Positions 1 through 64,000 of a DNA stretch of 64,000 nucleotides are shown one piece after another. The position numbers and the translations under genes were made by a program. Source of the DNA: Patescibacteria group bacterium. GTDB lineage: Bacteria > Patescibacteriota > Gracilibacteria > Peribacterales > Peribacteraceae. Below the pieces are notes generated by a model. The model had not been told where the DNA came from. It made no database searches and was given only the letters and a program-made list of their open reading frames with translations. Position 1 is the stretch's first letter. Each line of letters begins with the position of its first letter. The stretch spans positions 12,739-76,738 of the forward strand of contig JAHIYH010000031.1 of the NCBI GenBank assembly GCA_018814875.1. The letters run 5' to 3'.

Positions 1-489
1 GTTGCACTCGTTAGTCAGGAGACTTTGCTTCTTCATGATAGCTTGCGCAATAACATCACATATGGATTGGAAAATGTCTCCGAAGATGCATTGCATAGTG
101 CTGTGGACAGCTCACGGTTGGGCGATTTTGTAGAACTTTTACCTGAGGGGCTTGATACTCTTATAGGTGATCGTGGTGTTAAGCTTAGTGGCGGCGAGAA
201 GCAACGTGTTTCCATTGCGCGCGCCCTCCTTAAAGGTTCATCTATTCTCATACTAGATGAAGCGACGAGCTCATTGGATAGCAAGACAGAGAAGTTGATT
301 CAGGAGGCGATAGATGAAGCGGTTCAGGGCAGGACATCAATTGTCATCGCGCATCGTCTGAGTACTATCAAGCATGCTAATAAGATTGTTGTGATCGAGG
401 GAGGGGAGGTGGTTGAGGAAGGCGCACTTGATGATCTGCTTGTGCGTAAGGGTGAATTCTTTTCTCTGTGGGAAGAGCAGAAGTTTTAA
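1..489 (+). CDS. ABC exporter ATP-binding domain (MsbA/MdlB-like), C-terminal part; 5' end outside the window
   Basis: Signature LSGGEKQR, Walker B ILILDEATSSLD, H-loop IAHRLSTI; frame open from base 1. Confidence 0.93.
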   Translation, partial: VALVSQETLLLHDSLRNNITYGLENVSEDALHSAVDSSRLGDFVELLPEGLDTLIGDRGVKLSGGEKQRVSIARALLKGSSILILDEATSSLDSKTEKLIQEAIDEAVQGRTSIVIAHRLSTIKHANKIVVIEGGEVVEEGALDDLLVRKGEFFSLWEEQKF

Positions 490-551
490 GGCCCAGGAGA
501 TAATTCGGTGCCCCGTCATTCTCGATAGAAATCGATGTGGATTAGCGGCAT

Positions 552-1559
552 CTATCGCTGCAACTGCTCTTTTATTTCAAGACAGATTTTCAGTACATCA
601 ATTCCTTGCTCGAGAGTGATTGCTGGCGTGGAATGGTTTTTCACCGCATCAATGAAGTTTTTTGCTTCTTCAATAAACATATCGTTGCGATCGAAGTTTT
701 TCGGAAGATTCCACACCTCAGGCTTTTTCTGTTTATCGTGAGGAAAGAGCGCCAGACTTTCCGCATAGTAGTTCCAGATGAGCGTACCCTCCGTGCCAAT
801 GAGCTGAAACTGACGCCTATGCGGGCGTTGCCAATAGTCGAGATGGACGGAGGCAATCGCTCCGTTTGGAAATTCCCAAAGTGATTTCGTCATATCTTCT
901 GCATCTCCTTCCAGAGGAGTCATTTTCCCTCCCACTGCAAGAATCTTCTGCGGGCTTCCTAGAAACCAATACAGGTAATCGATATCGTGACTGAAGCAGA
1001 GAACAGTACCGCCACCCTTTTCCTGCCACGGCCCGTAGGAGGAAGTGTAGTTTTCCCATGGGTGCCAGTCTTCAATGTTCTCGCCCATCTCCACATGCGC
1101 CGAAAGCGTTCGCCCTATGGCTCCGCCTTCGAAAAGTTCCTTCATCTTCTGCAAGAGAGGATGGAAGCGAAAGTTGTACCCAACCATAACAGTAAGGCTC
1201 TTCTTTTCGACAAGCTCTTCGAGTTCAGCAAGCCCTTCAAAAGTCGCAGTGACTGGCTTCTCGATGAAAACATGTTTCCCGGCTTTCGCTGCCCATAGAG
1301 CAGTATCGAGATGCTGGGATGTGGGGTTCGTCACGAAGACCGCATCGGATTCAAATTGTGAGAGAGCTTCATCCAGATCCCAAAACACCTGAACGTCTTT
1401 CCCCTCTTGTGCCTGTTCTGCAAAAAACGCATCCATAAAGGGGCGGTTGTATCCCGTATTCTGTCCGGAACGAAAAATCGCGCATTCATGTCCGAGTGCC
1501 AGGAGGTTTTTATAATGCCTCTGACCAATCGAGCCAATGCCACAAATCAGAAAACGCAT
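552..1559 (-). CDS. Gfo/Idh/MocA family oxidoreductase
   Basis: ICGIGSIG NAD motif, HVFIEKP, VGYNFRFHP, SHDID; start placed at MRFLICG. Confidence 0.9.
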   Translation of the reverse strand: MRFLICGIGSIGQRHYKNLLALGHECAIFRSGQNTGYNRPFMDAFFAEQAQEGKDVQVFWDLDEALSQFESDAVFVTNPTSQHLDTALWAAKAGKHVFIEKPVTATFEGLAELEELVEKKSLTVMVGYNFRFHPLLQKMKELFEGGAIGRTLSAHVEMGENIEDWHPWENYTSSYGPWQEKGGGTVLCFSHDIDYLYWFLGSPQKILAVGGKMTPLEGDAEDMTKSLWEFPNGAIASVHLDYWQRPHRRQFQLIGTEGTLIWNYYAESLALFPHDKQKKPEVWNLPKNFDRNDMFIEEAKNFIDAVKNHSTPAITLEQGIDVLKICLEIKEQLQR

Positions 1560-1563
1560 ATGC

Positions 1564-2310
1564 TTACCAGGCGGTCCGGCCGCCATCGATAACAAACGAT
1601 GACCCGGTCATATAAGAAGACGCATCAGACAGAAGAAAATTTATGGCTCCATTGTACTCCCCTTCCTGCGCCATGCGGCCAAGCATGTTGAGTTCGCTAT
1701 ACTTCTTGGCGAATTCCAGCGGATGATCTCGATGCATTCCTCCAGGTACAAGTGCATTCGCACGCACACCGTATGGACCAAGATACGATGCCCATGATCG
1801 CATCAGGCCCAGGACACCTGCTTTCGACGCAACGTAGGCGATATCTTTAAATTTACCGGAATCATAGATGTTATTCTGAGGAGCAATCAACGCCAGCTCG
1901 GAAGCGACAAAAACGATGGAGCCTCGCTGCGATCGCATCATCTCTGGCACCACATATTGGGTCACAACATGGGAAGCAGTGAGGTTTAATTTCAATTCTT
2001 TCTCCCAAAGATCAAGGGGGAACTGTTCGTAGGGAGAAAATTGTTGTGCAGACTCAGGACTTCCTGGAACCGCATCTGCAGCCGCCGAGTGGATCAGCCC
2101 GTCGATCCTGCCATGTTCCTGCACCACGCTCTTCACTGCCTCGCGTAGTGCGGCGGGATCGGTGATATCTACTGGCGTCTCGTGGTGTGTATCAAACACA
2201 ATGACAACTGCTCCGCACGAGCACAGATGCTCCACCCATTGTTTGCCCAAAAAACCATTCCCTCCGGTGACGATGATTACTTTGCCACGTATTGAAAAAA
2301 TGTCGTTCAT
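1564..2310 (-). CDS. SDR family oxidoreductase (type common in nonulosonic acid loci)
   Basis: TGGNGFLG, YVASK catalytic motif, C-terminal IDGGRTAW. Confidence 0.9.
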   Translation of the reverse strand: MNDIFSIRGKVIIVTGGNGFLGKQWVEHLCSCGAVVIVFDTHHETPVDITDPAALREAVKSVVQEHGRIDGLIHSAAADAVPGSPESAQQFSPYEQFPLDLWEKELKLNLTASHVVTQYVVPEMMRSQRGSIVFVASELALIAPQNNIYDSGKFKDIAYVASKAGVLGLMRSWASYLGPYGVRANALVPGGMHRDHPLEFAKKYSELNMLGRMAQEGEYNGAINFLLSDASSYMTGSSFVIDGGRTAW

Positions 2311-2311
2311 G

Positions 2312-3259
2312 CTATTTCCTGCGCAATTTTTTCAAAACGGGCACTTCAGACTCAAGCACTTTCTTGATGCCATCCCCTCTTGCTCGCTCATAATTCCTGA
2401 TCTCTGTGACTAAGTTGTGCAGCCCCTTGGGCTCGAGACTAGCGGCTTGGTCCGATCCCCACATCGAACGATCAAGTGTAATGTGCCGTTCCACGGCGAC
2501 GGCGCCCAAGACCGCAGCACAAAGGGACGTGTACACCCCACTTTCGTGTCCACTGTATCCGATGGGTACTCCATAACGTTCTTGTAACGTGTGAATGACT
2601 TTCAAGTTGAGTTCATCGAGTTCCGCAGGATAGGTGGAAACACAGTGCATGATCACGAGATTGTCTTTCCCAAGCACCTCCACCGCATGGTCGACTTCTT
2701 CCAGTGTACTCATGCCGACGGAGAGGAACAGGGGCCTGTTTTTCGAGTGGATATATTGCAGCAGAACGTCGTCTGTGAGACTGGCAGACGCGACCTTGTA
2801 CGCGAGCGGGTCGAACTGCTCCAGGAAATCAACACTGGCCTCATCCCATGGCGAGGCGAACCAAAGGATATTTTTCTCTTTGCAGTAACGATCGATTTCC
2901 GCGTATTCCTTCTCTGTAAATTCCAGAACCCGTTTGAGATCTCCATTTGTCGTTTCTTGAAGATTTGATTCAACCAACCGCTTTACATTCTCCGGAGGAA
3001 GTGCATCGCGCTCCAGGGCTGTGGCAATGATCTCAGCTGGAACTTCTCTCGGTTTTTGTAACTCTTCTTCGCTGTAGACGACAGATACAGTCCTCTTCTG
3101 GAATTTTACAGCATCAGCGCCTGCATCCACAGCTGCGTCAATGAGCTTTTTCGCCAAGGCCAAGCTGCCATTATGGTTAATGCCAATTTCCGCTACTACG
3201 AAACATGCTTCATCATTTCCTACTGGTCGGTTTCCGACTAAAATTTGTCCTTTTTTCAT
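2312..3259 (-). CDS. neuB: NeuB-family nonulosonate synthase, short form without C-terminal SAF domain
   Basis: AEIGINHNG, AVKFQKR, HCVSTYP, GYSGHE, VERHITLDR, GSDQAASLEP. Confidence 0.88.
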   Translation of the reverse strand: MKKGQILVGNRPVGNDEACFVVAEIGINHNGSLALAKKLIDAAVDAGADAVKFQKRTVSVVYSEEELQKPREVPAEIIATALERDALPPENVKRLVESNLQETTNGDLKRVLEFTEKEYAEIDRYCKEKNILWFASPWDEASVDFLEQFDPLAYKVASASLTDDVLLQYIHSKNRPLFLSVGMSTLEEVDHAVEVLGKDNLVIMHCVSTYPAELDELNLKVIHTLQERYGVPIGYSGHESGVYTSLCAAVLGAVAVERHITLDRSMWGSDQAASLEPKGLHNLVTEIRNYERARGDGIKKVLESEVPVLKKLRRK

Positions 3260-3299
3260 AGTAAACGGAATTTACAATGGTATGCTGCTTAAAGCAAGT

Positions 3300-3923
3300 A
3301 TGTTCCCATCGATAACATCATTAGTTTCTAAGGATATTTCCGAAGCGGAACACCTTCACGGGCAACTTACAGAGTTCATTCCAAACCTCGAAGAGGCATC
3401 TATTCTATGCGTGACTGCCCTGCAGCAGGGAGGAAAAATTGTGCTCTTCGGCAACGGGGGTTCAGCAGCGGATGCCCAACATATCGCAGCGGAGTTTGTC
3501 GGAAGGTTTGAAGCAGAGAGAGCACCACTTCCGGCCATAGCGCTCACGACGAACACTTCCGTACTGACAGCCATTGGAAATGATTACGATTTTTCGACCG
3601 TATTTGAACGGCAAGTGAAAGCGCTCGTGACAAACAATGACGTGGCCATAGGAATCTCCACCAGCGGCAATTCCGAGAATGTCATCAAGGGAATTCTCAT
3701 GGCTAACATACTCGGGGCAAAGACCATAGGTTTGAGTGGGCAAGAAGGGATTCTCAAAACATCCGTGAACCTGTCCCTCGCTGTCCCATCCTCACACACC
3801 CCACGGATTCAGGAAGTTCATATCCTACTCGGTCACATTCTTACGCACGCAGTTGAAACAATACTAATGGAGCGAAACATGATGACAGCGGACCAAGTGC
3901 TGACGGCGGCGATCGATTCCTAA
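3300..3923 (+). CDS. gmhA: D-sedoheptulose-7-phosphate isomerase (SIS domain)
   Basis: GNGGSAADAQHIAAE, TAIGNDY, ISTSGNSENV, RIQEVH; start uncertain (3282 or 3300). Confidence 0.9.
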   Translation: MFPSITSLVSKDISEAEHLHGQLTEFIPNLEEASILCVTALQQGGKIVLFGNGGSAADAQHIAAEFVGRFEAERAPLPAIALTTNTSVLTAIGNDYDFSTVFERQVKALVTNNDVAIGISTSGNSENVIKGILMANILGAKTIGLSGQEGILKTSVNLSLAVPSSHTPRIQEVHILLGHILTHAVETILMERNMMTADQVLTAAIDS

Positions 3924-3950
3924 TAAGTCTTTTTTCACTAGTCTGTGGTC

Positions 3951-4661
3951 ATGAATATAAAAGTCCTCGGCATTATCCCCGCACGTGGCGGATCCAAACG
4001 GATTCCCAGAAAAAACATTGTGCCCGTTGCCGGAAAGCCACTCATCTCATACACAATCCAAGCTGCCGAAGAATCAAAAAAACTCGACGCATTCATAGTT
4101 TCAACGGACGACCGCGAAATCGCGTCGCTTGCACAGTCGCTCGGGGCTGACACCCCATTTCTCAGACCAAAAAAATATGCAAGAGATGATTCACAAGATA
4201 TCGAATATGTTACACACGCTCTTGGATGGCTTGAAAAATATCGCGGCTGGCAACCGGAAGTTATTGTACTTCTGCCTCCAGACGCACCCTTGAAGACAGG
4301 AAAAGATATAGATCGAGCCGTGGAATTCCTGGTTGAGCAGGACTTTGATTCGGTGCGTACACTTGTCGGCCCCATCCTCCATCCTCCTTATAAAGCGATG
4401 TGGGTTATGAAGGACGCAAAGAAAAAATTAATCACCCCCCTTTTTCCACAGTTTGTGGGGATGCCCTGCCAACAGTTGCCAGAGTATTATCTCTCGGTAG
4501 GTATGGTGTACGTCACGCGTTCGAAATTTATCAAACAAGGTACGCTTTGGGGAACTCGGATAGGCGGATATATAATGGATGCACAAAAGTGCATCGAAAT
4601 TGACGAAGAAGATCAGCTCAGGCAAACTGAAGTCATATTACAGAACCAAGAGCACGTATGA
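3951..4661 (+). CDS. neuA: Acylneuraminate (NulO) cytidylyltransferase
   Basis: IIPARGGSKRIPRKN, VSTDD, PFLRP, EID. Confidence 0.9.
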   Translation: MNIKVLGIIPARGGSKRIPRKNIVPVAGKPLISYTIQAAEESKKLDAFIVSTDDREIASLAQSLGADTPFLRPKKYARDDSQDIEYVTHALGWLEKYRGWQPEVIVLLPPDAPLKTGKDIDRAVEFLVEQDFDSVRTLVGPILHPPYKAMWVMKDAKKKLITPLFPQFVGMPCQQLPEYYLSVGMVYVTRSKFIKQGTLWGTRIGGYIMDAQKCIEIDEEDQLRQTEVILQNQEHV

Positions 4662-5857
4662 AACTCCTACATCTCGCCAATTTTAACAGCACCAATATTG
4701 GCAACGGCGCGCTCATTTTTGGAACGGAGCGGGTGTTGCGGGAAGATCTAAAAACGGAACTCCAATTTACAGCAGAGCCGTGGGATGAGTATGTGATCGA
4801 GAATGCGTTCGGTCCCAGAAAGTTCGATGAGGGGTTTGTGGATCTCGTGAACAAACACGACGGGCTCCTAGTTGGAGGGGCAGTCACCTTCAACGGCCGA
4901 GCGCATCTGACCGAAACGGGGATGCGTTTCAATCTTCCGCTCAAGCTGTGGCCGCGCATACGGAAGCCAATTATTTTTTACGGCAACTCCTATCGCTTCT
5001 GGCCATCTCAGACGTACCACAATGTCGATAAGCTGCGGGAGACATTGGAATATATCATCCATGCACCTCACGTGTTCTTCGGTGTCCGCAACGATGGAAC
5101 CAAGGAGTTCATCGAGTCACTTCTCGGCTTCCACTCGAAGAAGATTCTCTCGATTCCCGACCCCGGAATGTACGTCCCGGCGGAAGAGAATGACTATCCG
5201 GAAATTGCAGAGAAAAAAATGAATGTATTAATCTCATTGAACGATGAAGATAAGCAGGATCGCTTCCCCAGTCGTGAGAAGAAACTCCGTTTTTTGAGAG
5301 CCCTAGCAAGAGTCATGGAACGTCTTGTGCAAGAATTCGACGTGAATTTCATCCTCTGTCCGCATTATTTCGATGATTACAAGATTATGTCGGAATTCAT
5401 CGAATTCTTGCCTCCAAAAATCGTGCACCAGCGCACTGTTTCCACCGGGCTCTTAACAGTGCCGAAAACACCATATTTCTACGGACGCTATGCCAAAATC
5501 GATCTTGCATTCAGCATGAGAATCCACTCTCTCTCTCCTGCGATCGGTCTCGGCATACCGATCGTCCCCCTAATTTCGCAAACACGAGTCGCCGATTTCT
5601 TGGAGGAAATTGGTCTCATGAATCTGGGAGTAGATATTTTTGCGGAAGATATTGAAGAAGAAGTGTACATGAAAGCAAGCCATGCGCTCTCCCATGGAAC
5701 AGAGGTCCGGCAGAAAGTACGACGCGCGGCGGCAACGTCTAGGGAACGTACTTTGCGTGTTAATGAGCACATTCAGCAAATTTTGAGGGATTGCGGCGCA
5801 AGCAACGCCGGAGACGTGGGCGAAAGATATCACCACACCTACGACGAATCGATATGA
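4658..5857 (+). CDS. Polysaccharide pyruvyltransferase family protein
   Basis: N-terminal NIGN, LLVGG, VRND, IPDP, MRIHS match the family pattern; ATGA overlap with upstream gene. Confidence 0.75.
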   Translation: MKLLHLANFNSTNIGNGALIFGTERVLREDLKTELQFTAEPWDEYVIENAFGPRKFDEGFVDLVNKHDGLLVGGAVTFNGRAHLTETGMRFNLPLKLWPRIRKPIIFYGNSYRFWPSQTYHNVDKLRETLEYIIHAPHVFFGVRNDGTKEFIESLLGFHSKKILSIPDPGMYVPAEENDYPEIAEKKMNVLISLNDEDKQDRFPSREKKLRFLRALARVMERLVQEFDVNFILCPHYFDDYKIMSEFIEFLPPKIVHQRTVSTGLLTVPKTPYFYGRYAKIDLAFSMRIHSLSPAIGLGIPIVPLISQTRVADFLEEIGLMNLGVDIFAEDIEEEVYMKASHALSHGTEVRQKVRRAAATSRERTLRVNEHIQQILRDCGASNAGDVGERYHHTYDESI

Positions 5858-6681
5858 CGGATGCCTCGCCACTCGAATTCCTCGGCGTTTCGGAAGCTGC
5901 AGCCGACGCGGCAGCGGCACTGCTGTGCGCGAAACATGAGAACATACGCACGTCGGGTAATACGCGAGACCTGAACGTGCACATGAAGACGTCGATAATG
6001 GACCCCGTAACTACTGTCGATATCGAAGCACAGGAGCGCATCATTGCGGTCATCCGCAAACGCTTCCCTACGCACCGCTTCCTTGCGGAGGAGGATGGAG
6101 CAGACAGTCTCGGTGACCCGCAGTCTCCGTACGTATGGATCATCGATCCAATCGATGGAACAACGAATTTTATCCACGGCAAGGAGAATTTCGGTACGAT
6201 CGTCGCGGTAGCGAAGGACAACGAACTCCTCGCCGGATGCATGCTGTTGCCGATCATGGGGCATCGCTTCACCGCTTCGAAGGGTCACGGTGCGTACGTC
6301 GATGGACGTCCGGTGCAGTTACGTAGAACGGCTAGCATGACGGATGCCATCCTTTGCTCGAACATAACACGGCGAGCCAAACCCGATGCGAACGGCGTTC
6401 TGCAGGTATCGGTCCCTTCATGTGCCTCTCTAGAGAACTACGGCTGCGCCGTTCAGGGGATCGGAGACATGCTCCTCGGCTGGAATGACGGCGTGTTTTT
6501 CCGCGGTCTCAAGATCTGGGATATCGCAGCTGGTTTCCTCATGATCGCGGAGGCGGGCGGGAAATACCGCTACGAATGGATGGAGCCGGGGAATCCCCGA
6601 AACGGATTGCTCTGTGTCGGGACAACGATGCCGATCTTCGATGAGGTCTGCGCATTCGTGTTTGAGAAGGGTCTGGCCTAG
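5854..6681 (+). CDS. Inositol monophosphatase family phosphatase
   Basis: LAEE, WIIDPIDGTTNF, WDIAAG motifs. Confidence 0.9.
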   Translation: MTDASPLEFLGVSEAAADAAAALLCAKHENIRTSGNTRDLNVHMKTSIMDPVTTVDIEAQERIIAVIRKRFPTHRFLAEEDGADSLGDPQSPYVWIIDPIDGTTNFIHGKENFGTIVAVAKDNELLAGCMLLPIMGHRFTASKGHGAYVDGRPVQLRRTASMTDAILCSNITRRAKPDANGVLQVSVPSCASLENYGCAVQGIGDMLLGWNDGVFFRGLKIWDIAAGFLMIAEAGGKYRYEWMEPGNPRNGLLCVGTTMPIFDEVCAFVFEKGLA

Positions 6682-6861
6682 GACGGGATATCGGACAAGA
6701 TGAGTGAATCCATCGTCCCACTGAGAGGTGCAACGGCAGCGTAGGCATACGTATATTCTCGAATGGCCTGCTTCGGCACCAATACAAGTTCAAATTATTA
6801 TTTTTATACGATGTTTTGAAATGTAATTAGCATAAGAATGCTATATGCTGCCCTCACTTAA

Positions 6862-8319
6862 ATGAAGCCTCTTCGTGCAATTATCCTTCGATGTACCAGC
6901 TCCGTGGCTCACGGCGCCATTGTTCGTGTGATGCAGGAAATCCCATTCGAATTCTGCGGCAGCCTGAGTTGCCGCCATTGCCGATATCCGGGTTTAAGTG
7001 ACGGGAATCAGCCATGGTTCTATTCGAGCAAAATTCGCAATGGTGTTTATGAAGGTGTAAACCATGCAGATCTTATGCCTCTTGATGAGGAGATCGTCGT
7101 AAAGATGCGTGATAGCGAAGCGCTCTTCATGTACATGGTGACACGCATGGAGTATGCGCGAAAAATATCCTACGAAGAGCGCAAGCGACGCTATCTCCTT
7201 CACTTGCGATTTTGGAATGATTTTATTGAACGGTACAGTATTAATATCTTTATCTCGGAGACCCTACCACACGAGATACCTGATTACATCATCTATGAGC
7301 TATGCAAACTGAAGGGTATTCTCACATTATTCTCCCATACAACTCCAATCCGTGATACTTCGTTTGTTACTGAAGATGTGGAAGAGTCAGCTATACAGAT
7401 AAAAGAACGTCTGGAGGAACTAGATGCACAGGCGTCTGGTGATGTGGCTTTGTCAGAGCAACTCGAGGCGTACTACAAAGAGCAAACGCAGCCCGAAGGT
7501 AAGTTCAAATTTATTTACCAGGAAAAACCGCAGAATTTTCTTTCGTTGTTTGTGCGCAGAATTCTTTCGAAACCGAGTGTATTTTTACACTGGACTACAT
7601 TTCTCTTTTCAGTTCCCGCATGGATACGCCGCATACGCAAACTAGGCAGCGCGTGGACGCAATACAAATTGAGGAAATTTTATGACTCTCATGCGGTGGA
7701 GCCGGACTACAGCAAGAAATATATATACTTCCCGCTCCAGTTTCAGCCAGAATGCTCCACATGTCCCATGGCGGGAGCGTTTGTTGACCAGAATGTTTCT
7801 GTACATCTTCTCTCAAGTACTGCACCAGAAGGGGTGCTTATATACATTAAGGAACACCCAAGACAGCGCAAACAGGGAATTGTCGGCCGCAGCAGGGAGT
7901 TTTATCAGGAGCTTCTTAATATGCCGAATGTACGCTTAGTCAAACACAGTGCCAGCACCTTTGACCTGCGGGAACATTGCCAAGCCGTTGCAACCGGGAC
8001 AGGAACAGCGGGCTTTGAAGCACTCTTCCGTGAAAAGCCCGTGATAATTTTTGGTCATAATTTTTACCAGTACGCTCACAGCGTATTCCAGATCAGAACA
8101 AAAGAGGACTGCCTTAATGCCATGGAAGACATTTTTGAGAGAGGGGAGAAGCCCGATCTGATATCAGTGCGGAGGTTCCTGAAAGCAATGGAGGACACCC
8201 GCCTGCATGCTTCCATCTCGGAGTGGCATATATCAAATAATACTGATTTAACAGTTGAAAAGAGCACACATTCTTTTGCTGACTCTCTCTTCGAGAGAAT
8301 TCAAAAACACTTTTCCTAG
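6862..8319 (+). CDS. KpsS/Capsule_synth-like protein (putative ulosonic acid transferase)
   Basis: YFPLQFQPE, YIKEHP, TGTAGFEA, KPVIIFG resemble the KpsS/GT107 C-terminal domain. Confidence 0.65.
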   Translation: MKPLRAIILRCTSSVAHGAIVRVMQEIPFEFCGSLSCRHCRYPGLSDGNQPWFYSSKIRNGVYEGVNHADLMPLDEEIVVKMRDSEALFMYMVTRMEYARKISYEERKRRYLLHLRFWNDFIERYSINIFISETLPHEIPDYIIYELCKLKGILTLFSHTTPIRDTSFVTEDVEESAIQIKERLEELDAQASGDVALSEQLEAYYKEQTQPEGKFKFIYQEKPQNFLSLFVRRILSKPSVFLHWTTFLFSVPAWIRRIRKLGSAWTQYKLRKFYDSHAVEPDYSKKYIYFPLQFQPECSTCPMAGAFVDQNVSVHLLSSTAPEGVLIYIKEHPRQRKQGIVGRSREFYQELLNMPNVRLVKHSASTFDLREHCQAVATGTGTAGFEALFREKPVIIFGHNFYQYAHSVFQIRTKEDCLNAMEDIFERGEKPDLISVRRFLKAMEDTRLHASISEWHISNNTDLTVEKSTHSFADSLFERIQKHFS

Positions 8320-9761
8320 CCTTGATGCTGCTGCTGGATAATTTTCCCAATGTACTCTCCCATTTTCCATGCTCTTTCCTCTTTGGGGATCGGCTTACAT
8401 ACAGTAGATGTTCTAAAGAAGCTTTCCCCAGTTGTCTCCTCCATCGCCTTTAGAAAGATGCGCATATCACGCAGTGTGTGGCTTTCTTTGTCATGGAAGA
8501 TCTTCTGCACTGCGCGTTTACAGTCCTCCTCTGAGCGGATGCGATAAACACCTGGTGCATATTGAAAGTATTTATGTCCAAAAAGCATCGCAGGTTTCTG
8601 TTTAAATAACGCTTGGAAGCATGCGGTACCGGTGGCAGATGCCACTACTACTGATGCTTTGATTAATTCGAAGGAATCCATGTCTCTTGGCATTAGTGTT
8701 ACAGAAGGTATTGCATGAAGAGCATGATAGAACTCACAATCACGCATCATCTCTCCTTGGTTAGGATGCTCTTTAACATAAATCCTAACTCCATCAGGAA
8801 GGCACGCCGCGAGCAGCTGGACTATCAGTTCCTGATCCGTATACACGCCACCCATCGGGCAGGTAGTCGCTTCTGGCTGCATGTGAAGGGGAACGTATAC
8901 GAAAGGAACTTCTAGATCTGGCATTTCCACCAGTTTATCGTAGAGACTTCTCGTTATGTGGTGGTTCCACTTTCGCTTCCAGAAGTCGACTGAGATGACG
9001 GACTTTAAGAAGTAGAGAGGTTTGCGGAGAAGTATGGAAAATGCTATCTGGATCCATTTTGCGATGAAGCCACGGTGTGCTAAATGCGGGTGATTTTCTA
9101 TCATGTACCATGGCTTTATTTGGCCGTTTGTATAGATATCGAATGATTCTTCAAACACTGGCGAGAGAGGCACCTCCATTTCTAGATCTGCATATTCCTT
9201 CATGAGTTCCTCTGTTCGGTCACCGATTTCTTTCCCCGCCTCCTTCCAGTTTTCTTCCATACTGAACGAATCTGCCATGAAGTGCATGGCTAAATAGATC
9301 GTGCGGATACCCTTCAGCTTACATAAATCATAGATTACTAAATCGTAACACTGGTGTGGAATATTATGAGCTAGGTACAAGTCAATCTCCTTTTTATCGA
9401 GTACATGATTCCAATAACGTAGGTGCCGGTAGTACTGTCGTTTGCGCTCATCATATGACATGTCTTTGTAGAGTGCGTATCGACCAACCATTTTTAGAAA
9501 GACAGATTCGCAGTGTTGCATGGATTCAATAAGTTCTTCATCCAATGGTGGAATCTCTTGCCAGTTAACATTCGGATACCGTCCGGCACGCAGATCTACG
9601 GCAGACATTGATATGTATTCAACATCTTCTCCAAGATTTGGTATATAAGATGTATCATCACCAATTGCGATACATGTGTCGATTGTCATATCCTTCAGAG
9701 CACCTTCTATCATTGGATTTCCGAAACAATCTCGATTGAATCCCTTAATAATTACATTCAT
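8316..9761 (-). CDS. KpsS/Capsule_synth-like protein, paralog of the convergent neighbour
   Basis: YVPLHMQPE, YVKEHP, TGTACFQA, KPAMLFG; aligns by eye with 6862-8319. Confidence 0.65.
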   Translation of the reverse strand: MNVIIKGFNRDCFGNPMIEGALKDMTIDTCIAIGDDTSYIPNLGEDVEYISMSAVDLRAGRYPNVNWQEIPPLDEELIESMQHCESVFLKMVGRYALYKDMSYDERKRQYYRHLRYWNHVLDKKEIDLYLAHNIPHQCYDLVIYDLCKLKGIRTIYLAMHFMADSFSMEENWKEAGKEIGDRTEELMKEYADLEMEVPLSPVFEESFDIYTNGQIKPWYMIENHPHLAHRGFIAKWIQIAFSILLRKPLYFLKSVISVDFWKRKWNHHITRSLYDKLVEMPDLEVPFVYVPLHMQPEATTCPMGGVYTDQELIVQLLAACLPDGVRIYVKEHPNQGEMMRDCEFYHALHAIPSVTLMPRDMDSFELIKASVVVASATGTACFQALFKQKPAMLFGHKYFQYAPGVYRIRSEEDCKRAVQKIFHDKESHTLRDMRIFLKAMEETTGESFFRTSTVCKPIPKEERAWKMGEYIGKIIQQQHQG

Positions 9762-9798
9762 AGCGTAATTATGGCAGAAGGATACATCCTGCGCATAA

Positions 9799-10881
9799 CT
9801 ATTTGTCGATCAATTCCCATGATAATGGAGTGCCACGTTTTATGGCTATAGCTGCGTTTCTCTTCAAAATATTATGCAGCTCCTTTGGTGGCAGGCCATT
9901 GCCTGGGCGAATAGATCGTACATTCTTTTCGGTAATCTCTTCACCTTTGGCAATGTTCTCTACGGCATAGAGCGAGCGGCGTAGTGGGGCACAGTCCTTT
10001 TCTTGGTCGGAAGGACCATAGCGCACTTCTCCTAATACTTTTTCGTCTACTTCTTGTCGTGATGTACCCGATTCAACTGCGCGGACTGAATCGACCATAT
10101 CTTTAAATTCATTTGGTTCTAGAGAGAATGCAGTGTCCAGACCAGGTTCGTTCCTAGAAAGGCAGAAATGTTTTTCTATAACGCATGCTCCAAGTGTTAC
10201 TGCAGCGATAGGCGCATCGAATCCCATTGTGTGATCCGAAAGACCAACAGGCACACTGAATTGTTTTGCAATGTCGGGGATCGTTCGCAAATTCATTTCC
10301 TCCGGTAGTGCAGGATAAGCACTTGTGCACTTAAGAATGACCAGTTCATCGTTACCTTCTTCTTGTACAGCAGAAACGGCCTCGCGAATTTCTTCCAGTG
10401 TCCCCATTCCTGTAGACATGATGATTGGCTTTCCCTTTTTTGCGACATGTTTGATGAGCGGGATGTCTACCAATTCAAAAGAAGCGATTTTGTAGGCTGG
10501 CACATCCATCTCTTCCAAAAAGTCAGCTGCGGTTGGATCAAATGGTGTCGAGAATAGATCTATATCAAGATTTTGTGCTACCTCTTTCAATTTTGGGTAC
10601 CATTCCCACGGAGTTGATGCTTCCTCATAGAGTTCATAAAGTGTTTTCCCGTCCCAGAGTGTTCCGTTGATCTTAAATTCTTCTCGGTCAGATTTGATTG
10701 TAATTGTGTCTGCCGTGAACGTTTGAAGTTTTGCAGCATCTGCTCCTGCCTCCTTCATAGCGTGAATAATCTCTACGGCTTTATCGAAACTTTTCCCATG
10801 GTTGCCAGACATCTCTGCAATGATATAGGTCGGGTGCCCTGGTCCGATAAGTCGGCCGTTGATTGTGATCTCCTTTTTCAT
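9799..10881 (-). CDS. pseI: Pseudaminic acid synthase
   Basis: AEMSGNH, QTFTADTIT, LKCTSAYP, GLSDHT, IEKHF, SAF domain (RRSLY, IRPGNG); same strand run as pseB/C/G. Confidence 0.92.
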   Translation of the reverse strand: MKKEITINGRLIGPGHPTYIIAEMSGNHGKSFDKAVEIIHAMKEAGADAAKLQTFTADTITIKSDREEFKINGTLWDGKTLYELYEEASTPWEWYPKLKEVAQNLDIDLFSTPFDPTAADFLEEMDVPAYKIASFELVDIPLIKHVAKKGKPIIMSTGMGTLEEIREAVSAVQEEGNDELVILKCTSAYPALPEEMNLRTIPDIAKQFSVPVGLSDHTMGFDAPIAAVTLGACVIEKHFCLSRNEPGLDTAFSLEPNEFKDMVDSVRAVESGTSRQEVDEKVLGEVRYGPSDQEKDCAPLRRSLYAVENIAKGEEITEKNVRSIRPGNGLPPKELHNILKRNAAIAIKRGTPLSWELIDK

Positions 10882-12368
10882 GATTTGAGCATATTGCTTT
10901 TAAGAACTAGATGTAGGGAAGGCTCTCCATTAATTTTCGTGATGGCTGTTTCTGTAAATCCAGATTTAGCGAATACCGCTTTAGAAACTTCATTTTCTGG
11001 TTTGATATATGCGTCAATACTTTCAGTGTCTGTTGTTGCAAACATTCGTCTGCATCCATTTGCGATCAATTCTGTTGCATACTTCTTCCCGCGCATATCT
11101 GGAGCGACGCTTACAGAAATTACTGCTCTGTCTCCTTCGATATCGAACCGGACTTGTCCAACTAGCTCATCATCCTCATTGTATGCAATAAAGAAACGAT
11201 GGTTTAGGTCACTAAGTTTCTCCTGATACCACTTAGCGTGAGTATCCCATGGAATTGGATCTGACGAAAATGATGCATCTCGTGTCTGTGGATCGTTCGC
11301 CCACTCAAATGTTATTTTACAGTCTTCCGAGGTTGCGGGGCGTAGCCAGATTTTATTACTGAACATTTCCATGCACACGCGTGCAGCACCATGCCCATCT
11401 ACAAGGCGTATCCCAGCAGAAGACATATCCTCCCGTTCTGAACGGTTATTAAGTAACTGCCGTAGCGTTTTTGCCAAGACGTGATGTGAAATTTTTGTAT
11501 GATGTCCGAGATTTATTCCAGCGCCTGCCGCCTCAATTCCTTCTGCGACGGCTTTCTGATTGTCTGAGATGATCATTATCATCATAGGGAGGCCCATGTA
11601 TGCAAGTTCATAGCAGGTTGTTCCTCCACTGGTTATGGCGAGATCGGCCCATGTCATTAGTTCGTGCATGTTAGATGCGTCGATAACCACTTCCATAGAT
11701 GCTTTGTTGCACGCATCTTGCAGCACTTTTAGATGTGGATTTGTTCCTCCTACCACAACCCTAACTTCTACGTTCTCAAGGTTACGTAGTGCTTCTATGA
11801 CCATACCTGTTATATTTTCAGAATCTGCTCCGCCAAACGTTACAAGAATCTTGGAAGCAGTGTCCTGTATTTTGCGTTTCTTGTGCGCGGATACAAATTC
11901 TTGTCGAAGGAGTGCGTAGCGTGTTCCTAGGAGAAGTTTGGTTGATACTTCTCTACTTTTGTAAAAAATATCAGATGCATAAATATTTTGATTCAGAATG
12001 ATGTCTGAGCTGTAGTATTTTGCATGACCGTAATCATCGATGAATAAAATCTTCAAGTTTTGCTCCTTAAGATGTTGTTGGTAATCCGCATCGAAGGAAT
12101 ATCCATCTACAATAATCCATTGGGCTCCAATATCTTTTGCCTTCTTTGCCACTTCTTCTGCGTCTTCTTGCCCGTAGGGGGTGGCGGAAAGTGCAACAAC
12201 CTCACAGTTATTTTTCTTTAGCCTATCTGCGAGTGATGGCGTAATTTTGGAAGTGATAAATACAGATTGCCCATCAGTTTTCTGGAGAGCTTGTGCGAGT
12301 GCAAGGCATCGCATTACATGACCGGTTCCAATTTTAGGGCTGGCATCGGAGCGGAAAAGAATGTTCAT
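10878..12368 (-). CDS. pseG: UDP-2,4-diacetamido-trideoxy-altrose hydrolase fused to a C-terminal GNAT domain (PseG-PseH-like)
   Basis: FRSDASPKIGTGHVMRCLALA, IDD, TFGGAD, GGTTCYE; then LRPATSED...WAND...VGQVRFD GNAT domain. Confidence 0.9.
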   Translation of the reverse strand: MNILFRSDASPKIGTGHVMRCLALAQALQKTDGQSVFITSKITPSLADRLKKNNCEVVALSATPYGQEDAEEVAKKAKDIGAQWIIVDGYSFDADYQQHLKEQNLKILFIDDYGHAKYYSSDIILNQNIYASDIFYKSREVSTKLLLGTRYALLRQEFVSAHKKRKIQDTASKILVTFGGADSENITGMVIEALRNLENVEVRVVVGGTNPHLKVLQDACNKASMEVVIDASNMHELMTWADLAITSGGTTCYELAYMGLPMMIMIISDNQKAVAEGIEAAGAGINLGHHTKISHHVLAKTLRQLLNNRSEREDMSSAGIRLVDGHGAARVCMEMFSNKIWLRPATSEDCKITFEWANDPQTRDASFSSDPIPWDTHAKWYQEKLSDLNHRFFIAYNEDDELVGQVRFDIEGDRAVISVSVAPDMRGKKYATELIANGCRRMFATTDTESIDAYIKPENEVSKAVFAKSGFTETAITKINGEPSLHLVLKSNMLKS

Positions 12369-12386
12369 TTGCGAGGCGGAAAATAT

Positions 12387-13124
12387 TTACATGTATTGAC
12401 CTGCATCAACTACAACAACCTGGCCAGTGATGTGTCGTGCATCTTCACTGCACAGAAAGGAAACAACGGGAGCAATGTCCTCGGGCTGCCCAAGGCGTTT
12501 TATTGCACACTCTCTTAGAACAAGTTCACGAACGGAATCGGGAGTGTTTTTTTGAGAAGGTGTTTCTATGAAGCCGGGAGCAACAAGATTAACATTGATG
12601 TTGTATTCTCCCATCTCAATTGCTGCTGCCTTAACTAGTCCTGTTAGCCCGGCCTTTGCGGCGTTGTAGCTTGCAGTACCTTTACGTCCTCGTAATCCGT
12701 TAATCGATCCGATGGAGACAATCTTCCCTTCTTTCTGTTTGATAAATGCGGGAGCTACTGCGTGGATGTAGTTGAACGTTCCTTTTAAGCACACATCAAT
12801 CACGTTATCCCAATCTGACTCCGAAAGTTCCCACAGAGGAGCTATGCGTGCAAAGCCTGCGTTGCAGACAAGAACATGAAGGCCACCAAGTTTTTCTTGT
12901 ACTTCGGAAACTATGTCCTTGGCTCGCGCAAAGTCAGAGGCATCCGCCTGGAGTGCCAGTGCCTTCTGTCCCATTGATTCCACTTCCTTCACAAGTTCTG
13001 CTGCAGCTTTTGCATCTTTAACATAAGTCAGCGCAACATCATTTCCTGCCTGTGCAAGAGAGCGAACGATCTGGGCTCCCAAGCCCCTAGATCCTCCCGT
13101 AACAAGTGCAACACGGTTACTCAT
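12387..13124 (-). CDS. FabG-like SDR reductase
   Basis: TGGSRGLG, CNAG, YNAAK, VAPGFIET. Confidence 0.88.
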   Translation of the reverse strand: MSNRVALVTGGSRGLGAQIVRSLAQAGNDVALTYVKDAKAAAELVKEVESMGQKALALQADASDFARAKDIVSEVQEKLGGLHVLVCNAGFARIAPLWELSESDWDNVIDVCLKGTFNYIHAVAPAFIKQKEGKIVSIGSINGLRGRKGTASYNAAKAGLTGLVKAAAIEMGEYNINVNLVAPGFIETPSQKNTPDSVRELVLRECAIKRLGQPEDIAPVVSFLCSEDARHITGQVVVVDAGQYM

Positions 13125-13179
13125 AAGGCAATGCTAGCACACCACTCCGCGTTTAAAACGTTATTAGTGTTCAAATATT

Positions 13180-14187
13180 TCATTTTTCCTTGCTCATTTT
13201 TGACTGAATTCTGGCCTTCAATGCGATATCAAGTGCCTGTGTTGCTTCCATTAGATTGCATTGTGGAGAGCGCCTATCCGCTATGCAGCTTAGGAAATGA
13301 TTTACTTCATCAATGTACATCTGATTGATGTCGTACCCTTCTGGTTCGGGGTATGAATCTACCAAGGTTCCTTTTACATCCTGCACATCTACCTTCTTTT
13401 TATTGATATCCCATGTAATGGATCCATCGGTTCCATTAAAAATGCAGTATCGTTTGTATTCGTGTTCCGTAAAGCTGAGATGTACGTTGCTTTCCGATCC
13501 ACTTCCATGCCAGAGAACTAGATCTGCAGTTCCCTCTACTGATGGCAGATCAATGTCAGTTGCTGGCTTACTTGTTGTACTAACAAGAGTTGCAGGTCCC
13601 AGATACCAAAGTGCTAGGTCAATTTCATGGATGCAGTCCAAAATGGCACCGCCCTGCTCAGGATCTGCACTGTAGCTTTGGCGATAATCTTGCTGAGGTT
13701 TCCAATCTGGAAGGTAAGAGCCTGTATAAATATAAGCCTGTTTTACAGATCCGATTCTGCCTTCATTTAGTAATCTCTTGACGGTTGCCGGACCATGGTG
13801 GAAGCGCATGTTGCAGCCGACCATGCAGGTGAGGCCTCTTTCTTCTACTTCCTGCGTTAATTCTTTGATATGTTCTTTATTAATAGAGAGTGGCTTTTCG
13901 ATAAAGAGGTTCATATTTGCTTTTGCTGCATTGAGTGCCTGAGTGATGTGAAACTTTGTTGGAGAACATATGAAAACAATGTCCGGCTTCTGCTCCTTAA
14001 GAGCAGCTTCTAAGTCAGCATATGATTTGCAGTCCAATTTCTCTACAGCTGATTTCAGATTTGCTTCATTTGGATCACATACAGAAAGCTGCTTAATTCC
14101 TAGATTGTTCAGATTTTTGAGATGTCTCTTCCCGATAGATCCAGCACCACTAACAAGTACTACGAGATCTGAGAAGTAGTTATTCAT
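13180..14187 (-). CDS. Gfo/Idh/MocA family oxidoreductase
   Basis: GAGSIGKRH, FIEKPL, VGCNMRFH, IHEID. Confidence 0.9.
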   Translation of the reverse strand: MNNYFSDLVVLVSGAGSIGKRHLKNLNNLGIKQLSVCDPNEANLKSAVEKLDCKSYADLEAALKEQKPDIVFICSPTKFHITQALNAAKANMNLFIEKPLSINKEHIKELTQEVEERGLTCMVGCNMRFHHGPATVKRLLNEGRIGSVKQAYIYTGSYLPDWKPQQDYRQSYSADPEQGGAILDCIHEIDLALWYLGPATLVSTTSKPATDIDLPSVEGTADLVLWHGSGSESNVHLSFTEHEYKRYCIFNGTDGSITWDINKKKVDVQDVKGTLVDSYPEPEGYDINQMYIDEVNHFLSCIADRRSPQCNLMEATQALDIALKARIQSKMSKEK

Positions 14188-14188
14188 A

Positions 14189-15388
14189 TTATTTTCGGTA
14201 GTAATTATACACTTTCTTTACCGCTTCTATCACGTCCGATACATCGTCGTCGCTCATTCCCGAAAAAATTGGTAGAGAGATGATCTGTTCATATGCCGTT
14301 TCGGCTACGGGGAACATGCCCTGTTTTGTGTCGAAGTGTTCGCGGTAGAACGGGTGTAAATGCACTGGAATGTAGTGCACATTCACACCAATGTTTTCCG
14401 CGTTCAATGCTTTAAAGATATCATCGCGCGTAGCAGTGAGCACATTGGTATTCAATTTAACAACGTATAAATGATATGCGTGAGACACGCCTTTGCGCAC
14501 GGCAAGTGGTGTAATTGCGTCGATATTTTCAAATGCCGTATTGTAGATATTTGCAATCTCCTGACGGCGTACAGTCCACGTGGGAACTTTACTAAGCTGA
14601 CTTATGCCAAGTGCGCATTGGAAATCTGTTAGGCGGTAGTTGTATCCTAGGTTAGACATCTCATAAAACCATGAACCAGCGTTATGTCGCTCACGGTGAT
14701 CGCTAGTTATACAGTGGTTCCTAAATTTCCGCATGACCTGCGCAAAATGAACGTTGTTTGTTGTGATCATTCCTCCTTCTCCAGTTGTTATAGGCTTAAC
14801 TGCGTGGAAGCTGAAAACATTGAGATCGGCAAGCGATCCGACAGGTTGTCCTTTATACGTTCCTCCCAATGAATGGCATGCATCAGAAACAAGAGGGATG
14901 CTGTGGCGGTCTGCAATGGAACGAAGTGCGTCGTAATTACATGGTTGTCCGGCATAGTCTACAGAAATTATAGCTTTCGTTTTTTTTGTTATTAAATCTT
15001 CTACTTTTTCAGGATCAATAAGCAGTGTGTCAGGTTCACAGTCTACAAACACTGGTGTTCCATTCTGAAAGACTACAGCATTTGCTGTTGCTGCAAATGT
15101 CATTGTTGGCACGATAACTTCATCGCCATCTGTTATTTGCAGTGCAAACATTGCAGCGTGGAGCGCTGCTGTTCCACTGTTTACAGCAACAGCTTCCTTT
15201 TCAGATACGAAGAATGCAAACGCCTCCTCAAATTCATTAATCTTTGGTCCTGTGGTTAGCCAATCAGATTTAAGAACCTCCGTGACAGCCTGAATATCCC
15301 CATCATTCACTGACTGACGACTGTATGGTAGACGCGTTTTTCGAATGGGTGATCCGCCGTGTAAGGCAATTGATGATTTATCAGACAT
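14189..15388 (-). CDS. pseC: UDP-4-amino-4,6-dideoxy-AltNAc transaminase
   Basis: LPYSRQ, WLTTGP, NSGTAALH, DACHSLG, FSFHAVKPITTGEGG, GYNYRLTD. Confidence 0.92.
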   Translation of the reverse strand: MSDKSSIALHGGSPIRKTRLPYSRQSVNDGDIQAVTEVLKSDWLTTGPKINEFEEAFAFFVSEKEAVAVNSGTAALHAAMFALQITDGDEVIVPTMTFAATANAVVFQNGTPVFVDCEPDTLLIDPEKVEDLITKKTKAIISVDYAGQPCNYDALRSIADRHSIPLVSDACHSLGGTYKGQPVGSLADLNVFSFHAVKPITTGEGGMITTNNVHFAQVMRKFRNHCITSDHRERHNAGSWFYEMSNLGYNYRLTDFQCALGISQLSKVPTWTVRRQEIANIYNTAFENIDAITPLAVRKGVSHAYHLYVVKLNTNVLTATRDDIFKALNAENIGVNVHYIPVHLHPFYREHFDTKQGMFPVAETAYEQIISLPIFSGMSDDDVSDVIEAVKKVYNYYRK

Positions 15389-15463
15389 AGGGGTTAGTAT
15401 AGTACCATTACGCTTTCCATCATGCCTTTTCTCGTCCCATGGTTCCAGCTGCTTTCCTAGCTA

Positions 15464-16447
15464 CTATTCAAACCCTTTGATCTCATCTGTTGTTAGCCAT
15501 TCTTTATTGGTATCGCTGGCATACCGGAATCCTTCAGGCACATTTGGTTCCGGCCATTTTTTGTCTGACCACGATGAAGCCTCTGGTTGAATTATATATA
15601 AATCATCGTATTCAACTGTGTGACGCGCCTCGTCTTCCGAAAGAAGCACTTCATGCAATTTTTCTCCTGGGCGAATGCCAACAATTTTCCTCTTACACTC
15701 TGGAGCGATGGCTTCGGCGAGATCCAACATTTTCATGCTGGGGATTTTTGGGACGAATACTTCTCCGCCTTGCATTTCTTCTAAGCAGCGCACTACAAAA
15801 TGTACCCCTTGATCTAGTGTGATCCAAAAACGTGTCATGCGGTCATCGGTCAAAGTGATTTCCCCTGTTTCACGTTGCTTCTGAAAAAGAGGAATGACAC
15901 TACCGCGGCTACCAATAACGTTACCGTACCGCACACAGCTAAATGTTGTTCTTCCTTGCCCGGAGTAGGCATTGCTACGGGTGAAAAGTTTTTCTGCACA
16001 CAACTTTGTTGCTCCGTAGAGGTTAATTGGATTCACAGCTTTGTCGGTACTCAATGCAATTACACGCTTTACCCCTGTATTAAGTGAGGCATTGATGACA
16101 TTTTGTGCGCCAATGATATTTGTTTGCACTGCTTCTATAGGGTTGTATTCACATGCAGGAACATGTTTCAAGGCTGCAGCATGAATTACAAAGTCTATAT
16201 CGTGCATTGCTCTATGAAGCCTATCGCAGTCTCGCACATCACCGATAAAGTAGCGCATGCACGGAGCATCAAATCCATCTTGGTACATGTCGTGCTGCTT
16301 TTTCTCATCACGGCTGAAGATCACGAGTTTCTTAGGCTTATATTCGCGAAGCATCACTTCCGCAAACTTCTTTCCAAATGAGCCAGTCCCACCAGTAATA
16401 AGGATGGAAGATTTACTATAATCGATCATACCCGCGTACCCTACCAT
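15464..16447 (-). CDS. pseB: UDP-GlcNAc 4,6-dehydratase (inverting)
   Basis: TGGTGSFG, SRDE, HAAALKHVP, STDKAVNPINLYGATK, RYGNV, IRPGEKLHE; start could be 16429. Confidence 0.95.
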   Translation of the reverse strand: MVGYAGMIDYSKSSILITGGTGSFGKKFAEVMLREYKPKKLVIFSRDEKKQHDMYQDGFDAPCMRYFIGDVRDCDRLHRAMHDIDFVIHAAALKHVPACEYNPIEAVQTNIIGAQNVINASLNTGVKRVIALSTDKAVNPINLYGATKLCAEKLFTRSNAYSGQGRTTFSCVRYGNVIGSRGSVIPLFQKQRETGEITLTDDRMTRFWITLDQGVHFVVRCLEEMQGGEVFVPKIPSMKMLDLAEAIAPECKRKIVGIRPGEKLHEVLLSEDEARHTVEYDDLYIIQPEASSWSDKKWPEPNVPEGFRYASDTNKEWLTTDEIKGFE

Positions 16448-16532
16448 AGGATTAATGTGTTTAGCTGCTATTTTCTTTGTGTATTTTTCATTACAAGTTC
16501 TTTATAAATCTCAATATCCTCTTAATCGTAGG

Positions 16533-17267
16533 TCAGCGCAGTAGTTCATGATTAGTACTATGCTCAACATTTTCATTTTCACTAACAAACTTCAAAAACT
16601 TTTCCAGATTGTCCCACATTCCATACTTTTCAATTTCCCAACTATGTCCCCACAAATGGAAAAATGGTTGATCAGTTTTCTGCGCATATGTGAACAGTGC
16701 TTTGGCAAGACTAAGCCAGCTTAAACAGGAACTTGGTGATAGTCTTAGTTCTATCATTCTTGGTGCGAAGATGCGCAGGCGGGCGCAAATATCAATCGGG
16801 TGCCACCAGCGTGTGAATTTTTTTCTAAGCGGGAACGGGTATACCTGCAATGTTGTTGGAGATCCAAAAGGATCGTTTGCGGAAAATAGAAGTTGCTCAA
16901 CGGTTCTTGCTCCGCTGAAACCGGCATTCGCCACAAGTGATCTGATTTGAGGATTTTCATCTCCGTATGGATAACAGAATGAATGACACGGTTTTTTTGT
17001 GATACTTTCTATCCATCGTTTCGATTCTTCTATTTCCCTTTGTGCTTCTTGCGGCTCAAGTCTCGTCAACTTAGGATGCGTCATGGTGTGAGCACCAATT
17101 TCATGTCGATCAGAAATGGATTTAATTTCTTCATTCGTTAGTGCATGCTTTTCGTGTGTAGAAGGAGGGGAAACATAGAACGTTCCTTTTACCGAATATT
17201 TATCTAAGAGCTCAGCAAGTCGCATGTCATCTTTTCGGCCGTCGTCCCAAGAGGTGGTGAAAATCAT
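16533..17267 (-). CDS. Polysaccharide deacetylase (CE4)
   Basis: TSWDDG, HEIGAHTMTHP, FCYPYG, HLWGHSWE. Confidence 0.9.
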   Translation of the reverse strand: MIFTTSWDDGRKDDMRLAELLDKYSVKGTFYVSPPSTHEKHALTNEEIKSISDRHEIGAHTMTHPKLTRLEPQEAQREIEESKRWIESITKKPCHSFCYPYGDENPQIRSLVANAGFSGARTVEQLLFSANDPFGSPTTLQVYPFPLRKKFTRWWHPIDICARLRIFAPRMIELRLSPSSCLSWLSLAKALFTYAQKTDQPFFHLWGHSWEIEKYGMWDNLEKFLKFVSENENVEHSTNHELLR

Positions 17268-17293
17268 GGGGATACTGTAGCGGAAACAATCTA

Positions 17294-17352
17294 TCGTTAC
17301 TTCGTTATTTCGTTATTTCGAGACAACGAAGTAACGAGATAATGAAATAACG
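17294..17352. repeat. Inverted tandem array, 8-bp unit TTCGTTAT / ATAACGAA
   Basis: tcgttacttcgttatttcgttatttcg ... acaacgaagtaacgagataatgaaataacg. Confidence 0.9.
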
Positions 17353-17361
17353 TCGCTGTGG

Positions 17362-18429
17362 TCACGGATAAATCGCCAGTGGCAACCACTCATTCTTGCC
17401 AATAAGTCTTCTCGCTCTGAAAATAATAAACCTAAGCAGCCTATTTCCATGAGCCGAATAACGTACGAAAGGTTTAAGTTCTCCTCCAAAACTTAATTTG
17501 AATTTTGTAATTCCAAAACGCTCATCATTAGGATCGTCAGTACCTCCGGACATGTTGTACAAACTGTATCCTCCTTTAATAGCATCAGAGATGACAGCCC
17601 ATTGTAGTGCGTTACCAGCATAAAGGTTGCGACCCTCTTCGGTCAGAACGCCACTCCTATATAGGAGTCCTTTTCCAGAATACAAAATCAGTACACCTCC
17701 GACTGTGTGTCCTTCGTGTTTTGCAAGGAAGAGTTTGATCATGTTCTTCTTTGTAAGTGTGTCCCAGACGGTTTGTAGCGATCTTACCGAATTGAGATGT
17801 TGTTTACTCAGGCTCTTCCTTTTGACCAAGTCACTTTGGATTGATTGATACACCTCAAGGTCGTTGCGCGAACCTTCAATCACACTCACGCCATTCTTAT
17901 TGCTTTTATTAATTTGGTTTCGCGCTTTCTGTTCCACTACTTCGTTAAGCATTTTGTGCTCGTCAGATATGAGTGGGATGATAGGTGTCCACTTGGTTGT
18001 GTGCTTAGTTGGTGGCAGGGGAGGAAGAGCTGATCCAAAATCAGGCGAGGCGTAGATTGTTAGCTTCAGTGAGCGTCTTTTCTTGAATTCGGCAATGAGC
18101 TCATCCAAAAGTTTTTTGGCTACAATAAGCCGAAAATCGGCAGGCAGTGTATCAAGAACTACAGGGCCTCCGCCTCCTCCACTCTCTCCGCTTAAGATAG
18201 TCATGGAAACTGGTCCTATTTTCCATTCAAAGGCCTGAAGGGCTCCAACAGGTTTATCACCTTGTTTTACCAGAAGGCGGATTGGTTTTATTCCCTTTAT
18301 TGATCTCATAACTTCTCCCCACTCCCAGGTCTGGTTTACCTCTGGCTTGGATGAAGCTGAAATAATCTGGTCCCATTCCTGAGGTTCTGGCCTGCTGGTA
18401 ATGCTTAAATCTTCCATAGCTGAGAACAT
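17362..18429 (-). CDS. FemAB/FemX-like GNAT family protein
   Basis: QTWEWGEV, ARNQINKS..GV, YAGNALQW, GITKFKLSFGG. Confidence 0.8.
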   Translation of the reverse strand: MFSAMEDLSITSRPEPQEWDQIISASSKPEVNQTWEWGEVMRSIKGIKPIRLLVKQGDKPVGALQAFEWKIGPVSMTILSGESGGGGGPVVLDTLPADFRLIVAKKLLDELIAEFKKRRSLKLTIYASPDFGSALPPLPPTKHTTKWTPIIPLISDEHKMLNEVVEQKARNQINKSNKNGVSVIEGSRNDLEVYQSIQSDLVKRKSLSKQHLNSVRSLQTVWDTLTKKNMIKLFLAKHEGHTVGGVLILYSGKGLLYRSGVLTEEGRNLYAGNALQWAVISDAIKGGYSLYNMSGGTDDPNDERFGITKFKLSFGGELKPFVRYSAHGNRLLRFIIFRARRLIGKNEWLPLAIYP

Positions 18430-18758
18430 AGACTTTACCCGCCTACACAGAAAGCTGCCAGAGTAAGCTGTAGGATGAATTCGTTCAGTACAGATGCGAT
18501 CCCGTTCTTGCCTTCGCGTAGTCGTATCGCCTGTCTGGTTGAAAGAAGAAGTAATATGCGTACGTGCGATATCGCTTCGGCGGAGCGAGGTCGGAGGATT
18601 CCGCGAGTGATGCCGCAGGTGTTTCAGAAAATACTACCAACGTTAGTTGGCAGAGCTTCACTTTGTGTGCATGTGGGTGCCAATTGATTTGCAGAATTTT
18701 TTTAAAAAAGAACTAAGATTTGTGCCAAAGGTTCTTTTCTGACTATACTGCTCCAACT

Positions 18759-20024
18759 ATGGAGTACTGCAAACGTTGTTGTTATCCGGCAAATTCACGC
18801 CCTACCATTATTTTTGATGATCAGGGAGTGTGCAGCGGGTGTCGTTTACACGAAAGCCGCCCTCTCATTGATTGGGATGAGAGGAAAAAGCGCTTTGAAG
18901 ATATCCTTAAGGAATATAGTCAAAAGTCGCGTGCGAATGGTAATCACTATGATCTGATCATTCCTGTTAGTGGTGGAAAAGACAGCCACTTCCAGGTCTA
19001 TACCATAAAACAAATGGGATATAACCCGCTGCTTGTAACGTATAACCATGGATTCAATACCAAGCGCGGGATTCGTAACCTAACCAATATGCTTCATCAA
19101 TTTGGTTTTGACATGCTCCGGTTTACATCGAGCCCAGAAGCAGCAAAAACGATTTCAAAATTTATGCTACAGACCGTTGGCGATATCACGTGGCATTACC
19201 ATGCGGGGATTATGACATTCCCTATCAAGGCAGCTGTCATGAACAAAATTCCGCTGATTCTATGGGGCGAGCACGGATTTTCCGAATTGCTGGGCATGTA
19301 CAACCAGGACGATATGATGGAATTTTCCAAGAAGGACAGGCAGGAGCACAGCATGCGTGGATTCGAGCCAGATGATATTCTTAATCATCCCAATAATACG
19401 GAAGTGCTTCAGGAACATCTTGCTCCGTTCTACTATCCTTCAGATGAGGAGATAGAGGATATAGGTGTGCGGGGGATCTACCTTGCGAATTATGTTGAGT
19501 GGGATGCCCGTGCACATACACGACTCATGATAGAGAAGTATAACTTCGAGACAGCTTTGAAGCGGGAGCGCACACATCATCTTTATGAAAAGCTCGATGA
19601 TATTCATGCTGACGGTGCACATGACTATCTTAAGTATCTAAAATTCGGTTACGGACGTGCTACAGATGATGCAAGTAATGATATTCGTCACGGACGAATG
19701 ACACGGGAGGAGGGAATTAAAATCGTAAGTCAATATGATCATGTACGTCCAAGCGATCTAGATATCTGGCTTAAGTTTGTTGGTATGACAGAAGAAGAAT
19801 TCTTGGGAGAGATTGAACATTTACGGGATCCTAAAATATGGGAGAAAGACGATAGTGGCGAATGGCAAGTGAAGGATTCCATAGCTAATCATGTTGGTGA
19901 TGAAGATGTGGATGCCGTTCGCCTGCCACTCGTAGATGATCGTGAGATGCTCAGGTCGCACAATCAGCCTTCATATTCACGTGATGATCATATAGTTGAA
20001 GACAGTGAATATATTTGGTTCTAA
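18759..20024 (+). CDS. N-acetyl sugar amidotransferase (PseA/WbuX-like)
   Basis: YCKRCCYP, CSGC, PP-loop VSGGKDS, KYLKFGYGRATD. Confidence 0.9.
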   Translation: MEYCKRCCYPANSRPTIIFDDQGVCSGCRLHESRPLIDWDERKKRFEDILKEYSQKSRANGNHYDLIIPVSGGKDSHFQVYTIKQMGYNPLLVTYNHGFNTKRGIRNLTNMLHQFGFDMLRFTSSPEAAKTISKFMLQTVGDITWHYHAGIMTFPIKAAVMNKIPLILWGEHGFSELLGMYNQDDMMEFSKKDRQEHSMRGFEPDDILNHPNNTEVLQEHLAPFYYPSDEEIEDIGVRGIYLANYVEWDARAHTRLMIEKYNFETALKRERTHHLYEKLDDIHADGAHDYLKYLKFGYGRATDDASNDIRHGRMTREEGIKIVSQYDHVRPSDLDIWLKFVGMTEEEFLGEIEHLRDPKIWEKDDSGEWQVKDSIANHVGDEDVDAVRLPLVDDREMLRSHNQPSYSRDDHIVEDSEYIWF

Positions 20025-20033
20025 TATGCGTCC

Positions 20034-20672
20034 ATGATTGCAATTGTTGATTACGGAATGGGCAACCTTCAGTCAGTTGCAAACGCTGTTGAGGCGCTTG
20101 GTGTGGATTTTGAAATAACCAATGAAGCAAAGAAGCTTCAGGATGCTGATGGCATCATTCTTCCTGGTGTAGGAGCATTTGGTGATGGAATGAAGAATCT
20201 TTGTAAGCTCAAATTAGTCGATTTACTCAGAGAAGAGATTATTGAAAAGAAAAAGCCGTACCTTGGCATTTGTCTGGGGTTGCAGTTTTTGGTGGATAAG
20301 GGATATGAGAAAGGTGAACACGAAGGGTTTGGCTGGATAAAAGGGGAGGTTAAGCTTATGGAACCTGATGATCCAAAAATCAAAGTTCCGCACATGGGAT
20401 GGAATAACATTGAAATAAAGAAGGATTCAGAGATTTTTAAAGGACTTAAAGAAGATCCTGTTTTTTACTTTATACACAGTTTTAGTTTTGTTTTAGATCC
20501 AGAAGAAGTAGACATTATTACATCTACTGCGTCTCATGGATTGGAGATTGTGGCGAGTCTTCAGAAAGGAAATATCTTTGCAACGCAATTTCATCCAGAA
20601 AAAAGTCAGACAGCAGGGCTTTTAGTCCTCAAGAATTTTATTGATTACTGTGATACTAATTCCAAATGTTAA
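20034..20672 (+). CDS. hisH: Glutamine amidotransferase, HisH-like (WbuY-type)
   Basis: DYGMGNL, PGVGAF, GICLGLQ, PHMGWN, QFHPEKS. Confidence 0.88.
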   Translation: MIAIVDYGMGNLQSVANAVEALGVDFEITNEAKKLQDADGIILPGVGAFGDGMKNLCKLKLVDLLREEIIEKKKPYLGICLGLQFLVDKGYEKGEHEGFGWIKGEVKLMEPDDPKIKVPHMGWNNIEIKKDSEIFKGLKEDPVFYFIHSFSFVLDPEEVDIITSTASHGLEIVASLQKGNIFATQFHPEKSQTAGLLVLKNFIDYCDTNSKC

Positions 20673-21469
20673 AAACTCGACTCATCGCATGTCTTCTTTG
20701 GAGAAACGGAATGCTTGTGCAGAGTATGGGCTTCAGTCACACAAACTCGGTTGGAAGTGCATGCACAGCAATCGACTTCTTTAACACATGGGCAATAGAT
20801 GAAATTGTTCTTCTGGACGTCACACGCAATCCAGATGATCGTGAAAAATTTCATCACGATCTTAAAGAACTTTCAAAAAGGTGCTTTGTACCATTGGCAG
20901 TTGGAGGATGGATCACATCTTTGGAAGAAATTCGTGTGTTGCTAACAGAAGGCGCGGATAAAGTTGTTATGAATACGGAAGCAATTCGCAATGAATCGTT
21001 TTTGCAGGATGCCTCACGTAAGTTTGGCGCGCAGTGCATTGTTGTGTCCATTGACGTTAGGTGTGATGAAAAAGGAGAGCATATTGTTTACATAGATAGG
21101 GGGAAGGAGCGTACCAAATGGTCAGCTGTTGAATGGGCAAGGCGGGCGCAGGAGCTTGGCGCTGGCGAGATTTTCCTCACATCAATCGATGCAGACGGGA
21201 ATAGGAAAGGGTACGACTTGGAATTGATTAACTTGGTAAGCCACACAGTTAGTATCCCAGTAATCGCCTCCGGTGGAGTAGGCGATTGGAAACATTTCAG
21301 AGAAGGTATCGAATCTGGTGCAAGTGCAATTTCTGCTGCGAATATTTTTCATTACTCCGAGCAGAGCACCAAGAAGGCCAAAGATTTTCTTTTCGATAAT
21401 GGTTTTAATGTCAGAAAGCCGGAGTTTTACAATATCCTCCTTCCAAGGAGGCCGGTTTATAGGGTGTAA
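20666..21469 (+). CDS. hisF: HisF-like cyclase subunit (WbuZ-type)
   Basis: RLIACL, VPLAVGG, GADKVV, GAGEIFLTSID.DG...GYD, PVIASGG. Confidence 0.85.
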   Translation: MLKTRLIACLLWRNGMLVQSMGFSHTNSVGSACTAIDFFNTWAIDEIVLLDVTRNPDDREKFHHDLKELSKRCFVPLAVGGWITSLEEIRVLLTEGADKVVMNTEAIRNESFLQDASRKFGAQCIVVSIDVRCDEKGEHIVYIDRGKERTKWSAVEWARRAQELGAGEIFLTSIDADGNRKGYDLELINLVSHTVSIPVIASGGVGDWKHFREGIESGASAISAANIFHYSEQSTKKAKDFLFDNGFNVRKPEFYNILLPRRPVYRV

Positions 21470-21482
21470 AGTGCAGATATAT

Positions 21483-22229
21483 TCAAAATTTCATCCATCC
21501 ACTCAAATCAATTCCAATCAATTTTTGCGCTAGCTCAATATCATCATGATACAAATCAATTAACTTCTTTCTCATCTTCGGCGAGATCGGTTCTTCCGCG
21601 GGCGGGTTTACATTAAAGCGATTACTCGTATCGGGAGTAAAAGTTGTATCAACTTCGAGGAATTCACACAGTCCTTTTATTACTTTCTGAGGACTGCTTG
21701 TAAAATCTTCATATAAGAAGATCTTAAGTTGTTCATGTGTAAAGTATTTAAAGTACCTCTCCAATTGTTCCCCGTAAAAGCCACGGCTTTTGTAACTTCT
21801 CATTGGATCTATGTCGATATCTTCAATAACTTCTTCAAACGACTCACGAGCTTCTTTGTTTTGTCTTCTGCGCATAAGGTAGTGCGAGTAGGCACGCTCA
21901 GTTGGATTCCTGAGGATTGCAGTCAGCTTTACATCAGGAATCATTTCAAATATTCGTTTGGGTGCATCAATTACACAGAGGTATGCCGGCGATGTTTCGC
22001 CGATAATTTTTTCATTATTGGCATCTTTAAAAAGCTCCAAATATTCCTGTTTATTCGTAACCGTTCTATCAAGCATACAAAGAGACGATTCCTGTGCAAA
22101 GAAATTAGTCTCTTTCTGTGGGAGCATATAGATTTCCGGATGCTGGCCCAAATAATGGTGCAAAGAGGTAGTTCCTGCCTTTGTCGCACCTATTATAAGG
22201 AAGTTGGGAAGCTTCATTGTGTCATACAT
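21483..22229 (-). CDS. PAPS-dependent sulfotransferase
   Basis: 5'-PSB motif IIGATKAGTTSL, KETNFF, 3'-PB motif LRNPTERAYS. Confidence 0.9.
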   Translation of the reverse strand: MYDTMKLPNFLIIGATKAGTTSLHHYLGQHPEIYMLPQKETNFFAQESSLCMLDRTVTNKQEYLELFKDANNEKIIGETSPAYLCVIDAPKRIFEMIPDVKLTAILRNPTERAYSHYLMRRRQNKEARESFEEVIEDIDIDPMRSYKSRGFYGEQLERYFKYFTHEQLKIFLYEDFTSSPQKVIKGLCEFLEVDTTFTPDTSNRFNVNPPAEEPISPKMRKKLIDLYHDDIELAQKLIGIDLSGWMKF

Positions 22230-22250
22230 TTGTCTCTAGTACTCTAGCAT

Positions 22251-23297
22251 ATGATGCGTAGCGAAATACAGATTGGCGACCATAAAATAGGAGAGAATCA
22301 TCCTATCTTCATTTGTGCGGAATGTGGCATAACCTGCAATTATGATTTGGAGACTGCCAAACAACTCATAGATGTTGTTCATGATGCAGGTGCAGATGCA
22401 ATCAAGTTCATCTTTTGGTTTCCGGAGGAAATATTTTGTGACAAGAAATTGGAACTCACATTCGACACTGTTGAAGGAACTAAGACTCAGAATATGTACG
22501 AAACAATCGATACATATCGGTTCTCTTTGGATGAGTGGCGCGAAGTAAAAAAGTATGCGGATCAGAAAGGGGTTATAGTTTTTTCCACCGTCAATTCTCC
22601 TAGTGGCATTGAGTATGCAGAGGAGATTGGATTGGAGGCTTACAAGTTAAGTTCTTGGGATCATAACTACTTTCCACTTTGGAAGAAGATTGCTGCCATC
22701 GGTAAGCCAATGCTCATCGATACCGGTCCAGTTAATACCGTTGAAATGGCGAAAGTAATGCAACTTATGAAAGATGCTGGTAATGACCAAAGCATCCTTG
22801 TTCACTGTTTTCATACCAAAACACGATCCGAGAAGAACATGCGGAGCATACCGTACATGCGACATGCATTCGATTCGTTGGTGGGATACTCCTCACCTGA
22901 TTCGGACGATGATATGGATATCATGGCGATTACACTTGGGGCTGTTTTTTTGGAGAAGAAAATATCTCTTAGTAATGATTTTATCGGGCTTGATCATATC
23001 TATGCAAAGGAACCGGATGCATTTAAAAAGTATGTGAAGATGGTTCGTGAGTGCGAGGAGTCACTCGGAGTGTTTGATCTAGTTCCAAGCGAAGGTGATC
23101 TTCGAATTCGAAAAACAACATTCCGGCATATTGTAGCGAATCAGGATATTTCTAAGGGGACTGTATTAGAGGAGTCTATGCTCGAAGGAAAACGCGAGGA
23201 GTACGCTGTTTCACCTGAATACACCGACTTATTTGTTGGGCGTGAACTAAAGCGTGACCTGAAAGAAAATGAATCTGTTACGTGGGATGATGTGTAA
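22251..23297 (+). CDS. Divergent NeuB/SpsE-family synthase with SAF domain
   Basis: NeuB-like layout (IFICAECG, GADAIKF, YK, C-terminal SAF) but metal-ligand histidines replaced. Confidence 0.78.
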   Translation: MMRSEIQIGDHKIGENHPIFICAECGITCNYDLETAKQLIDVVHDAGADAIKFIFWFPEEIFCDKKLELTFDTVEGTKTQNMYETIDTYRFSLDEWREVKKYADQKGVIVFSTVNSPSGIEYAEEIGLEAYKLSSWDHNYFPLWKKIAAIGKPMLIDTGPVNTVEMAKVMQLMKDAGNDQSILVHCFHTKTRSEKNMRSIPYMRHAFDSLVGYSSPDSDDDMDIMAITLGAVFLEKKISLSNDFIGLDHIYAKEPDAFKKYVKMVRECEESLGVFDLVPSEGDLRIRKTTFRHIVANQDISKGTVLEESMLEGKREEYAVSPEYTDLFVGRELKRDLKENESVTWDDV

Positions 23298-23395
23298 CAG
23301 TAAATAAATGTTGAAACAATACGTTCCCGATTAACTTCGTATAAGCCTATTTAATTGCAAGTATTGGTTGAGTTGATATGGTATAACATCTCTGT

Positions 23396-24103
23396 ATGTC
23401 TCTTAAACCTCTATGCATTATTCCGGCGCGAGGAGGCTCCAAACGCTTCCCTAGAAAGAATATTGCTCTTCTAAATGGCAAACCTCTCATCTCGTATGCA
23501 ATCGAAGTGGCACAAAAAAGTGGCATTTTTGACACTGTATGCGTTTCATCCGAAGATGAAGAAATCCTCGGGATTGCAAAGGAGGGTGGAGCGGATGTTG
23601 TTCTACGAAGGCCCGATGAATTTGCAACCGACACGTCGCAAATTAAACATGTATGCAAGCATCTGTTGGAGCATTTTTCTTCCGAAGGTCGCGAATACGA
23701 TGCCTTTGCAGTTTTAATTCCTGTAAGTCCGTTGCGTACGACAGAAGATATAATCAAAACATACGAAATGCTTCAAGCCAGAGATGTAAATTGTGTAATG
23801 AGTGTCGTTCCCTTCGTACAACCTCCTCAACATGCTCTATGTGTGCAAGGTGACACCATCGAATCATATTTCGATATGAAAACATATAAGCGTTCTCAGG
23901 AACTTCAACAGCTTTACCACCATGACGGAACGATTATTTTTATGAAGACGAAGCCTTTTCTTAAAAGAGAGGAATTTTATGGAGAGAAAGTTGTACCATA
24001 CTTTGTACATCATGAACGGTCGGTAGACATAGATAGCCCTATAGATCTTGCTTGGGCAGAGTTTTTGTTAAGTAGAATGGCAAATCAATCGGATTCATAC
24101 TGA
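23396..24103 (+). CDS. neuA: Acylneuraminate cytidylyltransferase (NeuA/PseF-like)
   Basis: IIPARGGSKRFPRKN, VSSED, SPLR, RSQEL, SVDID. Confidence 0.9.
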   Translation: MSLKPLCIIPARGGSKRFPRKNIALLNGKPLISYAIEVAQKSGIFDTVCVSSEDEEILGIAKEGGADVVLRRPDEFATDTSQIKHVCKHLLEHFSSEGREYDAFAVLIPVSPLRTTEDIIKTYEMLQARDVNCVMSVVPFVQPPQHALCVQGDTIESYFDMKTYKRSQELQQLYHHDGTIIFMKTKPFLKREEFYGEKVVPYFVHHERSVDIDSPIDLAWAEFLLSRMANQSDSY

Positions 24104-24122
24104 TACGGTATTGATGTTGAGC

Positions 24123-24656
24123 CTATCCAATCTTTATTGAATGCCAATTCTTTTTTATTGGCATTTCTTTTGGTTTTCCAGAGCCAATTTCAAGGCTATT
24201 TAGATATCCAATTAACTGGCTCAGTCCTTTTTCAGGTGATAGTACATCGTTATCTAAAGTTAGGTCCGGTGAAGCTGGTGGTTCATATGGTTTGTCGTCT
24301 CCTTCCAATCCTTTACGTTTAAGGTAGATCCATTTTGGATCACAAATGAGCTGCAGCTCGTTTCGAACTTTTTCGAATGGAGCTATTACAGACACAAGTA
24401 CTAGGAAACCATGTTCAGACATGAGATTCGCGAGACGTGCAACACGCAGGTTATGCTTTTTGCGATCTTCAGTAGAAAGTCCCTCATCAACCGAAACAGA
24501 ATTACGCATCTCATCACCGTCAAGAATTACTATGCGTCGAGCAAGTGGTGAATCGATTTCAGGGTTTTCGTTAAAATGGTCACGCACTCCATATGCGATG
24601 GTAGTTTTACCTGATCCAGAATTGCCGGTTAACCAAATTACAGGGAAGCGTTTCAT
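24123..24656 (-). CDS. cysC: Adenylyl-sulfate kinase-like protein (shortened)
   Basis: WLTGNSGSGKTT, LDGDEMR, SVIAP, PYEPP. Confidence 0.8.
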   Translation of the reverse strand: MKRFPVIWLTGNSGSGKTTIAYGVRDHFNENPEIDSPLARRIVILDGDEMRNSVSVDEGLSTEDRKKHNLRVARLANLMSEHGFLVLVSVIAPFEKVRNELQLICDPKWIYLKRKGLEGDDKPYEPPASPDLTLDNDVLSPEKGLSQLIGYLNSLEIGSGKPKEMPIKKNWHSIKIG

Positions 24657-24804
24657 ATATTCATTGTGTTATAGATCTCTATAAACTCTTTGCCTACGAG
24701 GCTCAATTTATGAGCATATAGCCAATTTTGCAAGGAAATCGCAGAATTTTTAACAGAGGAAGAACTGGCTGAATGACCCGACGACGACTAAGCTTGTCTG
24801 TGTA

Positions 24805-25926
24805 ATGCGAATTGCAATCTTTTCTCCAACCATCGATCCAAAGGACGGATATGGAAACATAACCTTCGAACTTTGTACTCATTTAAAATCACTTGGCATA
24901 GATTTAACTCTATTTCTACCTGTGTCACAGAAGAAGATTGCAAACGATATGGATCTGCCATTTCCAATTAGATTCAAACTTCCTGAATATATTTTCAGAT
25001 TACATCAGCCCAAGGCGCTCAAGTATTGGAAAAAGATAGATGTATCTGAATTTGATTTAGTTCACAGTTTATTTGCATTTCCTTATTGTCTAATTGCGGC
25101 CAGATCAGCCAAGAAATATAAGAAGCCATTCATCATGGGGGCTCAGGGGACACATGGTGTACGTCCTCTTGTATATTTTCCCGAAAAGATCTTTCTTAAG
25201 AAGTGTTACAAGCAAGCAAAGGCAATTACAGTGCCGAGTAAATTCACAAAAGATATGATAGAAAAATATTCTGGCAAAACTTATCCAATAGAAGTAATTC
25301 ATAATGGAGTTCACTTTGATCGTTTTCAAAAACAAGTAGATGTGCAGTCACTTCGCAATAAATACCAAGGGAAAACTGTATTACTTACAGTTGGGGGGCT
25401 TTGGGGTCGTAAAGGACATGACATTGTTCTTAAAGCAATAAGCCAAATAGTAAGCGGTCGTCCCGACATTCATTACATAATGGTTGGGGATGGAAACGGA
25501 CGAGCTCAATTAGAAGAGTTGGTTGATCGATTAAATATAAAAGATCACGTGGAGTTTGCAGGTAGGCAAATGGGAGATGATCTGGTCAGATACTTCCAGG
25601 CTTGTGATATTTATGTGCATACTCCAAAGATAGTTGATCTGAAGTTCGAAGGCTTTGGGATTGTATATCTTGAAGCGAGCGCATGTGGAAAGCCAATTGT
25701 TGCGACGGATGCAGGTGGAATAAGGGATGCAGTATTGGACGGAGAAACAGGTTTAATAGCCTCCGATGGTGACATTGATCAGGTTTCAAAATATATCATT
25801 ACTCTTTGTTCAGATATCGAATTACGTCATAAATTAGGTGAATCAGGACGTGTATATGCACAGAAAAACAGTTGGTCTTCTATTGCCGAAAAGTTTAAGG
25901 ATCTCTATCGTGCGATTCATGTCTAG
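24805..25926 (+). CDS. Glycosyltransferase family 4
   Basis: IHNGV, RKGHD, EGFGIVYLEASACGKP, GETGL. Confidence 0.92.
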   Translation: MRIAIFSPTIDPKDGYGNITFELCTHLKSLGIDLTLFLPVSQKKIANDMDLPFPIRFKLPEYIFRLHQPKALKYWKKIDVSEFDLVHSLFAFPYCLIAARSAKKYKKPFIMGAQGTHGVRPLVYFPEKIFLKKCYKQAKAITVPSKFTKDMIEKYSGKTYPIEVIHNGVHFDRFQKQVDVQSLRNKYQGKTVLLTVGGLWGRKGHDIVLKAISQIVSGRPDIHYIMVGDGNGRAQLEELVDRLNIKDHVEFAGRQMGDDLVRYFQACDIYVHTPKIVDLKFEGFGIVYLEASACGKPIVATDAGGIRDAVLDGETGLIASDGDIDQVSKYIITLCSDIELRHKLGESGRVYAQKNSWSSIAEKFKDLYRAIHV

Positions 25927-26959
25927 GATGCTTATTACAGGAGGTGCAGGCTTCATCGGGGTTAACGCTTCTGAGTATTTTTTGAAGAAAGGTTGGGAAG
26001 TAGTAATTTTCGATAACTTTTCGCGTGATGGAACGGATATAAATCGCAAGTTTCTGGAAGATAATTTCTCAGATGATCTTAAAATAGTAATTGGAGATGT
26101 TCGAACAGATCAGGACAAGCTAAACGAGCTTTGTGAGGAGTGTGATGTCGTATTACATTTGGCAGCGCAGGTCGCAGTTACAACTTCTGTTATAGATCCA
26201 CGTGAAGACTTCGAGATTAATGCAGGCGGAACATTTAATGTTCTAGAGGCGGTAAGACAATCATCCAAAAAACCAATATTGCTCTATGCATCAACGAATA
26301 AAGTCTATGGAGGATTAGATAATGTTGAGGTTAAAGAAGAAGAGAATCGTTATGCATTTGCAGGATTGCTGGACGGCGTGAGCGAGACACAACTGCTAGA
26401 CTTCCACTCTCCTTATGGATGTTCTAAAGGTGCAGCTGATCAATACGTTCGTGATTATTCACGTCTTTATAATCTAAAGACTGTAGTTCTTAGGCAGTCG
26501 TGCATTTATGGGCCACATCAAATGGGAGTTGAGGATCAAGGATGGGTTGCATGGTTCATGATTGCGGCGCTCTACGGAAGGCCGGTTACAATTTACGGGA
26601 ATGGAAAGCAGGTTCGCGACCTTTTGTTCGTAGATGATCTTATTAGGTGCTACGACCTGTGTATTGGGAATATAGATAAGATATCCGGACAGGTTTATAA
26701 CATTGGAGGAGGTTCGCAAAACACACTTTCTTTGCTCGAGTTCCTAAAGCTACTTAAATATGAAATGGATATGGATATTAATTATTCATTCGGTGGTGTA
26801 AGGCCAGGAGATCAGCCAATATTTGTAAGTGATAACTCTAAATTTGGATCTGCAACCGCTTGGAGTGCGAACACGGATGTAAGCACAGGTATTAGTAAGC
26901 TTCTTGATTGGCTCAAAGAGAATAAGGAAGTCCTTAATTCGATTTATGGAGAAAAATAA
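25919..26959 (+). CDS. NAD-dependent epimerase, CDP-paratose 2-epimerase (RfbE/Tyv)-like
   Basis: TGGAGFIG, HLAAQVAVTTS, STNKVYG, SPYGCSKGAADQY, RQSCIYG, DQGWVAW. Confidence 0.85.
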   Translation: MSRMLITGGAGFIGVNASEYFLKKGWEVVIFDNFSRDGTDINRKFLEDNFSDDLKIVIGDVRTDQDKLNELCEECDVVLHLAAQVAVTTSVIDPREDFEINAGGTFNVLEAVRQSSKKPILLYASTNKVYGGLDNVEVKEEENRYAFAGLLDGVSETQLLDFHSPYGCSKGAADQYVRDYSRLYNLKTVVLRQSCIYGPHQMGVEDQGWVAWFMIAALYGRPVTIYGNGKQVRDLLFVDDLIRCYDLCIGNIDKISGQVYNIGGGSQNTLSLLEFLKLLKYEMDMDINYSFGGVRPGDQPIFVSDNSKFGSATAWSANTDVSTGISKLLDWLKENKEVLNSIYGEK

Positions 26960-26960
26960 G

Positions 26961-27033
26961 AAAGTCGAAAAGTCGAAAAGTCGTAATGTCCTAAAGTGAA
27001 GTGGACTTTTCGACATTTTGACATTTCGACCTT
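26961..27033. repeat. Inverted tandem array, 8-bp unit GTCGAAAA / TTTTCGAC
   Basis: aaagtcgaaaagtcgaaaagtcgtaatgtc ... gacttttcgacattttgacatttcgacc, starting just after the stop of the upstream gene. Confidence 0.9.
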
Positions 27034-27058
27034 ATTTGGATTAGGCTACCTCGTGCTT

Positions 27059-27787
27059 ATGCCTATAAAAGACGCCAGCGTTTCTGTTGTCATGCCTTCT
27101 TATAACGAGAAGGAGAACATTGTAGAGGCAATTAATCGCATCGAATCTACTTTGGGTAGCAGTCTTTTGGAAATCATCATTGTAGATGACAATAGTCCGG
27201 ATAGAACATGGGAGATTGTAAATAATCTTGGCAATCCGCGTTGCAGAGCAATTCGTAGAATAGATAAGCGAGGTCTTGCATCAGCTTTAGCAGACGGAAC
27301 ACAAGCAGCAAAGGGCGATATAATCGTTTGGCTCGATTGTGATCTGGGAATTCCTCCGGAAGACATTCAAAAACTGGTAGAACAATTGGATGAATATGAA
27401 GTAGCAGTTGGGTCCCGATATGTTCTGGGAGGTATGGATACCCGTCATAAATTCAGAGCATTCCTAAGTTTAGTTTTCAACTTTTACACAAGGATGATTT
27501 TGGGGAGAAATTTTTGGGATTGGACATCTGGATTTGCTGCCGCTCGTAAAGAGGTAATGCAAAAGGTGCCTTTGTCCTCGGATGGATTTGGAGAATACTT
27601 TGTAGAGTGGGTGTATGGATGCACAAAAAAGAAATTCAAAATGATAGAAGTGCCATACAGATATGGTCTAAGGAAAGGTGGAGAATCCAAGACAGATGGC
27701 AGTATTCTGGTATTTATTAGATTGGCATTTTCCTATGCAACCAGAGTTTTAGCTATTAGGATGAGGCGCAGTCCCAAATCCCAATGA
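27059..27787 (+). CDS. Glycosyltransferase family 2 (polyprenol-phosphate sugar synthase-like)
   Basis: PSYNEKEN, VDDNSPDRT, LDCD, GSRY, DWTSGF. Confidence 0.9.
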   Translation: MPIKDASVSVVMPSYNEKENIVEAINRIESTLGSSLLEIIIVDDNSPDRTWEIVNNLGNPRCRAIRRIDKRGLASALADGTQAAKGDIIVWLDCDLGIPPEDIQKLVEQLDEYEVAVGSRYVLGGMDTRHKFRAFLSLVFNFYTRMILGRNFWDWTSGFAAARKEVMQKVPLSSDGFGEYFVEWVYGCTKKKFKMIEVPYRYGLRKGGESKTDGSILVFIRLAFSYATRVLAIRMRRSPKSQ

Positions 27788-29046
27788 GCACAATAGCTAT
27801 GCCAGCAAAGGGAGAAACTTATACAACTATTGAGCGGTGCAGAGTTTGTGGTTCATCAGATATTAGTGATTTATATAGCATTGGGGATCTATACATTTCA
27901 AATTTCCCAGAAAAATCAGATGATGGAATAAAGGCACCACTAGAAATGGTGATGTGTGAGAATTGCTCGTTGGTACAACTAAGAGATACAGCTCCACAGG
28001 AATTAATGTATGCAAGATTCTATTGGTATCGTTCTGGCGTAACGCAAACAATGCGCTATGCACTAAGAGACATCACTAAAAGTATCGAGGATAGAATCGA
28101 ACTAAATCCCGGTGACGTAGTTTTAGATATCGGCTCCAATGATGGAACGATGCTTAGAACTTTCGAAAAGGAGGGAATAATTAAAGTTGGAGTAGAGCCA
28201 GCATCAAATCTTGCAGAGGAGGGAGCAAAAGGAATCGATTACTTCATCAACGATTTTTGGAAGTACGAAAGCTACATGGATATAGTCGGAAAAAAAGCAA
28301 AAGTAATTACCGCTATCGGAATGTTCTACGACATGGAGGATCCAAATGAATTTATTCGTGATGCAGCGTTGGCATTAGAAGATGATGGAATATTTGTTGC
28401 GCAGCTTATGTGCCTAAAGAACATGTTGGATACAAATGATGTAGGGAACATCTGTCATGAACATCTAGAGTTCTATTCACTAGTTTCTTTGGAATACTTG
28501 TTTGATAAAAACGGATTCGAGATTATTGATATAGATCACAACGAAGTTAATGGAGGAAGCTACAGGGTCTTTGCGGGGCTTAAGGGCGGTAATCCTCCTA
28601 AAGTAGAAGGTGCGTCAGCAAGGATCCAAAAATATCGCGAGACGGAAGCGACTCTGGAATCAAAAGAAGCGCACATGGAGTTCTTTGCACGAATCGAGGA
28701 GAACAAAAAGAAGTGCGTTGATTTCATTAAGCAAGAAGTTACAAATGGAAAGAGCGTTTGGATTTACGGAGCCTCTACAAAAGGAAATACAATACTTCAG
28801 TACTATGGATTGGATCACACATTGATCGAAGGAGCTTCCGAACGAAGCCCGGAAAAATGGGGTAAGTGCACTGTTGGCACAGGTATTCCGATTGTGTCAG
28901 AGGAGGAAGCGCGCAAGGCCCAGCCAGATTATTTTCTGGTCTTGCCGTATGCATTTTTCGATGAGTTTTATAAGAGGGAAGAAGAGTGGAGAAATAAAGG
29001 TGGAAAGTTTATAGTGCCATTACCCCAATTTCGCATCGTCTCATGA
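27784..29046 (+). CDS. NDP-sugar C-methyltransferase family (Zn-binding, SAM-dependent)
   Basis: CRVC...CENC zinc site, DIGSNDG, ICHEH, YGASTKGNT, GGKFIVPLP. Confidence 0.85.
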   Translation: MSTIAMPAKGETYTTIERCRVCGSSDISDLYSIGDLYISNFPEKSDDGIKAPLEMVMCENCSLVQLRDTAPQELMYARFYWYRSGVTQTMRYALRDITKSIEDRIELNPGDVVLDIGSNDGTMLRTFEKEGIIKVGVEPASNLAEEGAKGIDYFINDFWKYESYMDIVGKKAKVITAIGMFYDMEDPNEFIRDAALALEDDGIFVAQLMCLKNMLDTNDVGNICHEHLEFYSLVSLEYLFDKNGFEIIDIDHNEVNGGSYRVFAGLKGGNPPKVEGASARIQKYRETEATLESKEAHMEFFARIEENKKKCVDFIKQEVTNGKSVWIYGASTKGNTILQYYGLDHTLIEGASERSPEKWGKCTVGTGIPIVSEEEARKAQPDYFLVLPYAFFDEFYKREEEWRNKGGKFIVPLPQFRIVS

Positions 29047-29909
29047 AGAATAAAACATATTTTTTTGTTAAGCTCCGTAGAGCACTGGCTCCGATTATCC
29101 GTGAAATGCTTGAACACTGCGGGCCTTTGCGTTTTTTTAGTGTAAAAATGATGTCTTGGTACTTAAAGCCGGTTGTCCAATGGGATGGACACACCGTATT
29201 TGTGGACACTTCGGATTTTGGTCTGTCATTCGAGTTGGAAAGCACAGGAGAGTATGAGGTTGCATCTATGGAGTACTGCAAAAATTTTCTAAAACCAGGT
29301 ATGGTGTTTGTTGATGTTGGTGCGAATATTGGACTTTTTACTCTCATGGCAGCCAGGCAGGTCGGTCCAACTGGGCATGTCTATTCCTTTGAGCCTGGAG
29401 CAACCAATTGTGTCCTAATGCGTAAGAATGTTGAGCATAATGGGTACAATAACGTAACCATAATTCAGAAGGCTGTTCTAGATCACAGTGGCAGTTGTAC
29501 CTTGTTTAAGTCGGGGTTTAACACAGCGGATCACCGAACATATTGCGTTTCTAAGGGAAGGAAGCAGACAACAATAGATTGTGTTTCGCTGGACGATTAC
29601 TTTTCGCCGGATATACACATCGACATGATCAAGATGGACATTGAGGGAGTTGAAGAAGTTGCGATTCGCGGAATGGATCGTATTCTTGCTACAAAGAAGC
29701 CCTTGCAGTTCATTGTGGAATGCTGGCCTTCTGTTCTTAAGAAGGTAGGTACAGATCCATTCAAACTCTTTGCATCTCTGGAGCAGAGAGGGTTTAAGCT
29801 CTCAGTAATTGATGACGCATCGCGCGATATTACTCCTATGGATTCTGTATCTGCAGTTGAGGAGTGTAGGCAAAAAGAAGTTGCAAACATTCTCTGCATC
29901 CTAAGATAA
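29043..29909 (+). CDS. FkbM family methyltransferase
   Basis: DVGANIG, SFEP, LDDY, IKMDIEGVE. Confidence 0.9.
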   Translation: MKNKTYFFVKLRRALAPIIREMLEHCGPLRFFSVKMMSWYLKPVVQWDGHTVFVDTSDFGLSFELESTGEYEVASMEYCKNFLKPGMVFVDVGANIGLFTLMAARQVGPTGHVYSFEPGATNCVLMRKNVEHNGYNNVTIIQKAVLDHSGSCTLFKSGFNTADHRTYCVSKGRKQTTIDCVSLDDYFSPDIHIDMIKMDIEGVEEVAIRGMDRILATKKPLQFIVECWPSVLKKVGTDPFKLFASLEQRGFKLSVIDDASRDITPMDSVSAVEECRQKEVANILCILR

Positions 29910-30103
29910 CTGTGCCTTATAAACTTGATCTTATTTTACCCGCTTTTTTGGAATATTTTTGGCATCAGTATAGGAATTTATGCATCTAGTGGAATAGAGG
30001 TATCGCCATGGCGGGTCTGGTTGGTGTGTTGCAGTGGCGAATTGGCAAGTTTTTTTTGGTGTTAGCTGGCAGAGCTTCGCAGTATTCCTGTATTCTCTCG
30101 CAT

Positions 30104-31075
30104 ATGGAACCTAAGCGTGCACTTATTCTTGGAATTACAGGACAAGATGGAAGTTACCTTGCTGAGGTGCTTCTAGAAAAAGATTACGAAGTTCACGGAC
30201 TGATCAGAAGGTCTGCCACAGGCAACACCTGCAATATCGACCACTTTATAGATGACATAGAACTGCACAGAGGAGATCTATCGGATGCACCATCACTTTA
30301 CAGCGCAATCAACACAGTTCGTCCTGATGAGATCTATAACGAAGCAGATCAAGATCATGCTGGTTGGAGTTATAGCGTCGTTGATTATGCTTCGGATATC
30401 ACAGGCGCAGCTCCTGGTAGAATCTTGGAGATCATCAGACAGATTGATACCAAGATAAAATTCTTCCAGCCACTTACATCCAATATGTTTGGTCAGGCAG
30501 AGGAGTGCCCACAGAATGAAGAAACCAAACTTATGCCGCAGAGTCCTTACGCGTGTGCAAAGGCTTATGCTTTTATGCTCACACGTTATTACAGGCAGGT
30601 GCATAACATCTTTGCTTCTACTGCTATCTTCTTTAATCACGAATCTCCACGTCGCACTCCCTCGTATGTTTCGCGAAAGATTACACAGGCTGCAGTTAGA
30701 ATTTCACTTGGATTACAAGATAAACTTTATTTGGGTGATATAGAACCAGAGATAGATTTTGGATACGCAAAGGAATACATGGAGACGGCATGGAAAATAA
30801 TGCAACAAGACAAGCCCGATGACTTTGTAATTGGAACAGGCGAAGCACATTCAGTTAGAGAGCTTATGGAAGCAGCGTTTAAAGCAGTTGGTCTGAATGC
30901 AGATGATTATGTAGAGATTGATCCAAAACTCATCCGTCCAGGCAAAACAAGTACTCTAATTGCAGATTATTCCAAGGCAAATAAAGTATTTGGATACGAA
31001 CCAAAAGTTAAATATGAGGATTTGGTGAAGATCATGATTGAGCATGATAAACGAATTGAGACGAGGACGGTCTAA
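30104..31075 (+). CDS. Divergent GDP-mannose 4,6-dehydratase-like SDR
   Basis: [25 protein letters not shown], but atypical YNEADQDH and QPLTSN motifs. Confidence 0.8.
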   Translation: MEPKRALILGITGQDGSYLAEVLLEKDYEVHGLIRRSATGNTCNIDHFIDDIELHRGDLSDAPSLYSAINTVRPDEIYNEADQDHAGWSYSVVDYASDITGAAPGRILEIIRQIDTKIKFFQPLTSNMFGQAEECPQNEETKLMPQSPYACAKAYAFMLTRYYRQVHNIFASTAIFFNHESPRRTPSYVSRKITQAAVRISLGLQDKLYLGDIEPEIDFGYAKEYMETAWKIMQQDKPDDFVIGTGEAHSVRELMEAAFKAVGLNADDYVEIDPKLIRPGKTSTLIADYSKANKVFGYEPKVKYEDLVKIMIEHDKRIETRTV

Positions 31076-31172
31076 ACAATCAACAATCAACAGTCAACAC
31101 GCGCCTGCGGCGCTCTCAACAATCAACAATCAACAATCAACACGGGTGCTAAGCATCCTCTTAACAATCAAC
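31073..31172. repeat. Left arm of the four-helix-bundle cassette: 7-bp TCAACAA array with embedded GC hairpin
   Basis: taaacaatcaacaatcaacagtcaacacgc-gcctgcggc-gctctcaacaatcaacaatcaacaatcaacac; begins at the upstream TAA. Confidence 0.92.
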
Positions 31173-31209
31173 TTGTTTTGTATGAATGTATTTGGTAGAT
31201 TCGCGTGCT

Positions 31210-31575
31210 ATGTCGGCTTTTAGATTCAAACAGTTCAAAGTTTATAAAGACGCGAAAGAATTTCGAAGGCAAGTTTCGCGTCTTGTAATCAAGCTAACGG
31301 ATAAGCGAGCGTATGATCTTTCCGCTCAAATAAGAAGAGCAAGTCTTTCGATTGTTCTCAATATTGCGGAAGGATCAGCAAAGAAATCAGATATTGATTT
31401 TGCGAGGTTTTTAGAAATATCATCAGGATCTGTTAATGAAGTTGTTGCAGGATTTGATGTTGCACACGACGAAAATCTGATTTCCAGTGAAGATTTAAAT
31501 CTAATTGAAGATAAAGCAAGAGAAATTATAAATCAATTAGGAGGCTTTATAAAAAGCTTAAGAGTTAAAAGTTGA
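31210..31575 (+). CDS. Four helix bundle protein (23S rRNA IVP / Avd-like family)
   Basis: FKQFKVYKDA, LSAQIRRASLSIVLNIAEGS, FARFLEISSGSVNEV, LGGFIKSL are family hallmarks. Confidence 0.9.
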   Translation: MSAFRFKQFKVYKDAKEFRRQVSRLVIKLTDKRAYDLSAQIRRASLSIVLNIAEGSAKKSDIDFARFLEISSGSVNEVVAGFDVAHDENLISSEDLNLIEDKAREIINQLGGFIKSLRVKS

Positions 31576-31619
31576 TAGTTGATAGTTGATAGTTGATAGC
31601 GCAGCGTGTTGATTGTTAT
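31570..31619. repeat. Right arm of the four-helix-bundle cassette: 7-bp AGTTGAT array
   Basis: agttgatagttgatagttgatagttgatagcgcagcgtgttgattgttat; near reverse complement of the left arm and contains the stops of both adjacent genes. Confidence 0.92.
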
Positions 31620-32728
31620 ACCGCTACCGATTCAATAACATCACACACCCTCTCCATCTGCTCATCTGTAATAGCTAGCCCTGATGGAAGATATAGACCT
31701 CTTTCAGCAACGTATTCGGTCACAGGGAACGTTTCTTCTGTGGGATAAAGCTCACTGACCGCAGGTTGCTCGTGGCAGGGAACAAAGAATGTTCTGGTAT
31801 CAACTCCTTGCTCTTTAAGTTTGGCCGCAAACTCATCACGGCTCATGCCGAACTCATCTTCAATCAAGATTGCATACATCCAGTACACGTTTTTCGCGTA
31901 ATCTTTTGTAATGGGAGTGCGAATACCTTTGATACCTTGCAGTCTCTCTGTATAAAAATTCGCCATGTGCTCTTTTGTCTTCAAAAACTCTTCCAAGTGT
32001 TCCAGTTGCCCAAGGCCCAAGGCTGCTTGCAGATTGGTGACTCGATAGTTGTATCCGAGTTTTTCGTGGACGAATCGTTTTTGCTTTGAGTGCGACAAAT
32101 CTTTCAATGACCTGACACGTTCTGCGAGCTCATCATCATCTGTACACACCATTCCGCCTTCACCGGTTGAAATTATTTTGTTCCCGTAGAAACTAAAGGC
32201 ACTGATGTTCCCGAGTGATCCACACATTTTTCCTTTATAAGTTCCTCCATGAATTTCTGCAGCATCTTCTACTACAGAAATACCATGCTTTGCAGCAATT
32301 TCTAAAATTGGATCCATGTCGCAGCTATGTCCGTAAATGTGCACAGGCATTATTGCTTTTGTTTTTGGAGTTATTTTTTCTTCTAATTTGTTCGGATCCA
32401 TATTGTAAGTATCAGGTTCGACGTCGCAAAATACTGGTTTTGCTCCTGTGTACATAACAGCGAATACCGAGGCGATCATTGTAAAATCTGGCAGTATCAC
32501 TTCATCATCTGGGCCAACTTCAAGTGCCTCTAATGCCAAGTGGAGCGCGGTTGTTCCACTAGTAGTAAGTATCGCGTGTTTAACTCCAATTGTATTTGCA
32601 AAGGCTTCTTCAAACTTTCCTATGTAAGCACCTGCGGAAGAAATCCACCCCGTATCCAATGCATCATTTACGTACTTCTTTGCAGAAGCGGGGACAACGG
32701 GCTCGTTGACTGGTACAAAATCACTCAT
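31616..32728 (-). CDS. DegT/DnrJ aminotransferase, GDP-perosamine synthase-like
   Basis: GWISS.G, SGTTALHL, EDAAE, FSFYGNKIISTGEGG, GYNYRVTN. Confidence 0.88.
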   Translation of the reverse strand: MSDFVPVNEPVVPASAKKYVNDALDTGWISSAGAYIGKFEEAFANTIGVKHAILTTSGTTALHLALEALEVGPDDEVILPDFTMIASVFAVMYTGAKPVFCDVEPDTYNMDPNKLEEKITPKTKAIMPVHIYGHSCDMDPILEIAAKHGISVVEDAAEIHGGTYKGKMCGSLGNISAFSFYGNKIISTGEGGMVCTDDDELAERVRSLKDLSHSKQKRFVHEKLGYNYRVTNLQAALGLGQLEHLEEFLKTKEHMANFYTERLQGIKGIRTPITKDYAKNVYWMYAILIEDEFGMSRDEFAAKLKEQGVDTRTFFVPCHEQPAVSELYPTEETFPVTEYVAERGLYLPSGLAITDEQMERVCDVIESVAV

Positions 32729-32731
32729 TAC

Positions 32732-33139
32732 TTATGATTCAAGAAAGATTTTATCATTCTCTTGGTAGGGCCCTTGTTTTACTTCCATTATGCGTGATGG
32801 CTCAAGCATTTTTATAGAATGTCCTCCTTTTAAAAAGATTAAACATTGTCCTTCCTCAACAGTTTGTTCAGCCACTTTTTCCCATTCATCATTAAAAATT
32901 GTTACGAGCAGTTTTCCATTTTCAAGGATAATTAATTCTCCGATATTCTTAAGATCCAAATTGCGCGATTTATGCCTGTGAGGTTTTACTTCGTATTCCG
33001 CATCCCGCTCAAAAAATCCAACCTGCAAACTGTCGCAGTCTTCTGTTACGAATTTAACACCATTTTCTGTGTCCACATCTTGCTTAAAGATTAGGGCATA
33101 TATTTCTCCATTATGTTCTATGCGTTGGACAGCACTCAT
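32732..33139 (-). CDS. Cupin-fold protein of glycan loci
   Basis: PHRH, E, GGHS, EVKQGPY cupin motifs. Confidence 0.7.
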   Translation of the reverse strand: MSAVQRIEHNGEIYALIFKQDVDTENGVKFVTEDCDSLQVGFFERDAEYEVKPHRHKSRNLDLKNIGELIILENGKLLVTIFNDEWEKVAEQTVEEGQCLIFLKGGHSIKMLEPSRIMEVKQGPYQENDKIFLES

Positions 33140-33218
33140 GCTCCGAAGTATATGCAATTAGATATGCATTGCCATCTAATTTGAGACTATCTTCTAGATA
33201 GGATTGTTATCACCGCGT

Positions 33219-33617
33219 ATGCTCACTGGGATGTCCCGCAAATTCACGCCACATTTGTCGAAATTCATTATGTATTTTTTGAGTGGATCAACAGCTGCAT
33301 TTGCCGATATCGGTTCATATCTACTCATGTTACATATCGGAGTTTGGTATATTCTGGCCTCCGTAATTAGCGGAATAATCGGATTCTTCACTGCATTTTT
33401 ACTGCATAAATACATCGTATTCCAAAAGAAATCTAAGTTCCTAAAGCACTTAAGGCGTTATTTTATGGTAGATATGGTCAATTTGGTTATTATTACAGTA
33501 TTTTTGTATGCTCTGGTGGATTTCTGGGGAATTGATCCGGCAATCGCTAAATTTGTTGCCTTGACCCCTGTTGTTCTATGGAATTTTTTCATATATCGGT
33601 TTGTAGTATACGTATAG
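33219..33617 (+). CDS. GtrA family flippase-like protein
   Basis: Four TM segments, FLLHKYIVF, AKF..WNF...RFVVY; start uncertain. Confidence 0.82.
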   Translation: MLTGMSRKFTPHLSKFIMYFLSGSTAAFADIGSYLLMLHIGVWYILASVISGIIGFFTAFLLHKYIVFQKKSKFLKHLRRYFMVDMVNLVIITVFLYALVDFWGIDPAIAKFVALTPVVLWNFFIYRFVVYV

Positions 33618-33641
33618 TTGCTTTAGCCTGACTTACACACG

Positions 33642-34721
33642 ATGAATAAAAAAGCTTTGGTCACCGGCATAACAGGTCAGGATGGCTCATATCTGGCTGA
33701 GCTTTTGATGGAGAAGGGATACGAGGTGCACGGTATTGTAAGGCGGGTCTCCGAGCTACAAAGAGATCGAATCGACCACTTGTTTCCAGACAACTGGAAC
33801 TTTAAAGGAAACATTCAACTTCATTACGGAGATCTAGCCGACAGCAGTTCTCTTTTAAGAATTCTTATGAAGGTACAGCCGGATGAAATTTATAATCTTG
33901 CTGCACAATCGCATGTAGGAATCAGTTTCGATATTCCGGAATATACGGGAGACGTAACTGGAGTAGGTGTTACCAGACTTCTTGAACTTGTAAGAAGCAT
34001 AGATCTGCCAGCACGTTTTTATCAGGCAAGTAGCAGTGAGCTTTACGGAAAAGTCTCGGAGTCTCCTCAAACAGAAAAGACAGCATTCTATCCTCGTAGT
34101 CCTTACGCGAGTGCAAAGGCATATGCGTTTTATCTAACTCGCAACTACCGTGAAAGTTATAATATGTATGCAGTAAATGGAATCTTGTTTAATCACGAAT
34201 CTCCCAGAAGAGGAAGAAACTTTGTTACGCGTAAGATTACATGGAGCTTGGCATCAATTGCCGCAGGTAAGCGGAGGGCAATTCCTTTGGGTAATATGGA
34301 TGCAGAGCGAGACTGGGGATATGCAAAGGAATATGTAGAGGGCATGTGGCGTATGTTGCAGCAGGATGAACCGGATGACTATATTCTTGCAACAGGCCGA
34401 ACAGAATCCGTCAGGTCTTTTCTTGAGCTATGTTTGAATATTGGAGGATTCACCTTCGAAAGGCAGGGAGAAGGATTAGACGAAAAATACATTGATACAA
34501 ATTCTGGAAGAATATTGGTAGAAGTTGATCCGTATTACTACAGACCTGCAGAAGTAGATACCCTTATGGGCGATGCATCTAAAGCGAAAAATGAATTAGG
34601 TTGGGAGTCAAAAACAACACTAGAAGATTTGGCAACAATTATGATGGAGTCGGATTTCCGACAATTTGGATTGGAGCTTCCTACAAAAAAGAGTCAGGTT
34701 CTCACGTCTGCTTCTTTCTAA
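33642..34721 (+). CDS. gmd: GDP-mannose 4,6-dehydratase
   Basis: [55 protein letters not shown]. Confidence 0.95.
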
Positions 34722-35987
34722 TTAAAGCGCCAGATACTTGTAGCCCTCTTTCTCGATGTCTTCTTTACGTGCTATCGACTTAAGATCATAAAGTAAGCCT
34801 CCTTCCTTCAGGCTTGATAGAATTTTCTGAGGGAAGCTATCTAAGTATGTACTGTGTGGGACTAGCAATAGGACGGCATCATAAAGACCATTATCCAGTT
34901 TCCCAGCTGTATGGCCCATATTTTCAATTTCCTTCTCGTTCAAATATGGATCGTGAACATCCACTGAACATCCTGCCTCTTCTAGTTTTTGAATCACATT
35001 TCCAGACTTGCTGTTGCGCATGTCAGGTACGTTCTCTTTGAATGTTAGCCCTAACACAAGAACGCGTTTTCCATTTGGATTTCCAAGTGCATTTGAGACA
35101 CTCTTAGCAACAAATTCTCCCATGCCATCATTCACACTGCGGCCGGCCGCAATAACCTGTGTATCCATGCCGAGTTGCTTGGCTTTTTCTACCAAATAAT
35201 AAGGATCCACTCCGATGCAGTGCCCACCGACGAGTCCGGGTTGGAATGCGATAAAGTTCCATTTGGTTTTTGCTGCAGAAAAGACATCTTTGGAAGCGAT
35301 ATCCATCTCGTTACACATCATGGCGATTTCGTTTACAAAGGCTATGTTCAGATCACGTTGGGCATTCTCAATAGCTTTAGCCATCTCTGCGACCTTGATA
35401 GAAGGTGCGCGATGAATGCCTGCTTCTACAATAGAGTCATAAAGTTTACAGAGTGTGTCTGTAGTTTTCTCGTCTTGTCCTGAAACAATTTTAACAATTT
35501 TAGTAACTGTATGTTCTTTGTCACCTGGATTGATACGCTCAGGTGAGTAACCAAGAGTAAAACCTTTTCCACACTTCAATCCAGATTCTTTTTCCAAGAT
35601 GGGTCCACATACTTCCTCCGTTGTCCCTGGATAAACTGTCGATTCATATACAACGATTGCACCTTCCTTCAAATTTTCTCCAACTGCTTTTGTCCCAGCT
35701 TTCAAAATTGTGATGTCTGGTTTTTTGTCTTTATCAATCGGTGTGGGTAGAGCGACGATCACTATGTCAGCTTCTTTGAGAGACTTCGGATCCGTACTAA
35801 ATTCGATTGAGGATTCTTTGAGCTGCTCTTCAGTTAGTTCGTCTGTACTGTCCTTGCAATCTTCTAATTCGGCAATTCGTGTTCCATTCACATCATATCC
35901 GATAGTTCTATATCCTTTCTTTGCAAAGGCGTGAGCGAGCGGGAGACCAACATAGCCTAGGCCGACGATTGCTATTACCTGATTCAT
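34722..35987 (-). CDS. UDP-N-acetylhexosamine 6-dehydrogenase (WbpO/TviB-like)
   Basis: GLGYVGLP, YESTVYPG, YSPERINPGD, ENAQRDLNIA, GLVGGHCIGVDPYYL, FKENVPD.RNS. Confidence 0.92.
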   Translation of the reverse strand: MNQVIAIVGLGYVGLPLAHAFAKKGYRTIGYDVNGTRIAELEDCKDSTDELTEEQLKESSIEFSTDPKSLKEADIVIVALPTPIDKDKKPDITILKAGTKAVGENLKEGAIVVYESTVYPGTTEEVCGPILEKESGLKCGKGFTLGYSPERINPGDKEHTVTKIVKIVSGQDEKTTDTLCKLYDSIVEAGIHRAPSIKVAEMAKAIENAQRDLNIAFVNEIAMMCNEMDIASKDVFSAAKTKWNFIAFQPGLVGGHCIGVDPYYLVEKAKQLGMDTQVIAAGRSVNDGMGEFVAKSVSNALGNPNGKRVLVLGLTFKENVPDMRNSKSGNVIQKLEEAGCSVDVHDPYLNEKEIENMGHTAGKLDNGLYDAVLLLVPHSTYLDSFPQKILSSLKEGGLLYDLKSIARKEDIEKEGYKYLAL

Positions 35988-36034
35988 TGTGTTGATAGTG
36001 TAACCTCCTATGAAGTGTGGTGGTAGAAAAAGTC

Positions 36035-36090
36035 GCTGATTAGCTTATTAGTTGATTAGAGTAAGCCAATTAGCCAATAAGCCGCAAGCT
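36035..36090. repeat. Inverted tandem array, 8-bp unit GCTTATTA / CAATAAGC (degenerate)
   Basis: gctgattagcttattagttgatta ... taagccaattagccaataagcc. Confidence 0.75.
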
Positions 36091-36119
36091 GCTAGTATCT
36101 GGTATAGTCTTTTCAATCT

Positions 36120-36641
36120 ATGAAACATTTCTTTGTTGGCCGCACAAAATCGGTCCATCCGCCTTCACTTCATCCGCCGACAAATCTATGTACGACAAGA
36201 AAGCTACGGCGGATTCCGCGTGCAATATTCAAGTCTATTGCATTGATATTTCACAGACGTAAGTCTCTTGAGCTCCACATTCAATTCCTTAGATACTTCT
36301 TTGTAGGTGGAACTTCTTCTGTCTTAGATCTTCTGGTATTTGCAGTATTAGTTTCTCAGTACGATGTTCACTATCTTCTTGCAGCCTTTTTCTCGTACAT
36401 GGCTGGCCTACTTTGGAATTACATTCTTTGTGTAGCTTGGGTATTTGAGAGTAAGCATAAGCGCATACTGGAATTTGTAATGATCTTCCTTATCGCTATG
36501 GGGGGGCTAATGTGGACAGAACTTCTGATGTGGATTTTTGTGGAGTTTGTGGACGTGATGCCGATAATTGCGAAGATAATTGTGCTTTGGATTGTGTTGT
36601 TTTGGAACTTCGGAATGCGCAAGGTTTATGTATTTCATTGA
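36120..36641 (+). CDS. GtrA family protein
   Basis: QFLRYFFVGG, WNY....WVF, AKII...WNFGMRK.YVF. Confidence 0.85.
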   Translation: MKHFFVGRTKSVHPPSLHPPTNLCTTRKLRRIPRAIFKSIALIFHRRKSLELHIQFLRYFFVGGTSSVLDLLVFAVLVSQYDVHYLLAAFFSYMAGLLWNYILCVAWVFESKHKRILEFVMIFLIAMGGLMWTELLMWIFVEFVDVMPIIAKIIVLWIVLFWNFGMRKVYVFH

Positions 36642-36650
36642 AATAATTAT

Positions 36651-36724
36651 CCGTTATTTCGTTAATTCGTTATTTCGTTAACCCGTATGAGAAATTACGA
36701 AATAACTAAGTAACGAATTAACGT
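36651..36724. repeat. Inverted tandem array, 8-bp unit TTCGTTAT / ATAACGAA
   Basis: cgttatttcgttaattcgttatttcgtta ... ttacgaaataactaagtaacgaattaacg. Confidence 0.9.
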
Positions 36725-36747
36725 TTATGATAGAGTTCTTTAGACTT

Positions 36748-38193
36748 ATGGATAACTCTAAAACATCAGATGTACTCGTATTGGGGGCCGGTCCTGCTGG
36801 CATGGCGGCTGCGCTGGAGCTTTCTAGGAGAGGGAAGCGTGTTACAGTAATCGAGAAAGATTCTCAGGTAGGAGGATTGGCAAAGACATATATATTCTCC
36901 GAGCCAGAAGGAGTGTTTAGAACAGATAACGGGCCACATCGTTTCTTCAGCAAAAATAAGTATCTCTACGACATGATCGGAGATTTGCTTGGTGAAAAAT
37001 GGACTCAGGTCCCACGTCTTACGCGCTTCTTTGTTGGTGGAAAATTTTATTTCTATCCAGTTCGATTTAAAAATGTTCTAGGACAGATGGGTTTTATCAA
37101 AGCGTTTAGAGTTTTGTTTGATTATGTGATTGAACATATACGTGCACGTATTAAGCCTCGCAAAATGAATTCATTTGAAGATTTTGCTGTATCACGCTTT
37201 GGTCGCACGCTTGCAGAGTTTAATATGATCAATTACACCGAGAAGATCTGGGGAATTCCGGCGAGCGAGATCAATAAAGATTGGGCATCGCAACGTATTG
37301 CTGGATTAAGTTTGTTTTCTGCGATCAAGAAAATGATTTTTAAAAAAGGAGGACCTAAGTCGCTTGTTGATACGTTCTATTACCCAAGTCTTGGAGCCGG
37401 ACTCGTCTATGAGGGAATGAAGAAGAAAATTGAAGAGAATGGCGGTCAGGTTTTGCTCAATGCAGAGCCAATTTCTGTGAAGCACGAGAATGGTCGTGCA
37501 ACTCAGGTAGAAGTTAAAACTCAGCAAGGAACTAAGTTATTCTCTCCACAAGCAGTCATAAGTTCGATTCCTATCTCGCGCGAGATAGAGCTATTTGATC
37601 CTGTTGTTCCAAACGAAGTCCGTGATGCTGCGGGTAAACTGAGATTTCGTGCGCAGGTCTACCTCTTCCTCACGATTGATAAAGAAAAAGTAACAGATGA
37701 TAACTGGGTGTACTTTCCGGATAAGGAAGTTCCATTCGGACGAATTTCAGAAATGAAAAACTTTAGTAAAGAGATGAGTCCGTCGGATAAGACATCGCTC
37801 TTCGTTGAGTTTTTCTGTTTCGAAGGCGACGAGATCTGGAATGCGAACAAAGATCAGCTTTTTGATATGACAATGGAGTGGTTGGAGAAACTTAAGTTCC
37901 TAAAAAAAGAGGAAGTTTTGAATATTCATTACATCAAGAAGCCGAACGCTTATCCTCTCTACGATTTAGAATACAAAGAGCGCGTATCAACTGTTCTTAA
38001 TTGGATGGACTCGTTTGAAAACTTCTTTGCGATTGGTAGGCCAGGAAGATTCCGTTACACGAATCAGGATCACTCGCTCGAGATGGGAATACTAGCAGCG
38101 CGAAGTGTGTTGGAAGGGAAGCGGTACGAAGTTGATTCTGTAGGATCTGGCAAAGAGTACTTTGAGCAGGGGTATATACCAAATGAAAAATGA
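36748..38193 (+). CDS. FAD-dependent oxidoreductase of glycan loci (protoporphyrinogen oxidase / Glf-related)
   Basis: GAGPAG, IEK..VGG, DNGPHRFF, YTEKIWG, GRPGRFRYTNQDHS. Confidence 0.8.
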   Translation: MDNSKTSDVLVLGAGPAGMAAALELSRRGKRVTVIEKDSQVGGLAKTYIFSEPEGVFRTDNGPHRFFSKNKYLYDMIGDLLGEKWTQVPRLTRFFVGGKFYFYPVRFKNVLGQMGFIKAFRVLFDYVIEHIRARIKPRKMNSFEDFAVSRFGRTLAEFNMINYTEKIWGIPASEINKDWASQRIAGLSLFSAIKKMIFKKGGPKSLVDTFYYPSLGAGLVYEGMKKKIEENGGQVLLNAEPISVKHENGRATQVEVKTQQGTKLFSPQAVISSIPISREIELFDPVVPNEVRDAAGKLRFRAQVYLFLTIDKEKVTDDNWVYFPDKEVPFGRISEMKNFSKEMSPSDKTSLFVEFFCFEGDEIWNANKDQLFDMTMEWLEKLKFLKKEEVLNIHYIKKPNAYPLYDLEYKERVSTVLNWMDSFENFFAIGRPGRFRYTNQDHSLEMGILAARSVLEGKRYEVDSVGSGKEYFEQGYIPNEK

Positions 38194-38212
38194 ATAATGA
38201 AAAATGAATAAT
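38181..38212. repeat. Single-arm tandem array, 7-bp AATGAA(A/T), overlapping the upstream TGA stop
   Basis: aaatgaaaaatgaataatgaaaaatgaataat. Confidence 0.8.
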
Positions 38213-38230
38213 TACTGATGGCTGTGCTAT

Positions 38231-38500
38231 TTATAGTAATCGCAATACCTGTTTTACTAATGGATCTTGTGATAGAGAAAGTCTATAGCTCACAAAAAGC
38301 CCTCTCTTTTTCATTTTAACAATGCCTGCGAGTGCGAGTAGCCGAAGATGTTTTGATGTTGCTTGCAGTTTTAGACCTATTTCTTCCGCAATTTCGTTCA
38401 CTGTTGCATGTTGGTTCTCTTACAAGAAGAGGAGTATGTGTAGTCGCTTCTGACTTGCAAGAATCTTAAGGAGACGCTCTTGAGATTGTAAATCTTTCAT
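38231..38500 (-). pseudogene. ArsR/SmtB family transcriptional regulator with an internal TAA
   Basis: Manual translation MKDLQSQERLLKILASQKRLHILLFL*ENQHATVNEIAEEIGLKLQATSKHLRLLALAGIVKMKKRGLFVSYRL...; stop at 38420-38422; absent from the ORF track. Confidence 0.85.
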
Positions 38501-38528
38501 AAGTACTCTCTCTTGAGCATAATATTAG

Positions 38529-38552
38529 TAAACTAGTTGCGCAACTAGTTTA
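38529..38552. promoter_or_regulatory. Perfect 24-bp palindrome, candidate ArsR operator
   Basis: TAAACTAGTTGC|GCAACTAGTTTA, 28 bp upstream of the ArsR start, inside a larger tcttgagca...tgctcaaga inverted repeat. Confidence 0.6.
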
Positions 38553-38709
38553 TTACTTTGCTCAAGAAATACTTAACCGCATACCATTTCTAAGTTCCTA
38601 CTGCCGATAGTTCTACTGCCGATTAATACTTAAAGAGCATATGCAGTAATGTATTTCTCTACTCTTTATGGGTTCCTCAAAAGCTCAGGATTCACTATGA
38701 TTCAACTAT

Positions 38710-40353
38710 ATGCGTACTTCTTGGCGTTGGCCGATCATCCTTGGCGTGAGTTCGATTGTTATTGCTGTGTTTATGCAAGTGCCGCAATTCTTGCATCAAA
38801 TACATCCTGATTCTAAAGGCGTATTAGTTACATTGAATTCTGATGAGCATTACTACTTGGCGCGTGTGCAGGAAGCACTTTCAGGTCGTGGGGAACAGGC
38901 ATCTGAGGCATTTGTGGGAGATCCAGATATTGTGGGTACACAGCTTGCACTAATCGAGCGCTTGTATGGTGTACTTTTCTATTGGACAGGATTAAGAGCT
39001 TCTGGCGTGTTTCAAGTAATGGACAGCGTTCTGCCCGTTCTTATTTTCCTTGGGCTCTTTTTCTTCTTTCAACTCTGTGGATTTACACGCAAGCAGGCGT
39101 TATTTGGAGCGATACTTTTTGTTGTTATAGAAGCATATAACTTAAACAGACCGATTCACATGCGTGCGAGTTTCTTTGCAATGCTCATGACACTTATTTG
39201 TATTGCAGCTGGGATTACTCGTCGTCGATCGTTTGGTATTCTTGGCGGAGTTCTTTTGGGTGTACTCATTGGAGTTTATTTCTGGAGTTGGAGTTTTGCG
39301 TGGTTGTGGTGGGGGATTTATTTTGTGTGGGAATTGGGGGAGTTTGTTTGGCAACGTAGGGTGTTGGGCGTGGGGCGTGGGGCATTGGGAATATGGAAAA
39401 AGCTTCTGATTATTGGAGTGGTCGGGCTTGTTGCAGCACTTCCGTTCATATGGAATCTCTACTCGGTGATGCAGCATCCGCTCTCTGAGTACGGGGTTTT
39501 CCGCAGTGGAATGCATCCTTCGCGTATGCCTGAATCATGGATATACAGCGCATTGTTTGCAGTAATGACCGTAGGTGTACTCATGACGGTTAGAAAAAGA
39601 TATGAACAGTTACGTCCGTACCGCGCTGGAATTGTGACAGTTTTGACGGCATTTGGGTTCATGAATCAGCAGGTTATTCATGGGACAATATTTATGTTTG
39701 TGTCTCATTCCATATTCTCTCTCCTTCTTGCTCCGATAGTGGTGTTACTACTTGCATGGACACTCAGAACTAAGTGGATGATCATTGCAGCCTTAGCAGC
39801 TTGTATATATCTCGCAGGAATAGGATATGACGGAAGGTACGTGCTAGGTCAGTGGACTGTGATACCTGGGCGATTCGCAGATCAGCACTTTGCCACATTG
39901 TTGCCAGTTTTGGATGAGCTCCCGCGCGTACGTATTTTGTCTGACCCCGATAGTACAGCGTTCATTGCGAGTTATACTCATCATGATGTTGTGTATTCCA
40001 TTTATCTAAAGAACGTTCTAATGACTCATAAGGAGATTGCAGAGCGCTTCTGTACTTTGCAGATTCCCACAAATCCCGATGATTGTGACTTTGAAAACAT
40101 AGATCACCTAATTCATCCGGAAGCAAATGCAGTGTTTGGTGATCCAAGTATTAGGGAGAATGAACTTAAATTAATTAATGAAGCGTGTGCAGAAGCCGAT
40201 CGTGATCCGGCAGCATTTCTCAAAAAATTCGATGTGCAGTATGTATTGTGGGATGAAAAGAGGCAGCCAGATTGGGATTTGAGGCGATTTCGTGTTCCTT
40301 TAGAAAAAGTGGTACAAGGAGAAGGGTGGTCGTTGTGGGGGATCGACAGTTAA
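38710..40353 (+). CDS. Polytopic membrane protein, possible GT-C fold glycosyltransferase
   Basis: DE motif after the first TM (NSDEHYY), many TMs, soluble C-terminal domain (VQYVLWD). Confidence 0.55.
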   Translation: MRTSWRWPIILGVSSIVIAVFMQVPQFLHQIHPDSKGVLVTLNSDEHYYLARVQEALSGRGEQASEAFVGDPDIVGTQLALIERLYGVLFYWTGLRASGVFQVMDSVLPVLIFLGLFFFFQLCGFTRKQALFGAILFVVIEAYNLNRPIHMRASFFAMLMTLICIAAGITRRRSFGILGGVLLGVLIGVYFWSWSFAWLWWGIYFVWELGEFVWQRRVLGVGRGALGIWKKLLIIGVVGLVAALPFIWNLYSVMQHPLSEYGVFRSGMHPSRMPESWIYSALFAVMTVGVLMTVRKRYEQLRPYRAGIVTVLTAFGFMNQQVIHGTIFMFVSHSIFSLLLAPIVVLLLAWTLRTKWMIIAALAACIYLAGIGYDGRYVLGQWTVIPGRFADQHFATLLPVLDELPRVRILSDPDSTAFIASYTHHDVVYSIYLKNVLMTHKEIAERFCTLQIPTNPDDCDFENIDHLIHPEANAVFGDPSIRENELKLINEACAEADRDPAAFLKKFDVQYVLWDEKRQPDWDLRRFRVPLEKVVQGEGWSLWGIDS

Positions 40354-40370
40354 CAGTTAACAATTAACAA
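40346..40370. repeat. Tandem array, 7-bp TTAACA(G/A), supplying the upstream TAA
   Basis: acagttaacagttaacaattaacaa. Confidence 0.8.
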
Positions 40371-40383
40371 AATTACTAACAAG

Positions 40384-41289
40384 CTAATTGCTATTGTACC
40401 ATTCAACAGTCTTCTTAATTCCCTCATCAAATGGCGTCAGTGGCTCGTAACCAAGCAGCTTCTTCGCCTTAGAGATATCTGCGATGTACTGAATTACTTC
40501 ACCAGGACGATTGTCTTGGATGTCTATTTCGGAATCGCTTCCATGAAGCTCTTTCAGGACTTCTGCGAGACGAACAATAGTAGTTGCATCCCCAAATGCC
40601 AGATTGATTGTCTCGTTCTTTGCATCATCAAATTTTTCTACTGCAAGTATCAGGCCATTTACTGTGTCGTCGATATATGTAAAGTCGAGACACTTATCTT
40701 TGCCAAATATAGTCATTGTCTCATTCGCTTTTGCTTGTCTGATAAAGAGGGGGATTACGCGATCAGAATCGTCATACATTCCGTAGACATTAGAGAGCCG
40801 GAACACGATTCCATCAATTCCATAACAACGCCAGTAGGCTTTCATTAGTGCCTCGCCTCCAATCTTGCTAGCTGTATATGCACTCTCGCAGTTATCTACA
40901 CGCATCATGTCTTCGGTATGTGGGTCATTTGTATCATTACCATATGTTTCTCTTGATGATGTGAAGATGAAACGTTTGATATTATTCTTCCGTGCAAATT
41001 CAAGAGTGTTGTAGGTAGAAATGAAATTATCTCGAGCCATATCCGGTTCTTTTACAAGTTCATAAACACGCGCGTTGGCAGCCAAATGTATGATTATATC
41101 TATGTCTTTGGGCAGTTTGTCGAGTTGAGATTCGTCTCTCAGGTCAACAATTGTCGTTATTTGGTCGATATTACTCTGCCACTTATTTGGCTTCCAATCT
41201 GCACCAATAACCTCGTAGCCCTTTTCTATGAGCTTTTCGCATAAGCGTGTGCCAATCGTTCCAGAGGAACCAGTAACGAGGATTTTCAT
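40384..41289 (-). CDS. NAD-dependent epimerase/dehydratase
   Basis: TGSSGTIG, HLAANA, YTASK, NVYG, DFTYIDD. Confidence 0.9.
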   Translation of the reverse strand: MKILVTGSSGTIGTRLCEKLIEKGYEVIGADWKPNKWQSNIDQITTIVDLRDESQLDKLPKDIDIIIHLAANARVYELVKEPDMARDNFISTYNTLEFARKNNIKRFIFTSSRETYGNDTNDPHTEDMMRVDNCESAYTASKIGGEALMKAYWRCYGIDGIVFRLSNVYGMYDDSDRVIPLFIRQAKANETMTIFGKDKCLDFTYIDDTVNGLILAVEKFDDAKNETINLAFGDATTIVRLAEVLKELHGSDSEIDIQDNRPGEVIQYIADISKAKKLLGYEPLTPFDEGIKKTVEWYNSN

Positions 41290-41307
41290 CCCAGCTATCC
41301 TAGAGGA

Positions 41308-41375
41308 AAATCACAAATACCAAATCACAAAACTCAATAAAATATCAAAGCTCAGCGTTTTAGGATTTGGATCTT
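41308..41375. repeat. Degenerate inverted array, 7-bp AAATCAC/AAATACC
   Basis: aaatcacaaataccaaatcacaaa ... tttaggatttggatctt. Confidence 0.6.
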
Positions 41376-41437
41376 ATACCAATTCCATTTCGAAACCGCA
41401 CAAATATCCATTCAGCCCATATCTGCGATTAATGCGC

Positions 41438-41502
41438 CGCCTGCCCCTCGTAGCCAAGCCTGCCGGCCATAGCCCAGAAGCGACGGCTGGAGGCGAAGTG
41501 GG
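41438..41502. repeat. GC-rich REP-like element with a second copy nested inside it
   Basis: Inner 41458-41490 is a near reverse complement of 51371-51401; outer ccctcgtagcc...ggcgaagtggg. Confidence 0.7.
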
Positions 41503-41611
41503 GAAGCTTTCTTTCAAGTCAAAAACTGTGAATTAATATTATGTGGAGTTAATAATATTTTGAAAGCGAAGGCGTATTACTCATAATCATTTCCCATGCT
41601 ACTCTCAACAC

Positions 41612-43498
<1,887 letters not shown>

Positions 43499-43510
<12 letters not shown>

Positions 43511-44800
43511 AGCAATCACGATCCGAGCATCTTCATACAAAACTTTCATTTTAGGTGGGTCAGGCAGTTTATCTTTCTTGAGAATTATAAATGTTCCATT
43601 TACTCCTTCTAAGTTCATAAATCGTCCGACATGTAACCGTGGTTCTAAGTACCAACGTAAATGATGGCCGGGGTAACCAAGTACATATACTTCTTCTGTG
43701 TTTTTGAGTATCTCATTAATTTTATTAGTGTGAGTATTCCAATAGGGATCGTTTGTATAGAGATGATGTGCAAATGGGGCGAGTGTGTGTGGTCCAAGAA
43801 AAAGGAAGGTTGTGATAGTAAGAGAGATGATACTGAGTGTGCGAAGCGTTGGAGTCAGACGCATTAGTAATACAGCAATCGGAAGCGCAAGAAGAATCAG
43901 ATGCGTTGAATAGTATTCGTGCGCAGGTCCCAGTAGGAAGCCAGTGAGAATTATAGTCGCGAGTAGTGTCCATACAGGCCACGGCAATGCGCGAAACCAT
44001 CGCAAACTTATAAGTGAGAAGATGGCAAATAGTGTTAGTAGATGCCACCACGTAAAAACAAGTTCGGAAATTCTTTGAACAAATCCCGAAAGTCCGTACA
44101 TATTACCTCCGTACAGAAGAACAGTCGCAAGTACGCCAGGATGTGTAAGGAAAAATAGTCCAACAGGAATAAGACTCAAGAGAAGTATCCATGCAACTTC
44201 ATCACGCACAATCGCTTTACGTTTTTCGATGAGCAATCCAAAGAGAAGTAAAACCGGAAAAACAAGCCCTTGAGATTTCATGAACGATGCGGCGACACTT
44301 GCGATGAATAGCCCGATGAGCCACATAAATGCGCCTGTTTCCACCTTCGCTGCAGCTTCGGCGGGCCCGCGCCTGTTCACTGACTCGTTGGCCTTGATGT
44401 AACAGAGGAGTGTGAGTAGCCATGCAAAGCATAGGTAAATGCTTGGATAGGCGAGACGAGAGAAGAGGATATGACTTGGGAATAGTGCTGCGATAGCAGT
44501 CGCCAGAAGTGCCGATCGTTTTTCGAAGAAATTACGGGCCAATACATAGAACAATGGAATGGTTGCTATCCCCATTGCTACAGAAACACCGCGTGCGACG
44601 ATTGTTTCAAATCCAAATATGCTCTGCACTGCAACAATCATCTGCATTGCAAGTGGAGTCCATGCGGCAGACTTGCCCAGAGCGAGTTGCACTTCATCAG
44701 TGAGCATATCAGGCAGGCCAACGTCGGTCATTCTTAGAATGATTCCAAGTAAGATCAAAAGCCAAAGGAAGATGTCACTTCGGATACGCATCATAGACAT
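43499..44800 (-). CDS. ArnT/PMT-like GT-C glycosyltransferase
   Basis: LR after TM1, DE motif (LTDEV), AR..S...G, PSHILFSR, many TMs. Confidence 0.72.
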
Positions 44801-45069
44801 GTGGTAATAAATTCTTTTTCTCCAAATTCAAAACGTGATCGATATTGGTGAGTCCAGTGGTAGCACACCTTTCCTTCTTCTTTTGAAATTGAATCAAGTT
44901 CTGTATTCACCATCCAAAATCCTTGTTTTCGCATCTCTTCAATTGCAAGTGGAGCCTTTTCTCTCACTTCACTATCTAGAAATGGGAGCATGCCTGGCAT
45001 TAGTATAAGCGAGGGGATGCTAATGAACAGAGTCAATATTGAGCAGATGATGATGGCGCGATTATTCAT
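44791..45069 (-). CDS. Small hypothetical protein with an N-terminal membrane anchor
   Basis: MNNRAIIICSILTLFISIPSLIL... then a soluble part; the longer ORF-track extension overlaps a repeat array and the next gene. Confidence 0.55.
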   Translation of the reverse strand: MNNRAIIICSILTLFISIPSLILMPGMLPFLDSEVREKAPLAIEEMRKQGFWMVNTELDSISKEEGKVCYHWTHQYRSRFEFGEKEFITTCL

Positions 45070-45100
45070 CGCAATTATTGTATTCTTTATATATTGAATC

Positions 45101-45156
45101 CGGAATTTGATTATTCGAATAATGGAATAATCGAATATTCTATTATTCGAATTCCG
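45101..45156. repeat. Palindromic degenerate array, 8-bp ATTATTCG / CGAATAAT
   Basis: cggaatttgattattcgaataatggaataatcgaatattctattattcgaattccg. Confidence 0.75.
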
Positions 45157-45187
45157 CATTTCTGATATTAGGTTTATGATTTTCACA

Positions 45188-46279
45188 ATGATTTCTCTTA
45201 TATTACCAACGTACAACGAAGCAGAGAACATTCCTGAGCTTCTTCCTAAGATTGAGGAGATCTTATCGGGCATTCCGCACGAAATTATCATTGTGGATGA
45301 TGATTCTCCTGATAAAACGTGGCAGGTGGCGTTGGATCTTTCTCAGAATAAAGAAGATGTGCACGTTATTCGTAGAGTTGATAAACGAGGGCTTTCCTCT
45401 GCAGTCATTGATGGGTTCCTTGCAGCTAAGGGAGATGTATTTGCAGTAATGGATGCGGATGGGCAGCACGATATGGAATTACTTCCAAAGTTGTACGTAG
45501 CAGTTAAGGAAAACAATGGCCTCGCAATTGGATCAAGATATATTGAAGGCGGAAGCGTAGGCGGTTGGGATGAACGAAGACACTTTTTGAGCAAGATTGC
45601 GACAAAGATGGCATTGCATATTTGCAGTGTAAAAGTAAAAGATCCGATGAGTGGATTTTTTGCACTTGATCGCAAAGTATTTGAAGAAGTTTTACCAAGA
45701 TTAAATCCAAAGGGATTCAAAATCCTTCTCGACTTACTCGTGCATGTCCCCAAAGAAACCAAAGCTACGGAAACACCTTACACATTCGGTGTTCGTCAAT
45801 TAGGAAAGAGCAAACTCTCTTGGAAAGTGCAGATAGAATTTTTGGAATATCTTTACGATGTGACTGTAGGAAGATTCATTCCGCTGACATTCGTAAAGTT
45901 CTGCATTGTTGGAACATTTGGAGTTTTTGTTCACTTGATAGCGTACGGTGTTATCTCTCGTTCCATCATGGATGGGGATCCACTGACGATCGGAGGGTTC
46001 TCATTTGCAGTAATTGGAGCCACAGAAATTGCAATTATCTTCAATTATCTGCTGAATAACTCCTGGACATTTGCACATCAAAAGTTACGAGGAACATCAG
46101 CAATAGTTGGTTTCTTCAAATACAACGTTGCATGCTCGTTTGGGGCACTGGCAAATTGGGCGGTTAGTGCTTATCTCTTCTCGATTGGGTGGATTGATTT
46201 TCTGGCGGTCTTCACAGGAGCAATTGTTGGAGTTATGTGGAACTACACGATGAATAGGATGTTTACTTGGCGAAAGTAG
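45188..46279 (+). CDS. GT2 (Dol-P-Man synthase-like) fused to a C-terminal GtrA domain
   Basis: PTYNEAEN, VDDDSPDKT, MDADGQH, DPMSGFF; then KFCIVG...NYLLNNSWTF...WNY...FTW. Confidence 0.9.
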   Translation: MISLILPTYNEAENIPELLPKIEEILSGIPHEIIIVDDDSPDKTWQVALDLSQNKEDVHVIRRVDKRGLSSAVIDGFLAAKGDVFAVMDADGQHDMELLPKLYVAVKENNGLAIGSRYIEGGSVGGWDERRHFLSKIATKMALHICSVKVKDPMSGFFALDRKVFEEVLPRLNPKGFKILLDLLVHVPKETKATETPYTFGVRQLGKSKLSWKVQIEFLEYLYDVTVGRFIPLTFVKFCIVGTFGVFVHLIAYGVISRSIMDGDPLTIGGFSFAVIGATEIAIIFNYLLNNSWTFAHQKLRGTSAIVGFFKYNVACSFGALANWAVSAYLFSIGWIDFLAVFTGAIVGVMWNYTMNRMFTWRK

Positions 46280-46358
46280 TATTTCGTATTTCGTATCTCG
46301 TATTTCGTATCTAGCATGGCCTTTAGACCGAAATACTAAATACTAGATACTAAATACG
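46279..46358. repeat. Inverted tandem array, 7-bp GTATTTC / GAAATAC, between convergent genes
   Basis: gtatttcgtatttcgtatctcgtatttcgtatctag ... gaaatactaaatactagatactaaatacg; touches both stop codons. Confidence 0.93.
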
Positions 46359-47297
46359 ATAGTACTCGCGGTACCATTCCACAAACTTAGGCACTCCATC
46401 CTTAATTTGTGTCTTAGGTTCGTATCCAAGATCTCTCTTTGCCTTGGAGACATCCGCAAGACTTGCTCGCACATCTCCTTTCTGCATTGGCATAAAGTTC
46501 TTCTGAGCCTCTTTTCCACATGCTTCTTCGATTGTTGTGATGAAGTCCATGAGCTCTTCTTGTCTTCCAGAGCCTAAGTTGTATGCCTCCTCCTCAGCAT
46601 TGTTATCGATTGCTCCGATTGTGCCTGCAACAATATCTTCAACAAAAGTGAAGTCGCGTTGCATTTTTCCTTCGCCGAATACGTTAATGGGTTTGTCGTT
46701 CAGAATTGCATCTGTAAATAGGAAGAGTGCCATGTCTGGGCGCCCCCATGGTCCGTAAACCGTGAAGAATCGAAGTCCTGTAACAGGAATTCCATACAGG
46801 TGATGGTATGTATGGGCCATTAGTTCATTGTTTTTCTTGGTCATGCCGTAGAGTGCCAGCTGACTATCTGTTCGATCATCTTCGCTTGATGGTAGCTTCT
46901 TGTTATCACCATAAATAGAACTTGAAGAAGCGTAGATAAAACCGGGGATTTCTTGCATGCGTGCCTCATCTATCATCTCGAATGTTCCTTGGATATTATT
47001 CAGAATAAATTCATCTGGATGCTCAAACGAGTAGCGCACTCCGGCGAGTGCAGCTAAGTGGCACACACGATCTACTCCTTTCATAGCTCCACGTACTGTC
47101 TTGCGGTCTGTAATATCTCCACGTACGAGTGTGAATCCTTTTACTCCTTCCAACTGTTTGATTCTGTCCTCTTTAAGCTGAGGATCGTAGTAGGGATTGA
47201 AGTTATCTATTCCGATTACTTCATCACCACGTGCGAGTAGAACTTTCGCCGTATGGAAGCCAATGAACCCTGCCGCTCCTGTTAGTAGAATCTTCAT
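46350..47297 (-). CDS. UDP-glucuronate 4-epimerase-like NAD-dependent epimerase
   Basis: TGAAGFIG, HLAALAGVRYS, YGMTKK, LRFFTVYGPWGRPDMA. Confidence 0.92.
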   Translation of the reverse strand: MKILLTGAAGFIGFHTAKVLLARGDEVIGIDNFNPYYDPQLKEDRIKQLEGVKGFTLVRGDITDRKTVRGAMKGVDRVCHLAALAGVRYSFEHPDEFILNNIQGTFEMIDEARMQEIPGFIYASSSSIYGDNKKLPSSEDDRTDSQLALYGMTKKNNELMAHTYHHLYGIPVTGLRFFTVYGPWGRPDMALFLFTDAILNDKPINVFGEGKMQRDFTFVEDIVAGTIGAIDNNAEEEAYNLGSGRQEELMDFITTIEEACGKEAQKNFMPMQKGDVRASLADVSKAKRDLGYEPKTQIKDGVPKFVEWYREYYRI

Positions 47298-47390
47298 TAG
47301 TTTCTAGTTTATTAGTTTTTAGTTTTTAGTTACACCGTTTTTGCTCCTTTTTAGTAAACTAGGAACCAGAAACTAGCTAACCAGAAACTG
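47298..47390. repeat. Inverted tandem array, 7-bp TAGTTT(T/C) / AAACTAG
   Basis: tagtttctagtttattagtttttagtttttagtt ... aaactaggaaccagaaactagctaaccagaaactg; fills the intergenic gap. Confidence 0.85.
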
Positions 47391-48698
47391 TCAAAGTCCT
47401 ATCCCATGGTACTGCAGTCCAGCTTCGCGGACTTCGTCTGGTTCATAAATATTTCTTCCATCAAAGATGTCGTTTCCCTTCATTGTTTCTTTAAGTTTGT
47501 TTAGATCTATTCCGCGGAACTCATCCCATTCTGTAAGAACTATAACGGCATCAGCTTCATCAGCCGCCGCAAATGGATTTTTAGTGAATTCAATTTCTTT
47601 AGGAAGCAGAGGCTTGGCTGTCTCGATTGCAGCTGGATCAAACGCACGTACAGTATGTCCGGCACTAACAAGATCTGGAATTAGATCCAAGCTCGGAGCT
47701 TCGCGCATATCATCTGTCTTAGGTTTAAAACTAAGTCCCAACACTCCAATAGTAGCATTGGGTGGCAGAGCATCTAGAATCTTCTTAAAGAACCGTTTTC
47801 GTTGTCGTGTATTAATCTTGTCTGTTGCTTCTACAATTTCCATTGGAATATCCAGTTCCTTTGCCGTAGCCAGAAGAGCCTTAACATCTTTTGGGAAACA
47901 ACTTCCTCCATATCCAATGCCTGCGTGTAAAAATCTTGGACCAATGCGATCATCCAGACCTACGCCTTTTGCGACATCACGAATATTAGCGCCGGTCTTC
48001 TCGGTCAATTCAGTAAGCATGTTGATGAAGCTGATCTTGGTTGCCAGAAGCGCGTTACTTGCATACTTCACAATTTCAGAGCTCTCTCGACTCATGAAGA
48101 CCAATGGTTTGCCGACTCTTGTTATTGGGCGATAGAGCTCTTCCATCAGTTCGCGTGCCCATTCATTGTGATTCACACCAACTATTACACGGTCTGGCAT
48201 TAGCGTGTCATTTACTGCCATGCCCTCACGAAGAAATTCAGGATTAGATACAACAGGGATTGATAGATTTTCTTCGCGTTCATGAAGGATTGTTGCAATA
48301 CGTTCCTCGCACTGCTTTCCGGTTCCAACTGGTACAGTAGATTTGTTTACAAACACCAAGTCGTGATCTGCATGCTTCGCAACCGTTTCTGCAACTGTGA
48401 AAACTGCTCGTAAGTCAGCTTTGTGCCCCTCGCCGGGGGGAGTGGCAACTGCTGAGAAAACGATCTGACATTCAGGTAGTACTTCATTCAAGTCAGTTGT
48501 AAAAGAAAGTCGGCCATTCTTGAGTCCTTCTCTTAGTAGCTCTTCTAATCCAGGTTCATAGATCGGGCTTTCCCCCTTCTTTATCTTCGCGATTTTCTTC
48601 TCATCAATATCTATGCCGTATACCTCGTGCCCCAGCTCTGCGAAGCAGGCAGCGGAGACTAATCCTACGTAACCGGTACCTATTACTGCGATTTTCAT
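47391..48698 (-). CDS. ugd: UDP-glucose 6-dehydrogenase
   Basis: IGTGYVGL, KSTVPVGT, SNPEFLREG, GYGGSCFPKD, FKPKTDDMREAP, DGRN. Confidence 0.95.
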   Translation of the reverse strand: MKIAVIGTGYVGLVSAACFAELGHEVYGIDIDEKKIAKIKKGESPIYEPGLEELLREGLKNGRLSFTTDLNEVLPECQIVFSAVATPPGEGHKADLRAVFTVAETVAKHADHDLVFVNKSTVPVGTGKQCEERIATILHEREENLSIPVVSNPEFLREGMAVNDTLMPDRVIVGVNHNEWARELMEELYRPITRVGKPLVFMSRESSEIVKYASNALLATKISFINMLTELTEKTGANIRDVAKGVGLDDRIGPRFLHAGIGYGGSCFPKDVKALLATAKELDIPMEIVEATDKINTRQRKRFFKKILDALPPNATIGVLGLSFKPKTDDMREAPSLDLIPDLVSAGHTVRAFDPAAIETAKPLLPKEIEFTKNPFAAADEADAVIVLTEWDEFRGIDLNKLKETMKGNDIFDGRNIYEPDEVREAGLQYHGIGL

Positions 48699-48701
48699 AA
48701 A

Positions 48702-48793
48702 AAATTGATAATGGAAAATTGATAATTGACAATTATGTTATGGAACATAAGCGTCTTACCAATTGTCCATTGTCCATTGTTAATTATCAATTA
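48702..48793. repeat. Inverted tandem array, 7-bp AATTGA(T/C) / (A/G)TCAATT
   Basis: aattgataatggaaaattgataattgacaatt ... aattgtccattgtccattgttaattatcaatt. Confidence 0.88.
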
Positions 48794-48836
48794 ATTCGAG
48801 CTAGTTTTTACGCTGAAATTATGCGATTCTCTCCAT

Positions 48837-49787
48837 ATGAAAAAAAAGATCTTAATAACCGGTTCTGTCGCATACGACGTCATGCTCGGATATGATGGGT
48901 CCTTTGCGAAAGCTATAAACCCAGAGACAATCGACAGCTTGTCCCTTTCCTTCTTCTCGCCGCACTACGCACGGCATCATGGAGGAACTGGAGCGAATAT
49001 TGCATGGAGTTTGAAGTTACTTGGTGAAGATCCACTACTCGTCAGTTCGGTTGGAAGTGATGGCCGAGAGTACACAGCAGTTTTGGAGAAGCAGGGAATT
49101 GATACAGGTCACATAGAAATTTTGGAAGATCACGTTACCGCAACCGCGATTGTTGGAACGGATAGTGATGAACGACAGATCGCATTTTTTCATCCGGGTG
49201 CAGATTCACATGGAACTTGGCCGGATCTATCCCAAGATCGTGATGACTTGGCGTATGCCATAGTCAGCCCACGTGATACAACTGCAATGGTGAGTGGGAT
49301 GGAATGGTGCAAGAAGTTTGGAGTTCCAGTTATATTCGATCCTGGTCAGCAGATCATTTCTTTTGGAGAAGATGCGTTAGAGCGGATGGTTCGTATGGGA
49401 TCTGCACTTATTGCAAACGAATACGAATGGGATTTGGTGCAGAAGAAATTATCGTGTGATGGTAAAAGTATTCTGGAACTTGTTCCTCTAGTGATTGTTA
49501 CACTGGGCGATCAAGGCTTTATAGTGATTGACGAGAATGGAGCTAAGAAAATGAATGCATGTACTCCTCTTCAGGTGGTCAATCCAACAGGGGCAGGGGA
49601 TGCATTCCGTGCAGGACTTCTAAAAGGATTCGCCGCAGGATGGAATGTAATGGATTCGTGCAAATTGGGTGCGGCTTTGGGGTCACTTGCTGTGGAGAAT
49701 GAAGGGACACTCCTTTCTTCTATTGATAGTGATGAAGTAAAACTGAGAATTAAACAGGCGTATGGGGTAGATATACCTTTGGTGTAA
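48837..49787 (+). CDS. PfkB family kinase (adenosine kinase-like)
   Basis: GSVAYD, GGTGANIA, FDPGQ, NEYE, NPTGAGDAFRAG; adjacent to ahcY. Confidence 0.85.
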   Translation: MKKKILITGSVAYDVMLGYDGSFAKAINPETIDSLSLSFFSPHYARHHGGTGANIAWSLKLLGEDPLLVSSVGSDGREYTAVLEKQGIDTGHIEILEDHVTATAIVGTDSDERQIAFFHPGADSHGTWPDLSQDRDDLAYAIVSPRDTTAMVSGMEWCKKFGVPVIFDPGQQIISFGEDALERMVRMGSALIANEYEWDLVQKKLSCDGKSILELVPLVIVTLGDQGFIVIDENGAKKMNACTPLQVVNPTGAGDAFRAGLLKGFAAGWNVMDSCKLGAALGSLAVENEGTLLSSIDSDEVKLRIKQAYGVDIPLV

Positions 49788-49815
49788 GTTCCAAGGTCCA
49801 AGTTCCAAGTGCCAA
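49786..49815. repeat. Single-arm tandem array, 7-bp AAGTTCC, starting in the upstream TAA
   Basis: aagttccaaggtccaagttccaagtgccaa. Confidence 0.8.
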
Positions 49816-49896
49816 TTAGTTTTCAATGCTTTTTTCACTTTTCTTAATTTTCTCTATGCGATTGCCTCCGCCCCCGATTTCTTCCTCCAAGGTTTT

Positions 49897-50020
49897 CCTC
49901 CATCCCCCGACCCCTTCCTCCACGGGAGGAAGGGGAGCTTCGTTTAACGTGTTAAATAACTTTGTTTTCTTTAATAACGAAGCTCCCCCTCTCCTGTGGA
50001 GAGGGGGCTGGGGGGAGAGG
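49897..50020. repeat. MITE/REP-like element with long inverted arms, each containing a GC hairpin
   Basis: cctccatcccccgaccccttcctccacgggaggaaggggagcttcgtt ... aacgaagctccccctctcctgtggagagggggctggggggagagg. Confidence 0.85.
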
Positions 50021-50108
50021 CAGTAATCCGTGATTCAGACTTTTTTAGTGGAACTTTCTCCAAGAAGTAGCTTCTGCAATAGAACCTACTCTGATACTAT
50101 TTTCTCCA

Positions 50109-51359
50109 ATGTCCTTCGTAAAAGATCCATCATTGGCCGGGCAAGGTAGGCTCAATCTAGAGATCGCAGAAAAGCGTATGGAAGCTCTTATGAAAGTTAA
50201 GGAGCGTTTCGAAAAGGAAAAGCCTTTTAAGGGGCTCACGATTGGGATGGCATTGCACGTTACAAAGGAAACAGGTGTTCTTATTCGCACTCTTCAGGCT
50301 GGTGGAGCAAAGGTTGCAATCACAGGATGCAATCCTTTAAGTACTCAAGATGACATCGCTGCAGCACTCGTTGAGGAGGATGTATTGGTGTGGGCATATA
50401 AAGGAGAAAGTGACGAGGATTATTACAAGTTCCTCACTGCGGTCATCGAGACTGAGCCTAATATTACTATTGATGATGGATGTGATCTGGTTACAGAGAT
50501 TCACACCAAACATCCTGGGTTGATCGAAAATATTATTGGAGGATGCGAAGAAACAACCACTGGCATCATTCGCTTGCATGCAATGATCAAAGATGGAGCG
50601 CTCCGCTATCCAATGATTGCTGTGAATGATAATAAGACGAAGCATCTGATGGATAATTATTACGGAACAGGACAATCCACATTCGATGGTATCCTTCGTT
50701 CTACCAATATTCTTGTTGCAGGCAAAACAGTTGTGGTTGCAGGATATGGAAGTTGCGGAAAGGGCTGCGCGATGCGTGCGAAGGGATTGGGTGCACAAGT
50801 AATAGTTACAGAAGTAGATAACTTTGCAGCTTTACAGGCGGCGATGGATGGTCACAGAGTGTTACCTATGACCGAAGCGGCATCATTGGGCGATATTTTT
50901 ATTACAGTCACCGGTGATTTGCATGTTATTCGCATGGAGCACATAGATAAGATGAAAGATGGTGTGGTGCTGTGTAATTCCGGACACTTTGATAATGAGA
51001 TTGATATGACGTCACTTGAGTCGGAGGCAAAACGTAAGCGTCGTGTGCGTCATTACTTAGATGAGTACATGCTCAAGTCTGGCAAAGTAATTTACGTTGC
51101 AGGAGAGGGGAGGTTGGTGAATCTGTCTTCTGCTGAAGGGCATCCAAGTGAAGTTATGAGCCTAAGCTTCTGTGGACAAGCACTTGCATGTGAGTTTTTG
51201 GCAAAGAACAGAGGCAATCTTCTGGTTGATGTGATTACACTTCCTCCAGAAATAGATGATCATATTGCCGAGTTACAATTGAAGGCAATGGGGTTATCTA
51301 TTGATACGCTTACGCCAGAACAAGTGGAATATTTGGGGCAGTGGAAGGAGGGGACGTGA
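50109..51359 (+). CDS. ahcY: Adenosylhomocysteinase
   Basis: LHVTKET, CNPLSTQD, IDDGCD, EETTTG, DNYYGTGQS, GHFDNEI, GRLVNL..AEGHP. Confidence 0.97.
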   Translation: MSFVKDPSLAGQGRLNLEIAEKRMEALMKVKERFEKEKPFKGLTIGMALHVTKETGVLIRTLQAGGAKVAITGCNPLSTQDDIAAALVEEDVLVWAYKGESDEDYYKFLTAVIETEPNITIDDGCDLVTEIHTKHPGLIENIIGGCEETTTGIIRLHAMIKDGALRYPMIAVNDNKTKHLMDNYYGTGQSTFDGILRSTNILVAGKTVVVAGYGSCGKGCAMRAKGLGAQVIVTEVDNFAALQAAMDGHRVLPMTEAASLGDIFITVTGDLHVIRMEHIDKMKDGVVLCNSGHFDNEIDMTSLESEAKRKRRVRHYLDEYMLKSGKVIYVAGEGRLVNLSSAEGHPSEVMSLSFCGQALACEFLAKNRGNLLVDVITLPPEIDDHIAELQLKAMGLSIDTLTPEQVEYLGQWKEGT

Positions 51360-51360
51360 T

Positions 51361-51475
51361 CAACAGTTGACCAGCCTTCGCTAAAGCTACGGCCGGCAGG
51401 CAGTTAACATTTAACAATTAACAGTTAAAAATTAATAACCGCAACCGTAACCGCAACAGCGACGCCGCGTCGCTG
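51361..51475. repeat. Composite repeat: TTAACAG array interrupted by a REP-like element, then an AACCGC array and a GC hairpin
   Basis: caacagttga-ccagccttcgctaaagctacggccggcagg-cagttaacatttaacaattaacagttaa; aaccgcaaccgtaaccgcaac; cagcgacg-ccg-cgtcgctg. Confidence 0.85.
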
Positions 51476-51549
51476 CTTCGTATCTTGGTGATAATTAAAC
51501 ATTCGTTTTGACGGAGTTAAAATGTGAGGCTGTAGCGGTACAGAATACC

Positions 51550-51578
51550 TTGACGATAAGCCAATAACAGCGTAAATT
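51550..51578 (+). promoter_or_regulatory. Candidate sigma70 promoter
   Basis: TTGACG-17 bp-TAAATT upstream of a structured leader. Confidence 0.55.
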
Positions 51579-51862
51579 AACGTGCGTTATGATGCGCACG
51601 TGGTTCATTTATTCGGTCGTTCTATCCTTTCGTAAGACTACGAAAATGGGTCTGGGAATAGTGTGCTAACGTCTAATAATTTCCCAAGTTGACCCCACTC
51701 TGTAGGGGTTCTTGTCTTTGATCTTTAAAAGCATTGTTAAGCAGTAAGCAATCTGTCCTCAAGTTCTTTTTGTGTCAATGGAATCAAGCGGCCGAGCGGT
51801 CGCAACACAAATAGAATTTTCCCCCTGGATGAGGGCAGTATCTATGAAGGAGTGTTCTCGCT

Positions 51863-52084
51863 ATGACTAAGTTGGCGCATGCGGTTTGTTTTGGGAGAGG
51901 CAAAAGAAGCACGGTGTTGGTGAAACCGATTGGAGGTACGTTAATAACTGTCGATGAGGCAGATGACTTCCTCGAAAGTCGGTCAGAGCCTGTACCTGTG
52001 CAACTGTCAGATGAACAGCAGCGTTTCCCAGCGGTTCGACAGCCTTTAAAGGGGCACCCGCGCCGCCTTGCTGGAGTTTTCTAG
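51863..52084 (+). CDS. Small orphan protein (73 aa)
   Basis: AAGGAG SD upstream and a strong hairpin downstream; no recognisable family. Confidence 0.5.
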   Translation: MTKLAHAVCFGRGKRSTVLVKPIGGTLITVDEADDFLESRSEPVPVQLSDEQQRFPAVRQPLKGHPRRLAGVF

Positions 52085-52099
52085 AGTAACTCCTTTCTC

Positions 52100-52145
52100 G
52101 CTGGTCCTCATCGCCTTAAGTGCGGTGAGGACTGGCAACCTTTTC
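52100..52145 (+). terminator. GC-rich hairpin, candidate terminator
   Basis: gctggtcctcatcgc/gcggtgaggactggc stem followed by aacctttt. Confidence 0.6.
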
Positions 52146-52264
52146 GAGTACAGATTGGTTACTGTTTGATCATTTACATCTTTGTTTTAACAATTGGAAA
52201 TCTGTTCTGTCTCTATGGAAGAGGCAAGAGAACAGGTTCAATCACGCTTAAACAGGAGTTTTTC

Positions 52265-52390
52265 ATGTCACGAAAGCGCGACAAGCAAGCGATTGCAGCC
52301 GTTTCCAGCTAAGGAAAGTGCAAGATAGCAAAACAAGCTCTCAAAGATAAGCGCGCTTCCTCTGGTGAAAGAAGGCAAAAGAAGAAGTAG
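52265..52390 (+). pseudogene. Small basic orphan ORF with an internal TAA (or a 15-aa peptide)
   Basis: CAGGAG SD; MSRKRDKQAIAAVSS*GKCKIAKQALKDKRASSGERRQKKK*; hairpin 52407-52440 follows. Confidence 0.4.
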
Positions 52391-52594
52391 TCCACGTTTA
52401 CGTTCTCCAGCTCTCGATGCTCTTGTGTGTCGAGAGCTGGAACTCTTCATTTTAGAGAGTAGATTTTTGGTTGTTCTTTTACATTATTAATTAAATACAT
52501 AAACTGCTCTGTCCTTAGCCCCTAATGGATACGGGACCATGGTTTAGCCATGATTTTTGGAGGCAGAGTATTTTACCCTCGGGAGGCACTACTT

Positions 52595-52864
52595 ATGTGC
52601 AAAGGATTTGTCCCCAGGGCTCGCAAGAGTCCAAGCCGACTCTGTCACAGGTTGACGCGGAAGGCAGCTACACCGATTATTGAAGATGAGGCGAATGGTA
52701 AATTGCCAATTGCAGCTTCAACGGTGTATCCGCCGGAAGTTGAAAACGCGCCACGAAGTCTTCGGGCTGAGGCGCGTGGTAAATTCCGGAAGCAGCAGAA
52801 GAAGAAAGGCAATTCTGCGTTGACCAAGAAGCGGCGTCGAAAACAAGCGGCTTCAACCGCTTAA
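52595..52864 (+). CDS. Small highly basic orphan protein (89 aa)
   Basis: GGAGG SD before ATG 52595, K/R-rich C-terminus, hairpin 52885-52918 downstream. Confidence 0.5.
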   Translation: MCKGFVPRARKSPSRLCHRLTRKAATPIIEDEANGKLPIAASTVYPPEVENAPRSLRAEARGKFRKQQKKKGNSALTKKRRRKQAASTA

Positions 52865-52957
52865 GGGGAAACTCCCAGGATCTAGGTCCCCTGTGGTGCA
52901 TTAGCACTGCGGGGGGCCGCTACTTAAAATCGGGAAGAGCAGTTTGTGTATTACGAG

Positions 52958-53033
52958 AATTGTCTGAAACTAAGATTTACAGAATTAATCCTGTCCATCT
53001 TTTTTAATCTTTTTAATCCTAGTTCAGACAATT
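52958..53033. repeat. Inverted element with AATTGTCTGAA/TTCAGACAATT ends and degenerate 9-bp TTAATCCTG-like units
   Basis: aattgtctgaaactaagatt ... aatcctgtccatcttttttaatctttttaatcctagttcagacaatt. Confidence 0.75.
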
Positions 53034-53058
53034 GACAGCAAAGGGTACAATATGATCA

Positions 53059-54009
53059 ATGGAGAACAATAAAGCTATTGCAGGTCTACTCTGTCAAATC
53101 GCCGCCCTACTCCAAGAGCAGGAGGTGCCCTTTAAGCCTGCGGCATACAGGCGGGCTGCTCAGGTAATAGAAGAACTACCTCGAGATATTTCAACTTATG
53201 GAGATGAGAAGGAACTCAAGAAACTCTCAGGTATTGGTGATGCAATTGCACGTAAAATTATTGAGTACTTAGAAACAGGAAAAATAACTGCACTGGAAAA
53301 TTTACGCATCACTCAAGGTGGAATTCCCGCAGATCTTATGGACGTAGAAGGACTCGGGCCTAAGCGTGTACGTCAGATTCAAGCTGCATTTGGAGTGAAG
53401 ACTGTTGCAGATCTTATAAAAGCTGCAGAGGATGGGAAGCTGAGAACTCTCCCTCGTTTTTCTGAATTGATGGAGAAGAAAGTTTTGGAGAATGCGAAGC
53501 GGGTTAAGGAACGTACAAGGCGATTTCCGCGTGAGGAGGTTAAAGAAGATGTTATCAAGCTTCTGAAGAAGATTGAGGGCGTGGAAGGTGTTGATCAGTG
53601 CAGTGTTGCAGGTTCATATCGTCGCGAAAAAGAAACAGTTGGGGATATAGATATTCTCGTTGTAACTAAGTCACCAAAAGAAGTTTCCGATGCTATCGCT
53701 AGCTTATCTATAGTTCGTGATGTGGTGGCACATGGAGAGCGCAAACTTTCGTTTGATCTAAAGTCAGGATTACGCGTTGATGTTCGGTTTGTCAAAAAAG
53801 ATCAGTGGGGATCGGCACTCCTATATTTCACTGGATCAAAAGAGCACAATATTGCAATGCGTAGAGTAGCAATCAAGAACAGCTGGAAGCTTAATGAATA
53901 CGGACTTTTTGATGGAGATGCTTTGCTTGCGAGTAAGACCGAAGAGGAGATATATAAAAAGCTAAAACTGAGGTTTTTTGCTCCAAAAGAAAGGGGAGGA
54001 AGGTTATAA
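53059..54009 (+). CDS. polX: DNA polymerase X family, lacking the PHP domain
   Basis: AYRRAA, HhH GIG and GLGPK, GSYRR, GDIDIL, RVDVR, YFTGSKEHN, LNEYG. Confidence 0.92.
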   Translation: MENNKAIAGLLCQIAALLQEQEVPFKPAAYRRAAQVIEELPRDISTYGDEKELKKLSGIGDAIARKIIEYLETGKITALENLRITQGGIPADLMDVEGLGPKRVRQIQAAFGVKTVADLIKAAEDGKLRTLPRFSELMEKKVLENAKRVKERTRRFPREEVKEDVIKLLKKIEGVEGVDQCSVAGSYRREKETVGDIDILVVTKSPKEVSDAIASLSIVRDVVAHGERKLSFDLKSGLRVDVRFVKKDQWGSALLYFTGSKEHNIAMRRVAIKNSWKLNEYGLFDGDALLASKTEEEIYKKLKLRFFAPKERGGRL

Positions 54010-54010
54010 G

Positions 54011-54052
54011 AAAGTTAAAAGTGAAAAGTTAAAAGTGAATAGTGAATAGTGA
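54011..54052. repeat. Single-arm tandem array, 7-bp AAAGTGA drifting to TAGTGAA
   Basis: aaagttaaaagtgaaaagttaaaagtgaatagtgaatagtga. Confidence 0.85.
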
Positions 54053-54083
54053 TTAGAATAATGTGCTAGCTTATAGTCTGACT

Positions 54084-55037
54084 ATGCTCACTCAACTCGC
54101 TGATTTTCTAACGTTCACAATACTTAAGATTGAGCCAGAAACGACTCAGGCTGCGGTGGTGCATTTCTTTTTGTATGACTCCATCAAGATTCTTCTTCTG
54201 TTGATAGTCATCACGCATTTTATGAGTTTGCTGCGGTACTACTTGCCCATAGAAAAGATGCGGGCATTCCTAACTTCGCATAAGTTCTATGGAGCGGATT
54301 ATTTTCTGGCAACGATATTTGGGGCTGTTACTCCTTTCTGTTCTTGTTCATCTATTCCACTTTTTATTGGCTTTGTAGAGGCGGGGATTCCGCTTGGAGT
54401 CACATTGTCTTTCCTTATCACTTCTCCATTGATCAACGAAGTGGCTGTTGCTCTATTTATAAGCATGTTTGGATGGAAAGTCACACTTCTTTACGTTGGT
54501 GCGGGGATTGCTGTAGGAATGATTGGCGGAATGATATTGAGTAGAATGCGATTGGAACAATATATAGAAGAGTTTGTGCAAAAGTCTCCTTGTAAGTGCA
54601 AACAAAAATCAGAAAAGTCTTCGGTAGTAAGTATTTGTTTGATGCTATCTAAAGATGCAATGGGGATTGTTAAACAGGTGGCTCCGTTTGTTCTTATAGG
54701 CGTAATGGTTGGAGCTCTTATTCACGGATACGTTCCGGAAGGATTCTTTGAGCAATATATTCAAAAAGATAATCTATTTGCAGTTCCTGCAGCTGTTATT
54801 TTGGCTGTACCACTTTATGCCAATGCGAGTGGTGTGATTCCTATTATCGAATCTCTTGTAGATAAGGGGATTCCACTGGGAACTGCGCTAGCTTTTATGA
54901 TGGCAGTTGTTGGTCTTTCGCTCCCGGAAGCATTGATCTTAAAGAAAGTGATGAAGCTAAAACTGCTCCTAGCATTCTTTGGAGTAGTGACTTTGGGGAT
55001 TATGCTGATTGGGTATGGCTTCAACATAATGCTTTAA
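54084..55037 (+). CDS. Permease, ArsP/DUF318 family
   Basis: TPFCSCSSIP, FLITSP, GIPLGTALAFM, LSLPE. Confidence 0.88.
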   Translation: MLTQLADFLTFTILKIEPETTQAAVVHFFLYDSIKILLLLIVITHFMSLLRYYLPIEKMRAFLTSHKFYGADYFLATIFGAVTPFCSCSSIPLFIGFVEAGIPLGVTLSFLITSPLINEVAVALFISMFGWKVTLLYVGAGIAVGMIGGMILSRMRLEQYIEEFVQKSPCKCKQKSEKSSVVSICLMLSKDAMGIVKQVAPFVLIGVMVGALIHGYVPEGFFEQYIQKDNLFAVPAAVILAVPLYANASGVIPIIESLVDKGIPLGTALAFMMAVVGLSLPEALILKKVMKLKLLLAFFGVVTLGIMLIGYGFNIML

Positions 55038-55062
55038 ACTGGTTTGCCATGAGCGAGTCGGA

Positions 55063-55152
55063 TGGCGGAGAGAGGGGGATTCGAACCCCCGAGACCCTTT
55101 CAGGTCTACTCGCTTTCCAAGCGAGCGCACTAGGCCACTATGCGATCCCTCC
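55063..55152 (-). tRNA. tRNA-Ser (GGA)
   Basis: GGAGGGA acceptor stem, anticodon arm CTCGC-TTGGAAA-GCGAG, long variable arm, GGTTCGAATCC, encoded CCA. Confidence 0.97.
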
Positions 55153-55326
55153 ACAGACAAATGTACAAGGCAGATCACTTTTCAGCAAAGAGGATTGTCG
55201 ATGATTTTTCGAAGAAGCAGTGCGGCGTCCGTCTCGGCGCGGCCGAGCCGCGACGGAAATCGGGATCGCCATCTCAGTGTGTTGATCTGCATCAATAAGG
55301 CTTGTACCATCTTTCCGCGAAGCCGT

Positions 55327-55557
55327 CTACTTCTGACACACCCCCAAGCAGCACGCCAACGACCTGATCCACAAGTGCGCGGTTATTGCGAAAGCGAGAA
55401 TCGATAGAGAAGCTCCGGTTGTTCCAAAAGTGGCACCAGCACCGATGAAGTGCGTTTCGTAAATGCCTGCGACAGCTGCGAGCATCGCAAGAAACATAAG
55501 AACAGAGACAACCCACTGTAGGGCTTGGAGCATTCCTGTGTTGCTAGATTTGGCCAT
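55327..55557 (-). CDS. Small membrane protein (2 TM)
   Basis: MAKSSNTGMLQALQWVVSVLMFL...; hydrophobic, fills the gap between the tRNA and pheT. Confidence 0.6.
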   Translation of the reverse strand: MAKSSNTGMLQALQWVVSVLMFLAMLAAVAGIYETHFIGAGATFGTTGASLSILAFAITAHLWIRSLACCLGVCQK

Positions 55558-55628
55558 AATAGAGAAGGGGAAAGGCATAGGTTGTCTTAAAGCGTACTCG
55601 TTCCTTTATATTTGCACAATATGCCATA

Positions 55629-55712
55629 AAATGAATAGTGAATAATGAAAAATGGAAAATTAAAGGGTGATTCTGTGATTATTCTTCATTATTCATTTTT
55701 CATTCTTCATTT
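55629..55712. repeat. Inverted tandem array, 7-bp AATGAA(T/A) / (A/T)TTCATT
   Basis: aaatgaatagtgaataatgaaaaatggaaaatt ... attcttcattattcatttttcattcttcattt. Confidence 0.9.
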
Positions 55713-55735
55713 CTCTTCGTGTATGCTTATCCCAT

Positions 55736-58138
55736 ATGAAAATATCTCTAGATTGGCTCAGCGATTTTCTTGAATGGGAAGAGCCCTTCGGCTCTGCTCA
55801 GGGCAGGTATAATCCTGCGAAGATTGCAGAGCGCATAACGTCTTGCACGGCAGAAGTGGAAGGAATGAGTTCTAAGGGCACGCAGTTGGATGGGTGTTGT
55901 GTGGGGAAAATTATCAAAGTCGAGAAACATCCAAATGCTGACAAGCTCAGCTTGTGTGGTGTGGAGACAGATCAGGGGAAGAAGCAGGTGGTATGTGGAG
56001 GTACTAATCTGCGAAAGGGGATGAAAATCGTTTTTGCACATGTAGGCACAACAGTGAAATCTTCTGATGGAGGAATGCTTAAATTGAATAAAATAAAGAT
56101 TCGCGGAGAAGAAAGCGAAGGGATGATCTGCGCGGCCGAAGAGCTTGAGCTTGAAGCACACTATCCTCCTCTGCCTGAGAATGGTGATCGTCCAGTCATG
56201 GATCTTGGAGATGGCGATGAGCATGTTGGGCTATCATTGAGTGAGTATTTAGGAAGTGGCGGAACAGTCTTGGATATTGATAATCATGCGATCACGCACC
56301 GCGCGGACCTCTTTTCGCATATCGGCTTTGCTCGTGAATGTATAGCAATGGGGTTGGCTAAATGGCGCAAAGATCGGCCAATGTTTGCTGATCAATCGTT
56401 CCCCAAAGATCCGCTTCCATTCGAAAACATAGTTGATTGCAAGAATGAGATTCCACGATACTGTTCGTGTCTACTCTCTATTGATTCTGTCGGCGAGACA
56501 CCAGATTGGATGAAGAAGCGCTTGGAATCAGTCGGACTTCGTTCGCTAAATCTTCCCATAGATATAACAAACTATGTGATGCTGGAAGTTGGGATGCCAT
56601 TGCACAGCTTTGATGCGGATGATCTAAAGGGTGATATACATATGCGACTTTCTAAAAAAGGAGAAAAGATTGTGACGTTGGATAAAGTTGAACGAAAATT
56701 ACCAGAAGGCGCAATTGTATTGAGTGACGACGAAGGCATTTTCGATTTGCTTGGTGTGATGGGAGGGCTGCGCAGTTCTACAAAGGAAGGAACAAAGCGA
56801 ATCTATTTGCATAGTGCAGGAGTAGATCCGGTTTCTATTCGTAAGACGATTATTGCCACAGGTCATAGAACAGATGCTGCAACAATTTACGAGAAGGGAG
56901 TTCCAAATATAATTGTACAAATGGGATTCAATCGTGCATTGGAGTTCTTCTTGGAACTTGTTCCCGGTGCAAAGATTATTTCTAGGATGGACAGTTGGGG
57001 AGATAACGGATCACCAAAGCCGATTGATCTTCCGTTTGAAAAGGTAACGCAGATGTTGGGAGTAGAAATCCCTACGCAAACTGTAGAAAAGATTCTCAGC
57101 GATCTTGAGTTTGATGTGAAGAAAAAAGGAAAAATCTTCAAAGTTACTCCGCCTCTATTCCGTTTAGGGGATATATCGGGTCCGCATGATTTGATTGAAG
57201 AGATCGGACGAATTTATGGATATGATGCAATCGATTCAGTGCTTCCTGTATCTCAAGTTGATCCTCCTGAGCGAGATCAAAGAATTCACATACTTCGTGA
57301 TGCACTCAAAGAAGAAGGATTCATGGAAATTCTCCCACTCTCTCTTGTTGGTCCTTCCCTCCTTCAAAAATGCAATATTGATACAGATACTGCTGCCGTT
57401 ATCGAAAATCCACTTGGAGAGGAGCTATCCATTATGCAACCAAGTACGTTGCCGGGACTTCTGGACCATGCTCAACAGAATATTCTTAATGTAGATAAGA
57501 CACTCGCAACATTCCAGTGGGGACAAGTATTTGCAAAAAGAGAAGATGATGAGTTGGAGATGGGATTACTCCTTAGTAGTTGGATAGAAACAGGATTGAA
57601 TGATGATCCATTTCTTGTTCTTAAATCAAAACTTGTAAGGGCTTTGAAGCAAGTGGGATATGAATCATCAATCGAGCCAATGAAGAATGCACCTCCATAC
57701 GCTCATCCGGGAAGAGTAGCCGCTCTTGTTGTAGATAAAGATCCTGTTGGGATTATTTTCGAAGTACATCCGGGAGTACGTGAACAGTTCGGCCTACCAA
57801 ATCGTGCAGCTGCCGTACGTATTTCTCTTACTAGACTTCTTGCGCTAGAACCTAAAACAACAGTTGCTATGTCGGTTTCACAATTTCCATCGATTACATA
57901 TGATGTGACACTACCATTTGATCAGAGCAAGAGTGCGGGAGAGTTTGTAGATAAGGTGAAGAAGACGTCTGATCTTCTAGAAAGCGTGGAGGTCGCCAAT
58001 CTTTACGCCGAGTCGGGCCAAGTATATAAGTACAATCTGACCATTCGTTGTGTTTATCGCGCGAAGAATAGGACGCTCACAGAAGAGGAGGCTAAAGATG
58101 CCCACAAAGCGGTGATTGCATTAACATCTGGCAACTGA
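55736..58138 (+). CDS. pheT: Phenylalanine-tRNA ligase beta subunit
   Basis: MKISLDWL, HPNADKL, VVCGG.N, IRGEESEGMIC, HRADL, DLIEEIGRIYGYD, YRAKNRTLT. Confidence 0.96.
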   Translation: MKISLDWLSDFLEWEEPFGSAQGRYNPAKIAERITSCTAEVEGMSSKGTQLDGCCVGKIIKVEKHPNADKLSLCGVETDQGKKQVVCGGTNLRKGMKIVFAHVGTTVKSSDGGMLKLNKIKIRGEESEGMICAAEELELEAHYPPLPENGDRPVMDLGDGDEHVGLSLSEYLGSGGTVLDIDNHAITHRADLFSHIGFARECIAMGLAKWRKDRPMFADQSFPKDPLPFENIVDCKNEIPRYCSCLLSIDSVGETPDWMKKRLESVGLRSLNLPIDITNYVMLEVGMPLHSFDADDLKGDIHMRLSKKGEKIVTLDKVERKLPEGAIVLSDDEGIFDLLGVMGGLRSSTKEGTKRIYLHSAGVDPVSIRKTIIATGHRTDAATIYEKGVPNIIVQMGFNRALEFFLELVPGAKIISRMDSWGDNGSPKPIDLPFEKVTQMLGVEIPTQTVEKILSDLEFDVKKKGKIFKVTPPLFRLGDISGPHDLIEEIGRIYGYDAIDSVLPVSQVDPPERDQRIHILRDALKEEGFMEILPLSLVGPSLLQKCNIDTDTAAVIENPLGEELSIMQPSTLPGLLDHAQQNILNVDKTLATFQWGQVFAKREDDELEMGLLLSSWIETGLNDDPFLVLKSKLVRALKQVGYESSIEPMKNAPPYAHPGRVAALVVDKDPVGIIFEVHPGVREQFGLPNRAAAVRISLTRLLALEPKTTVAMSVSQFPSITYDVTLPFDQSKSAGEFVDKVKKTSDLLESVEVANLYAESGQVYKYNLTIRCVYRAKNRTLTEEEAKDAHKAVIALTSGN

Positions 58139-58250
58139 TGACACGTTCGCCTACGGCGAACTTTCAACACGCTTCGCTTTCAACAATCAACTTCAAAGTT
58201 GATGGTTGAAAGCGACCCCACTTTACCGGGGAGCGTGTTGATTGTTATCA
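58136..58250. repeat. Gene-less copy of the four-helix-bundle cassette arms
   Basis: tcaacacgc-ttc-gctttcaacaatcaac ... gttgatggttgaaagcg...agcgtgttgattgttat; the 17-mer 58232-58248 is identical to 31603-31619. Confidence 0.88.
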
Positions 58251-58276
58251 CGTTCATGATAAAATACAAAATCTTC

Positions 58277-58813
58277 ATGTCTATAACTACCAAGATTGGC
58301 GATGGTGGTAAATCAGGGCTCCTAAGTGGGGAGCGTGTTTCTAAGGGTTCTCTTCGCTTGGAAGCATTTGGGACTGTGGATGAACTTAATGCAGTTTTGG
58401 GAGTTGTTCTTGTCGAGGAAGAGATTCCCGTAGAAGTCAAAGAGTACTTAGTGCAAGTGCAGAAGCTTCTTTTTAGAGTTGGGACGGATTTGGCGACTCC
58501 ATTAAAAGGGACAAGTGGAATCGTCAGAATTTCTCAGGAAGATATCTATCAAATTGAAAAGTGGATTGATGAACTTGAGCAGACGCTTCCTGTTCTCAAA
58601 CACTTCATTCTTCCAAGTGGATCGCGACTGAGTTCGTTGATACATCAGGCTCGCACAGTATGTCGTCGTGCGGAGCGATGCACTGTTCGATTATCTGAAA
58701 AAGAAAAGATAAATGATCACGTTCAAATTTATCTGAATCGTTTAAGCGACTACCTCTTTCTAGCCGCACGAGAGGCAAATCTTGGAGAGGGAGTTGATGA
58801 GTCGGAGGTGTGA
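58277..58813 (+). CDS. Cob(I)alamin adenosyltransferase, PduO type
   Basis: TTKIGDGG.S, GTVDELNA, FILP, RTVCRRAER, YLNRLSDYLF. Confidence 0.93.
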   Translation: MSITTKIGDGGKSGLLSGERVSKGSLRLEAFGTVDELNAVLGVVLVEEEIPVEVKEYLVQVQKLLFRVGTDLATPLKGTSGIVRISQEDIYQIEKWIDELEQTLPVLKHFILPSGSRLSSLIHQARTVCRRAERCTVRLSEKEKINDHVQIYLNRLSDYLFLAAREANLGEGVDESEV

Positions 58814-58850
58814 CGTTATTTCGTTATTTCGTTAATTCGTTTATTTGTTA
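58813..58850. repeat. Tandem array, 8-bp TTCGTTAT, starting at the TGA stop
   Basis: acgttatttcgttatttcgttaattcgtttatttgtt. Confidence 0.88.
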
Positions 58851-58989
58851 AATAAATGGCCAATAACTAGGGTAAAAGGCCATTGCTCAATTAACAATAT
58901 TCAGTATTGTTAGTACGTTCCTGCAAAGGATAAAAAGAGTAGGAACAGGTCCTGCTCATTCACAATTCTCAATGATGGGAGAGTAGATC

Positions 58990-59616
58990 ATGTTCAAGGC
59001 ATTGAAAAATTTCTGGACACCGGTAGGCAATTTTTTTGTTTGGGGGTTGGAGATACATCGAAGAAGGACTGCGAAAATTTTCCTCAAGAGGTACAAGCCG
59101 ATGTATTATAAGGATCTGCACGCACCTTATTTGCAATTTTATGAATTTCCGCCACGAGTGCAAAAGCTGATTCTCAGATACCTTTATTGTTTCATTGGCA
59201 GTGAGCGTAAGGATAGATACAACTACTGCTGGTGTAGTATGATTAAAATCGTGGAAACAGACGAGCGCCTGAAGCGAAAATGGTGCACTTTTAACGGAGG
59301 TGTCGAAGAATTGAGGAGAGAAGGTTACAGTGTCCACGCAGATATACTTGATCCTCTTGTGCAAAAAGCTGCTGCGAACGGGAGGCTTGAACATCTCAGT
59401 CTCCTGTACGGTCCCAAGCTTTCGCATCATCTTCTGCGCACATGCATGGAAGCAGCACGTACGAAACGAGACATGGAAGTAGCACTCGAATGTGCACAGA
59501 TGCTCAGAGATTATCAAGTGATTGCGGAAATACTTTCAATTTCGGGTACACCGCATCAGATGATCACGGCGCAGCTCTTCTTGGAAGGACGAGTATCGGA
59601 GGAAGAACTTCTGTGA
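58990..59616 (+). CDS. Orphan hypothetical protein (208 aa)
   Basis: Purine-rich SD-like GGGAGAG upstream and two hairpins downstream; no family recognised. Confidence 0.6.
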   Translation: MFKALKNFWTPVGNFFVWGLEIHRRRTAKIFLKRYKPMYYKDLHAPYLQFYEFPPRVQKLILRYLYCFIGSERKDRYNYCWCSMIKIVETDERLKRKWCTFNGGVEELRREGYSVHADILDPLVQKAAANGRLEHLSLLYGPKLSHHLLRTCMEAARTKRDMEVALECAQMLRDYQVIAEILSISGTPHQMITAQLFLEGRVSEEELL

Positions 59617-59623
59617 TTCTCTC

Positions 59624-59671
59624 AAGGGTAGGACCACCCTTAAAGCCCTGTACCATTGTATGGGGCTTTAA
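59624..59671 (+). terminator. Two adjacent hairpins after the orphan gene
   Basis: aagggt-aggacc-accctt and taaagccc...gggcttta. Confidence 0.55.
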
Positions 59672-59720
59672 ACTGCATAAGAAATGAATCGAAAAGAGGG
59701 GGCAAAGGAGTCGGAGATAT

Positions 59721-59838
59721 GACGTTATCTCATTATTTCGTTAATTCGTTAATTCGTTTATTTGTTGAACTGAGCTGCGGTTGTGATTCGTTAATTCGTT
59801 AAACTGAGATTCGAAATAACAAAATAACGAAGTAGCAA
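59721..59838. repeat. Inverted tandem array, 8-bp TTCGTTA(T/A) / ATAACGAA
   Basis: gacgttatctcattatttcgttaattcgttaattcgtt ... cgaaataacaaaataacgaagtagc. Confidence 0.88.
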
Positions 59839-59839
59839 A

Positions 59840-60166
59840 TCATAGAGCCAACAACATCTCTCCCTGTGGTAATCCCAGCGCTTCCCAGAAATTCAAAACA
59901 AAGAGGAATATGAAAAATGCAGCAAGAGGAATACCGATTCCCAGTGCAAGAGCGCGCGAAGGTGTATCTTTTGGATGAACACTTAAATAAAGTCCGGTTC
60001 CTCCATATAGAATTGTTGTGAGTGCGAAAGAGAGATCAGCACGCTGTATCCACCAAGCGGATCCAGCAGCATAGATTCCATTATGCATTAATAGGTATGC
60101 CATAAAGAGGCTTATACCAAGGAGGAAGAATAGGAAGCCTGTGAGGCGGTGTAGATAGGATGTCAC
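59840..60166 (-). CDS. Hypothetical membrane protein (3 TM)
   Basis: 108 aa, three hydrophobic segments, GTG start. Confidence 0.65.
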   Translation of the reverse strand: MTSYLHRLTGFLFFLLGISLFMAYLLMHNGIYAAGSAWWIQRADLSFALTTILYGGTGLYLSVHPKDTPSRALALGIGIPLAAFFIFLFVLNFWEALGLPQGEMLLAL

Positions 60167-60172
60167 GTCAAA

Positions 60173-60203
60173 TAGCTTATAGCTTTTAGCTTCTAGCTTC
60201 TAG
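60173..60203. repeat. Single-arm tandem array, 7-bp TAGCTTN
   Basis: tagcttatagcttttagcttctagcttctag. Confidence 0.85.
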
Positions 60204-60227
60204 GGATATTAGTCTTGTATCTCTGAT

Positions 60228-60368
60228 TCATTTCTTCTTCTGCACAGTAAGCCTCTTCCTGCCTTTTCTCCTGCGGCGACTCAGCAGAGCCTTTCCATCC
60301 TTGGATGAGCTACGCTGTAAGAAACCGTGCTTACGGAGACGCCGACGCCATTTCAATTTACCTAACAT
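60228..60368 (-). CDS. rpmH: 50S ribosomal protein L34
   Basis: Manual translation MLGKLKWRRRLRKHGFLQRSSSKDGKALLSRRRRKGRKRLTVQKKK; HGF..R and G..LL.RRR.KGR..L motifs; below the ORF-track cutoff. Confidence 0.92.
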   Translation of the reverse strand: MLGKLKWRRRLRKHGFLQRSSSKDGKALLSRRRRKGRKRLTVQKKK

Positions 60369-60408
60369 TGCTGGTGGACGTTATCTATAAGTTTATGTCT
60401 GGTCAACA

Positions 60409-60479
60409 AGTTAGTTAGTTTTTTAGTTTCTGGTTTTTAGTTATCTAGCAACTATGAACTAAAAAACCAGTTAACTAAT
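60409..60479. repeat. Degenerate inverted array, TAGTTTT / AAAACTA type
   Basis: agttagttagttttttagtttctggtttttagtt ... aactatgaactaaaaaaccagttaactaa. Confidence 0.75.
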
Positions 60480-60506
60480 CGATGATCCTGCCCTACACTC
60501 TTTCTA

Positions 60507-61769
60507 ATGCACTCAGTCAATAAGCTCAAATCTGGCCTCCGTGTCCTAACTGCCCCTTGTGATGGGACAGCCTCTATCACGGTTTTAGTATTTGCAGGTG
60601 CAGGATCTCGTTATGAGGAGGAAAAGGAGCGTGGTATCAGCCATTTTCTGGAGCATATGTTCTTTAAAGGCGGGAATAGGTACAAGAATACAAAAGAAGT
60701 CAGTGTGGCGATCGATGGAGTGGGTGGAGACTTTAATGCATTCACAGGAAAGGAATATGCAGGTTACTACGTTAAAGTTGCTGCCGAACATATTGATCTG
60801 GGATGCGATGTTCTAAGTGATATGCTTTTGAATGCTAGCTTTCCTCAGGATGATATTGAGCGCGAGCGAGGTGTGATTATGGAAGAAGAGCGCATGTATC
60901 AAGACACACCGATGTATCGTGCAGGATGGGACTTTGAGGAACTTCTCTTCGGCGATAATCCGTTGGGATGGGATACGATTGGAAAAGAAAAGGTAATCAT
61001 GTCTGTGCAGCAGGCGGATTTTCAATCGCACAAAGATTCACTCTACACACCAGATAATCTGGTTGTAGCTTTTGCCGGGAAGATTTCTGAAGATGGAGCT
61101 ATGGATCTTTCCGAGAAATATTTCTCTGGCATTAATGGTTCCAAAAATCGTGAATACAAACCATTTGAATCTTATGGGCCCGAGCGCGTGTTCCTTAGAA
61201 CAAAGAAAACTGAACAAGCGCATTTAGTTCTTGGAGTTCCTGGCATCAGCTCTCTTGAAGATGATTACTTTGCACAAAAACTTCTCGCAATTATCTTGGG
61301 TGGCAATATGAGTTCTAGGATGTTCCTAAATATCCGCGAAGCTAAGGGTTTGTGCTATTACATTTCTACTGAAGATGACAGTTATATGGATGCTGGTTCA
61401 CTTTCCACTCGCGCAGGAGTGGATCAGTCTCGCTTGCATGATGCGATCAAACTTATCAAGCATGAATATATGGAATGTGTGGATAAAGGAATTACTGATG
61501 AGGAGCTCAAACGTTCTAAGGACTTCCTTAAGGGTAAAATTACATTGAGTTTAGAAGACTCCGAAGAGCAGGCACATTTCTATGGCAAACAAGAGCTGAT
61601 GTATCCCAAGGTTCGAACAGTAGATGATTACTTTGCAGAGTTAGATAAAGTTAGCAAAGAACAGGTAAATACTTTGGCTACACGGTTGCTCACTCCGGAA
61701 GAGATGCGATTGGTGGTGATTGGGAAAGAGGAGAATAAGGGAGGGCTTGAGGATATGGTGAGCTCGTAA
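60507..61769 (+). CDS. M16 family (pitrilysin-like) zinc peptidase
   Basis: GSRYE, inverted zinc motif HFLEH, FNAFTGKE, SRMF..IRE..GLCY. Confidence 0.93.
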   Translation: MHSVNKLKSGLRVLTAPCDGTASITVLVFAGAGSRYEEEKERGISHFLEHMFFKGGNRYKNTKEVSVAIDGVGGDFNAFTGKEYAGYYVKVAAEHIDLGCDVLSDMLLNASFPQDDIERERGVIMEEERMYQDTPMYRAGWDFEELLFGDNPLGWDTIGKEKVIMSVQQADFQSHKDSLYTPDNLVVAFAGKISEDGAMDLSEKYFSGINGSKNREYKPFESYGPERVFLRTKKTEQAHLVLGVPGISSLEDDYFAQKLLAIILGGNMSSRMFLNIREAKGLCYYISTEDDSYMDAGSLSTRAGVDQSRLHDAIKLIKHEYMECVDKGITDEELKRSKDFLKGKITLSLEDSEEQAHFYGKQELMYPKVRTVDDYFAELDKVSKEQVNTLATRLLTPEEMRLVVIGKEENKGGLEDMVSS

Positions 61770-61780
61770 TATATAGAACA

Positions 61781-61864
61781 ATTGTTCCATTGCTTCATTG
61801 TCTCATTGTTAAAAGTTGGATACTTGCTTGCGAACAATGGAACAATGGAACAATATAGCAATGT
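61781..61864. repeat. Inverted tandem array, 8-bp CATTGTTC / GAACAATG
   Basis: attgttccattgcttcattgtctcattgtt ... gaacaatggaacaatggaacaatatagcaatg. Confidence 0.92.
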
Positions 61865-61882
61865 ATTAATTTTCCCTTACTT

Positions 61883-62317
61883 ATGCAAAGAACTCTGATT
61901 CTACTCAAGCCCGACTGCATGCAGAAAAAGATCTGTGGCAAGGTTCTCGCGCGATTCGAAGACGCCGGATTCAAGATTATCGGATGCAAAATGATCAAGT
62001 TAGATCTTGATACATTGCGTGAACACTATGCTCACATTGCAGAGTTTCCGTTTTATCCAGATGTAGAAAAGTTCATGAGTTCTACACCAGTAATTGGAAT
62101 GGTTTTGGAAGGCGATGGGATTATCGAAAAGATGCGTGAGAATTTGGGAGTAACAGATTGTTTAGAAGCAGCTTCTGGAACAATTCGTGCTGAGTTTGGA
62201 AGCAAAGAAGAAGGGGATAGCAAAATGCGCAATGTAGTCCATGCTTCGGATAGCGAAGAGGCTGCCGCGAATGAGATTGCAAGGTTCTTTAAAAAAGACG
62301 AACTTTTTGAGTATTAA
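61883..62317 (+). CDS. ndk: Nucleoside diphosphate kinase
   Basis: RTLILLKPD, HYAH...PFY, GTIR, NVVHASDS. Confidence 0.95.
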   Translation: MQRTLILLKPDCMQKKICGKVLARFEDAGFKIIGCKMIKLDLDTLREHYAHIAEFPFYPDVEKFMSSTPVIGMVLEGDGIIEKMRENLGVTDCLEAASGTIRAEFGSKEEGDSKMRNVVHASDSEEAAANEIARFFKKDELFEY

Positions 62318-62337
62318 TAATTTTTCCCCATTTATGT

Positions 62338-62559
62338 ATGCAAAATCTATTAACTAAAAAACTAGATGTAATGAATGGTTTAGGAATACAGGCAAGCAAT
62401 AGAAGAGTTCTTGTTGCCGAGGCAGAGCTTTTAGTTAAGGAGCTTAGAAAATGTGGGAAACATGAATTGGCTGACAAATTAGAAGCATCTGCAAGAGAAG
62501 TGCAAAGCACACAGGAGGCTGCTCGCAAAAGTACAGTAGAGTGTCTTCAGTCGCTATAA
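62338..62559 (+). CDS. Small hypothetical helical protein (73 aa)
   Basis: Fills the gap between ndk and the protease; stop abuts the convergent gene. Confidence 0.45.
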   Translation: MQNLLTKKLDVMNGLGIQASNRRVLVAEAELLVKELRKCGKHELADKLEASAREVQSTQEAARKSTVECLQSL

Positions 62560-63819
62560 CTATAATTGCGTTGGCTCCTCTCCATCCAAAAGTAACTCCA
62601 GTGCCGCATCCAGCTGCGGATCTTTCTCATCTATAATATCCTCACGTGTGCGTTCAACTTCGATATCAGGATGCACTCCATCCTTGCCCAAATCTCTTCC
62701 TGAAGGCGTTAGCCACCTTGCAACCGTGATACGGACTGATGCATTACCTGGGAGGTCAAAGACCTCCTGAACGGTTCCCTTCCCAAAGCTCTTCTTACCA
62801 ATGATTGTTGCGCGTCCAGCATCTTGCAAGGCGCCTGCCAAAATTTCTGATGCGCTTGCGGAACCTTCATTGATCAAAACAACAAGTGGGATATCCGGAT
62901 CAGATGGTCGACCGGAAACATAGTGGTTTGATGGTTCCCCATTTCTACGTTCAACAGTTACTACCTTTCCTTCTTTTAAGAACATAGATGCCATATCAAC
63001 AGCGCCTTCCAGATATCCACCACCATTAAAGCGCACATCCATAATGAGGCCTTGTAGATCTTCATCGCGCATGTCTTTGAGTGCGCTCTTCACTTCTTTC
63101 ACGCTGTCTTCTCCAAATTGATTGAGTTGAATGTATCCGATGGAACCCGTTGCAGTTTCTTTAACTTCATATTCAACACTCGGAATGGTGATACTTGCAC
63201 GTGTGATGGTGATGTCTAGGAGATCGGATTCTTCTTCGCGTTTAATGCTCAGAGTCACTTTAGACCCCTTTTCTCCTCGGATTCTCTGTACAACTTGGTG
63301 AAGTGTTTCCCCTGTGATATCGACATCATCTACTTTTAGGACAATATCTTCTGGTTCCAGCCCTGCTTTGGAGGCAGGAGATCCTTTAAGAGGAGCGACC
63401 ACAACCACCATTCCATCACGCATTGTGAGTTCTGCGCCAATACCTTCCATCTTTCCTTGTAGTGATTGTGTGAATTGGGCGTTCTCCGTTGGAGTCATAA
63501 AGGTGGTGTATGGATCACCAATGGCACGTACCAATCCACCTACTGCACCGTAAACCATTTCGGGGGGATTAAGTTGATCTTCAATAATGTAATGCTTGAG
63601 GAGCAACCTCCATACGCCCCAAAGAAGTGAAAGATCCACTTCCTGTTCTGGATTACCCAACAGAGTTCCACTTGCAGTTTTGCCTGTATACAGAAGCTCC
63701 AATTGCTGCGAAAGCTCAACCAGATTTTTTTGTTCGTAGCGTGCACCGATCTGCCACCCCAAAAACAAAGTAATGAGTGGTAGGATCAGGAGAGTGCTTG
63801 TTCTGAGGAGCTTTGGCAT
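62560..63819 (-). CDS. S41 family carboxyl-terminal processing protease (PDZ)
   Basis: N-terminal TM, DPYT, GIG PDZ, DVRFNGGG, SASASEI, SFGKGTVQ. Confidence 0.95.
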   Translation of the reverse strand: MPKLLRTSTLLILPLITLFLGWQIGARYEQKNLVELSQQLELLYTGKTASGTLLGNPEQEVDLSLLWGVWRLLLKHYIIEDQLNPPEMVYGAVGGLVRAIGDPYTTFMTPTENAQFTQSLQGKMEGIGAELTMRDGMVVVVAPLKGSPASKAGLEPEDIVLKVDDVDITGETLHQVVQRIRGEKGSKVTLSIKREEESDLLDITITRASITIPSVEYEVKETATGSIGYIQLNQFGEDSVKEVKSALKDMRDEDLQGLIMDVRFNGGGYLEGAVDMASMFLKEGKVVTVERRNGEPSNHYVSGRPSDPDIPLVVLINEGSASASEILAGALQDAGRATIIGKKSFGKGTVQEVFDLPGNASVRITVARWLTPSGRDLGKDGVHPDIEVERTREDIIDEKDPQLDAALELLLDGEEPTQL

Positions 63820-63865
63820 ACCCGACGAGTATAGCGGATCTTTATTGTGTTGTTCTAATTTGAAT

Positions 63866-63938
63866 GGGAAATAAGGGAAATAGAAGAAATAAAGGATCGT
63901 CTATTTCTTTTATTGCCCTTATTTCTTTTATTTCTCCC
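63866..63938. repeat. Inverted tandem array, 9-bp GGAAATAAG / CTTATTTCT
   Basis: gggaaataagggaaatagaagaaataaagg ... ctatttcttttattgcccttatttcttttatttctccc. Confidence 0.88.
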
Positions 63939-64000
63939 TCTGGAGGATGTTTCATCAGTGCCATGGTATGATAAAGTCATGGTGAAATTGCCTGCTTCCA

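Follow-up and report, generated by a model that had tools for sequence, protein, structure and literature searches.

The short tandem arrays found between the genes of this Peribacteria (CPR) MAG of 1.42 Mb are probably the arms of selfish stem-loop elements of the 23S rRNA intervening-sequence (IVS) type, accompanied by ORF-less derivatives or relatives of these elements. Each element lineage would be defined by its own 6-9 bp unit. A full-length member carries a small gene in its loop, with the downstream arm starting at the stop codon, while the ORF-less members, probably derivatives or relatives copied to many places, consist of arms of about 30 nt around a loop of 5-70 nt. Hairpins of the latter kind occupy about one third of the intergenic gaps.

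The features identified in the window (the whole stretch of 64,000 nucleotides that was analysed) are given below; the three parts of the cargo cassette lie on the plus strand, and no strand is assigned to the others.

17294..17352, ORF-less hairpin, unit TTCGTTAT and its inverse (TRF; score 16; RNA fold -23.6 kcal/mol, z -5.2)
26961..27030, ORF-less hairpin of unit GTCGAAAA that begins at the upstream ORF's stop codon (TRF; fold z -6.0)
31075..31142, plus strand, left arm of the cassette, two TCAACAA/AACAATC arrays with a small G+C-rich hairpin between them (TRF; pairs with 31570-31617 in the MFE and centroid structures)
31186..31575, plus strand, cargo gene of 129 aa, PF05635 23S_rRNA_IVP, four-helix bundle, Avd-like (Pfam E 2.7e-27)
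31570..31617, plus strand, right arm of the cassette, inverse AGTTGAT array from the stop codon plus an outer GTGTTGATTGTTAT segment (TRF; fold)
36035..36083, weak hairpin, units GCTGATTA / TAAGCCAA (TRF; score only 8)
36652..36723, ORF-less hairpin, unit TTCGTTA(A/T)T (TRF; score 19.5; fold z -5.7)
38181..38212, solo array AATGAAA over a stop codon (TRF; a partner was looked for and none was found)
40346..40369, solo array TTAACAG at a stop codon (TRF)
43378..43510, long ORF-less hairpin, unit GTCGAAAA (TRF; fold -61.4 kcal/mol, z -9.4)
45109..45152, array of the self-complementary 16-mer GATTATTCGAATAATC (TRF)
46279..46357, ORF-less hairpin GTATTTC in a gap of convergent genes (TRF; fold)
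47297..47389, ORF-less hairpin TAGTTTT at an operon junction (fold; congener comparison)
48703..48792, ORF-less hairpin AATTGAT/AATTGAC in a divergent gap (hairpin score; fold; congener comparison)
49786..49815, solo array AAGTTCC at a stop codon (TRF)
51404..51435, solo array TTAACAG (TRF)
54011..54052, solo array AAAGTGA (TRF; congener comparison)
55628..55711, ORF-less AATGAAT hairpin upstream of pheT, in a divergent gap (fold; congener comparison)
58139..58250, ORF-less TCAACAA-family element (identified by eye)
58814..58850, CGTTATTT array at a stop codon, a direct copy of the left arm at 59733 (TRF; sequence comparison)
59733..59839, composite hairpin, TTCGTTAAT arrays and their inverse (TRF; score 13; weak fold z -1.5)
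60172..60203, solo array TAGCTTC (TRF)
60409..60476, ORF-less hairpin TAGTTTT/TGGTTTT (direct reading; score 12.5)
61781..61863, ORF-less hairpin CCATTGTT, absent in G003 (score 16; fold z -5.5)
63902..63935, 9-mer array TATTTCTTT (TRF)

Every unit and site listed in the first-pass annotation was recovered by TRF and direct reading; TRF returned 66 rows for the window, almost all with a period of 7 or 8 and a position between ORFs. The statement that most gaps from 27 kb onward hold an array also holds, since, among gaps of 30 nt or more, arrays are present in 19 of 27 from 27 to 64 kb and in 0 of 7 before 17 kb, with gap and gene limits taken from crude ORF-based calls. An ungapped hairpin with a net score of at least 12 occurs in 10 of these 27 gaps, a count that misses the hairpins 26961/27004 and 43378/43454 because they straddle the crude ORF limits; both of them fold well. 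When ten window hairpins were folded, nine gave z values of -4.2 to -9.4 and one was weak (z -1.5).

Genome-wide, TRF found 621 rows of period 7, 225 of period 8 and 332 of period 9, compared with 21-29, 30-35 and 25-33 rows respectively in three dinucleotide shuffles, while periods 10 and 11 stayed close to the shuffle level. The inverted pairing described by the annotation was confirmed: of the 663 non-coding arrays, 368 are accompanied by an inverted partner no more than 120 nt away, against 4/663 in the reverse control and 70/663 in the complement control, and hairpins scoring at least 12 occur in 293 of 913 gaps, against 4/913 shuffled gaps. The idea of a different unit at each site, in contrast, was correct as to the variety of units and not as to their being unique to a site, as the 663 arrays reduce to 204 distinct canonical consensus units in recurrent families. 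The spacing of same-family inverted pairs is bimodal, in that 134 pairs lie no more than 100 nt apart and 18 are separated by 350-600 nt, the latter group consisting mostly of cargo cassettes.

The usual cargo is a PF05635 gene ("23S rRNA intervening-sequence protein") and sometimes a PD-(D/E)XK gene ("PDDEXK_3"); the genome contains 24 such small genes, 21 matching PF05635 and 3 matching PF13366 (PDDEXK_3). From the sequence alone it had been supposed that a shared mechanism writes or delivers the arms, and comparison of the unit classes with cassette arms had been proposed as a check. A flanking array is present at 24/24 cargo genes, with TRF arrays on both sides at 17/24, and 368 of 629 free arrays (59%) have at least 50% of their 7-mers in common with cassette arms, compared with 48-58 (8%) after column permutation; some 41% of the free arrays stay below this 50% level with every resident cassette. 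This positive outcome supports shared delivery, whereas nothing shows that arms are written on site. The long hairpins that had been foreseen are predicted by folding for the ORF-less copies, and in cassettes the arms pair across the ORF (z -6.8 for the window cassette). In six genomes, the upstream and downstream flanks of the same gene are inverted-complementary (score at least 12) for 48 of 61 PF05635 cassettes, against 8 of 359 mismatched flank pairs. There are about 20 unit lineages per genome, and ORF-less copies exceed ORF-bearing ones by more than 10:1. The cargo gene is under purifying selection, with dN/dS of 0.04-0.18 in 9 of 12 pairs, the remaining 3 being saturated at synonymous sites. 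No known transposase was found among the cassette parts.

A 31-nt non-repetitive core lies between CCATTGTT arms in 19 dispersed copies; its first 13 nt are identical to the leader of the CCATTGTT cassette, and in one copy both arms have switched to a different unit and are still complementary. The outer segments of the element at 58139..58250 are, by eye, common to both TCAACAA cassettes of the genome. Among loops of at least 18 nt, however, 153/210 are singletons, and non-array sequence common to any cassette region was found in only 25 of 292 hairpin gaps, mostly as short matches, so that only in a few families are individual hairpins shown to descend from a cassette.

When orthologous gaps are compared within the genus, a family is in some cases retained with an altered copy number, in others replaced by another family, and in others cleanly present or absent. 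At the position of 46279..46357, the gap of G007 measures 3 nt and that of G003 contains an AATTCTT array element. The hairpin at 47297..47389 is absent in G003, where the two genes abut, and present with a different loop in G005, while the gap of 48703..48792 contains a TAGCTTG hairpin in G003 and none in G007. The array at 54011..54052 is kept in G003 with a different unit order, and the gap of 55628..55711 holds the same family in G003, a variant with both arms changed in G001, and other families in L002, L023 and L013. Target-site duplications were looked for by eye at the compared sites, and none was seen.

Elements of the same kind interrupt the 23S rRNA gene of this genome, where ORF-less hairpins are found at no fewer than six sites. 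They include two AAGTTCC hairpins, three copies of an AATTGAC element of about 200 nt at three different positions, and one CCATTGTT-plus-core element of the kind known from intergenic gaps. In G021, a genome with no PF05635 match, the 23S gene measures 3035 nt for the full 2925-position model. In 40-kb samples, three genomes without a PF05635 match had 1, 0 and 1 arrays of period 7 or 8, and seven genomes with at least 8 matches had 3-20; over 12 genomes, which are related and thus not independent, the number of matches and that of arrays gave a Spearman rho of 0.71. Outside this group, inverted heptamer flanks are present at four of six PF05635 genes of cyanobacterial plasmids, the fifth having direct arrays and the sixth none visible, and in a 50-kb stretch of a Nostoc plasmid ORF-less hairpins share their unit with the cassette of that plasmid.

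In transcripts, the paired arms would form a stem of some 25-30 bp, a possible substrate of RNase III, whose gene is present in the genome; such removal from rRNA and operon transcripts would explain why the insertions are tolerated. It should be noted that G.U-compatible mismatches are equally frequent on the two strands (114 sense, 115 antisense), so that there is no sign of RNA-level selection on pairing, and excision by RNase III is proposed by analogy. The tandem units of the arms may arise by replication slippage, and the complementarity of the arms may be kept by a process at the DNA level, such as template switching or conversion. The order of events may also have been the reverse, with hairpins coming first and cargo genes inserting later into their loops.

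It is possible, though rather unlikely, that the arrays are binding sites, instead of or besides being mobile DNA. Each PF05635 paralog, likely a pentamer, would then bind its own unit family, and the resident cassette proteins would act in trans on the free hairpins, as sites in DNA or RNA, with proposed roles in regulation, RNA processing or element maintenance. There is roughly one cassette per unit family, the cargo proteins are under purifying selection, and the deposited structures of their relatives, PDB 2GSC and 2RLD, have five chains each; in addition, the available part of a review likens PF05635 to the nucleic-acid-handling protein Avd of diversity-generating retroelements (PMC10053308), and the available text of a Nostoc preprint deduces that heptamer repeats have a partner, as yet unidentified (10.1101/2022.06.06.494920). 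Cassettes of the same genome also match its free arrays two to ten times more than those of congeners: ten random resident cassettes match 71-99 of 633, and the corresponding counts are 44, 9 and 35 for ten cassettes each from G003, G004 and G007, and 30 for seven from G001. Resident matching is, however, equally expected if elements are copied within a genome. Moreover, two proteins that are 77% identical have entirely different arms, and the arm measures about 30 nt whatever the period (median copies 4.5 for 7-mers and 3.8 for 8-mers), with no fixed count of five units.

The terminator activity contemplated in the first-pass annotation fares worse, and it is improbable that the hairpins are host-selected terminators or 3'-end stabilisers grown by slippage, on which cargo genes merely landed. 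The stems are stable by folding, and in tandem gaps the arrays lie nearer the upstream stop codon (median 8 nt) than the next start (41.5 nt), but this idea fails on gap orientation, T-run and strand bias: hairpins scoring at least 12 occur in 33% of divergent, 31% of tandem and 35% of convergent gaps, only 4 of 130 have at least six T in the 8 nt after the stem, and the G.U strand bias is absent. The loop median of 27 nt and the same elements inside the 23S rRNA gene are further points against it. Neutral, microsatellite-like slippage, with quasi-palindrome correction making the inverted copies and no link to elements, is already disfavoured and very improbable. Congeners do differ in copy number (AGGGCT, 90 nt vs 37 nt), and the available text of PMC4679880 states that heptanucleotides are the most abundant long simple repeats in most surveyed prokaryote genomes and, summarising earlier work, gives slippage as their proposed source. 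Yet the unit families are limited and common to cassette arms, the non-repetitive core recurs 19 times, elements lie within a conserved rRNA gene, copy number peaks at 4-5 instead of declining steadily, and G008 and G014, without PF05635, are nearly devoid of arrays compared with G017, which has a similar G+C content. That the arrays are an assembly artefact is scarcely credible and, as far as contigs can show, is not the case. Some public-run contigs break at arrays, for example near 54.01-54.04 kb, but contigs from two public DNA runs cover 44000-63999 of the window with zero indels in any array, most arrays being spanned with 0 differences; the two runs are not independent support, because either may be the source of this assembly. 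The same architecture is found in independent MAGs and in finished cyanobacterial plasmids.

Foldback transposons, such as Drosophila FB, have inverted termini made of tandem sub-repeats. Like MITEs and foldback elements, the stem-loop elements proposed here have inverted ends, dispersed copies, short non-coding derivatives that outnumber the gene-bearing parents, and insertion polymorphism among relatives; unlike them, they show no target-site duplication by eye, contain no transposase, and carry a non-enzyme fold of about 120 aa or a small nuclease-fold protein. REP/BIME palindromes with their RAYT transposases are likewise abundant intergenic hairpins, but REPs keep one sequence per genome, whereas many unit families are present here and the arms are tandem arrays. 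The cargo protein's family is equated with Avd, the accessory protein of diversity-generating retroelements, in the accessible portion of the review (PMC10053308). Unlike Avd of these retroelements, the cassette genes stand alone: the two reverse transcriptases of the genome are on other contigs, one with its own bAvd-type gene, and a search for reverse transcriptases in 31 related genomes found none in 21, including the PF05635-bearing G017, G027, G022 and G009.

PF05635 (S23p) takes its name from the 23S rRNA intervening sequences, known from Leptospira and Coxiella. The Coxiella IVS, in the available text of PMC4990558, has inverted repeats, an RNase III site at the first repeat, and, upstream of the S23p ORF, tandem heptamers whose copy number varies by strain; the authors argue that this ORF is decaying, unlike the ORFs described here, which are under purifying selection. 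Both kinds of element have stem-forming inverted flanks and a loop that may hold a PF05635 ORF, and the hairpin families of this genome occur also in its own 23S gene. The differences are that most copies here lie outside rRNA, in about one third of the intergenic gaps, that both arms are whole arrays of some 20 unit lineages per genome, and that ORF-less copies prevail by more than 10:1.

Cyanobacterial heptamers of this sort are known as short tandemly repeated repetitive (STRR) sequences. TAACTGA heptamer arrays occur in Beggiatoaceae, Cyanobacteria and Bacteroidetes, and the available text of PMC4679880 portrays such arrays, like those described here, as intergenic tandem heptamers of few families per genome, patchy across phyla and with no agreed function. 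The words "S23" and "intervening" are absent from that text, so that the arrays are not tied to PF05635 there. Whereas the arrays reported there are direct (169 direct sets and 1 inverted set in the Beggiatoa genome; PMC4679880), 56% of those found here are inverted pairs, matching the cassette arms. The cassette architecture of this genome is also present on cyanobacterial plasmids, and elements of this type may help to explain the long-puzzling heptamer repeats of other bacteria.

The genome to which the window belongs (1.42 Mb in 70 contigs, 42.8% G+C) has its nearest pheT relatives in CPR/Patescibacteria MAGs of Candidatus Peribacteria and Peregrinibacteria (81%, 66% and 63% identity), so that a heterocystous cyanobacterium with STRR repeats is rejected as its source. 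Tandem-repeat analysis of the window returned 66 rows, nearly all of period 7 or 8, which cover each of the intergenic sites named in the first-pass annotation. Over the whole genome, 621 rows of period 7, 225 of period 8 and 332 of period 9 were obtained, while three dinucleotide shuffles gave 21-35 rows each for periods 7-9; for periods 10 and 11 the genome itself is near shuffle level. According to crude ORF calls (1348 ORFs, 86.6% coding), only 13% of the genome is non-coding, and 72% of the period-7 and 75% of the period-8 rows fall mostly within this fraction. Between 27 and 64 kb of the window, an array is present in 19 of 27 gaps; the first part of the window (1-17000), where G+C is higher (up to 49.5%) and operons are tight, has 0 arrays in 7 gaps.

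After merging, the non-coding rows gave 663 arrays. An inverted partner within 120 nt, with an ungapped complementarity score of at least 12, was found for 368 of them, against 4 and 70 when the reverse and the complement, respectively, were used as controls. Similarly, among 913 gaps 30 nt or longer, 293 contain a hairpin scoring at least 12, but only 4 do so after shuffling. The arrays are therefore real, and their pairing in inverted orientation, as the first-pass annotation had it, is above chance. The median hairpin has a stem of 25 bp and a loop of 27 nt, and 9 of 10 window hairpins submitted to RNA folding were far more stable than their shuffles. Contigs from two public DNA runs, either of which is possibly the source of the assembly, match window positions 44000-63999 with 0 indels in the arrays; no copy-number heterogeneity was seen in these contigs, which drop rare variants. 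The idea that each site has a different unit did not survive, because the same units recur at different sites: among the 663 arrays there are 204 distinct canonical consensus units, grouped in recurrent families. In having tandem units of roughly 7 bp between genes, and few families that recur, the arrays correspond to the STRR, or long simple-sequence heptamer, description, a class that is purely descriptive and whose membership carries no mechanistic content.

One pair of window arrays encloses a gene:

31186-31575: PF05635 '23S rRNA intervening-sequence protein', 129 aa (E = 2.7e-27)

Arrays of the unit TCAACAA lie 5' of this ORF, the inverse array starts at its stop codon, and the two arms pair across the ORF in the predicted RNA fold. 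A loop carrying a PF05635 ORF is what is expected of an element of the 23S rRNA intervening-sequence (IVS) type, as are inverted flanks that can pair into a long stem, which are evident here from flank scores, gap hairpins and folds. The protein has pentameric four-helix-bundle relatives in the PDB (2GSC, 2RLD); a correspondence of one repeat unit per pentamer subunit is unsupported, the arms being about 30 nt long regardless of period.

Such cassettes are numerous in the genome. All 24 cargo genes (21 PF05635 and 3 PDDEXK_3 matches) have a flanking array, on both flanks in 17 cases, with a unit specific to each. When 40 PF05635 cassettes from five other genomes were added to the 21 resident ones, the gene's own flanks proved complementary (score at least 12) in 48 of 61 cassettes, compared with 8 of 359 mismatched flank pairs. 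The spacing of same-family inverted arrays is bimodal, with 134 pairs at up to 100 nt, which are hairpins lacking any ORF, and 18 at 350-600 nt, mostly cargo cassettes. The two kinds have their units in common: among the 629 free arrays, i.e. those not flanking cargo, 368 have at least 50% of their 7-mers in common with cassette arms, whereas column-permuted controls gave 48-58, and resident cassettes were matched two to ten times as often as those of congeners. This gives a positive answer to the question of the first-pass annotation whether unit classes match the arms of cassettes with small cargo, and supports its inference that a shared mechanism lies behind the arrays.

The cargo genes are under purifying selection (dN/dS 0.04-0.18 in 9 of 12 pairs, the other 3 being saturated), and the PF05635 paralogues are old, with 33-72% identity. 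Arms change faster than proteins: they are common to all 5 pairs with at least 85% protein identity and to 0 pairs below 45%, and in one pair the proteins are 77% identical and the arms unrelated. No further kind of cargo emerged, since the ORFs enclosed by same-family arrays at distances of 0.6-3 kb are of unrelated kinds, show no mutual similarity and, by reading of their translations, are mostly housekeeping genes (S5-like, RNase HII-like and similar). At window 58797-59770, the end of the upstream gene plus the CGTTATTT array occurs as a direct duplication that bounds a segment of about 0.9 kb; this segment contains a 208-aa ORF (58990-59616) with no Pfam match, and is missing at the orthologous place in the congener G003. 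Two further long ORFs of the window, 38710-40353 (547 aa) and 43499-44800 (433 aa), have no NCBIfam match, the former also no Pfam match.

Some hairpins have been copied within the genome together with their internal sequence. The CCATTGTT family comprises 19 dispersed copies with a non-repetitive core of 31 nt. The first 13 nt of this core are identical to the leader of the CCATTGTT cassette, and its end is a stop codon abutting the right arm, as in the cassettes, which fits descent from a cassette via internal deletion. In one copy the core is retained, and both arms have switched to another, still complementary unit.

Copies also reside in rRNA. On contig C68, the 23S rRNA gene spreads model positions 15-2044 over 3149 nt and contains at least six hairpin-array inserts, namely two AAGTTCC hairpins, three copies of an AATTGAC element of about 200 nt at three positions, and one CCATTGTT hairpin with its core. 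Location inside the 23S gene, typical of IVSs, is thus found at the level of the genome, unlike in the window, where all copies are intergenic. In the relative G021, which has no PF05635 gene, the 23S gene is uninterrupted. The same gene of C68 also has a pair of inserts, each of some 750 nt, at neighbouring 23S positions (6572-7325 and 7360-8100 of stretch L123), the first with an ORF judged by eye to resemble a LAGLIDADG homing endonuclease, the second with a GACAATT hairpin nested in it; both are probably group I introns.

Comparison of orthologous gaps among congeners with 75-86% identity of genic DNA revealed turnover, in the form of copy-number change, family swap, or clean presence/absence. 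In G003, the hairpin at 47298-47390 is absent and its two genes abut, the hairpin of gap 61770-61882 is also absent, and gap 69519-69573 is filled only there. The gap upstream of pheT has at least five different unit families across the compared genomes. Presence/absence differences between close relatives are a property of MITEs and foldback elements, and some families do have conserved internal sequence in dispersed copies (the 31-nt core, 19 times; the 200-nt 23S element, three times). Other observations speak against a simple MITE model. By eye, no target-site duplication was recognizable at filled versus empty sites or at the 19 core copies, although the array ends are too fuzzy for a strong test; the scan of cassette cargo found PF05635 or PDDEXK_3 only and no cognate transposase in full-length copies; 153 of 210 loops are singletons; and a non-array match to cassette interiors, mostly short, occurs in just 25 of 292 hairpin gaps.

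Hairpins between genes also recall transcription terminators. An intrinsic terminator has a short G+C-rich stem followed by a T-run, and is found only downstream of genes. Here, hairpins are about equally frequent in divergent (33%), tandem (31%) and convergent (35%) gaps, and at least six T within 8 nt past the stem were found in only 4 of 130 cases. The arrays do lie close to stop codons (median 8 nt) and farther from starts (41.5 nt), which fits any insert tolerated only where nothing breaks. Moreover, would-be G.U mismatches number 114 in the sense and 115 in the antisense direction, and this lack of strand bias is an argument for pairing being maintained in the DNA. The hairpins are not classical terminators. 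At gathering score, the only Rfam match in the window is a tRNA-Ser (55063-55152), so that the arrays match no family. CRISPR arrays have repeats of 24-48 nt with unique spacers between them, while the units found here are contiguous and 6-9 nt long. As for diversity-generating retroelements (DGRs), these consist of an Avd-family gene beside a reverse transcriptase (RT) and a template/variable repeat pair; in this genome RT matches occur only on contigs C43 and C29, and none on that of the window. Mobility through a resident RT could be imagined, considering the two DGR-like RT loci of the genome, but 21 of 31 relatives gave no RT match, several of them with PF05635 genes in large number, and therefore RT is not required. 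The two loci themselves (C43:36000-46000 and C29:64000-74426) each have an RT with nearby imperfect direct repeats (104-118 nt, 81-87% identity); one includes a bAvd-like gene (PF22296), and a PF05635 cassette is located about 1 kb from the C43 RT.

Other repeats were noticed in the same intergenic space. The genus has a second kind of intergenic repeat, unrelated to the arrays: a long G+C-rich palindrome at window 49830-50030 and, in two orthologous gaps of G003 (contig C58), another, distinct G+C-rich repeat about 100 nt long. A 76-nt sequence is conserved in six copies (C12:4702, C12:44895, C36:62552, C37:49631, C44:21754 and C44:29518), each the loop between short inverted flanks without tandem-array structure; it could be a small RNA, or else belong to another family of elements. 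G+C-rich mini-hairpins between or beside arrays (window 31099-31115, 51365-51395 and 58143-58162), similar to a CCTTCGCTAAAGCTACGG motif downstream of pheT in stretch L003, may be nested inserts.

The number of PF05635 matches ranges from 0 to 24 in 31 relatives. In 40-kb samples, three genomes without PF05635 had 1, 0 and 1 arrays of period 7 or 8, and those with at least eight PF05635 genes had 3-20 (Spearman rho 0.71 for 12 relatives, which are not independent). Base composition is not the cause, because G017 (58% G+C, 8 PF05635 genes) has 14 arrays, whereas G008 and G014 (59-60% G+C, 0 PF05635 genes) have 1 and 0. Outside the phylum, ten plasmid records, all cyanobacterial, contain a relative of the window protein. 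Heptamer flanks in inverted orientation were seen at four of six such plasmid PF05635 genes; of the remaining two, one has direct arrays and the other none visible. In a 50-kb stretch of a Nostoc plasmid, hairpins without an ORF are built on the unit of its own cassette. One PF05635 gene of a Pseudanabaena plasmid (NZ_CP112875.1, 45877-47024) has cas6 and cas4 as its neighbours on either side and is flanked by AAAAGCT/AAAAGCC arrays of about 10-15 copies, direct and not inverted; a figure legend in a 2023 Science paper lists '23S rRNA IVP' among CRISPR-linked domains.

The arrays are best read, with good though not full confidence, as the arms of selfish stem-loop elements of the IVS type. On this reading, IVS elements have spread over the whole genome, with arms that are built of repeats and specific to the lineage. 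An IVS is excised from its transcript by RNase III with no re-ligation; an RNase III gene is present here, and by analogy its product would remove the stems from transcripts; slippage and a concerted process would shape the arms. For the annotation of CPR genomes this means that about one-third of intergenic gaps and about 1 kb of a 23S gene are one kind of element, and such arrays could pass for CRISPR-like repeats.

Intergenic heptamer arrays have been described for decades in cyanobacteria and other phyla with no agreement on their origin, and the protein that 23S IVSs encode has likewise no settled role. This genome joins both puzzles, as it has gene-bearing cassettes for its array families, hairpins in an rRNA gene, and relatives lacking the gene and the arrays, and so gives a starting point for testing how the heptamer arrays of bacteria arose. 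Full-text searches, largely outside the subscription journals, found no paper linking PF05635 cassettes to genome-wide heptamer hairpins. The Coxiella IVS has inverted repeats, two or three tandem heptamers, variable among strains, 5' of its S23p ORF, and a site of RNase III cleavage at the first repeat, and older proposals of IVS mobility are cited in the same paper (PMC4990558). TAACTGA heptamer arrays were reported from intergenic regions of Beggiatoaceae, Cyanobacteria and Bacteroidetes without an apparent mechanism, in a paper where the words 'S23' and 'intervening' are absent (MacGregor, 2015; PMC4679880), and heptamer repeats with regulatory effects and an unidentified partner in a Nostoc preprint (10.1101/2022.06.06.494920). 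One review treats PF05635 as equivalent to Avd of DGRs (PMC10053308). It is conceivable, if rather unlikely, that each PF05635 protein is an Avd-like ring that recognizes its own 7-9 nt arms and drives or protects the copying of the stem-loop without an RT. If so, the elements would form a class of selfish elements guided by a protein, some of them with the gene and others without, and one mechanism would account for 23S IVSs, for STRR heptamers in cyanobacteria, and for the arrays of heptamers in Beggiatoaceae and Bacteroidetes.

Follow-up and report, generated by a model that had tools for sequence, protein, structure and literature searches.

Why the short tandem repeats of this genome so often begin on the stop codons of neighbouring genes is the question raised by a 64,000-nucleotide stretch of DNA (hereafter, the window) from a Peribacteria genome of the CPR (1.42 Mb, 98.8% complete). 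A sequence-only reading of the window had listed twelve gene ends at which an array edge overlaps a stop codon or lies just past it, and had proposed either that insertion or synthesis is aimed at gene 3' ends or that only arrays restoring a stop survive selection, the C-termini of proteins being rewritten in both cases. Here, tandem repeats were called with TRF and the limits of the TRF rows were taken as array edges. The genome-wide gene set consisted of our own heuristic ORF-based calls (n=1161), with starts set at the longest ORF, which if anything moves starts nearer to the arrays. Offsets were counted from the last base of the stop codon, with negative values denoting overlap.

All twelve sites were confirmed from TRF calls and the sequence, one of them (31616) weakly. 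A hairpin of 8-nt units, AAAGTCGA / GACATTTC (26961..27030; TRF, sequence, fold of -28.4 kcal/mol, z -6.0), begins 1 nt past the TAA (26957-26959) of the plus-strand gene 25838-26959. Two direct AACAATC/TCAACAA arrays on the plus strand, with a small GC hairpin between them (31075..31142; TRF, sequence, fold), form the 5' arm of a cassette around an S23p gene, and array 31075-31099 shares 1 nt with the stop codon (TAA, 31073-31075) of gene 30008-31075. The 3' arm of this cassette is a plus-strand AGTTGAT array inverted to 31075-31142 (31570..31618; TRF, sequence): the TGA of the S23p gene (31573-31575) falls within the TRF array 31570-31599, and a 12-nt TGTTGATTGTTA remnant after the AGTTGAT array, which received no TRF call and is the weak case, covers the stop codon (31616-31618) of the minus-strand gene 31616-32728. 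The plus-strand AATGAAA array at 38181..38212 (TRF, sequence) has no inverted partner and forms no hairpin (z -0.5). It codes for N, E and K and supplies the TGA (38191-38193) of gene 36727-38193, in agreement with the claim that last codons can be repeat-derived, and the orthologue tails of this gene diverge past a conserved GY(I/V)P. Further along, a plus-strand ACAGTTA array (40346..40369; TRF, sequence) contains the TAA (40351-40353) of gene 38710-40353 and stops 14 nt short of the stop of the convergent gene 40384-41289.

In a long hairpin of AAAGTCGA / CGACTTTT units (43378..43510; TRF, sequence, fold of -51.2 kcal/mol, z -7.3), the right arm spans the stop and last three codons of the minus-strand gene 43499-44800, the stop (43499-43501) lying within the TRF array 43447-43510 and 12 nt of the gene being covered. 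A GTATTTC / AAATACT hairpin (46279..46357; TRF, sequence, fold z -4.4) fills a convergent gap: its left arm starts at the last base of a TAG (46277-46279), its right arm (46331-46357) holds the stop (46350-46352) and last two codons of the minus-strand gene 46350-47297, and relatives carry other units or no array in this gap. The other listed sites are plus-strand arrays, namely an AAGTTCC array without a partner (49786..49815; TRF, sequence, fold), which overlaps the TAA at 49785-49787 by 2 nt; an AAAGTGA/AAAGTTA array (54011..54052; TRF, sequence), which runs from 1 nt past the TAA at 54007-54009 to 10 nt short of the start at 54063; and a CGTTATTT array (58814..58850; TRF, sequence), which directly adjoins the TGA at 58811-58813, so that an array is indeed at this stop but abuts it and does not overlap it as had been claimed. 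A site beyond the earlier list is the stop at 47391-47393, where a period-15 TRF row ends at 47389; here a TTAGTTT / AAACTAG hairpin (47296..47389; TRF, fold z -4.7) occupies all 93 nt that separate the stop of 47391-48698 from the start of 46350-47297, both on the minus strand. Arrays of TTAATTCG / AAATAACA type (59733..59839; TRF; weak fold, z -1.5) end directly at the stop (59840-59842) of the minus-strand gene 59840-60166. Altogether, 22 gene 3' ends lie between 31073 and 58850, and an array edge was found within -13..+1 in 11 of them, with the weak case as one more; among the remaining ten, no array was called at six, while at the other four the offset was 10, 14 or 44 or a hairpin-like stretch had gone uncalled.

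Across the genome, the arrays belong to the STRR/LSSR kind of tandem repeat, with units of 7-9 nt, and mostly serve as the two arms of hairpin elements. TRF returned 621 rows of period 7, 225 of period 8 and 332 of period 9, and the period-7 rows are mostly intergenic (464/621), while the non-coding share of the genome is only 19.4% by our gene calls. As in other bacterial heptamer repeats (LSSR/STRR), units of ~7 nt are joined head to tail at many loci, mainly between genes and with a stop-codon bias. Dominance of one or a few units in a genome, as of GGGAATC or TAACTGA, was not found here: the 470 period-7 arrays reduce to 100 canonical units, 67% A+T, the commonest of which occurs in 44, and the loops at the many loci that share a unit appear unrelated by eye. 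An inverted partner (12/14 match) was present within 130 nt for 49% of 1144 arrays versus 2.5% of 400 controls, and went undetected within that distance for the other half or so. A literature search on tandem or intergenic heptanucleotide repeats in Peribacteria/Patescibacteria returned no account of such arrays in CPR bacteria.

Arrays that meet stop codons might reflect chance or an annotation artefact, with AT-rich units resembling stops, gaps being short and TRF edges fuzzy. A first null model, in which arrays were clipped to the gap, already placed 12% of stop ends at d = 0-2, as arrays leave little free space in many gaps; since the clipping inflated the expectation near zero, this null was replaced by asymmetry and sliding-block tests. 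Genome-wide distances from array edges to stops and to starts showed that edges are concentrated at the former: an edge lies at -3..+3 in 126/460 stop ends versus 35/444 start ends, and the edge histogram reaches 13-23 edges per nt in this range around stops against ~5 per nt, so that the peak stands 3-4 times above the level on both sides. The asymmetry also exists inside the same gaps, as the array was closer to the stop in 176 of 264 co-directional gaps and closer to the start in 86, with 2 ties (p = 2.8e-8). When the array block was slid uniformly in its gap to obtain an expectation, 66 convergent gaps (limited to those with at least 20 nt of residual spacer) had 34 ends with d <= 3 versus 7.0 +/- 2.3 expected (maximum 15 in 2000 trials), and 85 divergent gaps had 12 such ends versus 7.6 +/- 2.5. 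Stop-triplet content does not explain the peak, because arrays at d = 0..3 have equal stop densities on the sense (0.063) and antisense (0.064) strands. Array edges are thus not placed at random once gap length and stop-triplet content are taken into account. The pile-up of edges, the asymmetry, the strand densities and the sliding-block test together refute the reading as chance or artefact, which we consider extremely improbable.

Arrays that intrude at least 4 nt into an ORF have a stop density of 0.118 on the sense versus 0.068 on the antisense strand, and 61% of them carry stops in all three sense frames versus 27% in the antisense frames; sense-strand stop enrichment was found only in this intruding class. 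The array-coded tails lie beyond the conserved protein core: in the comparison of C-termini with orthologues, array-coded residues fell wholly past the last conserved alignment column in 12 of 15 intruding ends, from 12 genomes. Genome-wide, C-terminal length was kept in 40/87 orthologue pairs with an intruding array versus 256/436 without an array (p = 0.033), and in 89/128 pairs where the array merely touches the stop, which is oftener than without an array. Both the stop enrichment and the position of the tails support the proposal that only arrays restoring a stop survive. The rewriting of C-termini is real but small, amounting to 1-7 non-conserved terminal residues.

The cassette in the window encloses a gene for S23p, the 23S rRNA intervening-sequence protein (PF05635; 31186..31575, plus strand, Pfam E 2.7e-27), which is related to Avd, the accessory protein of DGRs. 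Its upstream and downstream flanks form a 13/14 inverted match, it is placed between two sugar-nucleotide enzyme genes, and no orthologue was found in the syntenic segments of 11 relatives. The genome has 21 PF05635 genes over the cut-off, and inverted flanking arrays (12/14 or better) accompany 17 of these versus 13 of 150 other small genes. The stem of inverted tandem units seen in the hairpins thus also surrounds S23p genes, beside which the genome has a few hundred empty hairpins and single arrays. S23p/IVS elements sit in a 23S rRNA helix; neither the window copy nor the other inspected copies do, and these others are also located between protein ORFs. For nine of the 21 cassettes the flanks are syntenic in one relative (G003), and five of the nine match gene-free sites there (-4 to 324 nt). 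Four cassettes have a small-hairpin motif, CGTTC-N(6-20)-GAACG, in the space separating the S23p gene from its 5' arm; it has 55 strand-specific matches genome-wide, at ~30 places, most of them outside cassettes.

Comparison of the source genome (G000) with its relatives (G001, G003, G004, G005, G006 and G010) showed that whole array or hairpin blocks are present or absent at gene junctions. Among 13 Peribacteraceae genomes, the junction from hrcA to the next gene is tight (4-20 nt) in eight, from 5 genera, and contains an array-bearing insert in five, where the stop and the 1-3 codons ahead of it have been replaced by a unit of the array. G000 and G004 have an S23p cassette of 420/435 nt at this place (PF05635, E about 3e-32) with GGGCTAG arms, the hrcA stop lying inside the first array units; G001 and G006 have a GGAATCC hairpin, and G010 an array flush with the stop. 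Correspondingly, HrcA ends in ...RSYQG, ...RSYDKG or ...RSY in place of ...RSYS, the stop following in each case. At this one polarised junction, an array-bearing block was gained exactly at the stop codon. The cassette shared by G000 and G004 may reflect inheritance with repeated loss, or transfer by recombination. Array-bearing expansions on a wider scale are suggested by 35 junctions that are tight in G003 and at least 60 nt long in G000, 29 of which have arrays. At 47296-47389 the G003 genes overlap and leave no gap, and G005 retains a homologous hairpin.

The gain at hrcA agrees with the idea that insertion or synthesis is aimed at gene 3' ends, but does not establish a dedicated mechanism; arrays cover 10.8% of divergent gaps and 14.6% of convergent gaps, and so are about equally common in both. 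The elements are not confined to 3' ends, because an AATTGAT / ATTGTCC hairpin (48701..48780; TRF, fold z -6.1) occupies a divergent, start-to-start gap of the window; in G003 those conserved flanks enclose another hairpin, built of TAGCTTG units. Unusually fast turnover of arrays between G000 and G003 was considered and rejected, as four-fold sites are only 47% identical; because neutral DNA is near saturation, array replacement alone says little.

Could the arrays instead have grown in place? A purely local origin would have 7-9-nt words slip in the absence of mismatch repair and spacer deletions bring the arrays to the stop, with no insertion of blocks. The lack of a MutS (PF00488) or MutL (PF01119) match in this 98.8%-complete genome is in line with it, as is the higher copy number of arrays at stops compared with distant ones (4.8-4.9 vs 4.0-4.35, p = 1.7e-7) at indistinguishable purity (84.4% vs about 85.5%, p = 0.30), and slippage is how Mrazek 2007 explained the heptamer excess, according to the account in MacGregor 2015 (PMC4679880). 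Rows of periods 2, 3, 4 and 5 are nonetheless rare (1, 12, 7 and 7 in 1.42 Mb, against the 621 of period 7), which is unexpected under general slippage, and local growth foresees neither the inverted partners with matching unit that half of the arrays possess nor the recurrence of a single unit at as many as 44 loci. Junctions of 4-20 nt without a local seed also house whole hairpins and S23p cassettes, and convergent gaps keep their far-side spacer while the array is flush with one stop. The purity values say little about the age of the arrays, although a gradual loss of spacer should leave those at stops the more degenerate. We judge an exclusively local origin unlikely. Local slippage does act as well, because the order and number of units differ slightly between G000 and G003 within the otherwise conserved array 54011-54052. 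Assembled contigs of two DNA runs, possibly the assembly's own source, showed no indels in arrays, a result that does not bear on variation within the population.

Another possibility is that the arrays are selected 3'-end RNA elements (RNase III sites, barriers to 3' exonucleases, or terminators) that selection has placed flush with the stop. Predicted stems are strong in 8 of the 12 window gaps that were folded (z <= -4.35), but the other four hold single arrays without a stem. Array-at-stop status is common to G000 and G003 beyond chance, with an odds ratio of 4.9 overall and of 3.1-3.4 with gap length controlled (3.1, p = 9e-5, with both gaps at least 40 nt). Near-identical arrays (13-14/14 match) persist at 26 of 53 shared sites although synonymous sites are saturated, and the gap with array 54011..54052 is 91% identical, against the 47% of four-fold sites; to judge from these alignments, some arrays seem to be kept over time and not to be transient. 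In 11 conserved hairpins the arms were 86% and the loops 59% identical, a comparison biased by the choice of gaps with arm identity of at least 0.7, whereas pooled array positions are no more identical to G003 (0.395) than other intergenic DNA (0.432). Selection for function at 3' ends is also at odds with the nearly equal coverage of divergent and convergent gaps, and with the lack of a clear bias in arm order among inverted pairs (A-rich 5' arm and U-rich 3' arm in 152, the reverse in 114, 20 neutral). For the latter reason the inverted pairs are not classical intrinsic terminators, and Rho-independent termination, which calls for a G+C-rich stem with a U tract behind it and occurs at 3' ends only, was rejected given the absent U-tract orientation bias, the A+T content of the units and the well-populated divergent gaps. 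An RNase III gene is present in the genome, and in the Coxiella IVS the stem that bears the heptamers is cleaved by this enzyme (Warrier 2016, PMC4990558). By analogy, RNase III processing of the hairpins would be the best lead to a function, yet we assign a low probability to selected RNA function as the reason for the placement.

The explanation that we favor, with confidence only slightly above even, is that hairpin or array blocks enter, leave and replace one another as units where genes meet, and persist only where they are harmless, with the result that their edges stack on stops. A block would remain only where nothing is broken; a gene would tolerate it up to the stop and a few codons past, while the start side would keep roughly 20-50 nt free. 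Edges would stack on stop codons because the stop tolerates a flush block and the start side stays clear. A unit with a sense-strand stop triplet would end translation within about three units, because the period is not a multiple of three, and a block that removes the old stop could thus survive and leave a lineage-specific tail of 1-7 residues with an array-supplied stop. Four things were observed directly: edges piling up at stops, indels of whole blocks, tails coded by arrays past the conserved core, and the association with S23p cassettes. We infer from them that gain probably proceeds by insertion of a pre-formed block and not by local growth, and that selection, not an integrase-like specificity, would set the final position. 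A bolder version, which we regard as possible though rather doubtful, is that heptamer-armed hairpins, whether or not they enclose an S23p gene, form a mobile family that integrates by a route of its own, homing to ORF 3' boundaries, entering junctions a few bases long and swapping the resident stop for their own, with S23p as part of the machinery; no insertion machinery and no target-site signature were found. If true, they would be a new class of element, one that seeks out stop codons and edits the C-termini of proteins in many phyla of bacteria.

Heptamer repeats and S23p intervening sequences are both old puzzles of scattered bacterial lineages, which occur here together in one small CPR genome that can be compared among close relatives. 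The 21 S23p genes share their stem architecture with empty hairpins numbering in the hundreds; blocks appear at junctions and disappear from them, and in conserved genes, hrcA being an example, they replace the stop together with the final residues, so that mobility, site choice and a role of the elements in RNA processing can be asked about in a countable system. The results are relevant to CPR annotation because lineage-specific tails of 1-7 residues and many stops are repeat-derived.

With respect to known systems, REPs have one conserved palindrome per RAYT, whereas the arms here are tandem arrays of unrelated units from more than 100 families. The REP/REPIN elements with RAYT (Bertels and Rainey 2011) are reportedly extragenic hairpins, often just past genes, in hundreds of copies. 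The present genome has two Y1-transposase (Y1_Tnp) matches, and a single sequence-specific transposase is unlikely because the arms belong to many unrelated units. Cyanobacterial STRR heptamers (Mazel et al. 1990) and small dispersed repeats (Elhai et al. 2008) are said to comprise several intergenic heptamer families, with tiny GC-rich hairpins inserted in the arrays. Likewise, several heptamer families occur here and a GC hairpin splits the 5'-arm arrays at 31100-31115, but the cyanobacterial hosts belong to a different phylum and have genomes 4-6 times larger. A cyanobacterial origin of the window, to which the STRR-like repeats had pointed, was rejected because the genome measures only 1.42 Mb at 98.8% completeness and the relatives of its PheT are Peribacteria. 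We know of no stop-codon statistics or C-terminal effects reported in these cyanobacterial studies. With regard to contingency (phase-variation) repeats, whose changes in copy number turn a reading frame or promoter on and off within a population, the arrays were seen at 3' ends, not in 5' coding parts.

The stop bias alone is not new, because it has been published for Xanthomonas (GGGAATC) and Nostoc (GGGGAYT), whose heptamers are biased to within 50 bp of stops or overlap them, with 70-75 convergent inverted pairs per Xanthomonas genome (Rehm 2015, PMC4692102). Those repeats are likewise tandem 7-nt units and mostly intergenic, but according to that report each host has one dominant, G-rich, quadruplex-forming unit, in contrast to the 100 canonical period-7 units here, which are 67% A+T. 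The parts of that report which bear on our question contain no orthologue evidence of altered C-termini, block indels or a link to S23p, all of which are present in this genome. The TAACTGA arrays of marine Beggiatoaceae, proposed as translational regulator sites (MacGregor 2015, PMC4679880), are also heptamer arrays and in forward orientation give stops in three frames; as described there, they consist of a single unit, are mostly direct and lie just upstream of starts, whereas ours have a stop bias and half of them are in inverted pairs. In the IVS of Coxiella burnetii, an S23p ORF likewise lies within a stem of terminal inverted repeats (28 bp) with tandem heptamers (GACAGAT, at the 5' side, strain-variable in copy number), and the authors term this RNase III-cut element selfish (Warrier 2016, PMC4990558). 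By the same account, the Coxiella IVS sits within 23S rRNA, in helix 45, whereas the 21 copies here are flanked by protein genes, have a separate arm unit in each case, and abut or replace the neighbours' stop codons with their arms.

TRF called 66 tandem-repeat rows in the window, with periods that are almost all 7, 8 or multiples of these. A sequence-only reading had proposed that such arrays begin on, or supply, the stop codons of neighbouring genes, and when the sequence was read at each of its twelve sites, an array edge lay on the stop or 0-1 nt past it at 11 of them. The site at 31616 is weak, its stop being covered only by a 12-nt remnant, and at 58813 the array adjoins the stop without overlapping it as had been claimed. 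The four quoted repeat-derived tails were right to within one codon, the array-covered terminal codons being N-E-K-stop at 38193, D/S-stop at 40353, E-R-S-stop at 43499 and R/I-stop at 46350. One further site had been overlooked, the stop at 47391-47393, near which an array ends at 47389. Altogether, 11 of the 22 gene 3' ends between 31073 and 58850 are clear array cases, one is weak and ten are not; at several of these ten the genes overlap or stand too close together for an array to fit.

The genes near the window arrays have ordinary functions (sugar-nucleotide epimerases and dehydratases, glycosyltransferases, UDP-glucose dehydrogenase, AdoHcy hydrolase, a family-X polymerase, PheT, and cobalamin adenosyltransferase). 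The family-X (Pol beta-like) DNA polymerase at 53059-54009 has HhH, palm and thumb domains, in a genome without a MutS or MutL match. For the minus-strand gene at 42323-43444, the longest-ORF start (GTG, 43444) would put the AAAGTCGA array (43378-43444) in the coding region; because the Pfam domain starts only at residue 45, translation probably begins further downstream, which would leave the array intergenic. On the minus strand at ~55060-55135, after the gene at 54063-55037, the sequence resembles a tRNA gene 3' end, with a putative GGTTCGAATCC-type T arm. Small GC-rich hairpins or words in or beside arrays, at 31100-31115 (CGCGCCTGCGGCGC), 51360-51403 (...CCTTCGCTAAAGCTACGG...) and 58139-58198 (...CGTTCGCCTACGGCGAAC...), look like tiny dispersed inserts, and the CCTTCGCTAAAGCTACGG word also occurs downstream of pheT in the relative G002. 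The genome of the window (G000) comprises 1.42 Mb in 70 contigs at 98.8% completeness, and the window lies within a 175-kb contig. In named genomes the nearest relatives of PheT are Candidatus Peribacteria and Peribacteraceae MAGs, so the organism is a CPR (Patescibacteria) bacterium; a cyanobacterial affiliation, first suggested by the repeats, is thereby ruled out.

Over the whole of G000, TRF returned 621 rows of period 7, 225 of period 8 and 332 of period 9, compared with 1-12 rows for each of periods 2-5, and arrays cover 2.8% of the genome. Local slippage accompanied by compaction, a reading compatible with the others, could have produced them, and the finding of neither MutS nor MutL in G000 is consistent with repeat instability; as the only cause, however, slippage is at odds with the near absence of 1-5-nt repeats, and we consider it rather unlikely.

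Distances from array edges to gene ends were then compared for stops and starts across 1161 genes, defined from ORFs with a codon-usage score. A sharp peak of 13-23 edges per base stood at -3 to +3 nt of the stop (negative values denoting overlap), with a density of ~5 per base on either side, and edges fell in this interval at 126 of 460 stop ends versus 35 of 444 start ends. Within 264 co-directional gaps, the array was closer to the stop in 176 and to the start in 86 (p = 2.8e-8). Convergent gaps, in which start-side constraint is absent, provided the cleanest control: in 66 of these with at least 20 nt of free spacer left, 34 ends had an array within 3 nt, while random block sliding predicted 7.0 +/- 2.3. 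The same test in divergent gaps gave 12 ends against 7.6 expected. Stop-triplet content, which the sequence-only reading had named as a possible refutation of its proposal, does not explain this placement, since arrays abutting the stop (0 to 3 nt away) are not enriched in sense-strand stops; their stop-triplet densities of 0.063 (sense) and 0.064 (antisense) resemble those of arrays elsewhere. Sense-strand stop enrichment was found only in arrays that intrude into the ORF.

The C-termini encoded by 24 window genes were compared with orthologue ends from up to 11 relatives. At a given gene end an array was often present in several species, with different units: downstream of the glycosyltransferase at 45176-46279 the units are TATTTCG, TAATTGA and TTGACAA across species, and the tail ...TWRK-stop is constant. 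Across 12 genomes, 15 ends had an array reaching at least 4 nt into the ORF; at 12 of these ends the residues coded by the array lay entirely past the last conserved alignment column, and at the remaining three the first array-overlapped codon was that column. The epimerase at 46350-47297 ends in ...EWYR.YY, followed by RI, GI, GLIDN, GLIEN, GRN, KC, K and others, and in orthologues with arrays this tail is written by the species' own unit. In several species (G001, G004, G005, G007, G010; loci L093-L111) many gene ends carry a TTGACAA/TTGATAA unit, and mixed arrays of the two arithmetically (3 x 7 + 2) spell TTGACA-N17-GATAAT, a near-consensus candidate sigma-70 promoter. In the closest relative, G003 (rebuilt, 1.05 Mb; 651 orthologue pairs, median identity 82%), C-terminal length was the same in 256 of the 436 pairs that lack arrays, in 89 of 128 where an array merely touches the stop, and in 40 of 87 where it intrudes (p = 0.033 versus pairs without arrays). 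The proposed rewriting of C-termini is thus real yet modest in extent, and C-termini differ considerably in pairs without arrays too.

An inverted partner (at least 12/14 matching) was present within 130 nt for 49% of 1144 arrays versus 2.5% of 400 controls. RNA folding of 12 window gaps predicted long stems in eight (z -4.35 to -7.3), the other four being stemless single arrays. These stems might be RNA hairpins under selection, which would be compatible with the other readings and to which we assign a low probability; pooled over 247 syntenic gaps, identity to G003 was 0.395 at array positions and 0.432 in other spacer, i.e. arrays are not better conserved. Classical intrinsic terminators can be ruled out, because an A-rich first arm is not clearly favoured among the inverted pairs (152 versus 114, 20 neutral). 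Arrays are also not restricted to 3' regions, as they cover similar fractions of convergent (14.6%), co-directional (12.1%) and divergent (10.8%) spacer. The 470 period-7 arrays represent 100 canonical heptamers, of which the AATGAAA type is the most frequent, at 44 places, and loops appear unrelated across the 16 loci inspected. Two Y1-transposase matches were found in G000; a sequence-specific REP-type transposase fits poorly with the more than 100 arm families. Arrays were present in 11 of 11 relatives (4-60 kb of syntenic DNA compared, 3.5-12.7 per 10 kb), making them a trait across the sampled Peribacteraceae genera.

Four-fold synonymous sites of G000 and G003 are 47% identical, so that neutral DNA is near saturation and array replacement is by itself uninformative. 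Two kinds of comparison do carry information, conservation of arrays and differences in whole blocks. Array-at-stop status was shared more often than expected (present in both members of 62 pairs, in one member of 96 and 57, and in neither of 436; odds ratio 4.9), also where both gaps are at least 40 nt (odds ratio 3.1, p = 9e-5), and a 13-14/14 match was retained at 26 of 53 shared sites versus 2 of 53 mismatched controls. Identity at array positions was bimodal, at <20% in 42 of 170 gaps and at least 80% in 22. The 93-nt hairpin at 47296-47389 makes up its whole G000 gap; the relative G005 has a homologous hairpin there, and the two genes overlap each other in G003. Thirty-five junctions of at most 25 nt in G003 measure at least 60 nt in G000, 29 of them with arrays; seven are expanded in the reverse direction. 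Array-bearing inserts may therefore form part of the genome-size difference, although G003 is only 82% complete.

The hrcA/next-gene junction, compared in 13 Peribacteraceae genomes, allowed a direction to be proposed. It spans 4-20 nt in eight (four of one genus, four from four other genera), and the HrcA tail reads ...RSYS-stop in the four of one genus. G000 and the relative G004 carry inserts of 420 and 435 nt, in which a gene for an S23p protein (PF05635, E about 3e-32) lies between GGGCTAG arms. The left arm begins immediately past the Tyr codon, giving the tails ...RSYQG-stop and ...RSYDKG-stop, with the TAG within the array, and in G000 the right arm finishes exactly at the next gene's ATG. 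At this position a GGAATCC hairpin is present in G001 and G006 (126 and 170 nt), and in G010 an array abuts the stop. The tight junction is the parsimonious ancestral state, in which case array-bearing blocks would have landed repeatedly in a junction only a few bases long and taken the place of the original stop. No other result supports so strongly the suggestion that insertion targets 3' ends, and it would also fit survival of only such landings. We lean, with slightly better than even confidence, towards a reading in which blocks would be gained at gene junctions and a survival filter would then decide which persist.

Such S23p cassettes recur. The gene at 31186-31575 (PF05635, 23S rRNA intervening-sequence protein) has AACAATC arrays on one side and, on the other, an inverted AGTTGAT array in which its stop lies. 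G000 has 21 matches to PF05635 (S23p/Avd-like four-helix-bundle), on contigs C12, C20, C23, C29, C36, C37, C39, C41, C43, C44, C53, C59, C60 and C62. When 160 nt upstream was compared with the downstream region, an inverted match of at least 12/14 flanked 17 of the 21 versus 13 of 150 other small genes. The arm unit differs cassette by cassette, and the 3' arm mostly starts on the S23p stop or within a few codons, often coding the tail (e.g. ...PQPQP-stop from CCCCAGC units). Nine cassettes have G003-syntenic flanks, and five of these correspond to gene-free sites (-4, 62, 126, 198 and 324 nt), two containing a different empty hairpin. Four cassettes (C29:41151, C29:15172, C36:48203, C53:23556) carry a 22-nt hairpin word, CGTTC-N12-GAACG, in the stretch that separates the 5' arm from the S23p gene; the word is also present at about 25 other G000 places, where loops vary and the CGTTCTTAAGGGGGGTGGAACG form occurs three times.

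According to Warrier et al. (2016), the Coxiella IVS has, among other features, an S23p ORF, terminal inverted repeats that form a 28-bp stem, and tandem GACAGAT heptamers whose number varies, and it is cleaved by RNase III. The G000 cassettes share with it the S23p ORF, inverted-repeat arms and tandem heptamers, and G000 has an RNase III gene. A bias of heptamer repeats to stop codons is already known from Xanthomonas and Nostoc, for which Rehm et al. (2015) report, among other results, a preferential location over the stop codon or at most 50 bp away from it, with 70-75 repeat pairs convergent; TAACTGA repeats over 13 stop codons were explained, in one account by MacGregor (2015), by their three-frame stops. 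Our literature search found no description of such arrays in Peribacteria or Patescibacteria. What the present data add to these systems is a pile-up quantified against controls, stop enrichment confined to intruding arrays, orthologue evidence of array-coded tails, and a polarised junction at which S23p cassettes and hairpins appear to have replaced the stop.

Follow-up and report, generated by a model that had tools for sequence, protein, structure and literature searches.

A four-helix-bundle gene enclosed by complementary heptamer arms in a Peribacteria genome: a candidate intervening-sequence cassette outside rRNA

The gene for a small four-helix-bundle (4HB) protein, located between two protein genes in a 64,000-nucleotide stretch of DNA from a Peribacteria genome (the whole stretch that was analysed, here called the window), is enclosed by two arms of tandem heptamers that are complementary to each other. 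We infer that this cassette is of the intervening-sequence (IVS) type, located outside rRNA and probably cut by RNase III, and give this reading a probability of a little over one half (about 0.55). The parts of the cassette and its neighbours are as follows.

30008..31075, plus strand: GDP-mannose 4,6-dehydratase gene (gmd), from the ORF list; PF16363, E 1.3e-96; the true start is possibly 3' of 30008
31073-31075, plus strand: stop codon TAA of gmd, adjoining the first heptamer of the left arm
31075..31099, plus strand: left arm, outer block, AACAATC x3.6 (TRF), with the end tcaacacgc; pairs with 31604-31617
31100..31113, plus strand: GC-rich interruption of the left arm, cgcgcctgcggcgc (direct reading), 3' of tcaacACGC and splitting the two blocks
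31116..31142, plus strand: left arm, inner block, TCAACAA x3.9 (TRF, 100% matches); predicted partner 31570-31599
31143..31209, plus strand: spacer from the 5' arm to the start codon, with a further partial unit ctcttaacaatcaac at 31158-31172
31210..31575, plus strand: 4HB gene, 121 aa, the cargo in the loop; PF05635, TIGR02436, PDB 2gsc
31570..31599, plus strand: right arm, inner block, AGTTGAT x4.3 (TRF, 100% matches), then cgcaGCGTGTtgattgtt
31600..31617, plus strand: right arm, outer part, GC interruption cgcagc and then GCGTGTTGATTGTT; forms inverted pairs with the left arm and contains the DegT stop
31616..32728, minus strand: DegT/DnrJ/EryC1-family aminotransferase gene, the convergent neighbour; PF01041, E 6.4e-127
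31616-31618, minus strand: DegT stop codon, inside the outer right arm

A preliminary description of this DNA had placed the 4HB gene between inverted heptamer arms with the stop codons of its neighbours at the outer ends, and all of these elements are present in the sequence. The ORF matches PF05635 over profile positions 1-105 of 106 (E 2.2e-27, 95.8 bits against a cut-off of 33.8) and TIGR02436 (E 1.6e-27, 95.9 bits against a cut-off of 24), and is a member of this family, covering the full domain with scores above the curated cut-offs. Sequence matches to PDB entries 2gsc (E 1.9e-13, residues 8-118) and 2rld (E 0.0049) indicate a four-helix-bundle fold related to these solved members. PADLOC gave no match, and neither PADLOC nor Pfam gave a nucleic-acid-binding annotation for the protein. 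The right arm overlaps the last codons of the gene, whose TGA (31573-31575) lies within the first AGTTGAT unit, which puts the start of the 3' arm 5 nt upstream of the last base of the stop codon. The spacer 31143-31209 contains no Shine-Dalgarno-like sequence and, by a consensus promoter scan, no plus-strand promoter-like site; the only such site reported on this strand is inside the 4HB ORF, at 31394-31423. Over 30900-31800 the scan found two promoter-like sites, against 2.2 expected, and no terminators.

The two arms contain an exact inverted pair of 13 nt (31132-31144 with 31605-31617, 100%) and a second of 14 nt (31089-31102 with 31604-31617, 93%). When 31066-31625 is folded as RNA, the arms are predicted to pair across the gene at -166 kcal/mol (z -6.97), and 0 of 100 shuffled sequences fold as well. 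The predicted long-range stem joins 31089-31143 with 31570-31617, and thus consists of inverted flanks that enclose the ORF, as in an IVS. The interruption cgcgcctgcggcgc is mostly unpaired or bulged in this fold.

Flank complementarity was scored by local alignment of the upstream flank against the reverse complement of the downstream flank, with a threshold of 12. RNA duplex energy had been tried as the statistic, and was replaced since 200-nt flanks gave no discrimination (control median -58.5). In the 1.42-Mb genome, which contains 21 copies of the 4HB gene, a score of at least 12 was obtained for 19 of the 20 testable 4HB genes, as against 33 of the 1305 crude calls for other genes (Fisher p ~1e-27), with median scores of 19.5 and 8 respectively. 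The copy lacking arms is at C41:6629-6943 (score 7). About 30 genes that do not encode 4HB proteins are also bracketed at this threshold, so that bracketing is not exclusive to 4HB genes.

The same arrangement is found well beyond this genome. Of 151 Patescibacteria genomes sampled, 95 have members of the PF05635 family, as many as 21 of them in about 1 Mb. Scores of at least 12 were obtained at 21 of 27 testable loci in 19 other genomes of the class, at 17 of 20 loci across the Patescibacteria (20 genomes, about 17 families), and for all 6 examined of the cyanobacterial plasmid homologues (10 records found by tblastn on plasmids). The cyanobacterial cassettes sit between nrdB and nrdA, cas6 and cas4, cas10 and cmr3, and other tight pairs. 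Family members without arms, which were to have told against the unit proposed in the preliminary description, are therefore the exception: arms are present at 19/20, 21/27, 17/20 and 6/6 loci. In 17 cassettes whose anatomy was compared, the median start of the 3' arm is at -5 nt from the end of the stop codon, and the 5' arm ends at a median of 53 nt upstream of the ATG, many spacers being 50-160 nt long. The gene upstream of the cassette is co-directional in 15 of 20 cases, which is not distinctive against a background of 61%, and divergent in the other 5.

The repeat units vary from locus to locus, while the complementarity of both arms is kept, in this genome, in its class relatives and in the cyanobacterial plasmids. 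For example, the orthologous cassettes 3' of one lexA-like gene have CGTATTT, GGAATTT or CGTATGT units depending on the species, with both arms changed. The closest paralogue of the window gene (72% identity, C23:164210-164521) has arms of the same family, and the next (59% identity) has TTAACAA arms, one base off. Arm similarity correlates with protein relatedness across the cassettes (Mantel rho 0.20, permutation p 0.02), and the nearest paralogue lies at or above the 0.93 percentile of arm similarity in 12 of 16. The unit therefore does vary with the protein clade, as had been supposed. Judging from this correspondence, the gene and its arms are passed on and copied as one unit.

In the 23S rRNA gene of this genome (contig C68), related insertions about 200 nt long interrupt the helix-25 region, at model position 583, and the hairpin loop of helix 45, at model position 1218. 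They have AATTGAC heptamer arms and no gene inside, and helices 25 and 45 are classical IVS sites. An RNase III gene (rnc) is present (TIGR02191, 230.5 bits against a cut-off of 166). The helix-45 IVS of Coxiella has an S23p ORF inside and its excision by RNase III was shown experimentally; it carries 2-3 tandem GACAGAT heptamers 5' of the ORF, with the 5' cut at the first repeat (accessible text of PMC4990558). According to the same text, the excised IVS is probably not a source of S23p in Coxiella, so excision need not serve expression. 23S_rRNA_IVP ORFs are also recorded in rRNA insertions of CPR bacteria (PMC11270868). The window cassette resembles 23S IVS of the Leptospira and Coxiella types in having the same protein family, PF05635, in its loop, inverted flanks that are predicted to form a stem round the ORF, and heptamers, which lie beside the ORF in Coxiella and form gene-less hairpins of the same build in this genome's 23S. 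It differs in lying between the protein genes gmd and DegT rather than in a 23S helix (9, 25 or 45), in the 21 copies in 1.42 Mb, and in its long tandem arms, whose units differ between loci. The earlier suggestion had been of a mobile or RNA-processing cassette, and the occurrence of the same hairpin type in helices 25 and 45 makes the RNA-processing half the better supported.

The cassette might work as follows. A typical copy consists of a 5' arm of 7-8-nt units, a variable spacer, a 4HB ORF of about 120 aa and a complementary 3' arm starting on or just before the stop codon. Where a transcript crosses it, base pairing of the arms would give a stem of about 30-50 bp that closes off the ORF as its loop, and this stem may be a substrate for the host RNase III, for which the Coxiella 23S IVS is a precedent. 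A cut there would release the 4HB mRNA and detach the insertion from the neighbouring genes, so that the cassette could occupy tight junctions and operons without harm. The arms would drift fast by slippage, but in concert, so that pairing survives, and a repeat hairpin or solo array could stay at the site as the gene comes or goes. A purely promoter-less, hitch-hiking cassette was considered and dropped in view of the 5 of 20 copies that are divergent from the upstream gene. These divergent copies and the many spacers of 50-160 nt imply that some copies must have their own promoter inside the arms; such copies would make their own mRNA without the 5' arm, and the stem would form in read-through transcripts only. 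The inverted repeats could equally act at the DNA level, as hairpins or cruciforms.

A second site in the window, at 58.1 kb, had been described as a gene-less twin of the cassette. Its features are listed here.

58145..58161, plus strand: small GC hairpin gttcgcc-tac-ggcgaac, a little 3' of the pheT stop codon (58136-58138)
58164..58241, plus strand: gene-less twin hairpin, with a TCAACAA-type stem, a 4-nt loop and a side hairpin
58277..58813, plus strand: PduO-type adenosyltransferase-like gene (ORF; name taken from the preliminary description), 3' of the twin

The twin is real. Its predicted fold has an energy of -55.4 kcal/mol (z -10.5), which none of 200 shuffled sequences equalled, and it shares an identical 17-nt stretch with the window cassette, the exact 16-mer GCGTGTTGATTGTTAT occurring at these two sites only in the 1.42-Mb genome. 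It is not, however, a private partner of the cassette, but one of 164 gene-less repeat hairpins in the genome. At least 10 loci have the AACAATC unit, and the composite motif CAACACGCTTCGCTTTCAAC, with up to 2 mismatches allowed, recurs at 21 places. By its repeats, the twin is a gene-less member of the same family as the window cassette. Orthologues of pduO are present in all 7 congeners, and the pheT-pduO junction is kept in 6 of them; each of these 6 has an array or hairpin there, with 4 distinct units, none like TCAACAA. Given the 164 hairpins and these other units, the twin need not derive from the cassette, and the idea that it is the empty form of this cassette is not supported. More generally, the genome contains 577 period-7 arrays with 139 distinct canonical heptamer units; 420 of the arrays fall for the most part between the crude gene calls (85% of the genome), and the commonest length is 28-34 nt, or 4-5 units (247 of 577). 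Gene-less hairpins are not enriched at convergent junctions (34 of 184, against 73 of 498 tandem and 31 of 214 divergent), so they do not fit any one simple role such as termination.

Presence and absence at orthologous junctions, which had also been proposed, was seen at four junctions where a congener has a full cassette and the gene is absent here; the site in this genome has a gene-less hairpin in two, a solo array in one and another insert in one. The accompanying proposal of precise gain and loss is not supported, since full and empty alleles have different repeat units and imprecise end points. At the gmd/DegT junction itself, a close DegT orthologue was found in 1 of 7 congeners (G003, 90% identical), where an unrelated ORF of about 280 aa without arms occupies the junction, and there is no clean empty site among the 7. 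Of the 12 cassettes in the same genus, 5 are syntenic with one here, and several cassettes are common to different genera. The synteny indicates that cassettes are mostly long-resident and not visibly jumping. By eye, no target-site duplication is present at the window cassette (...ggtctaa|acaatc... and ...ttgttat|accgct... have no direct repeat). Contigs from 4 DNA runs, compared with positions 25000-44900, break at the arrays and include no indel or joint that bears on the cassette. An independent biofilm metagenome (X2) has an identical copy up to 31599, with no variant. The statement that no transposase or RT is present is correct for the window, but elsewhere in the genome, on other contigs, there are 2 matches to RT and 2 to Y1 transposase.

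Three other explanations were weighed against the IVS-type reading. It is very improbable that the bracketing is a by-product of array-rich intergenic regions, in which a short gene lies between two arrays by accident. Arrays of 6-9-nt units do occur in 481 of 896 intergenic regions of at least 40 nt, and the bracketed non-4HB genes fit this idea, but the arrays round a 4HB gene are complementary to each other and not each a self-hairpin, the polarity of the arms with respect to the gene is conserved, as is the way the 3' arm overlaps the stop codon, and the bracketing rule is valid in cyanobacteria and across the Patescibacteria. Chance is rejected because of the flank-score rate (19/20 against 33/1305, p ~1e-27). 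It also seems unlikely, though less so, that the cassette moves as DNA, with the arms as terminal inverted repeats or ssDNA hairpins, a recombinase (for example of Y1/RAYT type) acting in trans, and the gene-less hairpins as MITE-like forms. Dispersed hairpin families that share composite motifs (AACAATC at no fewer than 10 loci and the 20-nt motif at 21), joint duplication of gene and arms, and full, empty and solo-arm alleles would all be consistent with such movement, as would the different repeat families at orthologous junctions in different species, the 2 Y1-transposase matches, and the cyanobacterial plasmid cassettes that lie inside operons like selfish insertions. Against it, there is no recombinase within or beside the cassettes and no target-site duplication visible at the window cassette, the termini are slippery arrays with no conservation, and the palindrome that flanks the Y1 gene at C41:13796-14239 is of another, REP-like kind, gcacgcgtcccgcgtgc, and not made of heptamers. 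Synteny (5/12) and sharing across genera point to slow turnover, and the independent metagenome copy is identical, with no variant.

In the third explanation, the 4HB protein is a pentameric ring whose subunits would each bind roughly one unit of a tandem heptamer array, as RNA, ssDNA or dsDNA; the arms would be the protein's own sites, for autoregulation or packaging, and other arrays would be protected, maintained or spread. We regard this as doubtful, although it is compatible with the RNase III model and both may hold. It draws support from array density, sampled in 19 Patescibacteria genomes of about 17 families (24-40 kb each, chosen regardless of 4HB positions). Per 10 kb, arrays of period 7-8 number 2.5-10.25 in the 7 genomes with at least 8 copies of the 4HB gene, and 0-2.25 in the 12 with 0-1 copies. 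The groups do not overlap (Mann-Whitney p 2e-4; Spearman 0.69, p 0.001), and GC content does not explain the coupling (rho -0.28, p 0.25). The difference is also seen within families (8 copies and 10.25 arrays against 1 and 1.0 in f15; 8 and 2.5 against 1 and 0.75 in f35), and there is the same trend across 15 genomes of the class, but the sampled kin are not fully independent, and the coupling may run in reverse, with hairpin-rich genomes offering more landing or tolerance sites. Arrays far exceed cassette arms (577 against 21 genes), yet 139 units against 21 paralogues make one protein per unit impossible. Each of the PDB entries for the solved homologues, 2gsc and 2rld, contains 5 chains, and a Xanthomonas homologue is cited as a homopentameric toroid (accessible text of PMC4990558). 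The modal array of 4-5 units would suit such a ring, but 5 subunits times 7 nt set against array length is at present numerology, and PADLOC and Pfam gave no nucleic-acid-binding annotation.

The IVS-type reading was also compared with other known systems. STRR arrays of heterocystous cyanobacteria and the GGGAATC/GGGGAYT repeats of Xanthomonas and Nostoc are likewise intergenic tandem heptamers in hundreds of copies, and this genome too has tandem 7-nt units, mostly intergenic, at many loci. Arrays of just this kind flank the 4HB genes of the cyanobacterial plasmids. In Xanthomonas, 70-75 pairs of the heptamer repeats are inverted and able to form stem-loops (accessible text of PMC4692102). 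The difference is that here the arrays are tied to a 4HB gene at both locus and genome level; no link of STRR-type arrays to 4HB/S23p genes appears in the literature found.

Avd, the accessory protein of diversity-generating retroelements (DGRs), belongs to a four-helix-bundle fold family and is pentameric. The likeness to the window protein is in fold family and in pentameric assembly (5 chains in 2gsc and 2rld), but a DGR reading of the window gene was rejected because there is no RT nearby. PF00078 matches are on contigs C43 and C29 only, where each RT gene has its own Avd-like ORF of 114-115 aa, missed by PF05635 at E <=0.01. REP/BIME elements with RAYT, and MITEs, are similar as dispersed intergenic hairpin repeats with gene-less forms, in a genome that has Y1 genes. 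They are unlike the present arrays, which have slippery tandem arms, 139 unit families, no conserved termini and no visible target duplication, and the Y1 gene examined has its own distinct palindromes. Compared with a MITE, the arms are inverted and common to the closest paralogues and at least 10 gene-less loci, but end in tandem arrays with no fixed terminus; presence/absence polymorphism, as in a MITE, is seen at the 4 orthologous junctions, with imprecise end points and differing units. An integron cassette has a small ORF, often without its own promoter, and an imperfect inverted repeat at the stop codon that folds as a hairpin (attC). In the 17 cassettes compared here, the inverted repeat similarly starts at the stop codon, but there is no integrase and no cassette array, and arms lie on both sides of the ORF.

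The 23S-IVS protein family is very widespread and, to our knowledge, has no known function, and we know of no explanation for the heptamer arrays (STRR and relatives) that have been seen in cyanobacterial and other genomes for decades. We found no paper stating that an ORF of this family lies in a repeat hairpin, in a search of the main text of open-access papers, and an earlier description is possible. Three results make one testable system: the near-constant complementary arms in CPR bacteria and cyanobacteria, the hairpins at 23S IVS sites, and the coupling of copy number to array density. A speculative extension, which we consider improbable as it stands, is that S23p/IVP 4HB proteins and heptamer arrays are halves of one unrecognised, phylum-spanning system, in which a ring reads about 5 units (30-35 nt) and maintains, spreads or exploits hairpins, including those that fragment 23S rRNA, each 4HB gene riding in one. 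If true, this would provide a function for a protein family orphaned since the 1990s, and a cause for cyanobacterial STRR-type repeats and IVS elements. As an annotation rule, we offer the ORF in a repeat hairpin. The IVS-type reading suggests a strategy by which selfish insertions in very small genomes may limit their harm: a host enzyme would cut them out of the RNA.

The window corresponds to C23:12739-76738 of the source genome, whose contigs are numbered C. This genome (1.42 Mb in 70 contigs; 42.8% GC, completeness 98.8%) encodes a PheT that is 81% identical to its best relative, the relatives being titled Candidatus Peribacteria or Peregrinibacteria (Patescibacteria, candidate phyla radiation, CPR). 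The parts of the four-helix-bundle (4HB) cassette in the window are:

31210-31575, 4HB gene, 121 aa, matching PF05635 (E 2.2e-27) and TIGR02436 'four helix bundle protein' (E 1.6e-27)
31075-31099 and 31116-31142, left arm, two tandem-heptamer blocks with a GC-rich 14-mer between them
31570-31599, right arm, (AGTTGAT)4.3, then GCGTGTTGATTGTT

The protein sequence has a further match in a solved structure, 2gsc from Xanthomonas (E 1.9e-13). The left arm directly adjoins the stop codon of the upstream gene gmd, the stop codon of the downstream gene DegT lies inside the outer part of the right arm, and the TGA of the 4HB gene itself is within the first right-arm unit. In the predicted RNA fold of 31066-31625 (-166 kcal/mol, z -6.97), a long-range stem of approximately 31089-31143 with 31570-31617 encloses the ORF. 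The gene-less twin in the pheT-pduO junction (58164-58241) has a predicted fold of -55.4 kcal/mol (z -10.5). The preliminary description of inverted heptamer arms around the gene, with a twin at 58.1 kb, is confirmed by tandem repeats, inverted pairs and predicted folds.

It was also proposed there to check whether other family members carry arms, and they do. For each gene, the upstream flank was locally aligned with the reverse complement of the downstream flank, and a score of 12 was taken as the threshold. The genome has 21 PF05635 genes (from 22 profile matches, two being halves of one broken copy), of which 20 were testable and one was left out, being at a contig end. The threshold was reached by 19 of the 20, vs 33 of 1305 other crude gene calls (Fisher p ~1e-27), which excludes chance bracketing; median scores were 19.5 and 8, respectively. 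The sole exception is C41:6629-6943, which scored 7. The repeat unit is specific to each cassette (for example TTAGCTTCA, GGACTTA, AAGGTAA and GGGCTA), and both arms are nonetheless complementary. Elsewhere in the class, 19 other genomes supplied 27 testable loci (a 28th, at a contig end, was left out), and 21 of these scored at least 12; so did 17 of 20 loci across Patescibacteria (20 genomes, ~17 families), where the three sub-threshold loci still have inverted arrays visible by eye. Ten tblastn records were cyanobacterial plasmid homologues, and all six examined (Nostoc, Pseudanabaena, Geminocystis, two Calothrix, Picosynechococcus) reached the threshold, with scores of 14-31. These plasmid genes occupy tight junctions: nrdB/nrdA, cas6/cas4, cas10/cmr3 and toxin-secretion genes. 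Complementary arms are the rule of the 4HB gene family, beyond the window locus.

Anatomy was measured on the 17 intact cassettes of the source genome; the other four were excluded, one for lying at a contig end and three as truncated or broken. The arm segment that aligns best is 30 nt long at the median. Relative to the end of the stop codon, the 3' arm starts at -5 nt (median; range -25 to +16 in the 16 cassettes with arms), and the distance from the end of the 5' arm to the ATG is 53 nt (median; range -2 to 159 in those with arms). No Shine-Dalgarno-like sequence was found before the 4HB start codons of this genome. The upstream gene is co-directional with the cassette in 15/20 cases (background 61%), and the downstream gene is convergent in 12/21.

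The 4HB paralogues have a median identity of 26% (18 aligned copies, excluding three truncated ones) and are old. The unit varies with protein clade, a point that the preliminary description had proposed to test: when the 5' arms of 16 cassettes were compared with one another, read in gene orientation, their similarity rose with protein identity (Mantel rho 0.20, permutation p 0.02), and in 12 of the 16 the nearest paralogue ranks at or above the 0.93 percentile of arm similarity. The nearest paralogue of the window gene (C23:164210-164521, 72% identity) has arms of the same family (caacacgcttcgctttcaactatcaacaatcaac...), while the second-nearest (59%) has TTAACAA-type units. Gene and arms are inherited together. 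In orthologous cassettes that lie downstream of one lexA-like gene, the 4HB gene is kept and both arms have changed (CGTATTT in the source genome and its relative G003, GGAATTT in G007, CGTATGT in G015); therefore complementarity is kept while the sequence turns over.

C68 carries the 23S rRNA gene, which aligns to the bacterial LSU model and contains large insertions relative to it. Two of these are related to each other and ~200 nt long; one interrupts the helix-25 region (model position 583), the other the hairpin loop of helix 45 (model position 1218). In both, heptamer arms (AATTGAC / GTCAATT) enclose a small hairpin at the centre, and no ORF was found in either. These two positions are the classical sites of 23S intervening sequences (IVSs). 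There are at least four insertions in the gene (model positions ~160, 283, 583 and 1218). The match (fetched locus L023, 3512-6660) ends at model position 2044/2925 and the contig continues for 1.9 kb; another large insertion may separate off the 3' part.

Helix 45 is named as an IVS site in passages of PMC4990558, which show RNase III excising a Coxiella helix-45 IVS that holds an S23p ORF. Two to three tandem GACAGAT heptamers precede that ORF, and the 5' cut is at the first repeat; heptamers are noted there on one side of the ORF. CPR rRNA insertions with 23S_rRNA_IVP ORFs are described in part of PMC11270868. The source genome also encodes RNase III. From these links, the cassette is best classed as an element of the IVS type that lies outside rRNA.

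Gene-less arrays are abundant. TRF found 1205 arrays of period 6-9 in the genome, 577 of them of period 7, falling into 139 canonical units. The period-7 arrays have a length peak at 28-34 nt (247/577), and 420 lie mostly outside crude gene calls, non-coding sequence being only 15% of the genome. Inverted pairs of arrays at most 1.5 kb apart number 212; the loop is <200 nt in 164, and a separate group with loops of 355-530 nt encloses a 4HB gene in the majority of cases. A local hairpin is present in 34/184 intergenic regions between convergent genes, in 73/498 between tandem genes and in 31/214 between divergent genes; such hairpins, spread over all three orientations, are not simply terminators. 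Higher-order arrays lie at C36:45690-45920 and C2:7060-7340: a 30-nt unit (TCAACAA heptamers plus a GC motif) occurs five times in succession, and nested long hairpins (-77 and -102 kcal/mol) are present. Many further local inverted pairs of 7-8-nt arrays lie between window genes, for example GTATTTC/AAATACT and AAAGTCGA/CGACTTTT:

17294-17352, intergenic inverted array pair
26961-27030, intergenic inverted array pair
36035-36083, intergenic inverted array pair
36652-36723, intergenic inverted array pair
43378-43510, intergenic inverted array pair
46279-46357, intergenic inverted array pair
47297-47389, intergenic inverted array pair

The twin had been taken as the gene-less counterpart of the cassette. 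Its special tie to the cassette is a shared 16-17-mer only; the AACAATC unit of the window occurs at at least 10 loci in the genome, and the composite motif CAACACGCTTCGCTTTCAAC in 21 places (at most two mismatches). The pheT-pduO junction is retained in six of seven congeners and has an array or hairpin in all six, with units (AAAAAGG-type, GTTTATT, ACAATTG in three genomes, CGGGTT) all unlike the TCAACAA found here. Because gene-less hairpins are many and congeners have arrays at this junction, the twin is an ordinary member of a large class.

Precise gain and loss of gene plus arms had been suggested. The flanks of 12 same-genus cassettes were mapped onto the source genome, a thirteenth being left out at a contig start. 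Five share their junction with a 4HB gene there (loci L113, L122, L127, L128 and L114), six, representing four junctions, have no 4HB gene there, and one was unassigned. At the four junctions the source genome has:

PPIase-gltX, gene-less hairpin
pyrG-pyrD, gene-less hairpin
pyrB-pyrC, solo array of a similar unit
pyrH-frr (C12:4640-4900), ~110-nt insert bounded by a 20-nt inverted repeat (ttagcttctagggaacctctga...), with an internal hairpin

The pyrH-frr junction holds a 4HB cassette in three congeners, and the insert found here could be a small RNA or another type of element. Presence and absence therefore stand at four junctions, but precise excision is not supported, because the repeat units differ between full and empty alleles. 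Nor was an empty allele found for the gmd/DegT junction: the sole close orthologue (L133, on C41 of G003) carries, downstream of its DegT gene, an unrelated ~280-aa ORF, without arms and without a counterpart in the window. The glycan-gene cluster with DegT is poorly conserved in the genus, a close DegT orthologue being present in only one of seven congeners. We regard a DNA-level mobile element as an unlikely account of the cassette. Binding of the repeats by the 4HB protein, the boldest account that fits these data, would be compatible with such mobility and seems to us about as unlikely.

Copy number and array density are coupled between genomes. In 15 genomes of the class, the density of period 7-8 arrays per 10 kb was 0-2 in those lacking a detected 4HB gene and 3.5-9.5 in those with at least nine copies, in a sample biased in that some high-copy genomes were sampled on contigs known to hold a 4HB gene. 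A blind repeat took two 20-kb stretches at preset coordinates from each of 20 additional Patescibacteria genomes; one that gave only 3.9 kb was excluded from the statistics. Densities were 2.5-10.25 in seven genomes with at least eight copies and 0-2.25 in 12 with 0-1 copies, without overlap (19 genomes; Mann-Whitney p 2e-4, Spearman 0.69). Two within-family contrasts run in the same direction, and the difference is not driven by GC content. Arrays are more than tenfold more numerous than cassette arms, and therefore the coupling is not an artefact of counting arms.

Other small genes in the genome lie between inverted arms. Two of three GxxExxY (TIGR04256) genes are so bracketed (C36:1923-2312 and C56:984-1361, score 17 each; the third, C26:2048-2389, scores 10), and this looks like a second small-gene family with the same hairpin housing. 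Further cargo between inverted arms consists of one ORF resembling a DUF559-type endonuclease (by eye only) and three ORFs of ~95-106 aa with coiled coils, of which two have clear homology to each other, at:

C3:4032-4478, small cargo
C68:18379-18699, small cargo
C12:46614-46919, small cargo
C47:3305-3734, small cargo

Two RT genes (PF00078, E 1.2e-22 and 1.7e-18; C43:36936-40968 and C29:67887-69303) are each near an Avd-like ORF of 114-115 aa without a PF05635 match, and probably represent diversity-generating retroelements. About 1.2 kb from one of them there is an ordinary 4HB cassette with arms (C43:41957-42334). At C41:13796-14239, a Y1 (IS200/RAYT-like) transposase gene has copies of the palindrome gcacgcgtcccgcgtgc on both sides, an arrangement similar to REP/RAYT and separate from the heptamer arrays.

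In full text outside supplements and subscription journals, we found no literature in which inverted tandem-repeat arms are described as a rule for 4HB/S23p genes, or in which these genes are connected with heptamer arrays across a genome. Inverted pairs of heptamers are described for Xanthomonas and Nostoc in passages of PMC4692102 that do not mention the gene. Passages of PMC4679880 on Beggiatoaceae TAACTGA repeats do not mention 4HB, 23S or IVS.

The best-supported reading, which we infer, is a mechanism at the RNA level. Some copies must have internal promoters, because some upstream genes are not co-directional and the spacers between 5' arm and ATG are long. In transcripts crossing the cassette the arms would pair, and RNase III would cut the arm stem, as in rRNA IVSs; this cutting would free the 4HB message and insulate the neighbouring genes.
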